From Cetorhinus maximus (Eukaryota): DNA of 64,000 nucleotides. A program made the translations under genes and the position numbers. This document shows, one piece after another, positions 1-64,000 of this stretch. Position 1 is the stretch's first letter; each line of letters begins with the position of its first letter. The notes below the pieces were generated by a model. It was not told the DNA's origin, did no database searches, and worked only from the letters and a program-made list of their open reading frames with translations. The stretch spans positions 22,382,001 to 22,446,000 of the forward strand of contig NC_135901.1 in assembly GCF_964194155.1 (NCBI RefSeq), in the 5' to 3' direction.

Positions 1-255
1 GAGGAGAGGCCATTCACCTGCTCTGAATGTGGAAAGGGATTCACACGATCATCCCACCTGCTGAGCCACCAGCGCATTCACACTGGGGAGAGGCCATTTA
101 CCTGCTCCAAGTGCGGGAAAGGATTCACACAATCATCAGCGCTGCTGACACACCAGCGAGTTCACACCGGGGAGAGACCCTTCACCTGCTCCATGTGTGG
201 GAAGGGATTTAATCGATCATCCAACCTGGGGAAACACCAGCGAGTTCACATGTGA
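1..255 (+). CDS. 3' end of a C2H2 zinc-finger gene (last three fingers; begins before the window)
   Basis: Frame 1 reads [33 protein letters not shown]...GKHQRVHM*, stop at 253-255, followed by the family 3' UTR motif. Confidence 0.85.
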
Positions 256-384
256 CTGCACTGCTTTGATTCTGCTGCTGTTAATCAGATTAAGGAGTGA
301 ACCTTGTTAATTATGATATTGGGGAAGTGTTGATGCTGTTGTTGCTAACCACAGTATCTGGGCTGGAGTTGACAATTGTGAAGT

Positions 385-560
385 GCCTTTCACAATCTCA
401 GGACATCTCTGTGTGCAGTAAACCTCCACAAACAGCAATGTGATAATGACCAGAGATGATCTGTTTTTAGTGAGATTGTTTGAGGGTGAAATATTGGCCT
501 CACAGGGGAGAACTCCCCTCCTCTCCTTCCAAACAGTGGCCATGGGATCCTTCACAGTCC
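385..560 (-). mobile_element. DeuSINE (SacSINE1-like) fragment
   Basis: Reverse complement resembles the Deu-domain and tail of the copy at 55398-55855. Confidence 0.6.
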
Positions 561-1399
561 ATGTCCAAATGCAGCTACACCTGGACAATATCCAGATTTG
601 GGCTGACAAGTGGCAAGTAACATTCACGCCACAGAAGTGTCAGGCAATGACCATCTCCAACAAGAGAGAATCCAACCATTGGCCCTTGATGTTCAAAGGC
701 ATTACCATCACTGAATCCCGCACGATCAACATCCTGGGGGTTACCATTGACCAGAAACTGAACTGGACCAGCCATATAAATACTGTGGCTACAAGAGCAG
801 GTCAGAGGCTAGGAATCATGCATTGAGTAACTCACTTCCTGACTCCCCAAAGTCTGTCCACCATCTACAAGGCACAATTCAGGAGTGTGTTGGAATACAC
901 CCCACTTGCCTGGATGAGTGCAGCTCCCACAACACTCAAGAAACTTTACACCGTCCAGGACAAAGCAGTCTGCTTGATTGGCGCCACATCCTCAAACATT
1001 CACTCCCTCCATCACCGATGCACAGTAGCAGCAGTGTGTACCATCTGCAAAGTGCACTGCAAGAATTCACCAAGGCTCCTTCAACAGCACCTTTCAAACC
1101 CACAACCGCTACCATCTAGAAGGACAAGGGCAGCAGATAGATGGGAATACCACCACCTGGAAGTTCCCCTCCAAGTCACTCACTATCCTGACTTAGAAAT
1201 ATATCGCCGTTCTTCACTGTTGCTGGGTCAAAACCCTGGAACTCCCTTCCTAACAGCACTGTGACTGTACCTACACCACGTGGACTGCAGCAGTTCAAGA
1301 AGGCAGCTCACCACCACCTTCTCAAGGGCAACTAGGGATGGGCAATAAATGCTGGCCCAGCCAGCGAAGCCCATATCCCATGAATGAATGAACAAAAAA
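560..1399 (+). mobile_element. 3' fragment of an RTE-X/CR1-group-like LINE (RT C-terminus and tail)
   Basis: ORF pieces WADKWQVTF..KCQAM, LGVTIDQKLNWTSHI, SLHHRCTVAAVCTI; tail ggcaataaatgctggcc...catgaatgaa-A; same family as 37199-40411. Confidence 0.8.
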
Positions 1400-1402
1400 C
1401 AT

Positions 1403-2125
1403 CTAGAGTATTGTGTACAGTACTGTTCTCTTTATTTAGGAAAGATGTCAATGTGTTAGAAGCAGTTCAGAGAAGGTTTACTAGACTAATACCAGGAATG
1501 GGTGGGTTGTCTTATGAGGAAAGGCTTTTTTTTCATTTGTTCATGGGATGTGGGTGTCGCTGGCTGGGCCAGCATTTGTTGCCCATCCCTAATTGCCCTT
1601 GTTCAGAGGCATTTCAGAGTCAACCACATTGTTGTGGGTCTGGAGTCACATGCAGGCCAGACTTGGTAAGGATTGCACAGTAAAGGGCATTAGTGAACCA
1701 GATGGGTTTTTACAACAATCGGCAATGGTCATGGTCATCAACAGACTTTGAACTCCAGATGTTTTATTGGATTTAAATTCCAGTATCTGCCGTGGTAGGA
1801 TTCAAACCCGAGTCCCCAGAGCATTACCCTGGGTCTCTGGAATACTAGTCAGAGACAATACCACTGTGCCACCGTCTCCCCTCCCACCAAGGTTTGGCTT
1901 GGACAGGTTAGGCTTGTATCCACTAGAATTTAGAAGAATAAGAGGTGACTTAATTGAAATGTTTAAGATCCTGAGGGGTCTTGACATGGTGGATGTGGAG
2001 AGGATGTTTCCTCCTGTCGGAGAATCTAGAACTAGGGGTCACTGTTTAAAAATAAGGGGTTGTTCATTTAAGACAAAGATGAGGAGAAATTTTTTTCCCT
2101 CAGAGGGCTGTGAGTCTTTAGAACT
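1403..2125 (+). mobile_element. CR1 LINE 3' fragment interrupted by a SINE
   Basis: LEAVQRRFTRLIPGMGGLSYEER breaks near 1524 and resumes as LDRLGLYPLEFRRIRGDLIE near 1898. Confidence 0.8.
1526..1882 (-). mobile_element. tRNA-derived SINE sharing its 3' tail with the 560-1399 LINE family
   Basis: Reverse complement has an A/B-box-like head (ggtggcacagtggta...gggtttgaatcc) and the tail ggcaacaaatgctggcccagccagcgacacccacatcccatgaa. Confidence 0.75.
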
Positions 2126-2149
2126 CACCATTAGAGATATAAATTAGCC

Positions 2150-2600
2150 ACGTGGGTCAAAAAATCAAAGGGGTTGTTTGTACGGTAAAAGACAGTTAAT
2201 TTACATTTCTGTTTGGACCATCCTTGGTATATCACATCATGTAGATAGGCTGTGGGGGTTAGGAAAGTTCTTTGGTTTAATTTACCCTCTGTGTGTGGCC
2301 ATCTTGGTGATGCAACAGAGAGTGGGTGGGGCTTCATGGTCTCAGTGACCATGAGAGAAAATGATGAATTCATTGATTACATTATCACTCTCCACACAGG
2401 GACTTGAGAACAGAACCCAGCCAGATTAGAGAGAGGGATAAACTGGGAGTGAGGAGAGGAATGGTGGAGATGGTATGATGGGTTTGGCAGGATGACCATA
2501 TCTCATGGAGAAAATTAAGGGACAACCTGCCATGGGAGTCCGTATGAGTGGGTGGGAGGGTCTTGGTTGGGATGCTGCCAGAGCTGGTGAGGCGCAGAGG
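2150..2600 (-). mobile_element. Degenerate L2-like LINE fragment
   Basis: Purine-rich strand; minus-strand translation resembles L2-type ORF2 remnants; weak. Confidence 0.4.
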
Positions 2601-2940
2601 AATGGGGTGAATTGGCTGACAGAGCTGTTGGAGCACAGAAACAGTAAGGCACAGTGTTCTGCATGAGGCATGACCACAAAGGTCCAATTTAAGGGACAAA
2701 CAGTGTTCTGGCACCAGGAAGCCCAGGACAGCTGAACACAGGACAATTTTGTAAAATCCTGTACGTTTGGTCACCCTGCATTTTGGATTCCAGCACAGGG
2801 AGGAGGAAGAGTGTGTGGGATGAGGATTTACCGCCTTGCAGGAACAAGAGAGGAAACCAGGTTCCATAGAAACCAAAATTGTCTGTTTAGAATTTCTATC
2901 CTGTCTTTACAGTGATGAGTTTTGTAAACTCCTTTTCCAG

Positions 2941-5018
2941 GATATTAGAACGGGTTTTACAGGCAGGAGGCTCATACGGAACACCACAGCATGATCTGAC
3001 AGAGTCACTCGATTCATCAGGACCTGAAGATCATCAGCCTTTCAATGTGGATGGAGAAATGTTTGTCTGTTCTGCCTGTGGGGAAATGTTTCAATCATCA
3101 GTATGACTGGAAAATCACCAAGACATGCACACCTGAGTGAGAGTGTTCCAGTGTACTGACTGTGGAAAGAGCTTTAGTTACACAGCCTGAATAAAGATCA
3201 CACCATTCACAGTGGGGAGAAACCATACACATGTTCTGTGTGTGGACGAGGCTTCAACTGATTGTCCAATCTGAAGAGACACAAGGACACCGGCACCATG
3301 GAGAAACCATGGAACTGGGAGGAATGTGGTAAAGGATTCAATTCTTCATCCAGGCTGGAAATTCATCAATGCATTCACAATGGGGAAAAGCCATTCAGTT
3401 GTTCCGTGTGTGGGATGGGATTCACTCGGTCATCCGGCCTTCGGTCACACCAGCGAGTTCACACTGAGAAGAAGCCATTCAGCTGCACAACCTGTGGAGA
3501 GGGGTTCAAGTCTTCATCCATCCTCACTGAACACCAGCGGATTGACACGGGTGGGAAACCATTCACTTGCTTCGTGTGTGGGAGTTGTTGCAAGGATATG
3601 CTTTTGCTTCAGTGACTGGAAGCCAGTGTCCTGTGGCGTACCACAGGGATCTGTGCTGCGACCCTTATTATTTGTCATTTATATAAACGATATAGATGAC
3701 TATGTGGGGGGTAGGATTAGTAAGTTTGTGGATGACACAAAGATTGGCCGGGTAGTTAACAGTGAGGTTGAATGTCTTGGGCTACAGGAAGATATAGATG
3801 GGATGGTGAAATGGGCAGATAAGTGGCAGATGGAATTTAACCCTGACAAGTGTGAGGTGATACACTTTGGAAGGAGTAATTTGACAAGGAAGTATTCAAT
3901 GAACGGCATGACACTAGGGAGTTCTGAGGCGTATGTGTCCATAGATGTCTGAAGGTGGAGGGGCATGTTAGTGGGGTGGTGAAAAAGGCATATGGGACAC
4001 TTGCCTTTATCAATCGAGGCATAGATTACAAAAGTAGGGAGGTCATGTTGGAGTTGTATAGAACCTTGGTGAGGCCACAGCTGGAGTACTGTGTGCAGTT
4101 CTGGTCACCACATTATAGGAAGGATGTGATTGCACTGGAGGGGGTGCAGAGGAGATTCACCAGGATGTTGCCTGGGATGAAACATTTAAGTTATGAAGGG
4201 AGGTTGGATAGACTTGGGTTGTTTTCGTTGGAGCAGAGAAGACTGAGGGGCGACCTGATCGAGGTGTACAAGATTATGAGGGGCATGGACAGGGTGGATA
4301 GGAAGCAGCTATTCCATTTAGTTGAAGGGTCAGTCATGAGGGGACATAAGTTCAAGGTGAGGGGCAGGAGGTTTAGTGGGGAATGAGAGGAAAAACATTT
4401 TTACCCAGAGGGTGATGACTGTCTGGAATGCACTGCCTGGGAGGGTGGTGGAGGCGGGTTGCCTCACATCCTTTAAAGAGCACTTGGCACATCATAACAT
4501 TCAAGACGATGGGCCAAGTGCTGGTAAATGGGATTAGGTAGGTAGGTCAGGTGTTTCTCACGTGTCGGTGCAGACTCGATGGGCCGAAAGGCCTCTTCCG
4601 TACTGTGTGATTCTGTGGGGGAAGGGATTCACTGGTGTATTCGCCCTCCAGTAACACCACCGAATGCACATGAAGGAGAAGCCATTCAGCTGTACTGCTG
4701 CGTCAGCTGCAGAAAGAGTTTCAGGCAGTCAACCGACCTCAGTGAACACCAACGTACTCACACTGCGGAGAAGCCATTCACCTACTCCATGTGTGGAAGG
4801 GATTTCCTTGGTCATCCCAACTGCTGACACATCAGCGAGTTCACATTGGGGACAGACTGTTCACCTGCTCCTTGTGTGGGAAGGGATTCCCTTGGTTATC
4901 CCAACTGCTGACACATCAGCGAGTTCACACCGGGGACAGACCGTTCACCTGCTCCTTGTGTGTGTCGGGATTCACTCAGTCACAACACCTACTGAGATAC
5001 GAGCGGGTTCACCTGTGA
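2941..5018 (+). pseudogene. C2H2 ZNF pseudogene (MEKPW type) disrupted by a CR1 insertion and frameshifts
   Basis: Acceptor ttttccag at 2933-2940; leader; accATGg at 3298; fingers to CFVCG at 3583; resumes GKGF at about 4617; family 3' UTR after 5018. Confidence 0.85.
3605..4616 (+). mobile_element. 5'-truncated CR1 LINE inserted inside a zinc finger
   Basis: RT motifs GVPQGSVL, FVDDTK, WQMEFNPDKC, LEGVQRRFTRM; CR1 tail gatgggccgaaaggcc...tgtgattctgtg. Confidence 0.9.
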
Positions 5019-5705
5019 TTACAGGGGTTGGATTCTGCTGTTTTTCTTGCTGTTAATCACACCCAGGATCGATAGTCTGACAATAATTGGTTTGTTTCTG
5101 CTGATGTTAACCAAACTGTAACTGGCTAAAGTTTAATATTCTGGAAATGTCACTGATTTTCAGGGCTGCATTGTCCCTTTTTAAAAGCTTCATCTGTGAT
5201 CTTTCCCCTTAGTACGAGAACTCTCAATAGGAGCTAATTTACAATAAAATTCTGAACTTTTACTTCAATCTTAAATTGATCTTTGATGCAAACTCTACAG
5301 TTCAGTGTTTGAAAGGTTCCACTGATTAACATCTCCAATTAGAAAGTGCTGATTAACCCTTGCTGACAATTCTTACTGACTTCCACATTCTTCACAGTGA
5401 CACCTCCATTATGAAGTTAAATTATGAATGAACAGCAATTAAAATGGTGAAATATTTTACAGGCAGATCAATAAAAGCTTCATCAATCAACATTGATATT
5501 GATGAAGTTTGGAAGTCGCTGATTCAATCATTTCTGACACAGCAGCAGCAACATTTGGTAAAGGTGGAACCCACACAAAGACTGGTTTGAGACCGACTCA
5601 GCAGAGATGACATCTGTCATTGAAGCAAAAAGCAAAGCCCACCTGATGCACAACATAAAGCCAACAGCCAAATACTGTGTGCAGTTCTGGTCACCATATG
5701 AATTT

Positions 5706-6003
5706 AAGGGGAGGTGGTGGAGTGGTATTGTCACTGGACTCGTGTTCCAGAGACCCAGGGTAATGGGGATGCGGGTTTGAATCCCACCATGGCAGATGGT
5801 GGAATTTGAATTCAAATATCTGGAATTAGAAGTCCAATGATGACCATGAAACCATTGTCATAAAAACCCATCTGGTTCACTGATGCCCTTTAGGAAAGGA
5901 AATCTGTCATCCTCACTTGGTCTGGCCTACATATGACTCCAGACCCATAGCAACTCTTAAAAATGCTCTCTAACAAGGGCAATTAGGGATTGGCAATAAA
6001 TGC
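5706..6003 (+). mobile_element. tRNA-derived SINE (same family as 1526-1882)
   Basis: ggtggagtggtattgtcactggact...gggtttgaatccc head; aaaacccatctggttcac body; ggcaattagggattggcaataaatgc tail. Confidence 0.75.
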
Positions 6004-6029
6004 ATGGGTTTATATGTCATGAGAACGCA

Positions 6030-6432
6030 CACACCAAACAAACTGGGTCTCTTTTCTTTTGAAATAAGACGTGTGAGGGCTGAGCTAATCATTTAAAACG
6101 ATGAAAGGTTTTGATAGAGAGGATACAGGGAGAATGTTTACTCTTGTGGAGAAAAGCGTAACTAGACACCATCAATATAAGATTGTCACCAAGAATCCAA
6201 TAGGGAATTCAGAAGAAACTTCTTCACCCACAGATGGAGTGAGTGAAGTGAATAGTATCAAAGTACTTATGGGGAGGCTGGACAAACATATGAGGGAGAA
6301 GGGGATATTGGGTTACGGTGATAAATTTGGAAGTGGAAAGATGGGAGGAGGCTCGAGTGGAACATAAACACCGAAATGGACTGGATGGGCCGAATGGTCT
6401 GTTTCTGTGCTGTATGTCAATGTAATCCTATC
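6030..6432 (+). mobile_element. Old CR1 3' fragment
   Basis: MKGFDRED..MFTLV remnant; tail gatgggccgaatggtctgtttctgtgctgta. Confidence 0.65.
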
Positions 6433-6433
6433 T

Positions 6434-7630
6434 AAGGCTTCAACTGATTGTCCAACCTGGAGAGACACAAGGACACCCACAACAGGGAGAAACCATGGAA
6501 ATGCGGGGACTGTGGGAAGGGATTCAGCTCTCCATCCCAGCTGGAAACTCATTGGCTCAGTCACACTGGGGAGAGACTGTTCCCCTGCACCATGTGGAGG
6601 AAGGGATTCACCGAATCATCCAGCTTCCAGAAACGCCAGCACACTCACAGAGGAGAAACTGTGAAACTTACACTGTGTGTGGGAAGAGATTCACTCAGTC
6701 ACCCATTCTCCAGATACAGTCTGTAAGAATTCTGTTCTTTCTTTGTCTGTGTATTTATATAGTCTGTCAGAGTTGTGTTCTTTCTTTGCCTGTGTGTTGA
6801 TCTGCAGGGTAGAGTCTGTGGGGGTGATGTCATGCTTTGAACCGGCTTGTCCTAGTTTGGAACTGAGAGATGGTGGAAGTGCAGAAGTTCTATGTAATCA
6901 CAGAGGAATGTGTGTGCTCTCAACAACAGGCGAACGCTGTTCAGATGAACACACCTGTGATTGGACAAGAGCCACATAATTGTGTAGTGAAATGTACATG
7001 GACAGTTCTGATTGGTGGCCTCAGGGGAGCCAGTTGGGTGGGGGGTGGTGGGGGTTTCCAGCATAAAAACAGTCCTCTCAAGGGGTTTGATGCAGTGGAG
7101 AAAAGAACAAAGGGAAGAAGACAAAGAAATAAGAAAAAAGCCAGAAAGCTGGAAACTCCACACGAAAACCAGAAGCTACGGGGAAAGAAGTGCGCTCTGC
7201 TATCCAGATACGACATGGGAAGTATAGAGCTCACATTATTCTGTTATCACTGCTTGAACTTTACCTTTAGTCCAGAAGTTTGTCCTGCCTTTCTCTTAAT
7301 AAAGCTGCTCCATAACTGAACTTTATTGTCACATCCGATCCTGTTGTAAGTAAGGAGTTCAATCCCTACAACCCGCAAGTTCACATCAAGGAGATTCTGT
7401 CCATATGCTCCATTTGTAGGAAAGGATTCACTTGTGTGTCCAGCCTCACTGCCCATCAAGTTGTTCACTCTGATAAGAGACCTTTTAATTGTTATCATTG
7501 TGTGAAGAGTTTTAAAAGCTCTAAAGATCTGATGAAATACCAACTCACTCACACTGAAGAGAACCCATTCACCTGCACTGACTGTGGGAAGAAATTCACT
7601 ACTCACTCAACCTGCGGACACACCAATCAC
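6434..7630 (+). pseudogene. C2H2 ZNF pseudogene split by a solo LTR
   Basis: [14 protein letters not shown] fingers 6484-6717, resuming HPQVH...HSDKRPFNCYHC at 7371; frameshifts. Confidence 0.8.
6722..7370 (+). mobile_element. Putative solo LTR (about 649 bp)
   Basis: Begins TGTAAG, ends CTACA; CATAAAA near 7062; AATAAA at 7298-7303; interrupts a finger; TSD unclear. Confidence 0.6.
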
Positions 7631-7684
7631 CCTGCCAATGGAAACAATTTCTACCAATGTAAATGAAAACTCCTAAAAAATAAT

Positions 7685-8100
7685 CATTTCCACACCTCTA
7701 TTAAATCAGTCCTTAACCTTTTCTGCTCTAAAGAGAACAATTCCAGCTTCTCCAGTTTCTCCACGTAACTGAAACCTCTCATCCCTGATACTATTCTGGT
7801 AAGTTTTCTCTGTACTCCAAGGCCTAGACATCTTTCCCAAAGTGTGGTGCTCAGAATTGAGCACAAGACTACAGCTGATCAGTGATTTATAAAGATTTAG
7901 GATAACTGCCCTGCTTTTCCACTCCATGTCCCCATTAGTAAACCAAGGTTCCCATTATATTTTTATAAACAATTGATCAACATGTCCTGACGGATTCAAA
8001 GGTTTGTGTCCATACACTCCCAGGTAACTCTGTTCCTGCATTCTGTTTAAAATTGTACCATTTAGTTTATACTGCCTCTCCTCATTCGTCCTTCCAAATG
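7685..8100 (-). mobile_element. CR1 fragment
   Basis: Minus ORF VQRKLTRIVSGMRGFSYVEKLEKLELFSLEQKRLR. Confidence 0.7.
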
Positions 8101-8539
8101 CATCATTGACTGTGAATCACTTTGAGATGTTCTGAGGATGTGAAAGGTGCTAAGTGAACACGAGAACTTTCTTTCTTTTACAGCTGATTAAAAGTTGTAG
8201 ATTTTGATCCAAAGATTAAATTGAGATTGATATTCAAAGTTAACTACTTTACTGTAGACAAAATCTAACTGGGAGTCAGTGAATTAAGAGGAAAGATCCC
8301 AAACAACGGTTCTTCAAGGTACACTGCAGGCCCGGCAGCTCAATCAGCTCCACTCTCAGCTCAGGAGACCTCAACAACTCCACAAACTGTCCACAGGGGA
8401 ATTCTCCTGGTGCAGTGGGACCAATATTCGTGCTTTAACTATCACCACCAAAAAAAACTGAATTAATCAGTCACTGGTCTGATTGCTGTTTGTGGAATCT
8501 TACTGTGCACAAACTGGCTGTCGTGAATCAGTAACTGGT

Positions 8540-10030
8540 ATCTATATAACACGATTAATGTAATAAAACATCCCAAGTGCTTCAGAGGAATTTCATAAAG
8601 AAAAAAATTGGCACTGAGTTACATAGGACATTATTAATGTAGATGGCCAAAACCTTGATTGGAGAGGTAGATTTTAACAAGCATCTTTAATCAGGAGAGA
8701 GAGCTGGAGGAGCGGAGTGGGTTAGGGAGGGAATTTTATGCCTGGGTACAGCTACTAATGGTGGAATAATTAAAATCAGGATGTTGAAGGTCCCAGAATA
8801 AGAGGAGAGCAGATATCTCAAAGGGTGTGAGGCTGGAGATTACAAAGATTGGGAGGGATGGGGCCATAGAAGAATTTGAAAACAAGGCTACAATTTTAAA
8901 ATTAGGATTTGGTCAAAACCAAGTTTTAACCAGTGGCCAATGTAGAGCAGAGAACACAGGAGTGATGGGTGAATGGGAATTGGCGTGAGAAAGCACATGG
9001 GCAGCAGAGTTTTGGACAAGCTCACGTTTCCAGGTGGGGGTGGGGTGAATGTGAGAGTCTGGTCAGGAATGTATTGCAATCGTCAAGTCTAAAGGTAACA
9101 CAGGCATGGATGAGGGTTTCAGCAGCAGATGAGCTGGGGTGGGGTGGAGACAGGTGACGATAGGGAGATTGAAATATCTGGTATTAGTGATGGTGTGGAT
9201 ATGTGGTCAGAAACTCATCTTGGGGTCAAATCTGACACCAAGATTGTGAAGAGTCTGGTTCAGCCTCAGACAGTTCCCAGGGAGAGGGATGGACTCAGTA
9301 GTTAAGGAACGGAATTTGTAGCGGTGAATGAAGACAATGACTTTGGTCTTTCCAATTTTTAATTGCAGAAATTTCTGCTCATCCAGTACTGGATGTCAGA
9401 TAAGCAGTTTGATAATTTAGTAACAGTGGAGGAATGGAGAGGGATGGTAGTGAGGTAGAGCTGGGCGTTGTCAGTGTACATGTGAAAACTAACACGGTGC
9501 TTTAGGATGATGTTGCCTAGTAGCAGCCTGTAGATGAGAAATAGGAGGGTCCAAGGATAGATCCTTGGGGGACACCAAGTACAAGGACTTTGCAGAGGAA
9601 ATGGAGGTTGGAGATGGGGTGGTAGTTTGCTAGGACTGTGGAGTCAAGAGTTGGTTTCCCTCAGAATGGTGACGATGGTGCATTTCAAGGTGAGGGTGGC
9701 AGTACCAGGAGAGAGAGAGAAAAATTAACAATATCAGCTAACATGGGCAAGTTGGATGGTCAGCAGTTTAATGAGAATAGGGTCGAGGGATTTGGATGCA
9801 GATTTCATGGACAAGATGAGCTCTGACAGGGATTGACAGGAGGTAGAAGAGAAACTGGAGAAAGATGCAATTTCAGGGCTTGGTCTGTAGAGGAACTGTA
9901 GAGACCGTTAGGCCCGGTGGGTTTGTGGGAAAGAGGGAAGCAGCAGAGGCAGCTGATCAGATTGTCTCAATCTTAGTGACAAAGAAGCTCCATGAGCTCC
10001 TCACACTTGTTGTTGGGAGTGAGGATGGAG
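8540..10030 (-). mobile_element. L2-type LINE, degenerate 3' part
   Basis: Reverse complement gives CEELMELLVTKIETI-like, GVPQGSILG and VRFDPKMSF remnants and an L2-like tail (cttgggatgttttattac...tatataga). Confidence 0.7.
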
Positions 10031-10237
10031 GAGGCTGGGTAGAGCCCTTCAGAAGGAACTAACTTGTATTCAAGATACTCAAAAGATACGACAGGCTGTG
10101 TGTTCAACACAAAGCTGATTTATTTAATTATTGCCAGAATAATATCCCCGCTAACTGGGCTGGAGTTTATTAACAGCAGCAGAAACAGACCCCAATGAAC
10201 ATGATTCAGTCCTGAATGTGATTAACAGCAAAACCCA

Positions 10238-10948
10238 TCACTGTAGAAACTTGTGAACTTGCTGGTGCTTTAGCAGCGTGAATGAAGTTGTGAATCCTTT
10301 CCCACACTCAGAGCAGGTGTATGGCCTCTCCCCGGTGTGAATTCGCTGGTGATTCAGCAGGGTGGATAACTGAGTGAATCCCTTCCTACATTCCATGCAG
10401 GTGAATGGCCTCTCCCCAGTGTGAATTCGCTGGTGCACAGTGAGCTGTTCTGATCGCCTGAATCCAGTCCCACAATGAGAGCACCTGAATGGTCTCTCCT
10501 CAGTATGAACACGTTGATGGGACATCAGTTCCCCAGAACTTTTAAAGCACTTCTCGCAGTCCGGGCATTTGAAAGGTCTCTCCTCAGTGTGAACTCGCTG
10601 GTGTGTCAGCAGGTGGGATGACTGAGTGAATCCCTTCCCACACTCGGAGCAGGTAAATGGCCTCGCCCCAGTGTGATCTCGCTGGTGTTTCAGCAGGCTG
10701 GATGACTGAGTGAATCCCTTCCCACACATATAGCAGGTGAACGGCCTCTCCCCAGTGTGACTGCGTCGATGAGTTTCCAGGTCAGACGGGTAATTGAATC
10801 TCTTCCCACAATCCCCACATTTCCACGGTTTCTCCCCAGTGTGACTGCGCTTGTGTCTTGACAGGCCAGATGATTGTCTGAAGCCTCGTCCACACACAGA
10901 ACACGTGTACTGTTTCTCCGCGATGTGAACGGTGCTCTTTCCTTTCAT
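10238..10948 (-). CDS. C2H2 zinc-finger protein, 8 fingers, no effector domain (about 236 aa, MKGKSTVH type)
   Basis: Open ORF with TGERPF linkers; aacATG at 10948; family 3' UTR with AATAAA at 10119-10124. Confidence 0.85.
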
Positions 10949-11409
10949 GTTCAAAGGCTGATGCTTTCCAGTTATGATAAATTGGGCGACTGTCAGCTCC
11001 TGATGTGATGTTTGGCTTGAGGTTCACAACTGAAAGTGATTTAAAACAGAAAAAAGGGGATGAGAGAGAACCCACAAAAACACAAAGGCAAGTTGTGAAA
11101 TTGAGCTGAATCAATCTGGTAATTTGTGGGGCCAGCACAAGGAAGAAGTGACCACGAAAACTGCTGGATTGTCATAAAAACCCAACTGCTTCAGGGAAGG
11201 GAACCTGTCACCCAGAGTGGACCTACACAAAACACTGGCCTCTATGGGAGGAGAGAGGGAGAGGAAGAGAGAGAGAGAGGTGGAACAGGCAGGGGGTCAA
11301 GCAGAGGGAACAAACCCAGAACCTACTAAAAGGACCAGGGTATCAGGTGTATGTGAACACCATCACCTCCAAGTTCCCCTCCAAGTCACTCATCGTCCTG
11401 ACTAGGCTG

Positions 11410-12310
11410 ACATCCAGTACTGGATTAACAGAAATTTCCTCCACTTAAGTACCGGGAAGACTAAAGCCTTTGTCTTCGGTCCCCACTACAAACTTCACTC
11501 CTTCGCCACCGACTCCATCCCTCTCCCTGCCAACTGTCTTGAGGCTGAACTAGGCTGTTCACAACCATGGCAGAATATTTCACCCCAAGCAAGATAAGCT
11601 TTCAGCCACGAATCCACATTATCACCAAGACCGCCCATTTCCACCTCAGTAACATCGTCTGACTCTGTCCTCATCTCAGTTCATGTGCCGTTGAAACCGT
11701 CATCCATTCCTTTGTTACCCCTAGACTTAACTATCCTGACACACTCCCCACTGGTCTCTCACATTCAACCTCTCTGTGACCTTGAGGTCACGCAAAACTC
11801 TGCTGCCCGTGTGTTTACTCACACCAAGCCTTGTTCACCCGTCCTCCCATTGCTGACTGACCTACAAAGGCTCCTGTTTAAGAAGCACCAAAATTTAAAA
11901 AATTCTCACCCTTATTTTCCTCCATGGTTGTATTCTTCCCCATCTCTGTAATCTCCTCCAGACAGTCAATCCTGCAAGATCAAAAACAAAAATACCTGGA
12001 AAAACTCAGCAGGTCTGACAGCATCTGCAGAGAGGTTGCACCCATCTAATTCAGGCGTTTATGATTGGTGGCCGTCCTTTCAGTTGCCTCGGCCCCAAAC
12101 TCTGGAATTTCATCCTTAAACCTCTCCCCTTTGCTAACTCACTCTCATCCTTTAAGATAATCCTCAAAACCTACCTCTTTGGCCAGACACCTGCTGCCCT
12201 GCTCCCTCACAACAACTTATGTAGCTCAGTTCAAATGTTTCTTTATAACATTTTTGTGAAATGTCTTGGAAAGTTTTATTACGTTAAAGGCACAATATAA
12301 ATACAAATTA
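11410..12310 (+). mobile_element. L2-type LINE 3' fragment (paralogous to 31395-32125)
   Basis: QNSAARVFTHTK remnant; tail ttggaaagttttattacgttaaaggcacaatataaatac. Confidence 0.7.
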
Positions 12311-12314
12311 TTAG

Positions 12315-12705
12315 AACATAAGAAATAAGAGCAGGAGTAGGCCATTCGGCCCGTCAGCCTGTCCAGCCATTCAATAAAATCATGGCTGCTCTGCCCCAGG
12401 CCTCAACTACTTATTCGTGCCAGTTCTTCATAGCCCTCAACTCCTCAATATTTCAAAAATCTATCTACCTCCTCTTTAAATCCTTTCAGTGATCTAGTCT
12501 CTGCAACTCTCTGGAGTAGAGAATTCCAGACATTCATTACCCTCTGAGAGATGAAATTCCTTCGCATCTCAGTTTTAAATGAGTGTCCCCTTATTCTGTA
12601 ACTATATCCCCTAGTTCGAGATTCTCCCACTAATGGAAACATCTTCTCAACATCTACCCTGACAAGCCCCCTCAGAACTTTTATGTTTCAGTAAGATCAC
12701 ACCCC
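12315..12705 (-). mobile_element. CR1 3' fragment
   Basis: MFPLVGESRTRGYSYRIRG..RRNFISQRVMNVWNSL; CR1 tail. Confidence 0.75.
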
Positions 12706-13876
12706 ACTGACTTGGATGTATATCTCTGCTTCTTCATCATTGCTGGGTCAAAATCGTGTAACTACTCACCTAAAAGCTTCATGAGATCACCTTCATCACA
12801 CGGACCGCAGAGGTAAGAAGGTCAAACATCATCTTCTCCATGAGCAACTGGGCATTGGTAATATATGCTGCTGGCCTTTTAGTGATGTCCAAATCGCAAG
12901 AATAAATTTTTTAAAATATGTATATATTCCAAAAACAATACTCTTTTATATTGTACGGACAGCGTTTGTTTAATAACCAGATCTCCCCTATTATCTGCCT
13001 CCCTTGATAATTTCAGATTGAAATTGCTGGGTCCAACTGAGTTCCAAAATCCTCAGGGTTAAATCCAGCAGCTTCTCCTCCATTTCCCCTCCAGCTCAAA
13101 CTGATGCAAATAAGACTTTAAAAAGGGAATTGGATAAAAATCTAAGGAGAAAAAAAATTGCTGAAGAAAGGACAGGGGCGTGGGACTAGATGATCTGTCC
13201 TTGCAGAGAACCAGAACAAGCACAAAGGATCAAATGGCCTCCGTCTGTATTGTAATCATTCAATGATTCTCTGATTCTATTAAAAAGGACCAACACTGGA
13301 GGCTGAGGACCAACTTCTGAACCAATGCCTACCTGGCAACAAACTGGCTCATAATGTGTGTTTATAGACTCGGTTCTGTGAGCAATGCTTGCAATAAAAA
13401 GAACACAAAATACTGAAGCTGCTGGAAATCTGAAATAAAAAGAGCAAATGCTGGAAATACTCAATAGATCAGGCAGTATCTGTGGACAAAGCAAAATAGT
13501 TAATGTTTCAGGTTGTGCAGAATGAATAACGGGGAATAAAAATGATGTAGAATTTGGTGGTCAATATAAGCTTAGAAACGGAAATGAAATGGGCCAAAGT
13601 GCAGGAAAAGAGAATTTCTGACTGAAAAATATGGTAGGAAGATAAAGCTGGTAAGCAAAATATAAAATACCAAATAGAGCTAAAATACACCCAATACTGG
13701 AGGCAGAGGATGTTAGAGAATGGAAGAGAGGTGATCTGGAAGGGCAGAGGTGAAACAGAGCAATAGATGGATTCAGATCCACAGAACGGGAGCTGCACAG
13801 CCCGAGAGCCATGAAACTCTCACAGATAACAAAGTACAGCACTAAGAGTTCTAAATGGTAGCTGAATGGTCCAAAA

Positions 13877-13990
13877 TACTCACCTCTGAAACAATTTCAC
13901 TGTTTTCAATATTAAAATCTCCTGCTGGAGACTGCAGCTGGAAAGATATCAGAAGCACTGGAGTCAAAGAAAAATCTCCCAGTTGAGGAA
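13877..13990 (-). other. Putative upstream non-coding exon with 5' splice donor of the 10238 gene
   Basis: Reverse complement gaaattgtttcagag|GTGAGTA; the same donor occurs in the paralog at 33398-33420. Confidence 0.5.
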
Positions 13991-14084
13991 ATACCCAGGG
14001 AGTGGGGTGATGTCACTGAGCAATTGTCGATGTGTGATGACATCACAGACACGAACACTGAACATCTGGGTCTGTGCAAACCAG

Positions 14085-14305
14085 TGATCACCACATATTA
14101 TGAAGGATGTGAGGGTCCTTGAGAGGGTGAAGAGGAGATTTACCAGAATGGTTCCAGGGGTGTGAATTTTATTTGCAACGTTAGGTTGGAGAAACTGGGA
14201 CTGTTCTCCTTGGACCAAAGGGGATTGAGGGGAGATTTGATAGAGGTGTACAAGTTTATAATAGGTTTAGGTAAGGTGGATAAAGAAAAACTGTTCCCAT
14301 TATCT
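14085..14305 (+). mobile_element. CR1 fragment
   Basis: RLEKLGLFSLDQRGLRGDLIEVYK. Confidence 0.7.
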
Positions 14306-14324
14306 GATTGTGAAAAGGTTATCT

Positions 14325-14600
14325 ATCGCTCCCTCCGCGCCCTCCCCCCCCCCCTCCCCCCTCCCTCCCCTCGCCCCTTTACCGATTGCGGATCCGAGAA
14401 AGAAGCATCGCTCACTCTCGCCATTACCCTCACTGCGCATGCTTCTATCACAAGACGAGCCCCGCCCCACATTCACTCCGATTCGTTGGAAGACCGCACC
14501 AGCTCGGTCCTCCTGCCCCGCCCCTAGTTTCTATTGGTCCAGAGCAGCCGTCAATCACCCGGGCATTATGACGGTTTCAAACGCTGAGGGCGGCCACGGA
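14325..14600. promoter_or_regulatory. CpG-rich promoter-like region (GC box, CCAAT-type, NRF1-like)
   Basis: actgcgcatgc, gccccgcccc, ctattgg; paralogous to 28755-28870. Confidence 0.5.
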
Positions 14601-14700
14601 CTCAGCCTGACTTGCTGATTCTTGGCAGCATTTTCTGTTTGAGAATTAGAGCTAGAGATGGATGGTCAGTTCCCCTCTGTCCCCGGGGGGATTCACACTC

Positions 14701-14907
14701 ATTTCCCCAGTGCAGTGATTATCACGTTTACTTTACATGAGAAAGTCCCCGGTTCAATCCCGTCTCTGAAGAAGTCATAGGACACGAAACGTAAACTCTC
14801 ATTCTCTCCCCACAGATACTGTTAGACCTGCTGAGTTTTTCCTTCGTTTTCTGTTTCAGATTTCCAGCATCCGCAGTATTTTGCTTTTATCAATCCCGGC
14901 TGGAAGC
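14701..14907 (+). pseudogene. tRNA-Val(TAC)-like relic interrupted by a Penelope-derived short repeat
   Basis: atttccccagtgcagtgattatcacgtttactttacatgagaaagtccccggttcaatcccg...gctggaagc resembles vertebrate tRNA-Val; insert 14763-14889 flanked by tcaatcccg twice. Confidence 0.7.
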
Positions 14908-15039
14908 TTTGTGTTTAACATTGTTAATGGTGAGGAATTAAAAATGAGTTTAGTTTCATGTTGTCTCATTCTTTAAACGTTCTTTCTTCACCTTTAAACA
15001 GGTAACGGAAAGTGAGAGTAAACTGATCCACAGCGACCC

Positions 15040-15830
15040 AAAAACAAGACGCTGGAAATCCGACCTCAAAACAGAAAATGTTGGAAACACTCAGCAAACA
15101 ATGGAGAGGGAAACAGAGCGAATTTTTCAGGTCACTGAACTTTTATCCAAACTGGGAGAACTATGTTTACCAACAAGTACATAGTCGGAGATAAGAGAAG
15201 CAGAGAGCAGGAAAGAAAAACGGTCCTGTGATAGGATGGAAAGCTGGAGATTAAATGACAAAGGGGATGATGGTGCAAGGCAAAATTGGGCGATAATGAT
15301 ATAAGCAAACAAACCAATGGAACAAGTGAACAAATAAAAGACAAGTCCAGAGGAAGTAAAAATCGTAACAGCAGAACAATTAGCATCAGCTACTGTGCGG
15401 AAAAAAGGGAGCAGTGGTTATGATATGAAATTGTTAAAATGAATGTTGAGTCCAGAAGGTCGTGAAGTGGCCAATCAATAACAAGGTGCTGTTCCTCGAG
15501 TTTCCTTTGAGGTTTATTAGAAGAGTGCAGGAGGCTGAGGGCAGAGGTCAGACCTGAAGTGAGGTGGCGAATTAAAATAGTAAATGACCGGAAGGTCACA
15601 GACTCACAGACTGGTGATGTTCTACAAAGCAATCATCCAATCCAGATTTAGTCTCCTCAGTGTAGAGGAGACCGCATTATGAGCAGGTAACACAATACTA
15701 AATTACAAGAAGACATAATAAATCACTGTGCCACTTGGAAAGTGTGTTTGGGGTCCTGGAATGTAAGAAGTGGGAGGTGAAAGTGTGGGTGCTGCATCTG
15801 CTGTGTTTGCATAGAAATGATTCACACTGA
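15040..15830 (-). mobile_element. Penelope-like element remnant (terminal repeat plus GIY-YIG 3' region)
   Basis: Minus KPQRKLEEQHLV remnant similar to the 51000-51320 region; terminal-repeat sequence at 15040-15150. Confidence 0.6.
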
Positions 15831-16329
15831 TGTTCATAAGAGCACAAGAAATAGGAGCAGGTGTAGACCATACAGCCCCTTGAGCCTCTGAACCATTAAA
15901 TGATTAACCTTAGCCCCACTTTCCCACCCTATCCCCAAATATATTGATTCCCCGAGTATCCAAATCTTCATGGATTTGCATTTTGAATATACTCAAAGTG
16001 GAGAATGATAGATTCAATTCATTTTTAATCTGGAAAATGCATACAGAAGGTGCACATGAATCGCAAGTGCTCCCTATCACTGCTTGGCAATCATATTAAC
16101 TGAACTTTCATCTGGCTTATGTCACCCCACTGAAATCCTGTCTTTCTCTGACATGTTATTCTTCATATCATAACTGATGGATCAAGAGTTAAACAGCCCA
16201 CCATCCCACTGTAAGGGGAAGAGGCAACTTTGTGGATGCTCCATAATGTTACAGACTGGCTCGTTGGATCTGCTCATTCCATCCTATCTTATATTCAGCT
16301 AAGGATTAAAAGGCTGCAACATACAGGCA

Positions 16330-16620
16330 TTTGGGGACAATAGTGAGTTTACTGCTCAGGTTAGCTTCATATATAAAATGGATCTGGAAGAACTGGAGAA
16401 GATGCAAGGCAAAATTACTAGAATGATGCCAGAACTGGCAGGTTACACCCAACAAGAAAAATTGGATAGGCTGTAAATGGTTTCTCTGGAAAAGAGAGTA
16501 AAGGATGACCTGAACATTTAAGATTATGAAAGGGTTTGATAGGGTAGACAAGTGAGAGATGTTTCCAGTTACGGACAGATGACAATAAATATCAGTTTGT
16601 CACTGATAAATCTAAGTACA
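16330..16620 (+). mobile_element. Old CR1 fragment
   Basis: ctggagaagatgcaagg...aagattatgaaagggtttgatagggtaga. Confidence 0.55.
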
Positions 16621-16634
16621 GTTCTAGAGCAACC

Positions 16635-16848
16635 AGAGATAAAAACAGAAACTGCTGGAAATACTCACAATATCAGTGGAAGGAGAAAGGGAGTTAATAC
16701 TTCAGGTCTGTGCAGTTCTGATGAAAGCTCATCTGCCTGAAATGTAAACTCTGTTTCTCTCTCCACAGATGCTATCAGATCTACAGAGTATTTCCAGAAT
16801 TTTCTAATGTTAATTCAAAGCTGATGCATCCACAGTATTTTGCTTTTC
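16635..16848. repeat. Inverted pair of Penelope terminal-repeat-derived short repeats with a hammerhead-like core
   Basis: agtt-CTGATGA-aagctcatctgcct-GAAA-tg-ta-aact at 16714-16750. Confidence 0.6.
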
Positions 16849-16849
16849 T

Positions 16850-17260
16850 TTAACTGGAGAACGCTAAGAACGTGGAACTTATTACCAGGAGCATTTGGGA
16901 TTCGTGTCTGAGCTGGAAACTCATAGGTAAAATCCCCCCGTGGAGATAAGATACTTTGCCATATGAATGTGGAAATGGATTCACTCAGTCATCCCATTTA
17001 CTGACACAACAGCACAGTCACACCGGAGGGAGACCACTCAGACACTTCCCGTGTGTGAAGGGATTTGCTCAGTTAAGCCACTGGTTAACATTCCAGCTTT
17101 AAAACCTAAAGGCACTTTCATGTCAGTGCTTTCATGTTGGTGAGGGGCAGTTTAACTATTCTGTCTATGGGGGAAAAAGCACTTTTATACCTCACCTGCT
17201 GAGACCCCGGTGAGTTCACACCTAACTGTAGGTGTTTGTTCTGCTTTTAATCACACCCAG
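16850..17260 (+). pseudogene. Highly decayed ZNF relic upstream of a promoter
   Basis: gaatgtggaaatggattcactcagtcatcccatttactgacacaacagc ([16 protein letters not shown]); paralogs at 47100-47480 and 51695-52060. Confidence 0.6.
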
Positions 17261-17399
17261 TACAAAACTATGTTAGAGGGCCTGTGGTCTTTAGTTGCTG
17301 CATCAATTAATTTAATACATTGGTATCGTGGCCCAATGGCTCCAATCGTAATCGAATCGCACAACTTTATGTTCCATCAACTATCGATCTTCAATGGCA

Positions 17400-17800
17400 A
17401 GGATCTTACCCAGCATTCGCTGCGAGTATGAATGTGCTCTGTCCTCATTACAGGGGCTCCTCGCGCCTTACGATCCGAGCATGCGCAGTGCGGCTGTCAC
17501 TGGAACTGCAAGGAACGGATAGGAAGTGATCGAGTGCAGTTGAGTAATGGAGCTGGTGGCTGGGTGAGGAGGATTAGAACCATCGATGTGGGCGGGGATG
17601 CTTCATAAGTACTCAGTGTAGACCTGAAGCCCGAAATAAAAACTTATCGATCCCGCCTTGGCACCGAACGGAGTATAAGCAATGGGACTCCTCCTGCTCG
17701 TAGGCCTGGTTTGCCGGCCGCCATCTTTGTGGGGGGCAATGTGCAGCACTGCGTGTGCGCGCCCGCTTATTTATTGGGGGTGATCCTGGACCAGGAGCAG
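17400..17800 (+). promoter_or_regulatory. CpG-rich promoter, probably of the 20954 ZNF gene
   Basis: gcatgcgca (NRF1-like), ggaagtga (ETS-like), gccgccatcttt (YY1); paralog of 52200-52600. Confidence 0.55.
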
Positions 17801-17819
17801 AGGAAGGGTTGCCATCCCA

Positions 17820-18415
17820 TCACAGATTCACAGAATTGTTACGGCACAAAGGAGGCCATTCAGCCCATCATGTCTGTACCGGCTCTCAAAATGAGCTTTA
17901 CAACAGTGCCATTCTCCTTTTCCCTGTACCCTTGCATATTGTTTCTATTTAAATAATCATCCAATGTCCTCTTGAATGCCTCAATTGAAGCTGTCTCCAC
18001 CACACTTCCAGGCAGTGCATTCCAGACTCGAACCACTCACTGTGTGAAAAAGTTTTTTTTCTCACATCACATTTGCCTTTTTTAGCAAATCACTTTAAAT
18101 CTTTGCCGTCTTGTTCTCCATTGTTTTCCGAGCAGGAACAGTTTCTCCCTTTCTACTCTATCCAACCCCCTCATGAGTTTGAGCATCTCTATCAAAACTC
18201 CTCTTAGCCTTCTCCTCTCCAAGGAGAACAGTCCCAACCTCTCCAATCTATCTTCATAACTGAAGTTTCTCATCCCTGGAACCATTCTTGTAAACCTCTT
18301 CCACACACTCTCCAATGCGTTCATTTCGTTCCTATCGTGTGATGCCCAGAACTGTACACAATACTCCAGCTGAAGTCTAACTAGTGTCTTATATAAGTTC
18401 AGCATAACCTCCTTG
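17820..18415 (-). mobile_element. CR1 3' fragment
   Basis: KTLVRLQLEYCVQFW..SYEDRLERLGLFSLERRRLRG. Confidence 0.8.
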
Positions 18416-18734
18416 GAGTCTCCAGGAATTGAAGATGAATCCCCAGGACACTGCCGTGTGCAACCCTGGAGAAAAATCATCAGGACATTAAAAAATATAT
18501 TTTTTTGTAATTTTCTTTGAACATTTCTCTTTAACAGATATAAAAATATTGAAAATTGGATAAAGGCTGTTTGGCTGACAGTCAATCATCATCCAATTGG
18601 ATAATGAGACTTTTTGATTTCCAATTAGTGTGTGAGGCTGTGTGTAAAGGATGGATGTGTGGGGGCAGGTCATGTGATTAAACCTCCAGGGATACATTTA
18701 ATCAGAGTTGTAACCCTAGAGGAGAGAATGCTGT

Positions 18735-18985
18735 GAATTTCTATCCTGGACTGACGGTGATGATTTCTGTAAACTTACAGGGTACTGGAAGTGAAGGATT
18801 GACAAACAGGAAATTCAAACCAAACATCACATCAAGATCTGACAGAGGCACTCACGTCATCAGAACCTGAATATCAGCAGCATCTGAATGTGGAAGGTAA
18901 AAGGTTTGTTCCCTCTGTGGGAGAAGATGTCAGGTATCAATGTGACTGGAAAAGCACTGAGACACACAAACCCTGGTGAGAGCAC
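18735..18985 (+). pseudogene. Truncated ZNF acceptor/leader module
   Basis: aaacttacag|ggtactggaag...caaaccaaacatcacatcaagatctgacagag...gtgactggaaaagcac. Confidence 0.65.
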
Positions 18986-19119
18986 ACCTGGAGAATTACG
19001 TTCAGTTCTGAGCAACAAACAACAGGAAGGATAGAATGGACTTGGAGGGAGTGTAACACATTTACCTGAGTGATATCTGAACTCCATGGTTTAAATTACA
19101 AGGTGAGATTACACAAAAG

Positions 19120-19995
19120 AGTCAGAGAGTTATTATGGCATAGAGGAGGCCATTAGGCCCATTGAGTCCATGCCAGGTCTCTACTGCAATCCAGTCAGTC
19201 CCATTCCCCTGCTCTATCCCTGTATCCTTGCAGGTTTATTTCCCTCAAGTGCCTATCCAATTTACTTTTGAGATCATTCATCATGTCCATTTCCACCACC
19301 CTCATAGGCAGCAAGTTCCAGCTCATTACACTCACTGTGTAAAAATGTTTTCCCTCAGAAGCCCCTCAATCTCTTACTCAAATCCTTAAATCCGTGTCCA
19401 TGAGTCCTTGAGTGATCAGCTGATGGGAATAGCCTTTCTTATTCTACCTTATCTAAACCTGTCATAATCTTGTACACCTCTATCAATCTCCCCTCAACCT
19501 CCTTTGCAGGAACCATTCTGGTAAATCTCCTCTGCACTTTTCTCAATGACCTTCACATCCTTCCTAAAGTGAGGTGACCAGAACTGGATGCAATTCTCAA
19601 ATTGTGGCTTAACCAGAACTTTATAAAGATTCAGCATAACTTCCCTGTTTGTGTACTCAACGCCACTATTCATGGAGCTCAAGATCCAATTTATTTTAAC
19701 CAGCTACTCTCTTAATATGTCCTGTCACCTTCAAAGATCTCTGCACATGAACCCGCAGGTCCCTCTGTCCCTGCTCACTCTTTAGAACTGTGCCTTTCAT
19801 TATATATTGACTCTCTCTATCCATTCTGCCAGAACACATCACTCACTGTGAGGATCGTGATCCCTGAATTTAGAAGATTAAGAGGTGATTGGATCAAAGT
19901 TTTCAGTATATTAATTGTAACTGTCAGGGTGGATAGAGAGGAACTATTTCCACTGGTTGGGGAATCTAGGACGAGTGAGCGGAGTCTAAACATAG
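19120..19995. mobile_element. CR1 fragments (19120-19830 minus; 19850-19995 plus)
   Basis: Minus REVMLNLYKVLVKPQFENCIQFWSPH; plus EFRRLRGDWIKVF..LFPLVGESRT. Confidence 0.7.
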
Positions 19996-20059
19996 AATCA
20001 GGTTCCAGCACCTTTTCAGGTAGACAGTTCCCAATCCTGACAATCCTGATCCTGTTGGT

Positions 20060-20440
20060 GTAGAAACTGCTGAACTCGATATTGAGTCTGGAAGGTTATA
20101 AAGTGCCGAATCGAAAGATGAGCTGCTGTTCCTCGAGCTCCCACTGAGCTTCATTGGAACAGTTCAGGAGGCCAAGGAGAGAGAGGTCAGAGTGGGAGTG
20201 GGGCGGAGAATTAAAATGACAAATGACCGGAAGTTCAGGGTCAAGGTCACAGACAAAATGGAGGTTGTTCCAAAAAGTGATCACCCTCATTGTCGAGCAG
20301 ATCACTTCGTGAGCAGTGAAGACAATAACTAAATTGCAAGAAGTACAAGCAAATTTCTGTTTGGTTTCGTCTTGCAAAACCTTGAGAATAGCCCAAAGAA
20401 AGATACTTGCTTTTAAGAACAAAGGTTACAAAACAAAGCC
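20060..20440 (-). mobile_element. Penelope GIY-YIG remnant
   Basis: KFACTSCNLV..PELPVICHFNSPPHSHSDLSLLGLLNCSNEAQWELEEQQLIFRFGTL. Confidence 0.7.
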
Positions 20441-20953
20441 TCTTCCCAGTGTGAACTCGCTGGTGTGTCTTGGACGTGATGGTTTTCCCATGCACCAGCC
20501 GCTCTTGCTCTTCTAGAAGATGGGGTGCTGGGTTTGGGACATGATGTCAAAATTTTCATGTATCAAGTCCATTTCCGTTGCCCACTCCTCCACCTCTCTC
20601 TCTTTCTCCTCCCATAGAGGCCAGGCTCTTGTGTAGCTCCAGCCCACCTGGCAGGTTCCGTTCCCTGAAGGACATTAGTGAACCAGTTGGGTTTTTATGA
20701 CAATCCAGCAGTTTTCATGGTCACTTTTCCCTGGTGCCGGCCCCACAAATGACCAGATTCATTCAGCTCAATTTCACAACCTGCCCTTGTGTTTTTGTGG
20801 GTTCTCTCTCACTCCCTTTTATCTATTTTAAATCAATTTCACAGGGTATTAGAAGGGGAGGATTTGCAGTCGGGAAACTGAAACCAAACATCACATCAGA
20901 ATCTGATGGAGTCTCCCAATTTATCAGGACGGGAATGTCATCAGCCTTGAAAC

Positions 20954-21991
20954 ATGGAAGGAAAAAGCACCGTTCACTCTGGTGAGAAACCCTATAAATG
21001 TGGGGACTGTGGGAAGGGGTTCAATTACTTGTCTCGGTTGGAAACGCATCGGCGCAGTCACACTGGGGAGCGGCCGTTTACCTGCTCTGCGTGTGGGAAG
21101 GGATTCACTCAGTCATCCAACCTGCTGCAACACCAACGAGTTTACACTGGGGAGAGGCCATTAAGGTGCTCTCACTGCGGGACTCGCTTCAGGCGATCGG
21201 GTGACCTCACCACACACCAGCAAGTTCACACCAGGGAGAGGTTGTTCACCTGCTCCGTGTGTGGGCAGGGATTCAATCATTTTTCTGTCCTGTGGACACA
21301 CCAAAGAGTTCACACTGACGAGGGAGAGTTTAAATGCTGTAACTGTGAAAAGAGCTTTAAAAGCCCACGTTCACTGAAGGAACACCAGCACATTCACACC
21401 GGTTCCATGCCGTTCAGCTGCTCTGAGTGTGGGAAGAGGTTCAGGGGATCCTCCACCCTGCTGAAACACCAATGCACTCACATTGGGGAGAGGCCGTTCA
21501 GCTGCTCCGAGTGTGGGAAGGGATTCACTCCGTCATCCAATCTGTTGAGGCATTGGCACGTTCACTCAGTCGAGAGACCTTTTAAATGTCCAGACTGTGG
21601 GAAGTGCTTTAAAAGGTCTGAGAAACTGATGTCCCATCAATGTGTTCACACTGACGAGAGACCGTTCACGTGCTCTCACTGCGGGATGGGGTTCAGGCGA
21701 GCAGGCGACCTCACTGCACACCAGCGAGTTCACACTGGGGAGAGGCTGTTCACCTGCTCGGAGTGTGGGAAGGGATTCACTCGTTTATCTCATCTCACTA
21801 CACTTCACCTTGTTCACACAGATACGAGACCTTTTCAATGTTCTGACTGTGAGAAGCACTTTAAAAGCAGAAATGATCTGATGAAATATCAGCAAATTCA
21901 CACTGGGGAGAGGCCGTTCACCTGCTCTGTGTGTGAGAAGAGATTCACTTGTTCATTCAACCTGCTGAAACATCAGCGAATTCACAGGTGA
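20954..21991 (+). CDS. C2H2 zinc-finger protein, 12 finger repeats (3 degenerate), 345 aa, MEGKSTVH type
   Basis: Open ORF; acceptor tttcacag ending 20844; aacATGg; family 3' UTR follows. Confidence 0.85.
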   Translation: MEGKSTVHSGEKPYKCGDCGKGFNYLSRLETHRRSHTGERPFTCSACGKGFTQSSNLLQHQRVYTGERPLRCSHCGTRFRRSGDLTTHQQVHTRERLFTCSVCGQGFNHFSVLWTHQRVHTDEGEFKCCNCEKSFKSPRSLKEHQHIHTGSMPFSCSECGKRFRGSSTLLKHQCTHIGERPFSCSECGKGFTPSSNLLRHWHVHSVERPFKCPDCGKCFKRSEKLMSHQCVHTDERPFTCSHCGMGFRRAGDLTAHQRVHTGERLFTCSECGKGFTRLSHLTTLHLVHTDTRPFQCSDCEKHFKSRNDLMKYQQIHTGERPFTCSVCEKRFTCSFNLLKHQRIHR

Positions 21992-23227
21992 TTACAGGGG
22001 TTGGATTCTGCTGTTGTTGCTGCTGTTAATCACACCTGGACTAAACCATGTCCATTCTGACAGTTGGGGTTGATCTCTAATGTCAGTTGCCCAGTTTAGG
22101 CTTAGCGTGTACCCACACCGTCTCTCAATCCTATGTGAATAAACTATCATATCCTCAAACCTCGTTTTCAATGTAAATCACTCAGAAACTGTCTTGAACT
22201 AAAGATGAACAATAAACAGATCACAGTGCAGTCCTGCAGCTCTATATTGATGGGAGAAAGTCTGTTCTGTAACTCGAGGATGAGGCTCGGTAAGCTCTGA
22301 ATGTTTGTAATCACAAGTAGGCTCGAGCTGTTTGTGAGACGGGCTGATCAAAGCTGTTAACTTGTCAGATATTGAAGGAATTACTCTGAAAATAAACTCA
22401 CCAATTGATAACCTCAGACTCTGCTCCCTGCTGTAATGAATACTCAACAATGTGGTAAATTAGCTAAAACCAATGGAGTTAGCTCTTGTCACATTCTTGA
22501 CAAATTATAGACCAATTAGCCATTTCCAACAACTTGGCTAAGGTGGGCTTACAACATCTTTTAAGTGTAAAAATGAAGGTTTCGAGAAGCCATTTTGTTG
22601 GCATGTTATCTGTGTATCGAATGATGGAGGGTTACCCTCACTTCACATTTTCGGCCTGATCAACCGAGGAACATTGAGAAGTCTGTTTAATTGTTAAAGT
22701 TAAACATTCTCCTCTTACTGTTAACTGAAACTTTGAATTAATCTTTCTAACTTGTTACCTTTCCACCTTTTAATGGTTAATACATCTTTTGAAATGACCA
22801 TTTAAAGTGTTCATTCCTGCCAGATGGTTGAGTCCTGTAGAACCTGATGATTTCATTCACGATTGGGGATTTATTGCAAACAACCTGTACCCCATAAATC
22901 AATTTAGAATCCCGAAGAAAAGATTGAAAATCCCATTCTGTTCGAGACAGACTCCTTAACAAGTTCTTTAATGAGATTAAATTGGTTCATTGGTGGTTAA
23001 TCAGATGGTTAATTGGTGGTGAGTTAATTAGCGCTTTGAAAATCACAAACTGTCTCAGAGGCAGCGGATCCAGTGCCTCTGACCAGGAAAGTAATTTTCA
23101 AGTCGCACAAGTCCCAGTTCCCACCCTCGTCAGGAAGTGAAAATCCAACCCCAGCTCTCAAAATGAACATAGTTCAAACCTGGATGTGATTCACAGCAGC
23201 AATAACAGCAGAATCCAACCCTTGTTG

Positions 23228-23818
23228 TCAAATGTGAAACTTCTGGTGTCTCTTCAGGTTAGATGAAAAAGTGAATCTCTTCCTACAGACAGGGCAGTTG
23301 AAAGGCCTCTCCCCAGTGTGAACTCGTTGGTGTCTGTGCAGGTTATGCGTCCGAGTGAATCTCTTCCCACACACACAACAGGTGAATAGCCTCTCCCCAG
23401 TGTGAACTTGCTGGTGTTTCAGCAAATTTATTGGTCCTTTGAAACTCGTCTCACAGTCAGAGCATTTAAACAATCTCTGATCACTGTGAACAAGTTGATG
23501 TGTCAGCAGAGCAGATGACTGAGTGAAGCCTTTCCCACACACAGAGCAGGTGAACGGCCTCTCCCCAGTGTGAACCCGCTGGTGGGTCCCCAGGTTAGAT
23601 GAGCTCATGAAAATCTTCCCGCGTACGGAACAGCTGAACGGCCTCACCCCACTGTGAACACGCTGGTGTGTCAGACGATTTGATAACTGCGTGAAACCCT
23701 TCCCACAATCTATGCAGGCGAACGGCCTCTCCCCAGTGTGAATACGCCGATGAATTTCCAGCTGGGATGGGGAAATGAATCCAGCTCCACAGTCGCCACA
23801 TTTCCACGGTTTCTCCGT
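23228..23818 (-). CDS. C2H2 ZNF array, 7 repeats (1 degenerate); family ATG replaced by ACG, so status is uncertain
   Basis: Open frame [11 protein letters not shown]...HQKFHI*; acceptor near 24167; convergent with the 20954 gene. Confidence 0.6.
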   Translation of the reverse strand, partial: TEKPWKCGDCGAGFISPSQLEIHRRIHTGERPFACIDCGKGFTQLSNRLTHQRVHSGVRPFSCSVRGKIFMSSSNLGTHQRVHTGERPFTCSVCGKGFTQSSALLTHQLVHSDQRLFKCSDCETSFKGPINLLKHQQVHTGERLFTCCVCGKRFTRTHNLHRHQRVHTGERPFNCPVCRKRFTFSSNLKRHQKFHI

Positions 23819-24499
23819 GGTGCGGGTCTCCTTGTGTCTCTCCAGGTTGGATCCTTGTCCAAACACACAGACACATGTACGGCTTCTCCCCACTGTAAAT
23901 GCTGTAATTTTTTCAGGTTGCGTAACTAGCTAAAGCTCTTTGCATAGTCAGTGCACTGGAACACTCTCACCGGTGTGAGTGTGTCTCGGTGCTTTTCCAG
24001 TCATATAGATGAGTGATTTTTTTTTTCTACAGTCAGAATAGGCAAATATTTCTCCTTCCACATTCAAAGGCTGATAATATTCAGCTCCTGTTGAATCAAG
24101 TGACTGTTAGATCTTGATGTGATGTTTTGTTTGAGTTACCAGTCTATAAATTCTCCCTTCTGATGCCCTGTAAGCAGAGGTTTCAAAAGTCCTCATTGTA
24201 AAGCACAGCATAGAAATTCAGAACAGTTAATTTTAGTTTCAAAGAAACATTTTTTCCTCTCTTGTTCCCCCAAAGCTGTAAATCCCCGTCCCACACACTC
24301 TCCCTCCTCCCTGGGCTGAAATTCAAATAAAGTGTTGGATAATTCTCTGTATCCTTTTAATAAATTCTACAACTGGAGATTATGTTTTTCAAGGGGCCAT
24401 TTGTGAACAGTTTCCCAAACACAGATCAGATTCCTCATTGATTTGAGCCCAAAGTGTAACCTCTTATTTATTGTCCCCCCTCCCCCATCCTCTGATGTG

Positions 24500-25080
24500 A
24501 ACCATCCTCCACTCGCTGACCCAGGATGGCGGCCGTTAACCTGGGCCTGTTCCCAGGAGGGAGAAGCTCCGCAGCTGCAAACCAGGAGCTGACAATTATT
24601 CCTCAGGGTTTGCGGATCCACAAAGTGTTTCCAAATCCTCCCCGTCCAGCCGCCGGCTCCATCGCTCCCTCCCCCCGGGCCTGTCACCGCGGGATAAACA
24701 CGGGGCCTGGGGCCTGAGGCCTACCCCAGAAATTGATCCAGTTCACAGTCCAGCCGCGGTTTCCATTCCTACCCTGTGCTCACAATCTCCTCCCGCTTCC
24801 CGAGAACCGTCCGCTCCTCCTCACTCTATCACCATGACTGACACTGAGCATGCTCAGAGCGCACACCCACACTGCACCTGCGCACTGGGGGGGCTAAACC
24901 ATCCGCCGTCATCTTGGCAGAGGAAGGCGAGTCTTGTTGAGGGAGCGGGCACATGGGTGGCCATCTTGGTGAGGGAAGGGCTGAGTGAGGACGGGGCTTC
25001 CTCCCCGGTGACAGGCCTGGGTTACCCGGGCAACCGGCCGCCGCCATCTTGTGCTGAGGGTTTTACATCCGGGTCTTTAG
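24500..25080. promoter_or_regulatory. CpG-rich promoter with YY1-like motifs in both orientations
   Basis: gatggcggcc near 24525; gtcatcttg, gccatcttg and gccgccatcttg near 24908, 24960 and 25040; gagcatgctc; paralogous to 34490-35050. Confidence 0.55.
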
Positions 25081-25199
25081 TGAAGGAATGGACCATGAGC
25101 TGGAGCTCAGTTTTCAAGCTGGTCTGAGGAAGGTCTGAAATCAGATTTACATTCAGATATCTGTAAGGGCAATAAAGTTTACATTATGTTTTTAAAACG

Positions 25200-25365
25200 A
25201 AATCAGAATGCTGGAAATACTCAGTTCTGAAGAAGAATCATGTTGGATTGGAAATGTTAACTCTGTTTCTCTCTCTTCACTGAAGCTGCCAAACCTGCTG
25301 AGGATTTCCATAAATTTCTGTTTTTATTTCAGATTTCCAGCACCCGTAGTATTTTGTTTTTATTA
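25200..25365 (+). repeat. Penelope terminal-repeat-derived short repeat with hammerhead-like core
   Basis: agtt-CTGAAGA-agaatcatgttggattg-GAAA-tg-tt-aact at 25223-25262. Confidence 0.6.
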
Positions 25366-25969
25366 TAGTTTTAAAAAAATTTTGCTGTGTAACAAGTTAA
25401 GGTAAAATAATTGTTACTGTTTAAATGTACAAATCAATTACATGCATTTGCGTAACTGAGAATTGGCTGTTCAGGAGCAATGTCAGACAGCACTTCTTCG
25501 CAAAAATGTATTGGAAATCTGGAACTCTGTTGAGGTTGGAAGAGTTTAAATTTAAAAACTGAGATTGCTCAATGTTTCTGAAGAGAATCAAAGCAGTTAG
25601 ATTGATTTAACATACAAATCAGGCACCGCATACTGGAGCTCAATGCCTGAGGTTGGACTGATTCTGGTTTTGTTTTGAAGGTGGTGTAGCTTTCCTGTTT
25701 GCTCTGTAGATTATCTCCTTGCCTGTAGGTAATTTGATCGAGATGAAGTGCAGTATTGTGGTGAGTGAAAGGGAGGAGGGATGGTGCGATATGTTAAGAC
25801 ATGGCAGATGACGTGTGCCAGGCGGACCAAATTCACAACGGAAACTTGACAACATAAGAACTAGGAGCAGGAGTAGGCAATTCAGCCCCTCGAGCCTGCC
25901 CCGCCATTCAATACAATCATGGCTGATCTATCACAACGGTTTTGCAATTTGTATTTATTATGAGATGTA

Positions 25970-26308
25970 TTTTTTTTAATTCATTCATGGGATATGGGTG
26001 TCGCTGGCTAGGCCAGCATTTATTGCCCATCCCTAATTGCCCTTTTTCAGAGAGTTTTTAAGAGGCAACCACACCGCTGTGGGTCTGGAGTCACATGAAG
26101 GCCAGATCAGGTAAGGATGGCAGACTTCCTTACCTAAAGGACATTAGTGAACCAGATGGGCTTTTACAACAATCAATAATAGTTTCATGGTCATCATTAA
26201 ACTTTTAATTCCAGATTTTTATTGAATTCAATTTCCACCATCTGCTATGGCACGATTCAGACCTGGGTCCGCAGAGCATTAACCTGCATCTCTGGATTAC
26301 TAGTCCAG
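25970..26308 (-). mobile_element. tRNA-derived SINE (family of 1526-1882)
   Basis: Closely similar body and tail to 1526-1882. Confidence 0.75.
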
Positions 26309-26310
26309 CT

Positions 26311-27133
26311 TGTCCAGTTCTGAATTTAGAAGTAATGGGTCCACTAAGATTTAGAGATTTAAAAAATTATATTAAAATATTTATTAAAATAAAGCATTTC
26401 AAGCACATACATAAGCCTACAATTACTTAATATTATTACAACTCCTAAAATTCCTAATTAATCTGTCTCCCAGTTACACATCGCCTTTAAGACAACAGTC
26501 CAAAATAGATTTTAGATTTTAAAAAAGCACATTAACACAGTACCCACTTGACAGTGGAATTTCAAATAACTTTCTCCAACTTTAGTTACTGGACACAACA
26601 GGCTTATGCACAAATGGATGGAAGCTTCTTAAAGGTTGTTCCACACACTCCTGTTATATCTTACATGACCCTCAACATAGCATTTCATTCTCCTTATATA
26701 TGTTTCTCTCTCTTTAGTATGAAAGTTCCAATGTTCCATATGTCTTTGCAACTGTACCTTTCCCATAATATAAAAACTTTCATGTTGCCAATATTGTCAG
26801 TAACCTTTGGGAAAAATAAACACACTCCTTAGCCTTGCTTATCTGGCTGGTAGCAAACAGACTGACATCCCTTTTAAATCCAAACAATCCCTTCACATTT
26901 CTAAAAATACAAATTCCCATCACATTTTACATGCTAAAATAGCATCCATGTTTACTCAATAGCATTTCAAGTACATTTTGACACTTAGCTTATTTTGATA
27001 ATTTCAAGCTTGCAGTCTACCTGACTCCAAATGTAATTAAATCACACAGACAGGACCATCTACCCTCACACACATATACCTCCTTTCCAACAAACTAGCA
27101 AAATATTGTGAAAATTATTATACTTTCGTAACA
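26311..27133 (-). mobile_element. Possible LTR-like element
   Basis: Minus strand begins TGTTAC, ends GACA, with AATAAA near its 3' end; no TSD seen. Confidence 0.3.
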
Positions 27134-27179
27134 GATAACACAACCTTGTTCGACCACAGCCTTCACTGAAATAGGATAA

Positions 27180-27490
27180 TGGATCTTAGAACAAAGTCAC
27201 CAAACATGGAAAAGTTGGATAGTCGGCAGTTGAGTAGGAAAAGGGCTGATGGAGCAGGAGCTGGGTCTCATAGACAAGGTGAGCACTGAGAGGGTATGAG
27301 GGGAGATTGGAGAGAAACTGGAGAAAGATGTGAGTTCAGGGCTGGGCAAGGGGCAGTTTAAGAGACAGTTTGGATCAGTGGGCTAGTAGAAGGGAGGAAA
27401 GCAGCAGAGTCAACTGATCAGATTGCCTCAGTCTTAGTGACAAATAAGCTCCATGAGCTCCTCACATTTGTTGGAGGTGAGGATGGAGGA
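27180..27490 (-). mobile_element. L2 fragment paralogous to about 9760-10030
   Basis: Shares gatcagattg.ctca.tcttagtgacaaa.aagctccatgagctcctcaca. Confidence 0.65.
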
Positions 27491-27701
27491 GAGAGCAGAG
27501 AGAAAGAACACTTCAAAAGGAATTAACTTAGTTTAGAGATATTAAAAAAGACTCAACAGGCTGTGTTTAATACAAAGTGGGTTTCTTTGACTTTTATGCA
27601 GAAAATTAGCTCCAATTACAGGACTGGAGTTTATAACATCAGCAGAAACAGAACCCAATGAACATATTTCAGTCCTGAATATGCTTCACAGCAAAGTCCA
27701 A

Positions 27702-28648
27702 TCACTGTTGTAACTTGTGAACTTGCTGGTGTCTCAGCAGGGTGGAGGAGTGAATGAATCCCTTCCCGTACATGGAACAGATTAACGGCCTCTCCCCATT
27801 GTGAATTTGTTGATGTTTCTGTAGGTAGGATGAATGAGTGAATCCCTTCCCACACCTGGAGCAGGTCAATGGCCTGTCCCTATTGTGAAAGCGTTAGTGT
27901 CTCAGTGGGTCTGATGAATGAGTGAATGCTTTCCCACACTCAGAGCAGGTAAGGGCCGCTCCCCAGTGCGAATTTATTGATGTTTATGCAGGTCGGTTGA
28001 ACAAGTGAATCCTTTCTCACACTTGGAGCAGGTAAACGGCCTCTCTCCAATGCACCCACTGAGATCTCACCAGGTTAGTTGAATTAATGAATCCCTTACC
28101 ACACTCGGAGCAGGTGAATGGCCTCTCCCCAGTGTGAATGCACTGGTGTGTCAACAGGGTGGATAACTGAGTAAATCTTTTCCACACACTGAACAGATGA
28201 ATGCTCTCTCCCCAGTGTGACAGCGTCAATGAATTTCCAGCTCAGATGGAGATCTGAATTTCTTCCCACAGTACCCGCATTTCCACGGTTTCTCCATGGT
28301 GTCAGTGTCCTTGTGTTTCTTCAGATTGGACAATCAGTTGCAGCCTCATTCACACAAACATGTGTACAGCTTCTCCCCAATGTGAATGGTGTGATTTTTT
28401 TTCAGTGTGTAACTGGTTAAAGTTCTTTCCAGTCAGTTCACACTCTCACTCAGGAGTGTGTGAATGTCTTGCTGTTTTTCCAGTCACACTAATGTTTGAA
28501 ATGTTCTCTCACAGACAGAACAAACACTTTTCCTTCCACATTCAAAGGCTGATAATATTCAGGTCCTGATGAATCGAGTGACTCTGTCAGGTCTCAGTTT
28601 GATGTTTGTTATGATTTTCCCATCTGTAAATCCTCCCCTTCTAACTCC
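27702..28648 (-). pseudogene. C2H2 ZNF pseudogene (MEKPW type) with several frameshifts
   Basis: Leader module; accATGg at 28297; finger remnants in shifting frames; family 3' UTR. Confidence 0.8.
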
Positions 28649-28739
28649 CTGTAAAAAGAGTTTAGAAAACTCTTCACTTTAAATGCAGGATGGAAATTCT
28701 GAAGAAGCCTTCCAGCTCCAGCACCCGTACAACGCATCC

Positions 28740-29130
28740 TTCAGTCACAGCCCAGCCCCGCCCCTCATTTGTTCCGATTGGTTGGAGGGCCATTCCCGCT
28801 CGGTCCTCCAGGCCCGCCCCTCTTCCTATTGGTCTGGCTCTGCCGTCAATCAGCCGGGCATTGTGAGGTGCCAGGTGAGAGGTCACTGTCGGGAGCGGGT
28901 TAATAAACCCAGGGCGGGGGGGCGGGGTTTACAAATCCCGAGTGCGGCCCCAGAGCCGAATATTAAACAATGAACATTCTCCACTCTCACTATCCGCCGC
29001 TTCCGGCTTCTCTCCGGGAACAACCTCAAACAAAGAGACCAGGACCCTCCAAGCATGCGCGATCCATCCGGCCAACCCGCGGCAAGTAGAGCGGTTTCGT
29101 CTCAGCACGGGATTGTGGGTAACCAGGCTG
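28740..29130. promoter_or_regulatory. CpG-rich promoter (GC boxes, CCAAT, NRF1-like, ZNF143-like)
   Basis: gattgg and tattgg; ggggcgggg; gcatgcgc near 29053; gggattgtgggtaa near 29110. Confidence 0.5.
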
Positions 29131-29499
29131 CCATTAGCAACAGGGTCTCAGTTAATCTCTGTCTCAATCTGGGCACCTGAGGGTGAGGTTCTGCTGACGT
29201 AGGGATTGTAAAATAAAAAATATCAATGTCTTTCTCCTAGCATCCGCATCCTGCAATCTTGGCAATGAACCTGTTTCATTAGGTCTGTAAAAGAGGTGAG
29301 GGTGCAGGAGACAGGGGAAAAGGAGAGCACTTCAAAAGGAACTAACTTGTGTTAGAGATATTAAAAAAGACTCAAAAGACTGTGTTTAACAAAAGCTGAT
29401 TTATTTGAGTTTTATCCAGAATATTACCTATTGTTGGGCTTGAGTTTATTAACATCAGCAGAAATAGGTCGGAGTTCAGTCTTGGATGTGACAATCACA

Positions 29500-30854
29500 T
29501 TCGCTGGTGACTCAGGACATGGGACAAAAAAACAAATCCATTCCCACATTCACACCAGGTACACGACCTCTCCCCAGTGTGAATTTGCTAGTGTAATGAG
29601 TTCAGGTGAATAGTGAACACACTCCCGCAGTGAAAACACCTGAGTGGTCTGTCATCAGTGAGAACAAGTTGATGGAACATCAGTTTCTGGGAACCTGCAT
29701 AACACTTCCTGCATTCTGGGAATTTAAAAGGTCTTCCATCAGTATGAACATGCGGGTGTTCCAATAGGATGGCTGAGCGAATTTCTTCCCTCACTCAGGG
29801 AGGTGAATGGCCTCTCCCTCATGTGAACTCGCTGGAGTTTCAGCAAGTTGGATGACCGAATGAATTCCTTCCCACACTCAGTGCAGGTGAATTGCCTTTC
29901 CCCAGTGTGAGCCTTCTGGTGTCTCAGCAGGTTTGTTGAATTAATAAATCCTTTCCCATACTTGGGGCAAGTGAACGGCCTCTCCCCATTGTGAACTCGC
30001 TGATGTGTCAGTAGGTCGGATGACTGAGTGAATCCCTTTCCACACTCAGAACAGATGAATGGTCGCTCCCCAGTGTGAATTCGCTGATGTAAAATGAGGA
30101 CAGATGATTGCCTGAACCCAGTCCCGCAGTGAGAGCACCTGAATGGTCTCTCGTCGGTGTGAATACGTCGATGGTACATCAGTTCCCTGGAACTTTTATA
30201 GCACTTTCCGCAGTCTGGACATTTAAAAGGTCTCTCATCGGTATGAACTCACTGGTGTGTGTGCAGGTGGGACAACTGAACGAATCCTTTCCCACACTCA
30301 GAGCAGGTGAATGGTCTCTCCCCAGTGTGAAGTCGCTGGTATTTCAGCAGGTGGGATGACTGAGTGAATCCCTTTCCGCAATCAGCGCAGGTGAACGGCC
30401 TCTCCCCTGTGTGACTGCGCTGGTGTTTCTGCAGGTGGGTTGACTGAATGAATCCCTTCCCACAGTCGGAGCAGGTAAACGGTCTCTCCCCAGTGTGAAC
30501 TCTCTGGTGTGTCAGGAAGTGTGATGACTGAGTGAATCACTTCCCACACTCAGAGCAGGTGAATGCCCTCTCTCCAGTGTGACTTCGCTGGTGTGTCAGC
30601 ATAGCGGATGACTGGGTGAATCCCTTCTCACATTTGGAGCAGATGAATGGCCTCTCTCCAGTGTGTCTACGCCGATGAGTTTCTAGCCTAACTGGATAAT
30701 CAAATCCCTTCCCACAGTCCCCACATTTCCACGACTTCTCCCTATTCTGGCTGCATTTATGCTTTGACAGGCCAGATGATTGGATGAAGTCTTGTCCACA
30801 TACAGAACACATGTATGGTTTCTCTCTGCTGTGAACGGTGCTTTTTCCATCCAT
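29500..30854 (-). pseudogene. C2H2 ZNF gene (MDGKSTVH type) with a premature TGA at 30537-30539 and a decayed 3' end
   Basis: ORFs 30537-30860 and 29739-30179 are in one frame separated by GGA>TGA; frameshifts below about 29800. Confidence 0.75.
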
Positions 30855-31394
30855 GTTCAAAATCTAAAGATATTCGAGTTATAATAAAATTGGTGACTCC
30901 GTCAGATCCTGATGTGATGTTTGGGTTTATTTTTCCAACTCCAAATCCTCCCCTTCTAATACCCTGTGAAATTGATTTAAAACAGTAAAAAGGGAGTGAA
31001 AGAGAACACACAAAAACACAAAGGCAAGGTTGTGAAATCGAGCTGAAGGAATCTGGTAATTTTGTGGGGCCAGCACTAGGAAAAAATGACCATGAAAACT
31101 ACTGGATTGTGAAAAGAACCCAACTGGTTCATTCACGTCCTTTGGGGAGGGGAACCTGCCGCCAGGTCTGGGCCGACACAAAACTCTGGCCTCTATGGGA
31201 GGAGAGAGAAGACAGATGGGGTGGAAGAGGCAGGAGGCTGAGGAGAAGCAGTTCATGTACCTGAAACTCAACCGGAACTTTGACAGAATCTCCCAAACCC
31301 TCAACCTTCACCACCTAGAAGGCCAAGGTAGCAGGTGTATGTGAACACCATCACAAGTTCCCCTCCAACTCATACATCATCCTGGCTTGTCTGT

Positions 31395-32125
31395 CCTGGC
31401 CAGTACTGGATGAGCAGAAATTTACTCCACTTAAATATTGGGAAGACCAAAGCCATTGTCTTCAGTACCCATAACAAACTCCACTCCCTAGGCACTAACT
31501 TTGTTCCTCCTTCGGCACTTGTCTGAGGCTGAAGTGCACAACTTTGGTGTCATATTTGATCCTGAGATGAGCTTCCAACCACACATCTGCACCATCACCA
31601 AGACCACCTCAGTAACATCACCCGACTCTGCCTTAGTCTCAGCTCATCTGCTGATAGAACACTCATACATTCCTTTATTACTTCTAGACTTAACTATCCT
31701 AATGCACTCCTGACAGCCTCCCACATTCAACCGCCCTGTAATTTTTAGGTGATCCAAAACACTGCTGCCCATGTGCTTACTCGCACCAAGTCTTGTTCAC
31801 CCATCAGCCCTGTGCTCGCTGACCTACTAAAGCTCTGGGTTAAGAAGCATCTAAATTTTAAAATTCTCATCCTTGTTTACCGGCATGGCTGTGATGATCC
31901 CCCCTCTGTAATCTCCTCCAGCCAGACAACCTTCAAAATCTTGCAACTCATCTAATTCCGACCACTTGAACATTCATGATTTGAATTTCTCCATCAGTGT
32001 TGGCCGTTCTTTCAGTTGCTCAGGTCCCAAGCTCTGGAATTTCCTTCCTAACTCTCTGCTGCTCTCTCCCTCACTTTCTTCCTTTGAGACACTCCTTACA
32101 AGCGCAATATAAATATAAATGTTGT
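31395..32125 (+). mobile_element. L2 3' fragment
   Basis: GVIFDPEMSFQPHI, IQNTAAHVLTRTK. Confidence 0.7.
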
Positions 32126-33404
32126 TGATCTGGACATATATCATTGTTTCTTCATTGTCACTAGTGAGTAACCTGTAACTCCTTATCTAACAGCATTGTG
32201 GGAGCACCTTCACCACATGGACTGCTGAGGTTCAAGATGGTCAAACACCATCTTATCCACAGGCAACTGGGAATTGGTAATATCTACTGCTGGTCTTGTT
32301 AGTGATGCCCAAATCCCAAGAATACATTTTTAAAATATGGACTTATAAACTAGGCTGAAAACATCTACAGAAAACCTGCTCCTAAAACAATATCCTTTTA
32401 CATTGTCGGGACAGTGTCTGTTTGGCAAGCTGATCTCGCCATCATAATCTCCTAGATGCAACAAAGGCTTTCAAAAGGGAATTGGATAAAATACCTGAAG
32501 AGAATAGAATTGCTGGGCTACAAGGACAGGATAGGGGAATGGGGCGAGCTGATTGCTCTTGCAAAGAACCAGCGCAGCCACAATGGGCTAAATGGCCTCC
32601 TTCTGTATTGTAATCATACTATGAATGCATGAAGAAGGACCTACATTTGAACATACAAATTAGAAGCAGGAGAAGGCCAGTCAGCCCCTCAAGCCTGCTC
32701 CATCATTCAATAAGATCATGATTGATCTGATCATGGCCTCAATTCCACATTCCAACTCCCCCTGATAATCTACCATGGAGGTCAGGGACCAACCTCCCCA
32801 AACAACACCAACCCTGATACAATTCTGTGCTAAATTAGTTCTTCTCTGTTTCTAGATTCAGTTCTTTGAGCAACACCTGCAATCAAACAAAAGCAAAATA
32901 CTGTGGTTACTGGAAATCTGAATTAAAAAGAGCAAATGCTGGAAATACTCAGCAGGTCAGACAGTAGCTGTGGAAAGAAAAAAGGAATTAATGTTAACGA
33001 ATTACAGAAAATAAAAACGGAGCAGTATTTGATGGACAATATAAGCTCAGAAGCAGAAGAGAAATAATCTCTAATGGAGGAAAAACAATTCCTGACCACA
33101 GAAAGATAAAACTGGTAAATCAGTGGTGAATAGCCAGGGGATACGCAGATGTCGAAACTTGATTTAGACACAGTTGGCAGAGATAACAGTAAATTACCAA
33201 ACATAACTAAAATACCACATTATTAGAGGCAGAGGAAGCTAGACAATGGCAGACAGGTGATTGGGGAGGGCAGATATGAAGCAGAGCAATAAATGAGAAT
33301 GGATTCAGATCCACAGCAAAGGAACCACACCAGCCCCAGTGTCATGGAACCAGAGCACAGCGCTAAAAGCTCTAAACTGTAGATGCATGTTCAATAATAC
33401 TCAC

Positions 33405-33511
33405 CTCTGAAACAATTTCAAATTTAGAATCTACTGGAGCCTGCAGCTGAAAAGATATGAGGAGCACTGGAGTCAGATAAAAATCTGGCAGTCTTTGAAT
33501 CTTCTAACTCC
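33405..33511 (-). other. Putative internal non-coding exon of the 30854 gene
   Basis: Reverse complement ttttgcag|ggagttagaag...tttcagag|gtgagta. Confidence 0.5.
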
Positions 33512-33699
33512 CTGCAAAATGAAATTACAAAAGTCATAAGTGTCAGATGTGGTTAGAAATTCAGGAGAGACAAACATTTCTCTTGGTTTGAGTCTGCTGT
33601 GTGTAAATCCTCTCCTGCTAACTCCCTGTAAAAGGAGTTTCCAAAATCCATCCCTGTTAGCCCAATATAGAAATTTATAACATCATCTCTTGCTTTCTG

Positions 33700-34480
33700 G
33701 CCCAAGGTAACTTAGGCAGGGACATATTTGCATTGGAGGCATTCAGAAAATTTTCATGAGGCTGATTCCTGGGATGAGGGGGTTTGTCTTATGAGGAAAG
33801 GTTGAACAAGTTGGGTCTGTAGTCATTGGAGTTTAGGAGAATGAGAGGTGATCTTACTGAAATATGTAAGATTCTGAGGGGGCTTGACAGGATGGATCAA
33901 AAAGGTTGCTTCCACTCATGGGGGAATCTAGAACCAACGGGCACAGTTAAAAAGTAAGGGTTCTCCACGTTTGCGGGTCTCGGTTTCTTTTCCCTGGGAA
34001 CAGGCCCAGCCGTGAGCTTGGTTCAGTGGGGACTGGAGCGCATGCGCGGCCATCTCGGTGATGAAACAGACAGTAGGCGGGGCCTCAGGGCCCCGGTGAC
34101 CAGGAGAGAAAATTATTGACTCGTTTATTTTATTGTCATTCTGCACACAAGGGGTGGTGACAGGCCCAGGTTAACGGTCACCATGTCATCAACATCTAGG
34201 ATGAGGAGAAATTTCTTCTGAGGGTTGTCAGTCTCTGGAAATATTTTCCCCACAGTGAGCAGTGGAGGCTGTTCATTGAACATATTCAATCCTGATTTAA
34301 ACAGATTTCTGATCTACAAGTGAGTCAACGGTTATATGAGGCTGGGTGGGTTGGGAGGTGAGAGGCATACAAGAAAGTGGAGTTAAGGCCACAGTCTGAT
34401 CGACCGTGATCTTATTGAATGGCAGAGCATGCTCGATGGAACAAATGGCCGACTGCGAATTCTGATGTTCTTATTCTTAT
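33700..34480 (+). mobile_element. CR1 3' fragment interrupted by an inverted promoter copy
   Basis: cttatgaggaaaggttgaac...ggaatctagaacc; resumes gatgaggagaaatttc near 34200. Confidence 0.7.
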
Positions 34481-34732
34481 GTTGTTAGGCCGGCCGTGCA
34501 TTAACCCCCTGAAGATGGCAACCGTTAACCTGGGTCTCTCACCACCCCTTGTGTGCAGAATGACAATAAAATAAACGAGTCAATAATTTTCTCTCCTGGT
34601 CACTGGGACCCTGAGACCCCGCCTACTCTGTTTCATCACAGAGAAGGCCGCGCATGCGCTCCAGTCCCCGCTGAACCAAGCTCACGGCTGGTCCTGTTCC
34701 CGGGAAAAAGAAACCCAGACCCGCAAACGTGG
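33965..34732. repeat. Inverted repeat with arms of about 220 bp (33965-34184 and 34515-34732)
   Basis: Arms are reverse complements; ORF track shows MQNDNKINESIIFSPGH on both strands. Confidence 0.9.
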
Positions 34733-35050
34733 GACTTGCAGGGCCTTACTCGGGCCCTGCGGCCTACACCGGGTGTTTACGAAGCCTCCCCGCTCCTCAG
34801 CTCCTGGCTCCATTCCTCCCCTTCCTTCCCACCCCGACTCACCAGCTCCATTCCTCCCCTCGCTTACCCGACCTGATCCGCCCACTCTCACCCATTTCCA
34901 ATTGCGTCAGTCACCCTCGCACGGCTTTGAGCAAAGTGACACTGCGCATGCTCCTGGATGTCCAGCACTGCACCTGCGCACTGGACTCCTGTAGAGTGAA
35001 TAGGGCACGTTCACAGCCGCAGGGAATGTGGGTGACAGCAGCGCCATTGG
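34490..35050 (-). promoter_or_regulatory. CpG-rich promoter probably serving the minus-strand 30854 gene
   Basis: aagatggc (YY1), gcgcatgcgc and actgcgcatgc (NRF1), gggaatgtgggt (ZNF143-like). Confidence 0.5.
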
Positions 35051-35554
35051 AACTTCGAAATGCACAACAGAAAATAATATTGTTACGCAATAGAGATAAA
35101 ATAATAAAAACAAATTCCTGTAAATCTTCGCGCTGCCCTGTTCCATACCCAAAGTGTCTTAAACGGCTGCTCTCCTGTGGGAAAATGCTGAGCTTTTAAA
35201 GCTTTTCCCACTGGCTCCCCTTTCACTCCTCCCCAGAAACTGCTGATTCTGGCTGGGTTCAAACCCACTGGTTCCTCTCTCTTACTCGGCCAATCCCCAG
35301 ATACTGAACATTTACTGTTTTATAGAATGATGCAGCACAGATGGAAACCATTCGGTCCATCATACCTGTGCTGGATGTTTGGAAGATCTAGCCAATTAAT
35401 TCCACAGACCTATTGGCACTGTCACATCCATGTATATCTGCTGTAATAATGCAGCAGGTGAATGGAAAAGACTTTCCAGGTGGATGCTTCTCAGACACAC
35501 ACCCCTGTGGAAAGATCGATTGACCAGTGTACTGGGCAGCTATTAAGGGTTCAC

Positions 35555-36095
35555 TGAAATAAAAACAGAAAGTGTGGAAAAACTCAGCAGGTCTGGCAGC
35601 ACCTGTGGAGAGAGAAACAGAGTTAATGTTTCGAGTCCAATATTATTCTTCTTCAGAACTGAACTGGACAGTCTTATGTTCTTTATTCTGCCATTAAAAC
35701 TGACTGGGTTTTTGCTTCCTTATTACAACCATTACCATTTCCTTTGCTTTTCGTTCCATTACACCTTTGTTATTTAATCTCTACCGCCCTCTAACCTATC
35801 CCTGACCTCTTTTATTCTGTCTGACCCTGCCCTCTTCTTCTACAGCTTAAAACCCATCCTACTTCTATAGATAAAAGCAAAATACTGTGGATGCTGGAAA
35901 TCTGAAACAAAAAATAGAAAACGTTGGAAAAACTCAGCAGGTCTGACAGCATGTGCAGAGAGAGACAAAGGGTTGACTTATCGAGTCCATATGACTCTTC
36001 TTCAGATCCACCTTATTTCTACCTCACTTCAGTCCTGAAGAAGAGTCATACTGGACTCTAAACAATAACTCTTTCTCTCTCCACAGATGCTGTCA
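35555..36095. repeat. Cluster of Penelope terminal-repeat-derived repeats with three hammerhead-like cores
   Basis: Cores at 35621-35660(-), 35971-36009(-) and 36031-36070(+). Confidence 0.6.
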
Positions 36096-36104
36096 GAGAA
36101 TCCT

Positions 36105-36560
36105 CCAAAAACACCCAAGAAGCTTGACAACATCCAAGACAAAGCAGTCCGCTTGATTGGCACCCCTTCCACGAAAATTCACTCCCTCCACCACCGCATA
36201 GTGACAGCAGTGTGTACCATCTATAAGGTGCACTGCAGAAACTCACCAAGGCTCCTTAGACACCTCCTTTCAAACCCATGACCACAACCATCTAGAAGGA
36301 CAAGGGTATTAGACACATTGGTACACCATAACCTGGAATATCCCCTCCAAGCCATCCACCATCCTGACTTGGAAATATATCGCTGCTCCTTCACTGTCAC
36401 AAGGTCAAAATCCTTTCCTAACAGCACTGTGGGTGTACCTACATCACATGGACTGCAGCGGTCCAAGAAAACAGTTCACCACCACCTTCTGAAGGGCAAC
36501 TAGGGATGGACAATAAATGCCGGCCTGGCCAGTGATGCCCACCTCTGACTGAACGAATAA
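36105..36560 (+). mobile_element. 3' fragment of the RTE-X/CR1-group-like LINE
   Basis: KKLDNIQDKAVRLIG..SLHHR; family tail. Confidence 0.75.
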
Positions 36561-37198
36561 GCTGCTGGGTTTTTCCAGAACCTGTTCTTATTTCTGTTCT
36601 GTGGCATCCACAATAGGTTGATCTTGTTTAAGTGTTCACTAGTTAGTTAAGCACGAAGAGTACTTCATAAAGTTTAATTCAATAACCCTATACATCCCAC
36701 AGGCCACAATGGAATAATTAATAAAAGGCCAAGTTAGGGCAGTATCCCGGTGTGATAGAGCAGAAGAATTATGGAGTTCCAGACCAAAGGTTTTAATATC
36801 CTGTAACCTCACAATCACCAATTGACTGGGATGTTGCAGTATGAAAGAACCACACATACCTGTCAGGTGAAGGAGGCCGTGTCCAATGGACCTGTGTAAG
36901 GTACACCGCTGTTAGACTGCACAGGTGTTTATGTGGATTGGTCTCGGTTTTATGTACCAGACTGTTGCTGTGTCTTTGATTCCCCATGACAGCTGTAGCA
37001 TCCTTATTAAATACCCACCACAATACTTAGCCCAGAAACGTGAGGTTATTATCACCACAGTCCTTCAAACCGTCACTAAGACAATCGGCAACTATTCTCA
37101 AAGCTCCTTTGGTTGTAACTCGCTCAGAGAAAACCTACCTCTCTGGCAAAACAAAACACAGAAATGAAACCACTCCAAACTCCGAATGATTTGGGATT

Positions 37199-40100
37199 TT
37201 TTTCTATTCATTCATGGGTTGTGGGCTTCGCTGGCTGGGCCAGCATTTATTGCCCATCACTAATTGCCGTGCAAAAGATGGTGGGGAGCTGCCTTATTGA
37301 ACCGCTGCCGTCCTTGTGATGTAGGTACACCCGCAGTGCTGTTAGGGGCGGAGTTCCAGGGTTGTGACCCAGCGACAGTGAAGGAACAACGATATATTTA
37401 CAAGTCAGGATGGTGAGTGGCTTGTTGGTGTGTGGAGGGGGGGGGGGGGGGGGGGGGGGGGGGCAGAATTTCTAGGTGGTGGAGTTCCATCCATCTGCTG
37501 CCCTTGTCCTTCTAAATGGTAGTGGTAGTGGGTTTGGAAGGTGCTGCCGAAGGAGCCTTGGTGAATTCCTGCAGTGTATCTTGTAGATGGTGCACAGTGC
37601 TGCTAGCGTATGTCAGTGGTGTTGGGAGTGAATGTTTGTGGATCTGGTGCCAATTAAGTGGGTTGCTTTGTCCTGGACGGTGTCAAGCTTCTTGAGTGCT
37701 GTGGGAGCTGCACTCATTCAGGCAAGAGGGGAGTATTCCATCACACTCCTGACTTGTGCCTTGTAGATGGTGGACAGGCTTTGGGGAGTCAGGGGGTGAG
37801 TTACTCATTGCATGATTCCTAGCATTTGACCTGCTCTTGTAGCCATAGCATTTATATTGCTGGTTCAGATCAGTTTCTGGTCAATGGTAACCCCCAGGAT
37901 GCTGATAGTGGGGAATTCAGTGATCATAATGCCATTGAACATTAAAGGGCGATGGTTGGATTCTCTCTTGTTGGAGATGATCCATTGCTTGACACTTGTG
38001 TGATGCGAATATTACTTACCACTTGTCAGCCCAAGCCTGGGTATTGTCCAGGTCTTGCTGCATTTGGACATGGACTGCTTCAGTATCTGAGGAGTGGCGA
38101 ATGGTGCTGAACATTGTGCAATCATCAGCGAACATCCCCACTTCTGACCTTATGCTGGAAGGGAGGTTATTGATGAAGCAGCTGAAGGTGGTTGGGCCGA
38201 GGACACTACCCTGAGGAATTCCTGCAGTGATACCCTGGAGCTGAGATGACTGGCCTCCAACAACCACAACCATTTTTCATTGTGCTCGGTATGGCTCCAA
38301 CCAGTGGAGAGTTTTCCCCTGATTCCCATTGACTCCAGTTTTGCTAGGGCTCCTTAATGCCACACTCTATCAAATGCAGCCTTGACGTCAAGGGCAGTCA
38401 CTCTCACCTCACCTCGGGAGTTCAGCTCTTGTGTCCATGTTTGAACCAAGACTGTAATGAAGTCAGGAGCTGGGTGGCCCGGGCAGAACCCAAACTGGAC
38501 GTCAGTGAGCAGATTATTGCTAAGCAAGTGCCACTTGATAGCACTGTTGATGACCCCTTCAATTACTTTACTGAGGGTCAAGTAATTGGCCGGGTTGGAT
38601 TTGTCCTGCTTTTTGTGTACAAGACATAACTAGGCAACTTTCCACATATCTGGGTAGATGCCAGTGTTGCAGTTGTGCTGGAACAGCTTGGCTAGGGGCA
38701 CAGCAAGATCTGGAGCACAAGTCTTTGGCACTATTGCTGTAATATTGTCAGGGTCCATAGCATTTGCAATATCCAGTGCCTTCAGCCGTTTCTTGATGGA
38801 ATGAATCAAACTGACAGAAGACTGTCATCCGTGATGCTGTGGACCTCTGGAGGAGGCTGAGGTGGATCATCCACTTGGCACTTCTGGCTGAAGATTGTAG
38901 CAAATGCCTCAGCCATATCTTTAGCACTGATGTGCTAGGCTCCTCCATCATGAGGATGGGGATATTTGTGGAGCCTCCTCCTCCAGTGAGTTGATTATTT
39001 GTCCACCACCATTCACAACTGGATGTGGCAGGACTGCAGAGTTTAGATATTGGTTGTGGGATTGCTTAGCCCTGTCTATCACTTGCTGCTTATGCTGTTT
39101 GGCATGCAAGTAGTCCTGTTTTATAGCTTCACCAAGTTGACACTGCACTTTTAGGTATGCCTAGTGATGCTCCTGGCATTATCTCCTGCACACTTCATTG
39201 AACCAGGATTGATCCCCTGGCATTATGGTAATGGTAGAGTGGGGGATATGACGGGCCATAAGGTTACAGATTGCGTTCGAGTATAATTCTGCTGCTGCTG
39301 ATGGCCCTCAGCACCCCATGGATGCCCAGTCTTGAGTTGCTAGGTCTGTTCGAAATCTATCCGATTTAGCACAATGGTAGTGGCACACAACATGATGGAG
39401 GGTATTCTCAAAGTGAAGGCGGGCCTTCGTCTCCACAGTGACTCTGCGGTGATCACTCCTATCGATACTGTCATGGACAGATGCATTTGCAGCAGGCAGG
39501 TTGGTGAGGGTGGGGCCAGGTATGTTTTTCACTCTTGTTCTCTCACCACCTGCCACAGACCCAATCTAGCAGGTATGTCATTTAGGCCTCGGCCAGTAGT
39601 GGTGTTACCGAAGCACTCTTGGTAATGGACATTGAAGTCCCCCACTCAGAGTACATTCTGCACCCTTACCGACCTCAGTGCTTCCTTAAAGCGGTGTTCA
39701 ACATGGAGGAGCACTGATTCATCAGCTGAGGGAGGGCTATACGTGGTAATCAGCAGGAGGTTTTCTTGCCCATGTTTGACTTGATGTCATAAGACTTCAT
39801 GGGGTCCAAAGTCGATGTTGAGGACTCCCAGGGCAACTCCCTTCCGACTAACTCTACTGGGCCTGTCCTGCCGGTGGGACAGGGCAGACCTAGGATGGTG
39901 ATGGTGGTGTCTGGGATATTATCTGCAAGGTATGATTCTGTGAGGATGGCTCTGTCAGGCTGTTGCTTGACGAGTCTGTGGGACAGCTCTCCCAATTTTG
40001 GCACTAGCCCCCAGATGTTAGTAAGGAAGACATTGTCATTTCCAGTGCCTACGTCGATGCTGGGTGGTCCATCTGGCTTCATTCCTTTTTTGTGACTTTG

Positions 40101-40411
40101 TAGCGGTTTGTTACAACTGAGTTACTTGCTAGGCCATTTCAGAGGACATGTAAGAGTCAACCACATTGCTGTGGGTCCGGAGTCACGTGTAGGCCAGACC
40201 AGGTAAGAACAACAGATTTTCTTCCCTCAAGGACATTAGTGAACCTGATGAGTTTTTACAACAATCAACAATGGTTTCATGGCCATCATTAGGCTTTATT
40301 TCCAGATTTTTATTGAATTGAAATTCCACCATCAGCCGTGGCGGGATTTGAACCAGGGCATCCAAAGCATTTCCCTGGGTCTCTGGATTACCAGTCCAAT
40401 GACAACACCAC
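37199..40411 (-). mobile_element. Near full-length decayed RTE-X/CR1-group-like LINE (APE plus RT) with a tRNA-SINE-type 5' end
   Basis: NIWGLVPKLGEL..LTESYL; ALDVKAAFDRVWH; GIPQGSVLGP; FADD; family tail at 37199-37270; SINE head at 40115-40411. Confidence 0.8.
37437..37463 (+). repeat. Poly-G run (about 27 G)
   Basis: Directly visible. Confidence 0.9.
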
Positions 40412-42320
40412 TGGCATTGTCCACAATATTGCCGGTAAGTGTCCAGGACAAGTTGATATTTGCAAGGTGAAGGGACATCAGCAGCAGTTAGTGAAGAGGT
40501 TGATGGTAATAACCAGGCAGACTGATTCACCAGGAAAGCTGCACCAGAGGGGATTCCATGGGATCCACCCAAATCACAATCGTTCGCACCGGTACGACAG
40601 ACTCCAGTTAAACCTGATTCAAAAGCTTGTCAGGACCCTGACCCTGATGTGACTGTGGTCAAAGAGGCTGTACACCATAGGAAAGACTTTCCCTCATCCC
40701 TCACAGCAAGTAAGGACTCACATGTCATCCATCATGAGATTTTCCATCACAAGGATGGCCTTGTTGGACTTGGGTCACACCTCGATGCCTTTGAAAAGAA
40801 TTAATTTTGTCTATGGATCAAATTGGGGCACTTTTGCTTTTTCAAGTCCTCGATATGTTACATAATTACTATCGGTGGCTGAGGATGCATCAGGATGGCC
40901 ATCACCACCTGAGCCTGTGTCCAAATTAATCCAGACCTGTGAAATAAATGGTCCTATTGGACACGGCCATCTGAATGATGTCCTCTGGGAAAGACTGCAG
41001 ATTAATTATACAGGCCCACTGCCCACAGTAAAAAGGGGGTACTGGTATACCCTGGTAGTTATAGATATGTTGAATGGCCTCTCCCCAGTTTGAACTCGCT
41101 GGTGTATCAGAAAGTCGGTTGAATGAATGAATCCCTTCCCCCACTCGGAGCAGGTGAGCAGCCTCTGCCCAGTGTGAATGGTGTGTCAGCAACTGGTACC
41201 TGCTTTTAAAACTCCCCTGCTGGATTGAAGCTTTCCCTGTCTGTAAAAATGATGCAGTCATTACAGCTAAACTCTTTTGGGAACCAGATGGGGCTTTCTG
41301 AAAAGGATAGAGAGTAATAATGTTTCTTATTTCACAGTAGAAGTAATACAGCAGCTCTGTCATCTTGTGGGTGTGGAACCACATTTCCAAACCCCCTACC
41401 ACCCAGAGCCCTGTGCAATGGCCGAGATCTTAAATCACTTTGGAGAAATGATACTGAAAAAAGCTGTCATGATGAGAGCTGATGATATGGTCAAGACCAA
41501 TGACTGGGTCACTGCCTCGCCTGGTATCTCAATGACCATTCACTCCACTCCTGTTCACTCCCCCGGTCACAGCCTATTTCAGCTCGACCAATCCAGACTG
41601 TAAATCCCTCCCCGGGGTCCCACTCCCCATTGCTACTCGACAGACTCAGGACCAGTTTCTCCAGAACCTCCACATTCTCCCTGCCACAGGAAGTGGAGAA
41701 GATGGTGCTGCCCATCTCAACACCTCCAGGGAGAAAAGCCCCACCCGTTACATTAACTGTTCAATTGGAGATGAAGTGATAATAAAAGCATTGTTAAACA
41801 GGGGGGGCCTGGGTGGGTTACTTGGGAAGGTCCATATGATGTTCTACATAAATTGGGAAAAACAAGTCTTAGATTGAGTATTCAGTAACAAGAGAAGGAA
41901 ACACAATATCTGTGTTACCATGGAGATCAGTGTAAACTGTAAAAACTGAAAAGGTCAGATAACCAGATGGAGAATAAACGCTGTGTTTGATTTTATCCAA
42001 CAGGGACAACATGTGGATGGTCATTGTGCTCCTGGACTGTGTCCAGGCTGAAGTTCTGTTCCTGCCATATGATTCTCCCACAGATTGTCCTTTCTGAGCT
42101 CCAGCCAGGTGATGTTAAACACTCAGGTGGGAAAGACAAAAATCTACAACAATGTATTTAAAAGAAAGCTGATTTATTTGATATATAACCAGAATAATAA
42201 ACTTCAGTTCAGTTATTAACATCAGCAGAAAGAAATGCCAACTTTCAGAATGAACAGGGTTCAGTTCTGGATGTGATTAACAACAGCAGAATCCAACCCC
42301 TGCAGTCAATTCTGAACTCG

Positions 42321-43148
42321 CTAGTGTCCCACCAAATGGGATGAATGGACGGATCCCTTCCCACACTCGGTGCCAGTGAACAGCCTCTCCCCAGTGTGTG
42401 TACGTTCGTGTGCCAGCAATTTACACCTGCTTTCAAAGCTCTTCTCGCAGTCAGAACATCTAAAAGGTCTCTGATCAGTGTGACCCAGTTGGTGTGCCTT
42501 GAGCAGGGATAATCGGGAGAATCTATTGCCACACATGGAGCAGGTGAACGGCTTCTCCCCAGTATGAACTCGCTGGTGTATCAAAAAGTCGGATGAATGA
42601 ATGAATCCCTTCCCACACTCGGAGCAGGTGAATGGCCTCTCCCCAGTGTGAATGCGTTGGTGTGTCAGCAACTGGGACCTGCTTTTAAAGCTCTTCTCAC
42701 AGTCAGAACATTTAAAAGGTCTCTTGTCTGTGTGAACCAGTTGGTGAGAAGTGAGGTGGGATGACCGAGAGAATCCCTTCCCACACTCAGAGCAGGTGAA
42801 TGGCCTTTCTCCAGTGTGAACTCTCTGGTGGGCCAGCAGGTGGGCTGACTGAGTGAATCCCTTCCCACAGGCGGAGCAGGTGAATGGCCTCTCTCCAGTG
42901 TGAACTCGCTGGTGTGTCCGAAGGTCTGATGAATTAATGAATCCCTTCCCACACATGGAGCATGTGAATGGCCTCTCCTCAGTGTGAGTGAGTTTGTGTC
43001 TCAGAAGGTCGGATGACCGAGTGAATCCCTTCCCACACAAGGAGCAGGGGAATGGTCTCTCCCCAGTGTGAATGTGTCGATGAGTTTCCAGCCGCGATTG
43101 GTATTTGAATCCTTTCCCACAGTCACCACATTTCCATGGTTTCTCCAT
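42321..43148 (-). CDS. C2H2 zinc-finger protein, 9 intact fingers plus a degenerate tenth, about 275 aa, MEKPW type
   Basis: accATGg at 43148; open ORF; acceptor near 43455; family 3' UTR with AATAAA at 42173-42178. Confidence 0.85.
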
Positions 43149-43479
43149 GGTGCTGGTGTCCTTCTGTCTCTCCAACTTGGAAGATTAGTTGAAGCCTCGT
43201 CCACACACACAACACTTGTACATTTTCTCCTCGCTGTGAATGGTGTGATTCTTTTCAGGAACACTCTCACTCGGGTGTGTGCGTCTTGCTGCTTTTCCAG
43301 TCACACTGATGTGTGAAATCTCTTCACATGGACAAACGTTTCTCCTTCCATGTTCAGAGACCAATGATATTCAGGTCCTGATGAATCGAGTGACTCTGTC
43401 AGATCTTGATAATTGGTTTTAGTTTCCCATCTGTAAATCTTCCCCTCCTAACACCCTGTAAAAAAAAGTTTACATCGAA

Positions 43480-45040
43480 TTACACAGAATAGACAGAATA
43501 GAAACAGGCCATTTGGCCCAACTAGTCTCTGCTGGTCTTTATACTCCACATGCTTCTCATTCCATTCCATCTACCTCAGCTCAGTCTTTCACTTTATTTT
43601 TCTATTCCTTTTTCTCTCATGTACTCGTCTAGTTTACTTATGAAATTATCTCAGCTTTTTGCCACAACTGCTCCTTGTGGTGGTGAGTTCACTTTCGAAC
43701 CACTCTGAGTAAACACATTTCTCCTTATTTCCCTGTTGGATTTATCAGTAACTATCTTGTACTTCTGGCCCCTGGTTTTGGATTCACCCACAAGTGGAAA
43801 CATCTACTTCTACAATGTCTCACATGGCAGGCTGGGCAGAAAAATAAAAAGTCAAGGAACCCGAGAGCAAGATGCAAGTTGGAATCAAAATAGGCTCAAT
43901 GGCAGGAAGCGATGAATGACGGTCAATGGGTGCTTTTTTTATGATTGGAAGGCTGTTTCCAGTGGGGTTTCACAGGGCTCAGTACTGGGTCCTTTATTCA
44001 TGGTTTATACCATTGATTCAGACTTAAACGTAGGGATGTGAATAACAAGTTTGCAGATGATACAAAAATAAGGCCGTGTGCTTGGTAGTGAGATAGAAAG
44101 CAGTGTCCCTTAATTCTCAATTCCCTCACAAGAGGAAACATATTCTTGGTATCTACCCTGTCAAGATCCCTCAGAATCTTGTATGTCTCAATAAGATCAC
44201 CTCTGATTCTGCTCAGCTCCAATGGATACAGGCCCAACCTTTCCTCATGAGACAGCACCTTCATCCCAGGAATCAGCCCAGTGAACCTTCTCTGAACTGC
44301 TTCCAGTGCATGCATATCCCTCCTTGAGTAAGGGGACCAAAACTGTACACAGTACTCTAGATGCAGTCCTACCAATTCCTTGTACAGTATTAGCAAGATT
44401 ACCCTACTTTTATACCCCATCCTCCTTGTAATAAAGGCCAACATCCCATTTGCCTTCCTAATCACTTGCTGTACCTGAATGTTAACTTTTTGTGATTCAT
44501 GTACAAGGACACCTAGATCCCTCTGTACTGCAGCCTCTCTCTATTTCAATAATATTTTGCTTTTCTATTCTTCCTGCCAAAGTGGACATCCTCACATTTT
44601 ACCACATTATACTCCATCTGCCAATGTTTGCCTACTCACTTAGCCTATCTATATCCTTTTGCAGACTCTTTGCATCCTCCTCACAACTTGCTTTCCTACC
44701 TATCTTTGTATCATTAGAAAATTTAGCTACAATACAATTGGCCCCTTCAGCCAAGTCATTTGTATAGATCCTAAATAGTTGAGGCCCCAACACTGATCCC
44801 TGTGGCACTCCACTAGTTACAGATTGCCAACTGGAAAATGGCCCATTTATCCCAACTCGATCTTTCCTGTTAGTTAGCCAATCCTCTATCCATGCTAATA
44901 TATCACCCTCAACACCATGAACTCCTATCTTGTGCAGTATCTTTTAATGTGACAATTCATTGAAGGCCTTTTGGAAATCCAAACACACTCCATCTACTGG
45001 TTCCCCTTTATCCACCCTGCTTATTACATCCTCAAAGAAC
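43480..45040. mobile_element. Nested CR1 fragments (43480-43810 minus, 43815-44100 plus, 44105-45040 minus)
   Basis: KANGMLAFITR..LEYCVQFWSPY..; GVSQGSVLG, KFADDTK. Confidence 0.7.
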
Positions 45041-45269
45041 CCAAGGCTCCTTGGTCATTTTGGAGGTGAGGATGAAGCAGACAGGGGAGAGGGAGGGCCC
45101 TTCAAAAGAAACTTACTTGAGTTAGAGATATTAACAAAATCCAACACACTGTGCATTCAACAAAAAGCTGATTTGACTTTTGTCCAGAATATTAATCAAT
45201 GTAACTGGGCTTCATTAACATCAGAAACAGACCCCAATGGACAAATGGATTAACAGCAAAGTCCAATCA

Positions 45270-45855
<586 letters not shown>

Positions 45856-46449
45856 AAAAATGATTTAAAATAGAAAAGGGGAGTAAGAGAGAACCCATTA
45901 AAACATAAAGGCAAGGTGTGAACTTGAGCTGAATGAATCTGGTAATTTGTGAGGCCGGCACTAGGAAAAAGTGACCATGAAAACTGCTGGATTGTCGTAA
46001 AACTCCAACTGGTTCACTAATGTCCTTCAGGGAAGGGAACCTACCATCGAGTTACCCTACACAAGACTCTTGGGAAGATTGAGAGAAAGGGAGAGAGGGA
46101 GTGGTGAAGGAGAGGGATTTTATATTTCTACAACTAAGCTAGAAGTTTCCCACAGTTACCACATTTATACAGTTTCTCCCCGGTGTGACTGCGCTTGTGG
46201 CTCGACAAGCTAGATTATTGGCAGAATTCTCATCCACAGAAAGCACATATGTACAATTTCTCCCTGTTGTAAACGCAGCTTTTTCCTCCCAGGTTCAAAA
46301 TTATATGATATTCAGATTAGGATAATCTGCCAGTCTGAACCTACACAAGGCCCTGGCCTCGCTAGGGGGAGGGAGACAGAGAGGGGGGTAGATTTTATGT
46401 ATCATCAACCTGATCAGAACTTTGACAAAACCTTCTAAACCCTCAACCT

Positions 46450-46900
46450 CTACCACCTAAAAGTAAATCCTTCCCTTCTCACCCCCTGCAAAAGGAGTTT
46501 CGAAAATCCATCCCTCAGATAGAAATTCACAACACTCTCTCCTCCTGCTGACAGGGGCAGGGATGACTGCGCATGCGCCCTGCAGTACATTGCTCCCTAT
46601 AAAGATGGCGACCCTTAACGCGCGCCTGTCATCAGGTTCAGCCCCGCGGCTGCTGCCCCGCATGGACTAAATGCGGGATTGGTAGATTCTTAATTTTGTT
46701 CCCAGGCATCCACTGGATGTTTATGAGGCCTTCTCGCCCATTTTGCCTCCTCCATTACCCACCTATAATCAGCCGCTGTTCACCGGTTGCGGAGTCGAGA
46801 TGACCGCCTCACAGTCGCTCCAGCACATAGAGTGCGCACGCACCCACGGGAACTAAATGCGCATGCGCAACCCACGCCTGCACCATGATTTCCTATGGTG
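46450..46900 (-). promoter_or_regulatory. CpG-rich promoter plus acceptor module (inverted paralog of 52200-52730)
   Basis: gcgcatgcgc twice; aagatggcg (YY1). Confidence 0.55.
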
Positions 46901-47929
46901 AGTATAGGGCACATTCTGTATCGTCATGGATGCTGGGTAAGATCCGCACCATTAAAACACGACATTGTTGAATAGAAAGCTATGATTTGTGATCGGACTA
47001 CGATGGAGCCATGGGGCCAATATATAAAACTATTAAATTAATTGATACAGCAAAGTGGCCCTCCATCATAATTATGCCCTGGGTATAATTAACAACAGAA
47101 CAAACCACTGCAGTTAGGTGTGAACCCATTGAAGTCTCAGCAGCTGGTGGGTGAGCAAGTAATTTTTCTTCCCCATTCACGGAACATTTAAACCACGTCT
47201 TGCCTGTAAGAGACAAGTGGATAAAATCCTTTGAACTTTTAAAGCTGGGGTGTGAACAGGTGGGCAAACTGAATAAATCCCATTGCACAAGTGTAGTATC
47301 TGAGTGGTCTCTCTCTGGAGTGACAGTGCTGCTGTGTCAGTAAATGGAATAACTGAATGAATCCATTTCCACGTTCAGCTGGTGAACAATCCATTCATGG
47401 GTGTGAATTGACCCATCAGTTTCCAGCTCAGATGAGGATCTCAAACCCTTCCGGTGATGAATTCCAGATTCTCAACATGCTCCCAGTATAAAAATACTGT
47501 CGGTGCTGTAAATCGGAAATAAAAACAGACAATTCTGAAATTTCAAGCAGACCTGATAACATCTGCAGAGGGGAAATATAATTTACATTTCAGGTCTGCA
47601 ACCTTTCAATGAAATGTTAATCATGTTTTCCAATCCACAGATGCTGCCAGACATGGTGAGGATTTGAAGCATTTTCTGTTTTTATCTCCTGTTGAAGAAG
47701 TTTCTCCCGAATTGCACATTAGTTTTATTGATGATGAACTTATATTTATTCTCATCCATCTGCAACTGGAAACATCTTCCACTTGTCTGCCTTGTCAATC
47801 CCTTTTATAATCTTAAAAACTCGATCAGGTCATCTGTCACTCTCTTTACCAGGGAAAACATCTCTAGCTTGTTCAATCTTTCTTGATAGATATAACCTTG
47901 CAGTTTTGGCATTATTCCAGTGCATTCCA

Positions 47930-48620
47930 GTGCAGATGCAACAACCACCCTTTCACCTCCTCAGTTCCCACGTTCTAGGGCCCCAAATACACTTTCCAAG
48001 TGATACAGCAAATTACTTGCACTTATTTCAATTTAGGATCGTGTATTCACTGCTTATGATGTGATCCCCTCAACACTAAGGTGACTAAATCAATATTCGG
48101 CAACTGCTTTGTGGAACATCACCATTCAATCTTCAAATATATTCCTGAGCATCTGGTCATTTGCTATTTTAATTCTCTGCCCCATGCCCGGTCTGACCTC
48201 TCAGTCCTCAGCCTCCTGCACTGATCATAATTATCACTCCCATTTTTTCAGAAGGTAGATGCTGGTAATGGTTCTGTTATTACTATTTATGCCTATTCTG
48301 GACCTGTCTTTTATTTGTTCACTTGTCCCATTGGTTTATTGTCTCATCACAGAATTTTGTCTTGCATTATCCCCCCTTTATCATTTAATAACTCCTGCCT
48401 TCCATCAACAATGTTCATTCCTCCTCTTTACCTCTTATCCTTGACTCTGTACTTGTTTGTAAACTATTACATCTCTAAATTCTTCAACTTTTGATAAAGG
48501 TTCACTCATCTTAAGCATTGATGCTGTTGTCCTCTCCATAGAGGCTGTTTGACCTGCTGAGTGTTTCCAACAATATCTTTTGAGTTCAAATTTGCAGCCT
48601 CTGCGGTATTTTGTTTTTGG
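47930..48620 (+). mobile_element. Penelope remnant (inverted paralog of 15040-15830)
   Basis: Same junction with unique flank as 15001-15050. Confidence 0.55.
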
Positions 48621-48749
48621 GTCACTGTGGATCAGTTTTCTCTCACTTAACGTGACCTGTTTAAAGAAGTTAAAGAAGGATCCATTAAAGAATGAGGCAA
48701 CAGTTATTGTCACGCTGTTTGAAAACAAATGGAACAAAATGTTAATTGA

Positions 48750-49120
48750 TCATTTTTTATATAGTTTGATGGGATATGGGGGTCACTGTCAAGACCAGCA
48801 GTTATGACCAAAGCCTAATTTCCATTGAACTTAGTGGCTTAATCGACCATTTTAGAAGGCAGTTAAAAGTCAACCACATCACCGTGGGCCGGAAGTCACA
48901 TGTAGGTCAGACCAGGTAAGAACAGCAGATTTCCTCCTCTAAAGGAAATTCGAGAACCAGGTGAGTTTTTATGACAATCGATGATAGCTTCACAGTGACC
49001 ATTACTGAGACTAGTCTTCAATTTCAGACTTATTGATGAATTGAATTTAAATTTCACCCACTGCCGTGGTGGTATTTGAACCTGTGTCCGCACTTCTTGA
49101 TTATTAGTCCAGTGACCTGA
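48750..49120 (-). mobile_element. tRNA-derived SINE (family of 1526-1882)
   Basis: gtcacatgtaggtcagaccaggtaag body; ggtatttgaacc B-box (reverse complement). Confidence 0.65.
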
Positions 49121-49149
49121 TCATCTTCCCTTAGCAATTGAAACACAAA

Positions 49150-49219
49150 GTTTCCACGTTGGCTCAAAGCAGGAATTTCACGTGTAAAGCAAACATTCTG
49201 CCTACTGCACTATGGAAAT
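49150..49219 (-). pseudogene. Second tRNA-Val(TAC)-like relic
   Basis: Reverse complement atttccatagtgcagtagg...gctttacacgtgaa...tggaaac with the same upstream flank (agagatg.atggtcag.tcccct) as 14701. Confidence 0.6.
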
Positions 49220-49960
49220 TAGTGTCAAACATCCGCGACCAAGGGGAGCTGACCATACATCTCTCAGTCCAATTCACAAAAAGGAAATGCTGGGAATACT
49301 GAGCGGACCAGACTGAGTCTGTGGAGAGAGAAACAGTTAATGGTTCAAGACACTGAACTACCATCAGGACTGGAAAAAAGACATGCAATAAATTTTTTAA
49401 ACAGATGCACAGTCAGAGAATGGGGGCAGGGTAAATATCTGAAGAGGAGGTTTGTAATCGGTTGGAGGTATTGAATAACAAGGTTGAAGGTAGGAGGTAT
49501 TGAATAACAAAAGGATGATGATGCAAGGCAAAAGTGAGGGTAGTGGAACTAGTGAAGAAACTAAAGGTGGGAGAGCCATTCTGTATCTGTCATCTATTTC
49601 TGCTCTGATTGGAAATGTGTTCCTTCTTTGTTGATTCATTTCACTTCTGTCCTACACTGAAAACTCTCAATCCTACTCCACCGTTACCTTTTACAAACAT
49701 TTCATTGAACAAACATACACAGTCACACAAGAAAACAATCACCATTTTGAAGCACTGAAACAATGAAGACATAGAAATATTTTCATAACCATCTTGTTCA
49801 TGCTTCATATCAATATTTTAGAGGTAATTTTTACTTTGGGAAGATTAAAATTCTTAGGGTAAGGTTATTAAAATTTAGAAATTGCCAGGACACCTCAAGA
49901 AATGGCAGTTCAAAGGCTGGTCCGTGTTTGTTCAATATGATCAGAATAGAAGAGAGAAAA

Positions 49961-49983
49961 AGAGAGAGAGAGAGAGAGAGAGA
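49961..49983 (+). repeat. (AG)n microsatellite
   Basis: Directly visible. Confidence 0.9.
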
Positions 49984-50423
49984 TCTATAAAATGACAGGG
50001 GAGCTCGTTTAGCCAGAAATCTGGAGACAGAGTATGTGTGAGCTGTATTGTCCTGTCTTTGTTAAAGAGGTGAACTATTTAAGCAGACTTCAGGGTTAAG
50101 AGGTTTGGTTAATTAGTGTAAATATCTATTGGTACATGGGCTCTTTTTAAAAATGTCATCATACATTGTACATTAGCTCACATGTACAAACTTGTCCCTT
50201 GCACTTCCTGTGAAGTGGAGGGCAGTTTTCACTGGCAGTTTCAGTGGATTGAAGAACAGAGTGATGCACAGACACAGTGCGGTTCTGATGAAAAGTCACA
50301 GACCTGAAATGTAAACTACGAAACTCCAGCATTTTCTGTTTTATTTCTGATTTCCAACATCTGAAATATTTTGCTTTTCCTTAACTGGAGAGGGCTGAGA
50401 ATGTGGAACTCATTGCAGGAAGG

Positions 50424-51691
50424 CAGAAAATACTGGAAAAACTCAGCAGGTCCGGCAGCATCTGTGGGGAAAGAACCAGAGTTAACTTTTTGAGTCCGTA
50501 TGACCCTTCTTCAGAGCTGAAGAAAAGTGGAAATGTGATTAAATTTACACTGTTAAAGGAGGTGGTGCAGGTGGAGCTGGATAGAAGGCCAGCGATCGGT
50601 GGGGACAAAGGAGAGATTGACAAAGATGTCATGAACTAAAGGACAAAGGGAGTGTTAATGGTAGTGGTTAGTGCTAAAAAAAAAAGTTGCTGATAGTGGC
50701 ATAAAGATAAGAAAGCAGAATGCGATAATAGCAGAACAAGGGTGGCATTGTGTGAAAGAACAACATGGAACAAGTAACAGATGGCCCTGTATGGGATGGG
50801 GTTTGGGGAGGGGGTGGAGTGTGGTGGGGTGGGAAAAAAGGATAGAAAATGGAATAGAATGGGGATATAAAAAAGGGGATTAAACAATGGATAAATGAAT
50901 AAAAATTAAAATAAAAACGTGGAAAAAAAAACTGAATGTAGAAAAAAGGGGATTAGAAAAAAGGGGTGAGAATGGAGTAGATAGTTCATGGTCTGAAGTT
51001 GTTGAACTCAATGTTAAGTTCGGAAGGCTGTAAAGTGCCTAATCAGAAGATGAGGTGCTGTTCCTCCAGTTTGCATTAGGCTTTACTGGAACATTGCAGC
51101 AGGCCAAGGACAGAGATGTGGGCATGAGAACAGGATGGGGTGTTGAAATGGCAAGTGACCAGAAGGTCTGGTTCATGCTTGAGGACAGACCAGGGGTGTT
51201 CTGCAAAGCGGTCACCCAATCTGCGCTTGGTCTCCCTGATGTAGAAGACACCACATTGGGAACAGCGGATGCAGTAGGCCAAATTGAAGGAGGTGCAAGT
51301 GAAGCGGTGCTTCACTTAAAAGAAGTGTTTGGGCCCTTAGACAATGAGTAGGCAGGAGGTAAAGGGGCACCTTCTGCGATTGCATAGGAAGGTGCCATGG
51401 GAAGGGGATGAGGTGTTGGGATGATGGAGGAGTGGACCAGGATGTTCTGGAGGGAATGGTCCCTATGGAATGCTGACATGGGGTGGGGGCGGAGGGCTCC
51501 ATCTGCCCCACTCCCTTTAACTGTATAAATTTCATCACATTTCCACTTCTTGTCAGCTCTGAAGAAGTGTCATACGGGCTCAAAAAGTTAACTCTGTTTC
51601 TCTCTCCACAGATGCTGCTAGATCTGCTGAGTTTTCCCAGCATTTTTTGTTTTGGTTTCAGATTAACAGCATCTGCAGTATTTTACTTTTA
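50424..51691 (-). mobile_element. Penelope-like element with inverted terminal repeats, GIY-YIG remnant and 14-bp TSD
   Basis: RFTCTSFNLAYCIRCSQCGVFYIRETKRRLGDRFAEH; ends are reverse complements; tcatt[g/t]caggaagg at 50410-50423 and 51692-51705. Confidence 0.8.
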
Positions 51692-52199
51692 TCATTTCAG
51701 GAAGGGTTTGAGATTCCCATCTGAGCGTAAAGTGATGGGTAAGATCACAGCAGAAATATCATCACCAACTGAAGGTGGAAAGGGATTCAGTTGGTCATCC
51801 CATTTACCAACACAGCAGCACAGTCACAGTGCAGAGTGACCTTTCACATATTTCACGAATGAGAAAGGAATTACTTAGTTTTCTCACCTCTCAATCCACC
51901 AACTTTGAAAGTTCAAATGATTTGATTCACAATCAGTGCATTCTGACTAGCAAGAGACAGCTTAAGTGTTTTGTGTCTTGGGAAAACTCCACGCACTGAC
52001 AGTCCAGTGAGTTTCCATCTAACTGTTAAAGTATTAATTTCTATTAATTACACCCAGGATAGAAATATGGTGGAGGACCCGTGCACTTTGGTTGCCGTAT
52101 CAATTGATTTAATAATATTATATTTTGGCCCTGTGACTCCAATCGATCATAAAACATAATTTTCTATTCAACAATATTATACTTCAATGACCGGAGTCT

Positions 52200-52600
52200 T
52201 ACCCAGCATTCGCGGCGGGGCAGAACGTGCCCTATCCTCGCTGCAGGAGCTTCTTGCGCAGGCGCACTACCGGGTGTGACTCGAGCATGCGCTTTGCGGG
52301 CGCTGAGTACAGCATGCGCAGTCGAGGCCGCACCAGGAACTGGTCGAAGCTGTTCACAAATATCGAGTCCAGGCGAGTAAATGAAGCCGGTGGATGGGGA
52401 GGATTAAAGACGGCAGAGTGGGTGGGGAGGCTTGATAAATACCCACTGGCTGCCTCAACGTCGGAATAAGGAGCTAGAGCTCCCGAGGTCGCAGCGAACG
52501 GGAAGGTAGCTGCGGGCCGCGGTTCTCAGTCACAGGCCGCAGTTAACGGCCACCATCTTTACAGGGGGGGGCGAAAGTGCAACAGAGCGCATGCGCGGTC
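52200..52600 (+). promoter_or_regulatory. CpG-island-like promoter of the 53220 ZNF gene
   Basis: Several gcatgcgc/gcgcaggcgc (NRF1-like); ccaccatcttt (YY1-like); high CpG. Confidence 0.6.
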
Positions 52601-52739
52601 ATCACTGTCCCTATCAGCAGGAGGAGAGAATGTTGTGCATTTCTATCCTGGACTGACAGGGATGGATTTTGGAAACTCCTTTTACAGCGGGTTAGAAAGG
52701 GAAGATTTACACACAGCAAACTCAAACTCCTCTGACATA

Positions 52740-53070
52740 GGTCTTTAAAATTCTGATTGAGTTGGACAGATAGATGTGGACAGAATGTTTACACTTCTTG
52801 TTCGTAATAAATCCAAGAGGAAAACGGGAGATATTTCCGTCCTCAGACAGTTGTTAGAATGTGGAACTCTACTACAGGAAGTGGTTGAGACAAATCCCTT
52901 AGATGCTTTCAAAAGTAAACTAGATGAGAACAAGAGAAGAAAGGGATTCGAAAGATAAACTGAAAGGCTGAAATGAGGTCGGCAGAATGGAGGAGACTCC
53001 TGTGGAGTAGAAACTCCAAGACAGACTAGATAGACCAATTAGCCTGTTTATGTAATGTATGTTCCATGTA
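52740..53070 (+). mobile_element. Old CR1 3' fragment
   Basis: gatgtggacagaatgtttacactt..gatgctttcaaaagtaaactagat. Confidence 0.55.
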
Positions 53071-53285
53071 ATTCTTTGTAAACTTATTTTACAGAAAAAA
53101 GAAGAGGAAGATTTGCAGTCAGGAAAAGTAAATCAAACTTTACATCAAAATCTGACAGTCTCTCAATTCATCTGGATCTGAAGATTTGTATATCTGAAGG
53201 ATTTAATTGACCGTCTCAGTTGGAAACCAGTGAGAGGCTGTTCACCTGCTCCTCCTGTGTGAAGGGATTGATACAGCTGGTTAAC

Positions 53286-55049
53286 ATGCTGACACGACAG
53301 CGAGCTCACAACAGTGAGAGGCTGTTCACCTGCTCCGTGTGTGGGAAGAAATTCATGTGTTCATCCAACCTGCTGGCACACCAGCTCAATCACATTGATG
53401 AGGAGCCTCTTCAATGCTCTGACTCTGGGAAAAGCCTTGAAACCTCTGAGGAACTGGTCCAACACCAGCAAGTTCACACTGATGAGAGACCATTCAGCTG
53501 CTCCCACTGCGGGAAGAGGTTCAGGCTGTCCTCCCGCCTCGCGGAGCACCAGCTCCTTCACACACACGAGAGGCCGTTCAGCTGCTCTCACTGTGGGGAG
53601 TCGTTCAGCGAGTCAGTGCATCTCACTGAGCACCAGCAAGTTCACACCAAGGACAGGCCGTTCAGCTGCTCCCAGTGTGGGAAGAGATTTGCTCAGTCCT
53701 CCCATTACACTGAGCACCAATTGGTTCACTCCGATAAGAGACCTTTTAAATGCTCAGAGTGTGAGAAGACCTTTAAAAGACACAGTGAACTGTTGAGACA
53801 CCAGCGGACTCACACCAGCGACAGGCCATTCACTTGCTCTGTGTGTGGGGAGAGCTTCACCCATTCAGTCCAACTTCTGAAGCACGAGGGTGTTCACAAT
53901 GGGGAGAGACCCTTCATCTGCTCCGTGTGTGGGAATGGATTCACTCGGTCATCCAACCTTCTGGCACACCAACGGGTTCACACCGGGGAGAGGCCGTTCA
54001 CCTGCTCTGACTGTGGGAAGACATTTACTCGATCATTCCACCTTCTGACACACCAGCGAATTCACACAGGGGAGAGACCGTTCACCTGCTCTGAGTGCGG
54101 GCAGGGATTCACACGGTCATCCCACCTGGTGAGACACCAGCGAGGTCACACTGGGGAGAGGCTGTTCATCTATTCCGCATATGACAAGAGAGTTCCTGAA
54201 TCCTCCCAATACACTGAACACCAACGTGTTCACTCTGATAAGAGAACTTTTAAATGTTCTGAATGTGAGAAGACCTTTACAAGAAGCAATGACCTGCTGA
54301 GACACCAGCATATTCACACTGGGGAGAGGCCATTCCTCTGCTCTGAGTGTGGGAAGACATTTGCGCATTCATCTGATCTGGTGAAACACCAGCGTACTCA
54401 CTCTGGGGAGAGGTCATTCCTCTGCGCCGAGTGTGGGAAGAGATTCATTCGGTCATCTGATCTAGTGAGACACCAACGCACTCACACTGGGGAGAGGCCA
54501 TTCACCTGCTCTGAGTGTGGGAAGGGATTCACTCTGTTAGCCAACCTGCTGAGACACCAGCGAGTTCACAGTGGGGAGAGGACGTTCCTCTGCTCTGAGT
54601 GTGGGAAGAGATTCACTCAGTCATCCCACCTGCTGAGACACCAGCGCATTCATACCGAGGAGAGACCTTTTAAATGCTCTGACTGCGGGAAGTGCTATAA
54701 AACCTCTGGAGAACTGATGTACCATCAACGCGTTCACACTGAGAAAAGACCGTTCAGGTGCTCTCACTGCAGGACTGGGTTCAGGAAGTCATCTCAACTC
54801 ACTTTACACCAGCGAATTCACACTGGGGAGAGGCCGTTCACGTGCTCCGATTGTGGGAAGGGATTTGCTCACTCAGGCACCCTGCTGACACACCAGCGAA
54901 TTCACACTGGGGAGAGGCCGTTCACCTGCTCCGAGTGTGGGAAGGGATTTACTTGTTCACACCACCTACTGAGACACCAGCGAGTTCATAGGTCACCGGC
55001 AAAGTTGGATTTTCTTGATTTTGCTGCTGAGAATTACCTCCAGGACTGA
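53286..55049 (+). CDS. Large C2H2 zinc-finger protein (21 finger repeats in the open frame from 53220, 3 degenerate), extended C-terminus
   Basis: Uninterrupted frame 53220-55049; first ATG at 53286; acceptor ttttacag ending 53094; in-frame TGA at 53208. Confidence 0.85.
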   Translation: MLTRQRAHNSERLFTCSVCGKKFMCSSNLLAHQLNHIDEEPLQCSDSGKSLETSEELVQHQQVHTDERPFSCSHCGKRFRLSSRLAEHQLLHTHERPFSCSHCGESFSESVHLTEHQQVHTKDRPFSCSQCGKRFAQSSHYTEHQLVHSDKRPFKCSECEKTFKRHSELLRHQRTHTSDRPFTCSVCGESFTHSVQLLKHEGVHNGERPFICSVCGNGFTRSSNLLAHQRVHTGERPFTCSDCGKTFTRSFHLLTHQRIHTGERPFTCSECGQGFTRSSHLVRHQRGHTGERLFIYSAYDKRVPESSQYTEHQRVHSDKRTFKCSECEKTFTRSNDLLRHQHIHTGERPFLCSECGKTFAHSSDLVKHQRTHSGERSFLCAECGKRFIRSSDLVRHQRTHTGERPFTCSECGKGFTLLANLLRHQRVHSGERTFLCSECGKRFTQSSHLLRHQRIHTEERPFKCSDCGKCYKTSGELMYHQRVHTEKRPFRCSHCRTGFRKSSQLTLHQRIHTGERPFTCSDCGKGFAHSGTLLTHQRIHTGERPFTCSECGKGFTCSHHLLRHQRVHRSPAKLDFLDFAAENYLQD

Positions 55050-55397
55050 ACCTTTTCTCCTTTCTACCTCTCGAGTATTTAAGTTCTCCTACCTCAGTTA
55101 CTCTCATGGAAAAGTCCCAGCGCCCCAAACCTTCCAGATTGTCTTTCTTAGCCTTGGGATTCAAGGAAGGCATCTGTAAGACACTCAGGATCACTAAACA
55201 CAAAACTCAATCTGTTAATCACTTTCAGCTCCTGAACTTGGTGTGTATCCCACAACATCTCTCTCACCTTCAATGTGTGAATGGAGCATCACGTCTGCAA
55301 ACCTGGCTTAAATTGAAATCCACTCAGTAAATGTATTTAATGAAACACTGTGGCTGATGAGACAATGTTAAGGTGCCAGTGTGCGGCTGTATTGCTG

Positions 55398-55855
55398 GGT
55401 CAGCCGTGGCTCAGTGGATAACACTCTCATCTCTCAAGCAGAAGGTTGTGGGGTCAAGTCCACTTCAGCCACTCAGCACAAAAACTGAGGTTGACTCTCC
55501 AGTGCAGTACTGAGGGAGGGCCTCACTGTCAGAGATGCTGTCTTTCAACTGAGAATATTACACCAAGGCCCCCACCTGACTCCTCGGGTGGATGTAAAAG
55601 ATCCACTGGCCTTTGTTTTGAAGAAGAGCATTCCTAATGCCCCAGCCAATATTCATTCCTCAGCCAAAGTGACAAACACAGATGATCTGGTCATTATTGT
55701 GTTGCTGTGTGTGGGAGCTTGCTGTGCGCAAATTGATTGTGATGTGTTTCCTAAATTACAACAGTGACTGCACTTCAAAAGGATTTCCCTAATGTAAAGC
55801 ACTTTGGAACACCCTGAGGTGCTGAAAGGTGCTATATAAATGCAAGTCTTTTTTT
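55398..55855 (+). mobile_element. DeuSINE (SacSINE1-like), near full length
   Basis: tRNA-like head gtggctcagtgg; Deu-domain gtgcagtactgaggga..gtggatgtaaaagatcc..ttgctgtgcgcaaattg; tail gctatataaatgcaagtcttt. Confidence 0.8.
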
Positions 55856-56159
55856 TCTCTGTTTTTCCTGTAATGGAAAATGCCTGAACCTTTGTCCCAG
55901 TGGAACCTTTGCTGTTATGAAATGTTGGTGAATATTAATGAGCCTCCCATCCTGCTGCAATTGTGTAGAAAGGGGATGTGTAAAGAGCTGGTCTTTGTAT
56001 GGCGATGTGAACCAAGGAAATGGTATCTGTGTGTGATAGTGATACAGCCTTGTGCTCACACTCAGAGCAATGCACCGATCTCCTTGTGGTTATGGTTTGA
56101 GCAGAGTCATCACGAATGTAGTGAACAAGTTAAATATAAATATCTCCAGTGTAGCTGCA

Positions 56160-56535
56160 CTTATTAGATCAGAGGTGGGGAGAATGGGGCAAATGAAATT
56201 GAACACAGATAAATGTGAGGTAGCAGATTTTGGTCAGAAGAATAAGCAGGTCGCTTATTACTTGGAAGGTCTGAGTCTGGGTGGGGTAGAGGAACAAAGA
56301 GATCTCCGAGTATAAATACAGCAATCAGAGCAAGGCCATAAAAAGAGAAAACCAAGTACTAGGTTTTATTTTGCAAGGAATGGAATTAGAAAGTTGGGAG
56401 GTTCTGCTAAAGCTGTCTAAAACCTTGGTTAGACCACACTGAGAATAAAGAGTGAAATCTGGTCACCATTTTATAAAAAAGGATAGAGAGACACTGGAGA
56501 GGGAGCAGAGAAGATTTACAAGGATGATTACTGAA
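56160..56535 (+). mobile_element. Old CR1 fragment
   Basis: QMKLNTDKCEV; LEREQRRFTRMI. Confidence 0.65.
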
Positions 56536-56544
56536 ATACATATG

Positions 56545-57635
56545 AATCAGAATCACAGTGCAGAAGAGGCCCTACAACCCGTTGACTCTGCACCGACACG
56601 TGAGAAACACCTGATCTACCTATCTAATCCTATTTACCAGCACTTGCCCCATAGCCTTGAATGTTATGACGTACCAAGTGCTCATGCAGGTACTTTTTAA
56701 AGGATGTGATGCAACCCGCCTCCACCACCCTCCCAGGCAGTGCATTCCAGACCGTCACCACCCTCTGGGTAAAAAAGCTTTTCCTCACATCCCCCCTAAA
56801 CCTCCTGCCCCTCACCTTGAACTTATGACCCCTTGTGACTGACCCATCAACTAAGGGGAACAGATGCTCCCTATCTACCTGTCCATGCCCCTCATAATCT
56901 TGTCCATCTGAATCAGGTCGCTCCTCAGACTTCTCTGCTCCAACGAAAACAACCCAAGTCTATCCAACCTCTTTTCATAACTTAAATGTTTCATCCCAGG
57001 CAACATCCTGGTGAATCTCCTCTGCACCCACTCCGGTGCAATCACATCCTTCCTATAATGTGGCGACCAGAACTGCACACAGTACTCCAGCTGTGGCCTC
57101 CTTGTTAAATTACTCCTTCCAAAGTATTTCACCTCACACTTTTCAGGGTTAAATTCCATCTGCTACTTATCTGCCCATCCCGTCTGTATCTTCCTGTGGC
57201 CCAAGACACTCAACCTCACTGTTAATCACCCGGCCCATCTTTGTGTCATCCGCAAACTTACTAACCTTACCCCCCACGTATTCATCTATGTCGTTTCTAT
57301 AAATTACGAATAATAGGGGACCCAGCACGGATCCCTGTGGTACGACACTGGCTTCCAGTCACGAAAGCAACCTTCTGTCATCATCCTCTGTCTCCTACAA
57401 CTAAGCCAATGTTGAATCCACCTTATCAAATTACCCTGTATCCCGTGTGCATTTGCCTTCTTTATAAGTGTCCCATGTGGGACCTTGTCAAAGGCTTTAC
57501 TGAAATCTATATAAACTACATAAACTGCACTACCCTCATCTACGCACCTGGTCATCTCCTCAATAAGTTTAATCAAATCTGTTAGGCATGACTTCCCTCT
57601 GACAAAGCCATGCTGACTGTCCCTGATCAAATCTT
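56545..57635 (-). mobile_element. CR1 LINE 3' part (same subfamily as 3605-4616)
   Basis: SQHGFVRGKSCLT, DFSKAFDKVPH, EFNPEKCEV; tail matching 4500-4616. Confidence 0.85.
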
Positions 57636-57999
57636 GCCTGATTAGGTGTTGATTACTATTTGAAGCTTAACTAGTGTGAGTCATCTCAGCTCACCTCAGC
57701 TCTATTTCAGAAAGGGACTATTAGAAGCACACGAGCAGGGGAGAGACCTCATCCTGAGTGAGACACAGCCAGAGTGAGTGTGGGTCTTGGCAATTTGCTG
57801 CACAGTGGGAATTGAACTGGTAAGTCTTTCTCTTTAATTTCTCTGAGTTCAGTAGTCTAGTTAAAAGGTTGCTCAGGTAGCTGACTCACCTGACTGTGTG
57901 ACAGTTAACTGTCAATCACCTGAAGCCTGATTAGGGCCTGAATAGGTGTTGATTACTATTTGAAGCTATATTCAAGACATTACTGCAGTCGATCCTCTC

Positions 58000-58770
58000 T
58001 GATTATCACCAGACTTGACCATGTCTCTATTTATATTGTACATGACCCTGTTATTTGTGCCCTTGATGCTGTCTCAGTTACAAACTAGACCATGTTTCTG
58101 TTTATGTTTCATTAGACCCTGTCTCAGTTATTTGACCATGTCTCTAATTATATCTACCTGTAGTACACAAGGCCCTGTATTAGTAACATTACTAACAATT
58201 CGAAAGTACTTAATTAGGTATAAAGTGTTTTGACACATTTGGTGATCATGAAATGAGCTATATAAATGCAAATATTTCTTAATATTATTTTGAACTGTAC
58301 TAGACCTTGTCCTGGTTTATAGTACACTACTGATTACTACACTGGACCCTGTCCCTGTTTATAATGCACTCGGCCCTGTTTTGCTTTTAACTTACCTTGA
58401 CCATGGCTCAGTTATTGCCACATAAGGCCAGCCCACTATTTGCACTACACTAGGCCCTGTCAAAGCAGCTACTGCAGTCGACTGTGCCACTGTAATTTGG
58501 GCCCTCTGTCTGTTACATTACAGTGGGCCATATCACAATATATCTTAGTTATTATTGCACTAGAGTCAGACCATGTCTTGCTTAATATTCCACTAGGCAC
58601 CATCCTTTTCATTACTGCACTAGATCAGGTCTTGGTTTATTTTACTGCTCCTGCTGTATCAGTAATCACTGCACTGGACCCTGTCTCAGTTGAGATTAAC
58701 CTGGGCTCTGTCTCAGTCATCCCTCCACTAGACCCTTTCTCAGTTTATATTAACCCAGACCCTGTATCAA
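58000..58770 (+). repeat. Decayed tandem repeat (approximate unit cactagaccctgtctcagttatta)
   Basis: Recurrent gaccctgt/gaccatgt and tctcagtt words. Confidence 0.55.
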
Positions 58771-58889
58771 TAATCAATTGCAGGGTTATGGAGAAAAGGC
58801 GGGAGAGTGTGATCAACTAAGTGATGCTAGAAGATAAGACCGGCCAATTGTCCTCCTTCTCTGTTGGAACCATTGTTTGATTCTTATAC

Positions 58890-59225
58890 TAATGGCAGGC
58901 GCAGTTCCCACAATCCCCCGCGCCCCAGAAACCACTCTATCCAACTCGCTCCTTTCCCCAGGCGCTGAGAGTGCGCATGCTCCCCAGGACCACCCGCGGG
59001 GCATTCTGGGCAGCTCCTTTGTTGTGAGTCGGACCCGGTGGAAACGGGAGAAGAAACCGGGAAGCGGCGGCGAGGATGGGGGAGGCGCTGCAGCATCGCT
59101 TTAATGGGCAGCCCCGACCCCCAGTCCCCCAGCCCGGGGAGACCACCGCCGGGCCCGGCCGCTCTCATTCGGCCTTAGAGAGCCGCACTCGCTGTTCTTG
59201 AGGCTGCGCTCGCCTCCCGCTCAGT
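58890..59225 (+). promoter_or_regulatory. CpG-island-like promoter of the 60014 ZNF gene with two ZNF143(SBS)-like and one NRF1-like site
   Basis: ttcccacaatcccccgcg 58905-58922; reverse complement tgcccagaatgccccgcg 58995-59012; gtgcgcatgc 58971-58980. Confidence 0.6.
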
Positions 59226-60013
59226 TTCTCCATTGAATCCTGTTTCTCTCCTTGTTTTTCCCAACTCAGATTCACCGCCTCATTTTCTTTTCTTCCTCTG
59301 AGCCCCTGAACTCCATCAGACAGGGTCATGTTGGAGAGCGGGCATTGACTGTCCTGGGAAACAACAGCAAGAGGAGCTCAGAGGCCGGAGGAGCAAAGGG
59401 AGCAATGAATTCAGTCACCAATCGCGGGGGATTGAGGACTGGACCCTGAGTCAGTCAGTCAGAAGAGTCAGAGTGAACCCCTGGGGAATCATTCATCTCT
59501 GAAAAATTAAATGAGTATCTCTTTAATCAACAACACAATTTAATATTTATCAGTTCATTTTTTTTTATTCTTTGTTATCTCAAACCCAGGACATCGCTGC
59601 AGGAATTCCTCAGGTCAGTATCCTGGGCCCAACCATCTTCAGCTGCTTTATCAATAACCTTTTTTCCATCATAAGTCAGACTTGGGAATATATTGCCGTT
59701 CCTTCATTGTCGCTGGGTCGAAATCCTGGAACTCCCTTCCTAACAGCGCCGACACCACATGGACTACAGCAGTTTAAGGAAGTGAACAGGAAGATTTGCT
59801 GACAGGAAACTCAAACCAAAAATCACGTCAAAATCTGACAGATTCACTCAATACATCAGGCGCTGGATATCATTGAACCTTCAATGTAGAAGGAGAAATG
59901 TTTTAACCAACTGTACAGCCTGAAAAAACTTTTAATCATTCACAGCGGGGATAAATTGTGTACGAGGTTTGGACTGACCATCCAACATGGACAGCAACAA
60001 GGACAACGGCACC

Positions 60014-60856
60014 ATGGAGAAACCATGGAAATGTGGGGACTGTGGGAAGGGATTTGGTTCCCCATCAAAGCTGGAAATTCATCAACGCAGCCACACTGGG
60101 GAGAGGCCGTTTACCTGCTCCATGTGTGGGAAGGGATTCACTAGTTCATCCAACCTTCTGAGACACCAGCACATTCACACTGAGCAGAGTTCAGTCATCT
60201 GCTCCGTGTGTGGGAAGGCAATCGGTCATTCATCAAACTTTCTGAGGCACCAGCAAACTCACAGTGGAGAGAGGCCGTTCACCTGCTCCGTGTGTGGGAA
60301 GGGATTCACTCAGTCATCCTACCTACTGACGCACCAGCGCATTCACACAAGGGAGAGTCCGTTCATCTGTTCCTTGTGTGGAGAGGGATTTAATCGATTA
60401 TCCAGACTTCTGAATCACCAGAGAATTCATACTGGGGAAAGTCCATACACCTGCTTTATCTGTGGGAAGGGATTTAATCGGCCATCCAAACTACTGACAC
60501 ACCAGCGAATTCATACTGGGGAGAGGCCATTCACCTGCTCCATGTGTGGGAAGGGATACACCAATTCGTCTGACCTGTTGACACATCAGCGAGTTCACAC
60601 TGGCGAGAGGCCATTCACATGTTCCATGTGTGGAAAGGGTTTCATTCGGTCATCCCACCTTCTGACACATCAACTTGTTCATACTGATCAGAGACCTTTT
60701 AAATGTTCTGAGTGTGAGAAGACATTTAAAAGTAAAAAGGATCTGCTGACACACCAACGAGTTCACACTGGGGAGAGGCCGTTCACCTGCTCCGTGTGTG
60801 GGAAGGGATTCACTCAGTCATCCACCCTGCTGACACATCAGCGAGTTCACAAGTAA
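60014..60856 (+). CDS. C2H2 zinc-finger protein, 10 fingers, MEKPW type (alternative in-frame ATG at 59987)
   Basis: accATGg at 60014; open ORF; leader at 59785-59900; family 3' UTR. Confidence 0.85.
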
Positions 60857-60957
60857 CTATGGGGATTGAAATCTGTGGTTACTGTTGCTGTTAATCCTGT
60901 TCAGGATTGAATTCTTTCATTCTGACAGCTGGAGTTTGTTTCTGCTGAAATATAATT

Positions 60958-62900
60958 GTGCAAAGATGGGTGGCAGCTCAGAAGACTGGATAGGATTTAA
61001 AAAAAGAAAAGAATGATTGAAAGATTAATAAAGAGAAAAAGTCGAGTACGAGAGAAAGCGAGGTAGAAATATAAAGACATAGTAAAAGTAAATATTGATA
61101 TTTAAAAATGAAAAGAGTTAACAAAGTGAGGGTTGCTCCTATAGAAAGTGAATCTGGGAAGTTAATAATGGAAAATAAGGAGATGGCAGATGAATTGAAC
61201 AGATATTTTGCATCGTCTTCACTATGGTGGATACAAGTAACATGCCAGGAATGGCTATAAATCAGGAATTGGAAGGGAGGAAGGAGCTCAAGAAAATTAC
61301 AATCACCAGGGAAGCGGTACTGAGCAAATTGTTGGAGCTGTGGGCTGACAAGTCCCCAGGTCCTGAAGGATTTCATCCTTGGGTCTTAAAAGAAGTGGCT
61401 AGTGAGATAGTTGATGTATTGGTTTTAATTTTCCAAAATTCGCTAGATTCGGGGAAGGATAGGAAAATCAGATAGGAAAATAGGAAATGTAACTCCTTTA
61501 TTCAAAAAGGGAGGGAGACAGAGAGCAGGAAACTATAGGCCAGTTAGCTTAACATCTGTCATAGGGAAAATGTTAGAAGTGTTATTACAGGGCACTTAGA
61601 TAACTTCAAGTTTAATCAGGCAGAGTCAGCAAGGTTTTGTGAAAGGGAGATGATGCTTAACCAATTTATTGGGGCTCTTTGAAGAAGTAATAGGTGCTGT
61701 GGATAAAGGGGAACTGGTGGATGTACTGTATCAATATTTCCAGAAGGCATTTGATAAGGTGCCTCATTAAAGGTTATTGCGGAAAATGAAATCTCATGGT
61801 TTGGGAGTAACATATTGACATGAATAGAAGATTAGCTAGCTAACAGGAAGCAGAGAGTAGACATAAATGGGTCTTTTTCTGATTAGCAGGATATGATGAG
61901 TGGTGTGCCACAAGGATGAGTGCTGGGACCTCAACTCTTTATAATTTATATAAATGATTTGGATGAAGGAACCAATGGTGTGATTGCTAAATTTGATGAC
62001 ATATGGGTAGGAAAATAAATTGTGAAGAAGACATGAGGCTACAAAAGGATACAAATAGGTTAGGTGAGTGGGCAAAAATCTGGCAAATGGAGTATAATGT
62101 GGGAAAATGTGACATTGTCCATGTTGGCAGGACGAATAAAAAAGAAGCATATTATTTAAATGGTGAGAGATTGCAGAGCTCTGAGATTCAGAGGGATCTG
62201 GGTGTCCTAGTGCATGAATCGCAAAAGGTTAGTGTGCAGGTACAGCAAGTAATTAGTAAAGCTGAAAGAATGTTATCTTTCATTGCAAGGGAAATTGAAT
62301 ACAAGAGTAGAGAGGTTATGCTTCAGTTATACAGAGCCCACATCTGGAGTACTATGTGTAATCTTGGTGTCCTTATTTAAGGAAAGATGTAAATGCATTG
62401 GAAGCAGTTCAGTGAAGGTTTAGTTGATCAATACCAGGAATGGGCGGGTTGTCTTATGAGGAAAGGTTGGACAGACTAGGCTTGTATCTGCTGGAGTTTA
62501 GAAGGGTAAGAGGCAATTTGATTGAAACACATAAGATATTGAGGGGTCTTGTCAAGGTGGGTGTGGAAAGGATGTTTTCTCTTCTGAGAGAATCTTGAAC
62601 TAGGGGCCACTGTTTAAGGGGTCGCCCATTTAAGTCAGAGATGAGGAATTATTTTTTCTCTCATAGGGTTGTGAGACTTTGGAATTCTCTTCCTCAAAAG
62701 GCAGTTGAGACAGAGTCTTTGAATATATTTAAGGCAGAGGGTAGATAGATTCTTGATAAGCAAGGGGGTGAAAGGTTATCGAGGTTGGCAGGAATGTGTA
62801 GTTGAGATTACAATCAGATCAGCCATGATCTTATTGAATGGCGGAACAAGCCCGAGGGGCCAAGTGGCCTTCTCCTGCTCCTAATTCGTATGTGCGTATA
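60958..62900 (+). mobile_element. CR1 LINE (about 1.9 kb, decayed ORF2) inserted in the ZNF 3' UTR
   Basis: DKSPGPEGFHPWVLKEVA, GNYRPVSLTS, WQMEYNVGKC; tail gggccaagtggccttctcctgctcctaattcg. Confidence 0.85.
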
Positions 62901-64000
62901 TAAGTTAATAAACCATTTCAAAGGGCTGCTGTTTAATATTCTGGATAAATGTCACATAGTATGTCAAACTTTGTTTTTCACACATTGTTGTACAATTTTG
63001 TCTTTCCCACCTGAGTGTTTAACATCACCTGGCTGGAGCTCAGAAAGGACAATCTGGGGGAGGATCATATGGCAGGAATAGAACTTCAGCCTGGACACAG
63101 TCCTTCAGGGTCACACTGAGAGGGACAAATGACACTTTGGTCTTTCTCATATTTCTTCAATGACAGCAAAACCCACATGTGGATTAATCCTGAGGTGTGA
63201 GAAATGTGTCACAGCCACTTCTCTGCAGTACGTACAGACTAAAGATGACCAAGGTCAGGCTGTGGAGTCCAAGGCCACATAGAAAAATGGATGGAAAAAT
63301 TCAAACTTCCTGTAAATCTAACTCTCCGATTTCTGTTTTGTAACCATCGTGTTTCAAAGCTGCTAGGCAGAGAGCAGAATGCTCCTTTACAATTGTGGTT
63401 GTACAACCTGAGTCAGGCAGTCTGGAAACGTGCTGTTAAATCAGAGATTGGTGTAAAACTGTGCTCTGTTCCTGACTGAAACTGAAATGGCAGGAATAAG
63501 TCTCCAGTTTAAAAATGACTGGTGATTATTCTGTGAAGTTTTTAAGATTTATTGGTGGCAGTCCTGAGTCCACTACTTTAAGCCAATGTCAACAACAACT
63601 TGTATTGATATAGCACCTTTAACATAGTAAAATGTAGCTAAAAATAAATAGTGTAAAGTCTGTCTTAAAATAACACGAGGAATTCACAGGATCCTTTTAA
63701 CTCCTGGGACAATTATACAACAGACATTTGATCTCCAGATAAAGAAGGACCTACACCATGTTTCCAAGAATTCCCTGCTATATTGATGTGTGTGTGTGTT
63801 AGATCCCAGGATTTTGTTGCAGTCTTCCTCCAGTATTAACTGTACTTCCCAATTTGGTAATCAATTAATTCATAAATAAATCAGTTCATCACTTCCTCAT
63901 GTCATTGTACACTCTGCTACTAAATTAAAGATTAAATGAACTGTACAACAAAGTTTTATTAACTGGGAATTCTTATCTGTGATTTACTGTAATTCTGCTC

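Follow-up and report, generated by a model that had tools for sequence, protein, structure and literature searches.

The window, a 64,000-nucleotide (64 kb) stretch of the 65-Mb contig C24, is densely occupied by C2H2 zinc finger (ZNF) sequence. When finger units of the window itself were made into a profile, it detected 19 C2H2-derived arrays on the two strands between positions 1 and 60850; 15 hold at least three units. This agrees with an earlier sequence-only reading that had reported at least 12 arrays or pseudogenes on both strands. A pattern search counted 76 canonical fingers and seven frames with at least five of them, one of which begins 944 bases upstream of the window. A Met lies ahead of the first finger in six of these seven frames, giving six intact window genes with a start codon; the exception is the frame at 23228-23929. 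The remaining arrays are broken or fragments, and no tRNA genes were found in the window. The features are listed below, with promoter motifs that resemble NRF1 and YY1-core elements.

1-255, forward strand: last (3') part of an intact ORF with 11 fingers, whose ATG is 698 bases upstream of the window.
2941-5012, forward: broken ZNF gene with acceptor at 2941; arrays at 3062-3584 and 4614-5012 flank a LINE-like stretch and are probably a single gene split by a LINE-like insertion.
6484-6718, forward: ZNF fragment with the hallmark W-type finger first.
7389-7626, forward: degenerate ZNF fragment.
10238-10948, reverse: intact 8-finger ORF, class A start MKGKSTVH, acceptor eroded.
16964-17219, forward: degenerate finger remnant ahead of a CpG promoter block, with related copies at 47244-47378 (reverse) and 51775-51903 (forward).
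17401-17800, forward: CpG island; its promoter elements are an NRF1-like motif and a YY1 core.
20845-20953, forward: conserved acceptor and 109-nt untranslated leader, with two in-frame stops ahead of the ATG.
20954-21991, forward: intact ORF, class A start MEGKSTVH, nine canonical of about 12 finger units.
23228-24167, reverse: ZNF gene with a Met-less 6-finger open frame and acceptor at 24167, a probable pseudogene.
24401-25200, reverse: promoter block, a CpG island, belonging to the 23.2-kb gene.
27717-28648, reverse: frameshifted ZNF pseudogene, acceptor at 28648.
29500-30963, reverse: broken 16-unit ZNF gene, acceptor at 30963; a paralogue of the 10.2-kb gene across about 4 kb of upstream DNA.
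33801-35200, strand not assigned: CpG islands that carry NRF1-like and YY1-core elements, with one more copy of the acceptor at 33625.
41091-41173, reverse: lone finger fragment.
42321-43455, reverse: intact 9-finger ORF, class B start MEKPWK, ATG at 43148; three in-frame stops between the acceptor at 43455 and the first finger.
45282-46485, reverse: ZNF pseudogene pieces (45282-45731, 46147-46265), acceptors near 45850 and at 46485.
46401-47000, reverse: CpG promoter block.
52201-52800, forward: CpG promoter block with NRF1-like motifs at 52256, 52283, 52310 and 52587, a YY1-like core near 52549 and an acceptor copy at 52688.
53095-55049, forward: intact 18-finger ORF, acceptor at 53095, ATG at 53286.
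58801-59400, forward: CpG-island promoter region of the 60-kb gene.
59987-60856, forward: intact 10-finger ORF, MEKPWK start, ATG at 59987 or 60014; belongs to a young clade with near-invariant fingerprints.

Arrays were present in 17 of 30 spaced 10-kb samples of C24. The density in the window is not due to chance, because none of ten samples from other contigs carried any array, and the clustering is chromosome-scale, as in the FiNZ-ZNF family. By extrapolation, C24 may hold roughly 1,000-4,000 intact genes. Among 150 arrays of at least three units we counted 89 intact frames, some of which are halves of one gene. Genes repeatedly share a promoter block, a splice acceptor, a leader and a 3' tail, which upholds the shared parts of a proposed single reusable cassette. 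The singleness of that cassette did not hold, given two start classes (A, MEGKST-type; B, MEKPWK), mosaic arrays and co-duplicated two-gene blocks. Neighbouring genes sit head to head, and one clade spread while already broken. Together, the intact and broken copies, duplicated blocks and mosaic arrays match the birth-and-death pattern anticipated from the window.

The fingers form 28-residue tandem repeats with conserved linkers, a feature of lineage-specific poly-ZF expansions. A hallmark finger type opens 46 of 50 genes and was found in 14 of 17 chondrichthyan matches and in none of 92 others, consistent with the cartilaginous-fish origin that had been suspected. Shark ZNF ORF counts are already published; we found no published account of the shark ZNF chromosome itself in the literature outside subscription journals and bioRxiv supplements.

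A CpG promoter block and splice acceptor shared between genes are followed by a stop-filled, neutrally evolving leader, and translation is predicted to begin at MEGKST or MEKPWK. This predicted start lies 6-15 residues ahead of the first finger and the predicted end just past the last; finger repeats make up a median 97% of each protein (50 genes). In only 3 of 52 primary genes is the frame open from the shared acceptor to the first finger (3 of 65 before removal of second halves and distant acceptors); the other 49 carry in-frame stops behind the acceptor, and in 43 of the 52 a Met follows the last leader stop. None of the 52 has, downstream of its last stop, an alternative acceptor rich in pyrimidines, a cut-off that 20 of the 52 main acceptors pass. 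Across six leader frames dN/dS was 0.79-1.17 and none differed from 1, although a test on 13 genes and 35 codons has low power. With the same caveat, we rejected the idea that the leader is a coding fossil or uORF, as all frames fit neutrality. A protein search with the leader translation gave no candidate.

We looked for known effector domains in several ways. No KRAB, SCAN, BTB or ZAD match was found in 16 window frames searched against Pfam (for long finger frames, among the best 25 families), a scan that did detect a PRDM9-like KRAB as positive control. Genome-wide, with 150 of 152 candidates scored, KRAB matched four times and never on C24: three PRDM9-like copies lie on C34 and one weak match on C22. 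C24 held none of the 150 scored BTB matches (of 218 candidates) and none of the 150 scored SCAN matches (of 4,987 candidates). Our own KRAB, SCAN and BTB profiles gave no match with E under 0.7 across 1,104 kb of C24; the KRAB profile recovers three control loci, whereas the SCAN profile, built from five sequences, had no positive control. The domains that define SCAN-ZNF, BTB-ZF and KRAB-ZNF genes were therefore not seen on C24 in these searches. The claim that the window lacks KRAB, SCAN and BTB domains is confirmed within these limits and extends to recognisable fused effectors generally, given the rarely open frame, the neutral leader and the absence of domain matches on C24. Judged from gene structure, the proteins are very probably finger-only.

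An alternative is that a short, unrecognised effector is spliced on at the N or C terminus, or made as a small first-exon protein, making the family FiNZ- or KRAB-ZNF-like after all. The two-part gene layout resembles that of KRAB and FiNZ genes, some public shark gene models carry extra N- or C-terminal sequence (two N-terminal extensions begin MAAV/IN), and in 12 of the 13 class A genes one leader frame has no stop among the first 29 codons. Against this, the in-frame stops are not followed by a strong later acceptor, and the stop-free frame has a dN/dS of 0.81, not different from 1. A first-exon peptide MAAVN... (public models P0081 and P0061) was considered and rejected as a reading of the YY1-like core; of the 106 copies of this element, 84 face away from the acceptor closest to them, the frames diverge and the reading is not conserved. 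We consider a hidden effector quite improbable. A separate screen for upstream exons in same versus opposite orientation gave no information because neighbouring genes lie head to head.

Selection on the fingers was estimated with a codon model of our own, in which a nucleotide tree supplied the branch lengths after scaling. Variability peaks at helix positions -1, 3 and 6 (entropy 3.2-3.35 bits), with 473 fingerprints in 789 fingers, in keeping with the conserved linkers and variable helix residues described for the window. Among 44 paralogues, dN/dS at the contact residues (-1/2/3/6) was 1.63 compared to 0.40 for the framework (p 5e-6), and 1.78 when contact codons were left out of tree building; in the second finger, values at -1, 3 and 6 were 2.1, 2.8 and 2.3. 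Gene conversion between fingers could have inflated these contact values. A pairwise dN/dS of 2.3 from the pairs of lowest synonymous distance was discarded as biased, and unselected same-type pairs gave raw ratios of 0.9-1.6 (kappa 1) and 1.5-2.2 (kappa 5). In two young clades, by contrast, contact dN/dS was 0.38 and 0.41, indicating purifying selection. The expected diversifying selection at -1, 2, 3 and 6, and likewise the positive selection at -1, 3 and 6 typical of poly-ZF expansions, is thus present at family depth but not within these clades, a pattern that suggests diversification followed by retention of fingerprints.

It is very improbable that the proteins do little and that segmental duplications have been amplified in a mostly neutral or selfish way. 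The many pseudogenes, co-duplicated multi-gene blocks and the clade that spread already broken would fit such a process. However, dN/dS in the young clades was 0.05-0.07 at Cys/His and 0.33 in the framework, compared with 0.7-1.0 outside the fingers, values lowered somewhat by the pre-selection of intact copies. The low Cys/His ratio shows that these are functional proteins, and the neutral explanation is largely refuted. A docking role for the W-type finger may be suggested by its fixed N-terminal position but is not favoured by the selection data: its framework is under no extra constraint (dN/dS 0.41 versus 0.38 in the next finger) and its contacts are also diversifying (1.45, p 0.017).

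The closest comparison is the cyprinid FiNZ-ZNF family of zebrafish chromosome 4q, in which tandem C2H2 genes likewise crowd on a single chromosome in their hundreds to thousands, with an upstream exon plus one finger exon and contact selection in some clades only (Wells et al. 2023, PMC10547256, excerpt). Its 28-residue acidic domain sits on the upstream exon, whereas in the shark the leader stops block such a fusion and no conserved upstream peptide was found, which is indirect evidence against a FiNZ-type coding exon. Zebrafish 4q is also rich in immunity genes according to the same excerpt, while none of 76 NACHT (NLR) matches fell on C24. Tetrapod and coelacanth KRAB-ZNFs have clustered birth-and-death, TGEKP-type linkers and positive selection at -1, 3 and 6 in common with this family (PMC8835667 and PMC2604467, excerpts), but C24 carries no KRAB, and KRAB-based TRIM28 recruitment cannot apply here. 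In KRAB-ZNF genes the finger exon is open between acceptor and array, which lets an upstream exon be fused, unlike in 49 of the 52 genes examined here. Finger-only poly-ZF predictions were reported in all species examined by Emerson and Thomas 2009 (PMC2604467, excerpt), where annotation failure was left as a possibility; the shark in-frame stops argue for real absence across a whole family.

We propose that this chromosome-wide birth-and-death set of finger-only frames would serve as a sequence-reader repertoire against transposable elements (TEs), silencing them by occupancy or through a partner recruited in trans. Copies have spread by single-gene and multi-gene duplication, with many dying; new specificities have come from point changes at helix -1, 3 and 6 and from exchange of finger blocks, and a fingerprint is then held within a young clade by purifying selection. 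Across metazoans, ZNF and retroelement numbers are correlated, and FiNZ knock-down derepresses TEs in zebrafish (both from the excerpt of PMC10547256). By analogy, TE surveillance by this family is likely, and we rate TEs as the main targets at somewhat better than even; the explanation as a whole, finger-only readers policing TEs, we favour by a little over an even chance. Purifying selection at contact sites in both young clades and the lack of LINE enrichment on C24 (20.6 LINE-like fragments per 100 kb versus 22.0 elsewhere, with one query) speak against a running arms race.

Two other functions deserve consideration. The proteins may instead be organisers of heterochromatin whose binding sites lie in satellites, in repeats of centromeres or telomeres, or on the ZNF chromosome, with repeat turnover or meiotic conflict rather than active TEs as the driver. 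An identical sequence signature would be expected, the flat LINE count on C24 is compatible with it, and Drosophila ZAD-ZNFs, a published expansion that seemingly does not target TEs, have a part in organising heterochromatin (PMC10547256, excerpt). The diversity of fingerprints would nevertheless suit many dispersed targets better than a few satellites, and we regard this explanation as rather unlikely. It seems distinctly unlikely that the family simply regulates host genes (in development, immunity or the nervous system) as ordinary transcription factors of one lineage, multiplied by segmental duplication and retained through dosage or sub-functionalisation. Purifying selection on young-clade fingerprints would agree with that role, as would squid chromosome 15, where the bulk of a very large C2H2 set sits (1,675 of 2,785 genes), a concentration like that on C24; the squid is an independent lineage, and its chromosome also carries protocadherins (PMC9068888, excerpt). 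The high death rate and contact dN/dS above 1 point to conflict instead.

Large ZNF expansions track transposon load, and the tested cases rely on a fused domain (KRAB, FiNZ). If true, a family of thousands that excludes a fused domain by gene structure would raise the question of whether finger arrays can silence alone or whether a finger is itself the effector. The TE-policing family would also supply the cartilaginous-fish part that is missing from the history of how vertebrates control transposons. A bolder version, which we consider unlikely, is a third independent vertebrate genome-defence system in which a dedicated chromosome of thousands of effector-less arrays silences without KRAB or FiNZ, the W-type finger common to sharks and rays acting as a co-repressor dock. 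With a leader and start motif common to the genes, expression tests and a knock-down of the whole family become practical. No read or contig was shown to bridge an intron; contigs of four runs presumed to be RNA cover the promoter-near region 59042-59461 and finger exons, and one begins three bases behind the predicted acceptor at 53095.

A pattern scan detected 76 canonical C2H2 fingers in the window, and a profile built from the window's own 84-base units resolved 19 arrays on both strands, 15 of them with at least three units, which bears out the sequence-only reading's count of at least 12 ZNF arrays. Seven frames carried at least five fingers, six of them with a Met, and the remaining arrays were broken. 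Three genes in the window recur in the analyses below:

20954..21991 (+), intact ORF (the 20954 gene)
53095..55049 (+), 18 fingers (the 53.2-kb gene)
59987..60856 (+), 10 fingers (the 60.0-kb gene)

Many LINE-like reverse-transcriptase and 3' fragments were also present (window 422-1400, 3600-4610, 17990-18590, 43990-45040, 56550-57670 and 61670-62900), as was a short repeat at 14764, 16713, 25221, 35554, 50424 and 51553.

The ZNF family is real and chromosome-wide. Spaced 10-kb samples (0.5 to 64 Mb) of C24, the 65.16-Mb contig of this 3.99-Gb genome that carries the window (at 22,382,001-22,446,000), contained finger arrays in 11/20 and 6/10 cases, while arrays were found in 0/10 samples of the same size from other large contigs. 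These 300 kb of C24 held 26 arrays of at least three units, along with 10 primary frames that were intact and had a Met, giving an extrapolated estimate of ~3,700-8,300 arrays and ~1,000-4,000 intact genes by our own Poisson range. When two probes from the window were searched against the genome, the top 40 scored matches all fell on C24 or small contigs. Five C24 blocks (1,104 kb in total), picked around ZNF-rich places rather than spaced, contained 150 arrays of at least three units and 89 frames with at least five fingers. In the literature searched, we found no description of a shark ZNF chromosome of this type. A published automated count lists 475-3,586 ZNF ORFs in seven chondrichthyan assemblies (PMC10547256, supplement 2), sharks being unmentioned in the available portion of its main text; the words zinc, znf, c2h2 and krab are absent from the available text of 10.1101/2025.06.08.657570.

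Copies shared a gene order of CpG-island block, conserved acceptor, leader, array and a 3' tail whose motif was present in 35/89 frames. The CpG-island block contained repeats and a core that we take to be NRF1-like and YY1-like, respectively, with NRF1-like motifs at 13.0 per 100 kb on C24 versus 2.0 elsewhere. Class A genes start with MEGKST, 15 residues ahead of the first Cys, and a stop often lies 8 codons before this start. Class B genes start with MEKPWK, where the linker reads TMEKP instead of the usual TGEKP; here a dead finger precedes the start and a stop lies 12 codons upstream. Exon boundaries were predicted from sequence rather than from reads, and contigs from runs presumed to be RNA hint at expression. 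In many promoter copies (window 52549-52688 and its copies), a donor-like site followed the second NRF1-like motif, ~75 bases ahead of a copy of the acceptor, so the 5' leader may include a conserved mini-intron.

To assess whether an effector domain is fused to the fingers, the 89 frames were reduced to 65 with a well-scoring acceptor, and to 52 once second halves were dropped along with frames whose acceptor was over 400 bases distant. Between the acceptor and the first finger, the finger frame stayed open in 3/52, and a Met followed the last stop in 43/52. A pyrimidine-rich alternative acceptor after the last stop was detected in 0/52, compared to 20/52 main acceptors at the same cut-off. 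Leaders evolved neutrally in all six frames, and the tail after the last finger was at most 25 residues in 46/50 genes, the four longer tails being mostly degenerate fingers. KRAB matches in the genome comprised three PRDM9-like copies on contig C34 and one weak match on C22; on C24, there was no BTB among scored matches and no SCAN among the best 150, the ones scored out of 4,987 candidates. Within the five blocks, the profiles that we built and 88 N-termini of non-shark ZNFs matched only finger-like stretches, among the matches listed. An upstream MAAVN peptide, a first-exon coding lead from public models, was rejected after its copies were tested. Because of the mostly closed frames, neutral leaders, short tails, lack of KRAB, BTB or SCAN among scored matches on C24 and failure of the MAAVN lead, the proteins are very probably finger-only, which supports the earlier claim that KRAB, SCAN and BTB are missing.

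The three ancestral C34 KRAB exons (loci L001:1360-1680 (-), L002 and L003), presumably PRDM9-like, lie inside 280 kb (9.12-9.40 Mb) and are possibly duplicated PRDM9. SCAN-like candidates, many with stops, were scattered over many contigs genome-wide; we assume that they are probably retrotransposon capsid-like sequence.

A search seeded with the first 45 residues encoded by the 20954 gene retrieved 109 proteins, 17 of them from sharks, skates and rays, and precomputed domains placed no KRAB, SCAN or BTB in these 17. The hallmark (W-type) finger occurred in 14/17 chondrichthyan proteins versus 0/92 others, the former count being biased upward because the query itself contained it. This finger was first or second in 46/50 primary genes and never later in them, and its framework was no more constrained than that of the neighbouring finger. 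Three public shark and skate models (P0011, P0060 and P0035) join arrays to histone H2A, NACHT or LINE sequence and look like annotation chimeras.

Four further loci carry the 53.2-kb and 60.0-kb genes again as a pair spaced by ~7 kb, which indicates multi-gene duplication. In three copies (window 16964-17800, 46400-47378 and 51775-52700), the promoter block was directly preceded by a dead ZF remnant, so the duplicated unit takes in a piece of the neighbouring gene. An identical break in nine copies of a clade paralogous to the 60.0-kb gene (L164-L172, some maybe haplotype duplicates) indicates that the clade continued to duplicate once broken. Paralogues of the 53.2-kb gene had their first fingers in common and differed in later blocks. 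Among internal fingers, the type CPDC..CY and, frequently after it, CSHC.TGF formed a unit that recurred across many genes of the C24 blocks.

A fixed-site codon model covering the initial W-type finger and the finger after it in 44 genes gave a dN/dS of 1.63 at contact positions (p 5e-6 against 1) versus 0.40 in the framework, and a contact value of 1.78, highest at -1, 3 and 6, using a tree without contact codons. Contact dN/dS was 0.38 in one young clade (40 copies, with 19 unique sequences among 21 full-length frames) and 0.41 in a second (7 of 21 copies); each value was below 1 with p under 0.001, and variant counts agreed whether CpG changes were included or excluded. All these estimates come from our own code with branch lengths that were scaled, on pre-selected intact frames, and gene conversion may have affected them. 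The diversification at helix positions sought by the sequence-only reading was present across the 44 paralogues but gave way to purifying selection in the young clades. Overall, the family combines functional constraint, finger-only frames, DNA-contact codes that diversified and were then retained, and high turnover.

By analogy with FiNZ-ZNFs, KRAB-ZNFs and the ZNF-retroelement correlation, these proteins may target transposable elements, and they would silence either by occupying DNA or through a partner recruited in trans. LINE enrichment was not found on C24, and this, like the purifying selection on contact residues in young clades, is neutral or against such targeting. In the available part of one study, the expression correlation between FiNZ genes and transposable elements was not significant (PMC11603059).

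The C24 family is laid out, and has evolved, like the FiNZ/4q and KRAB clusters, although it belongs to neither FiNZ-ZNFs nor KRAB-ZNFs, and squid chromosome 15, as described in the available part of PMC9068888, is a parallel in scale. Zebrafish 4q carries NLR genes, whereas 0/76 NACHT/NLR matches were on C24. NACHT/NLR-type gene clusters lay apart from the ZNF chromosome, on C36 (3.7-11.0 Mb), C16 (3.6-8.2 Mb) and the ends of C11 and C21.

Follow-up and report, generated by a model that had tools for sequence, protein, structure and literature searches.

A finger linker as the likely start of shark zinc-finger genes whose first three fingers were closed off by two inherited stop codons

The 64,000-nt stretch of Cetorhinus maximus DNA analysed here (the window) contains several C2H2 zinc-finger reading frames that seem to begin inside a finger linker, a fixed distance after a stop codon. 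The linker ATGs lie in accATGg context at 3298 (+), 28297 (-), 43148 (-) and 60014 (+), and each is preceded in frame, exactly 39 nt upstream, by a stop (TGA 3259-3261, TGA 28334-28336, TAA 43185-43187 and TGA 59975-59977, respectively). These positions agree with a sequence-only reading made earlier, as do the TGA 6445-6447 located in frame exactly 39 nt before AGG 6484 in a broken copy, the translation of a uORF at 3059-3106, and the five occurrences of a second fixed TGA, TGACTGGAAAA, at 3104 and 18943 (+) and at 24001-24003, 28484-28486 and 43301-43303 (-). With a stop-triplet frequency of 0.048, four independent stops would be expected by chance at ~5e-6; since the sites are paralogs, the four stops in the window represent one inherited event, not four.

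Only two of the four ATG genes in the window are intact. One is an ATG-started 275-aa ORF made of fingers only (42321..43148, -), the leader of which (43149..43458, -) carries an acceptor at 43456-43458, TGA 43301-43303, TAA 43185-43187, and TTG at codon -9. The other is a 280-aa, 10-finger ORF from the linker ATG (60014..60856, +) that belongs to a young multi-copy subfamily; just upstream (59975..59989, +), the TGA at codon -13 is followed by an in-frame ATG at 59987 (codon -9, aacATGg) replacing the CTG of the family, so an in-frame ATG already lies between the stop and 60014. The gene at 3298 is cut after 105 aa, as its remnant (3298..3615, +) is broken by a retroelement-like insertion which, from its translation, we take to be a LINE. 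Its leader with three fossil fingers (2938..3297, +) begins at a putative 3' splice site (CAG 2938-2940), the use of which is suggested by sequence and AG conservation. This leader includes a 15-codon uORF in fossil finger 1 that ends at the upstream TGA 3104-3106 (3059..3106, +; conservation not beyond neutral), and the TGA at codon -13 (3259..3261, +) occupies helix position -1 in the third fossil finger. The gene at 28297 (28226..28651, -; acceptor 28649-28651, TGA 28484-28486, TGA 28334-28336) meets a stop after 23 codons. Further broken material consists of the AGG copy (6445..6726, +; TGA 6445, CTG 6457, AGG at the start position, 80-aa remnant) and an orphan leader (18778..18975, +) that has both an acceptor and the upstream TGA (18943); no finger array was found within 600 bases after it. 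The sixth member lies at 23818 (-); it carries ACG instead of ATG (accACGg) and has an intact ORF of 196 codons (23228..23818, -), in which the first in-frame ATG is codon 70. Its leader (23819..24170, -; acceptor 24168-24170, TGA 24001-24003) is frameshifted and has lost the -13 stop through a deletion, and an in-frame CTG at codon -9 (23843..23845, -; aacCTGg) is a candidate near-cognate start. Because of indels the second TGA is mostly out of frame with the start; it is in frame in one of the four window copies tested. A class B gene for comparison (10238..10948, -) shares the leader but has an upstream start, a coding homologue of fossil finger 3, and GGG in the linker.

The window ATG sites all fall into a single subfamily within a large C2H2 gene cluster of shark type, for which genome G000 contains 1139 exact first-finger matches, 469 of them exact linker-ATG sites. 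All four window proteins scanned show PF00096 in 5-9 stretches and are tandem C2H2 arrays of at least five fingers with H/C linkers; a profile scan of these four ORFs gave no match to KRAB, SCAN or BTB. With so many matches, and with 22 of 55 lineages broken, the family is a clustered lineage-specific expansion with pseudogenes. We examined 116-123 distinct ATG copies out of the 469 sites. L121/L125 and L051 were moved to class B, two unclassified sites and a TCT cluster of partial duplicates were left out, and one 21-row comparison was made with three rows omitted that are possibly not independent of G000.

The three upstream fingers are dead and drift neutrally. Across the 55 lineages, the majority line reads as three fingers in an open frame, interrupted by the two TGAs alone, and 29 of 32 intact lineages have frameshifts in this fossil part, where 71 of 90 indels shift the frame. 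By counts against the majority line, in which shared changes are overcounted, dN/dS was 1.04 (CI 0.83-1.33) in the fossil fingers, 1.05 in the leader and 0.69 (CI 0.49-0.94) in the downstream array (three badly aligned broken lineages were excluded from the broken-lineage set). Zinc ligands are kept at ~70% upstream versus ~100% downstream, and structural finger residues in 242/319 versus 395/404 positions (27 intact ATG lineages). Constraint begins at the start position. The leader combines homology to a coding domain with neutral evolution, as would be expected of a 5' UTR that was once coding, and the proposal that ancestral N-terminal fingers had become non-coding before the family amplified is supported. 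In the paralog alignment it is a stop, and not mostly sense codons, that occupies codon -13 (46/53 lineages; by hand count, 85 among the first 100 of the 163 matches in the genome).

We favor, at a probability of roughly 0.6, a one-founder reading: two stop codons killed the first three fingers of a founder gene, which then amplified, and the remainder is likely translated from the linker start. Both stops were inherited, fixed before amplification, and are not maintained, and the 39-nt spacing follows from the inherited geometry of the fingers. The idea of a translational control device, for which the two stops and the uORF would be kept, draws on stop retention (46/53 and 42/47 lineages) and on the presence of upstream ATGs in every leader examined, but these retention values rank 16 and 11 of 114 triplets, resembling other TG-containing triplets, and 70% of lineages keep the uORF ATG, which is the median. 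Moreover, the set of uORFs differs from lineage to lineage in every lineage, and stop retention is alike in intact (27/32) and broken (18/22) lineages. A control device is accordingly very improbable. By the same numbers, a kept uORF and a meaningful 13-codon spacing are not supported, with neither the uATG nor its stop kept above the neutral rate, and a functional 39-nt spacing was rejected as the stops are kept no better than neighbouring triplets.

Even more remote is the thought that TGA is recoded (by read-through, selenocysteine or A-to-I editing to TGG) and that the upstream fingers are translated. It is true that each stop is a TGA at a helix position that contacts bases, in an otherwise open majority line, and that TGG occurs in 4/74 lineages; against this stand the dN/dS of 1.04, the 29 of 32 frameshifted intact lineages, and CGA decay, which gave extra stops at three codons in one quarter to one third of the lineages. 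Recoding is contradicted for nearly all copies, as frame and protein constraint are absent upstream of the stop. As for the origin of the stops, true CpG sites of the leader are distributed over CG, TG and CA (190, 184 and 171), unlike the two stop sites, which have almost no CGA or CAA; TGA was therefore already present in the founder. This rules out recurrent CGA>TGA changes after amplification. A single CGA>TGA in the founder is plausible (CGA is found in 6/14 class B sites). An origin by TGG>TGA is equally open.

The start position itself varies between ATG and ACG, suggesting that CpG decay occurred there and not at the stops; the sequence-only reading did not mention this variation. In the genome we counted 469 ATG, 52 ACG, 11 ATA and 3 ACA codons, the variants corresponding to 19, 5 and 3 lineages, respectively, and among 11 matches in horn-shark gene models this position is M in five and T in three. 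In any linker of the form ACC-NNN-GAG, positions -3 and +4 would already be A and G, such that one codon change could give a strong start; A at -3 is kept in 43/44 intact lineages. ACG (T-T-EKP) was most likely the founder codon here, with CpG deamination probably yielding ATG in most lineages, and CpG decay is the more likely maker of the start codon as judged from codon ratios. At 1900 neutral TG sites, TG>CG was seen 32 and TG>TA 127 times, a pattern reversed by the ACG to ATA ratio of 19:5 (Fisher 2e-8, with lineages that are not independent). Measured against the 7.9% CG reached at one neutral TG site, the excess of ACG is significant with 122 lineages (p 0.003) but not with 200 (p 0.23).

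The converse history, in which the founder had ATG and ACG, ATA and ACA are later start losses that stay intact through youth or gene conversion, with no non-standard initiation, is unlikely. ATG is the majority codon, and ATG>ACG does occur: the seven nearest relatives of L209 are all ATG and L221 sits in an ATG family, both recent cases. Low synonymous divergence in some lineage pairs, such as 1/49 in L228/L200 versus 15% in the leader, suggests gene conversion. However, in addition to the reversed ratio, families of 30 and 16 loci without any ATG donor are still conserved. The site could not be rooted by parsimony on the star-like leader tree (18 changes versus 19 when shuffled), and a tree built for the mixed L164 cluster gave no polarisation of ATG and ACG. 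In the family of the window gene 23818 (-), none of the 30 nearest copies has ATG while 18 have the full frame, and before the first ATG 13/149 nonsynonymous versus 12/58 synonymous changes were counted (p 0.019, dN/dS 0.42). In the L194 family, with no ATG copy among the 16 nearest loci, the corresponding counts are 4/260 and 14/106 (dN/dS 0.12). In both families the codons ahead of the first ATG evolve under purifying selection, a pattern that gene conversion or splicing might also produce; two other ACG clusters gave no significant dN/dS (p 0.58 and 0.32), so that constraint is seen in 2/4 ACG clusters.

We propose, less firmly, that the ATG-less copies, dozens of which are intact, are probably translated at a low level, from an in-frame CUG at -9 or from ACG. 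Codon -9 is CTG, TTG or ATG, in frame and open, in 17/17 intact ATG-less versus 20-21/29 ATG lineages (20/29 after correction by eye; a post hoc test with several related lineages, p 0.01-0.02). CTG at this codon may have become ATG in other lineages, and 4 of the 17 ATG-less lineages have an in-frame ATG at -9, -22 or -23. ACG is not the only possible start because intact ACA copies exist. Either near-cognate codon would have supported low-level translation before an ATG was present, which would explain the survival of the truncated founder. We put forward only tentatively the wider proposal that near-cognate starts in strong context within the remaining finger sequence (CUG at codon -9, ACG in the linker) saved the truncated gene, that ACG turned into ATG repeatedly, and that whole subfamilies, including 23818 (-), may still be non-AUG transcription factors. 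In 24/26 intact ATG lineages no other in-frame ATG intervenes between the last stop and the linker ATG; the remaining two have an ATG at -9. The leader contains 2-8 upstream ATGs in 25/27 intact ATG lineages, those with a located acceptor, which would weaken scanning to any start.

If an upstream exon bearing an ATG were joined to a cryptic AG that lies between codons -13 and 0, the linker codon would be internal; this would account for the intact ACA copies and for the open frame from -9 to 0 in ATG-less lineages, and the TGA sits in a branch-point-like CTGAT word that is present in 24/44 intact lineages. The stretch has no pyrimidine tract, though, and conservation of its three candidate AGs (31, 38 and 36 of 44 intact lineages) falls short of that of the main acceptor (42/44); several intact ATG lineages carry stops or frameshifts there, and the synonymous ACA is rare (3 exact sites). 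We consider such splicing improbable. Among the listed paralog contigs of runs guessed to be RNA, there was no readable splice joint. Some of these presumed-RNA contigs span the fossil fingers and the start unspliced, which we do not count as evidence because contigs of a DNA-like run do the same.

Tetrapod KRAB-ZNFs and cyprinid FiNZ-ZNFs are likewise large clustered families with birth and death, and with PF00096/PF13465 arrays, TGERP linkers and a single exon (Wells et al. 2023, PMC10547256); 'shark', 'cartilaginous' and 'start codon' are absent from the main text of that paper. Unlike these, the shark family has an N-terminus that is shortened and restarted in a linker, with no KRAB match in the ORFs. 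CpG decay from ACG to ATG is described in PMC7889888 as creating new AUGs for uORFs in primate 5' UTRs; the shark linker start would follow the same mutational route but would make the main start of a gene family from a coding linker. For non-AUG initiation, CUG is the most efficient codon, and after it come GUG, ACG and AUU, all far below AUG (Kearse and Wilusz 2017, PMC5666671). In distinction to known cases, here it is suggested by conservation alone, in whole paralog subfamilies that have no AUG alternative. A literature search that covered few subscription papers, supplements aside, returned no description of this leader or start.

Finger linkers would thus provide a Kozak context ready for use. 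Should the ATG-less subfamilies be translated, annotation overlooks or shortens dozens of genes in each genome, and the family offers dozens of parallel lineages in which near-cognate initiation may have served as a stepping stone to a new AUG; if true, the non-AUG reading would make the family a natural replicated experiment in start-codon birth. Automatic annotation already uses the linker ATG as start (in gene models only, which carry no information on its origin and several of which fuse neighbouring genes), and a linker start would explain why many annotated shark zinc-finger proteins begin MEKPWK, as seen in horn shark (P0002, P0017), Mustelus (P0121) and Chiloscyllium (P0126).

Roughly a dozen C2H2 finger arrays lie on both strands of the window, on contig C24 of the 4.0-Gb Cetorhinus maximus genome, and their best-matching named proteins were shark proteins. 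A sequence-only reading had placed four start codons in the old TGEKP linker (T-M-EKP) at 3298(+), 28297(-), 43148(-) and 60014(+), together with five upstream stops, and all of these were recovered, each stop occupying helix position -1 in a decayed finger and preceding the linker's G position by 13 codons. Only two of the four genes are intact, and the ATG at 60014 is preceded by an earlier in-frame ATG at 59987. A sixth window member, 23818(-), carries ACG in the linker. Genome-wide, the first-finger word had 1139 exact matches, 469 of them directly preceded by ATG. The finding is real and family-wide, and we regard its core (dead fingers, inherited stops and a linker start) as secure, with a probability of about 85%; the mechanism is ordinary. 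Tandem ZNF expansions are already known (PMC10547256, the accessible main text of which does not mention sharks), and C2H2 appears only as an enriched domain in the accessible text of a whale shark paper (PMC8455134). Our literature search found no published account of this fossil-finger leader or linker start.

The proposed death of the ancestral N-terminal fingers was borne out in a set of 55 class A lineages, clustered by single linkage at 93%, whose majority line has an open three-finger frame with TGA at codons -66 and -13 only, counted from the linker codon. Against this line, the fossil part had a dN/dS of 1.04 (0.83-1.33) and the leader 5' of it 1.05, compared with 0.69 (0.49-0.94) for the finger array. 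In lineages with an unbroken array, 71 of 90 indels shifted the fossil frame, affecting 29 of 32 lineages, and structural residues were kept in 242/319 cases upstream and 395/404 downstream. Recoding of the upstream stops is excluded by the same dN/dS, frameshifts and poorer upstream residue retention. Constraint sets in at the linker codon or just 5' of it. The A at -3 (which 43 of 44 intact lineages retain) and the G at +4 are supplied by the linker Thr and Glu codons, the G being part of the search anchor, so that its presence is no test. At codon -2, which corresponds to the final His of fossil finger 3, CGC, TGC and CAC are mixed, and the founder therefore likely had Arg there, with this finger already degenerate. 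Divergence from the majority line was lower in the leader (0.12-0.14) than at array synonymous sites (0.23), which could reflect conversion, the shuffling of fingers or weak constraint on the leader.

The 151 distinct sites first collected, with sampling aimed at ATG sites, fell into three classes with one putative acceptor and leader in common: class A starts at the linker, downstream of three fossil fingers; class B starts upstream and has a homologue of fossil finger 3 that is intact; and class C lacks that homologue. Under this ATG-aimed sampling the linker ATG was confined to class A (112/126). Gene models of horn shark, Mustelus, Chiloscyllium and Scyliorhinus show MEKPWK starts as well as class B starts, so the A/B split is old. 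One class B gene (L049, minus strand) repeats the founding event independently: 39 nt ahead of its first-finger linker it carries a separate TGA at helix position -1, and the linker has no ATG. Window 46000-46500(-) holds a class B-like copy that has decayed and bears an insertion immediately 3' of its acceptor. A 612-codon stop-to-stop ORF of about 19 fingers at 53211-55049(+) lies behind the shared leader; its front end is rearranged, without a linker start, and its first Met falls in a degenerate finger.

Most paralogs do not have sense codons at the stop positions: codon -13 is a stop in 46 of the 53 lineages having a codon there, and codon -66 in 42 of 47. Of 163 places in the genome that matched the fossil helix, 11 had a first base other than T and none read CGA; a hand count of the first 100 listed gave TGA 72, TAA 13, TGG 5, TTA 5, AGG 3, AGA 1 and CTA 1. 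Across 74 lineages, codon -13 read TGA in 57, TGG in 4, TAA in 3, CGA in 2 and CAA in 1. Because ten genuine CpG sites in the leader commonly read CG or CA (CG 190, TG 184, CA 171 of 674), whereas codon -13 is almost never CGA or CAA, both stops were already TGA in the founder. The suggested CGA>TGA origin agrees with class B, where this position reads CGA 6, CAA 5, CCA 2 and TGA 1, but one horn-shark gene model has W there, so that TGG would be an equal candidate precursor. Special retention of the stops or of the uORF (15 codons in fossil finger 1, ending at the upstream TGA) did not hold up: TGA retention ranked only 11 and 16 of 114 triplets, stops were kept alike in intact and broken lineages, the uORF ATG was kept in 70% (the median), and uORF sets vary between lineages. 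In copies L168, L280-L286, L208 and L302 the -13 stop has been lost and an ATG stands in frame at codon -22/-23; this ATG would return part of fossil finger 3 to the protein.

The linker codon was ATG at 469 places, ACG at 52, ATA at 11 and ACA at 3, corresponding to at least 95 (Chao1), 19, 5 and 3 lineages; the ACG figure covers every one of the 52 places. Neutral TG sites read CG in 1.7% and TA in 6.7%, and tolerance alone does not explain the ACG excess because it cannot lift ACG above the neutral rate. These counts fit an ACG founder whose copies underwent CpG decay, a route by which new AUGs are known to arise (PMC7889888), with copies bearing ATG surviving better. ACG copies could instead be later ATG losses, as was recently the case in L209 and L221; one neutral site reaches 7.9% CG, and trees fail to root the ATG/ACG site. 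On balance we lean somewhat towards the ACG founder, while the full account, which adds weak non-AUG reading, is as a whole rather doubtful.

Among intact ACG lineages, 9 of 11 lack an in-frame upstream ATG, and their first Met comes only after 2-11 perfect fingers. Nearest relatives of four of these lineages were ACG in 29 and AGG in 1 of 30 for window 23818 (18 full length), ACG 5, ACA 5 and ATT 6 of 16 for L194, ACG 8 and ATG 2 of 10 for L197, and ATG in 7/7 for L209. Before the first ATG, nonsynonymous versus synonymous changes were 4/260 versus 14/106 in L194, and in the 23818 family 13/149 versus 12/58 (intact copies only) or 18/148 versus 13/59 (all 17 copies); the comparison was not significant in two smaller ACG clusters. 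Intact ACA copies also exist, so ACG is not the sole route. In all 17 intact ATG-less lineages, codon -9 is in frame and reads CTG (14), ATG (2) or TTG (1); A occupies -3 in all 17 and G occupies +4 in 16. CUG is described as the most efficient near-cognate codon (PMC5666671). The equivalent was kept in 21/29 ATG lineages (p 0.016), or 20/29 with L071 corrected (p 0.009), in a post hoc comparison. Gene conversion, or splicing to a cryptic acceptor, could leave a comparable pattern. CTG has become ATG at codon -9 in the 60014 family and an ATA family.

The 60014 subfamily (window 59800-60856; L001-L030) is young, with at least 30 copies on C24 and small contigs, and its leader has a 110-nt and a 15-17-nt deletion; nine copies (L022-L030) have a common stop after 51 codons. 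CpG-rich islands near the genes, at window 14401-14800, 24801-25200, 28801-29200, 34401-35200, 52401-52800 and 58801-59200, are likely promoters and first exons.
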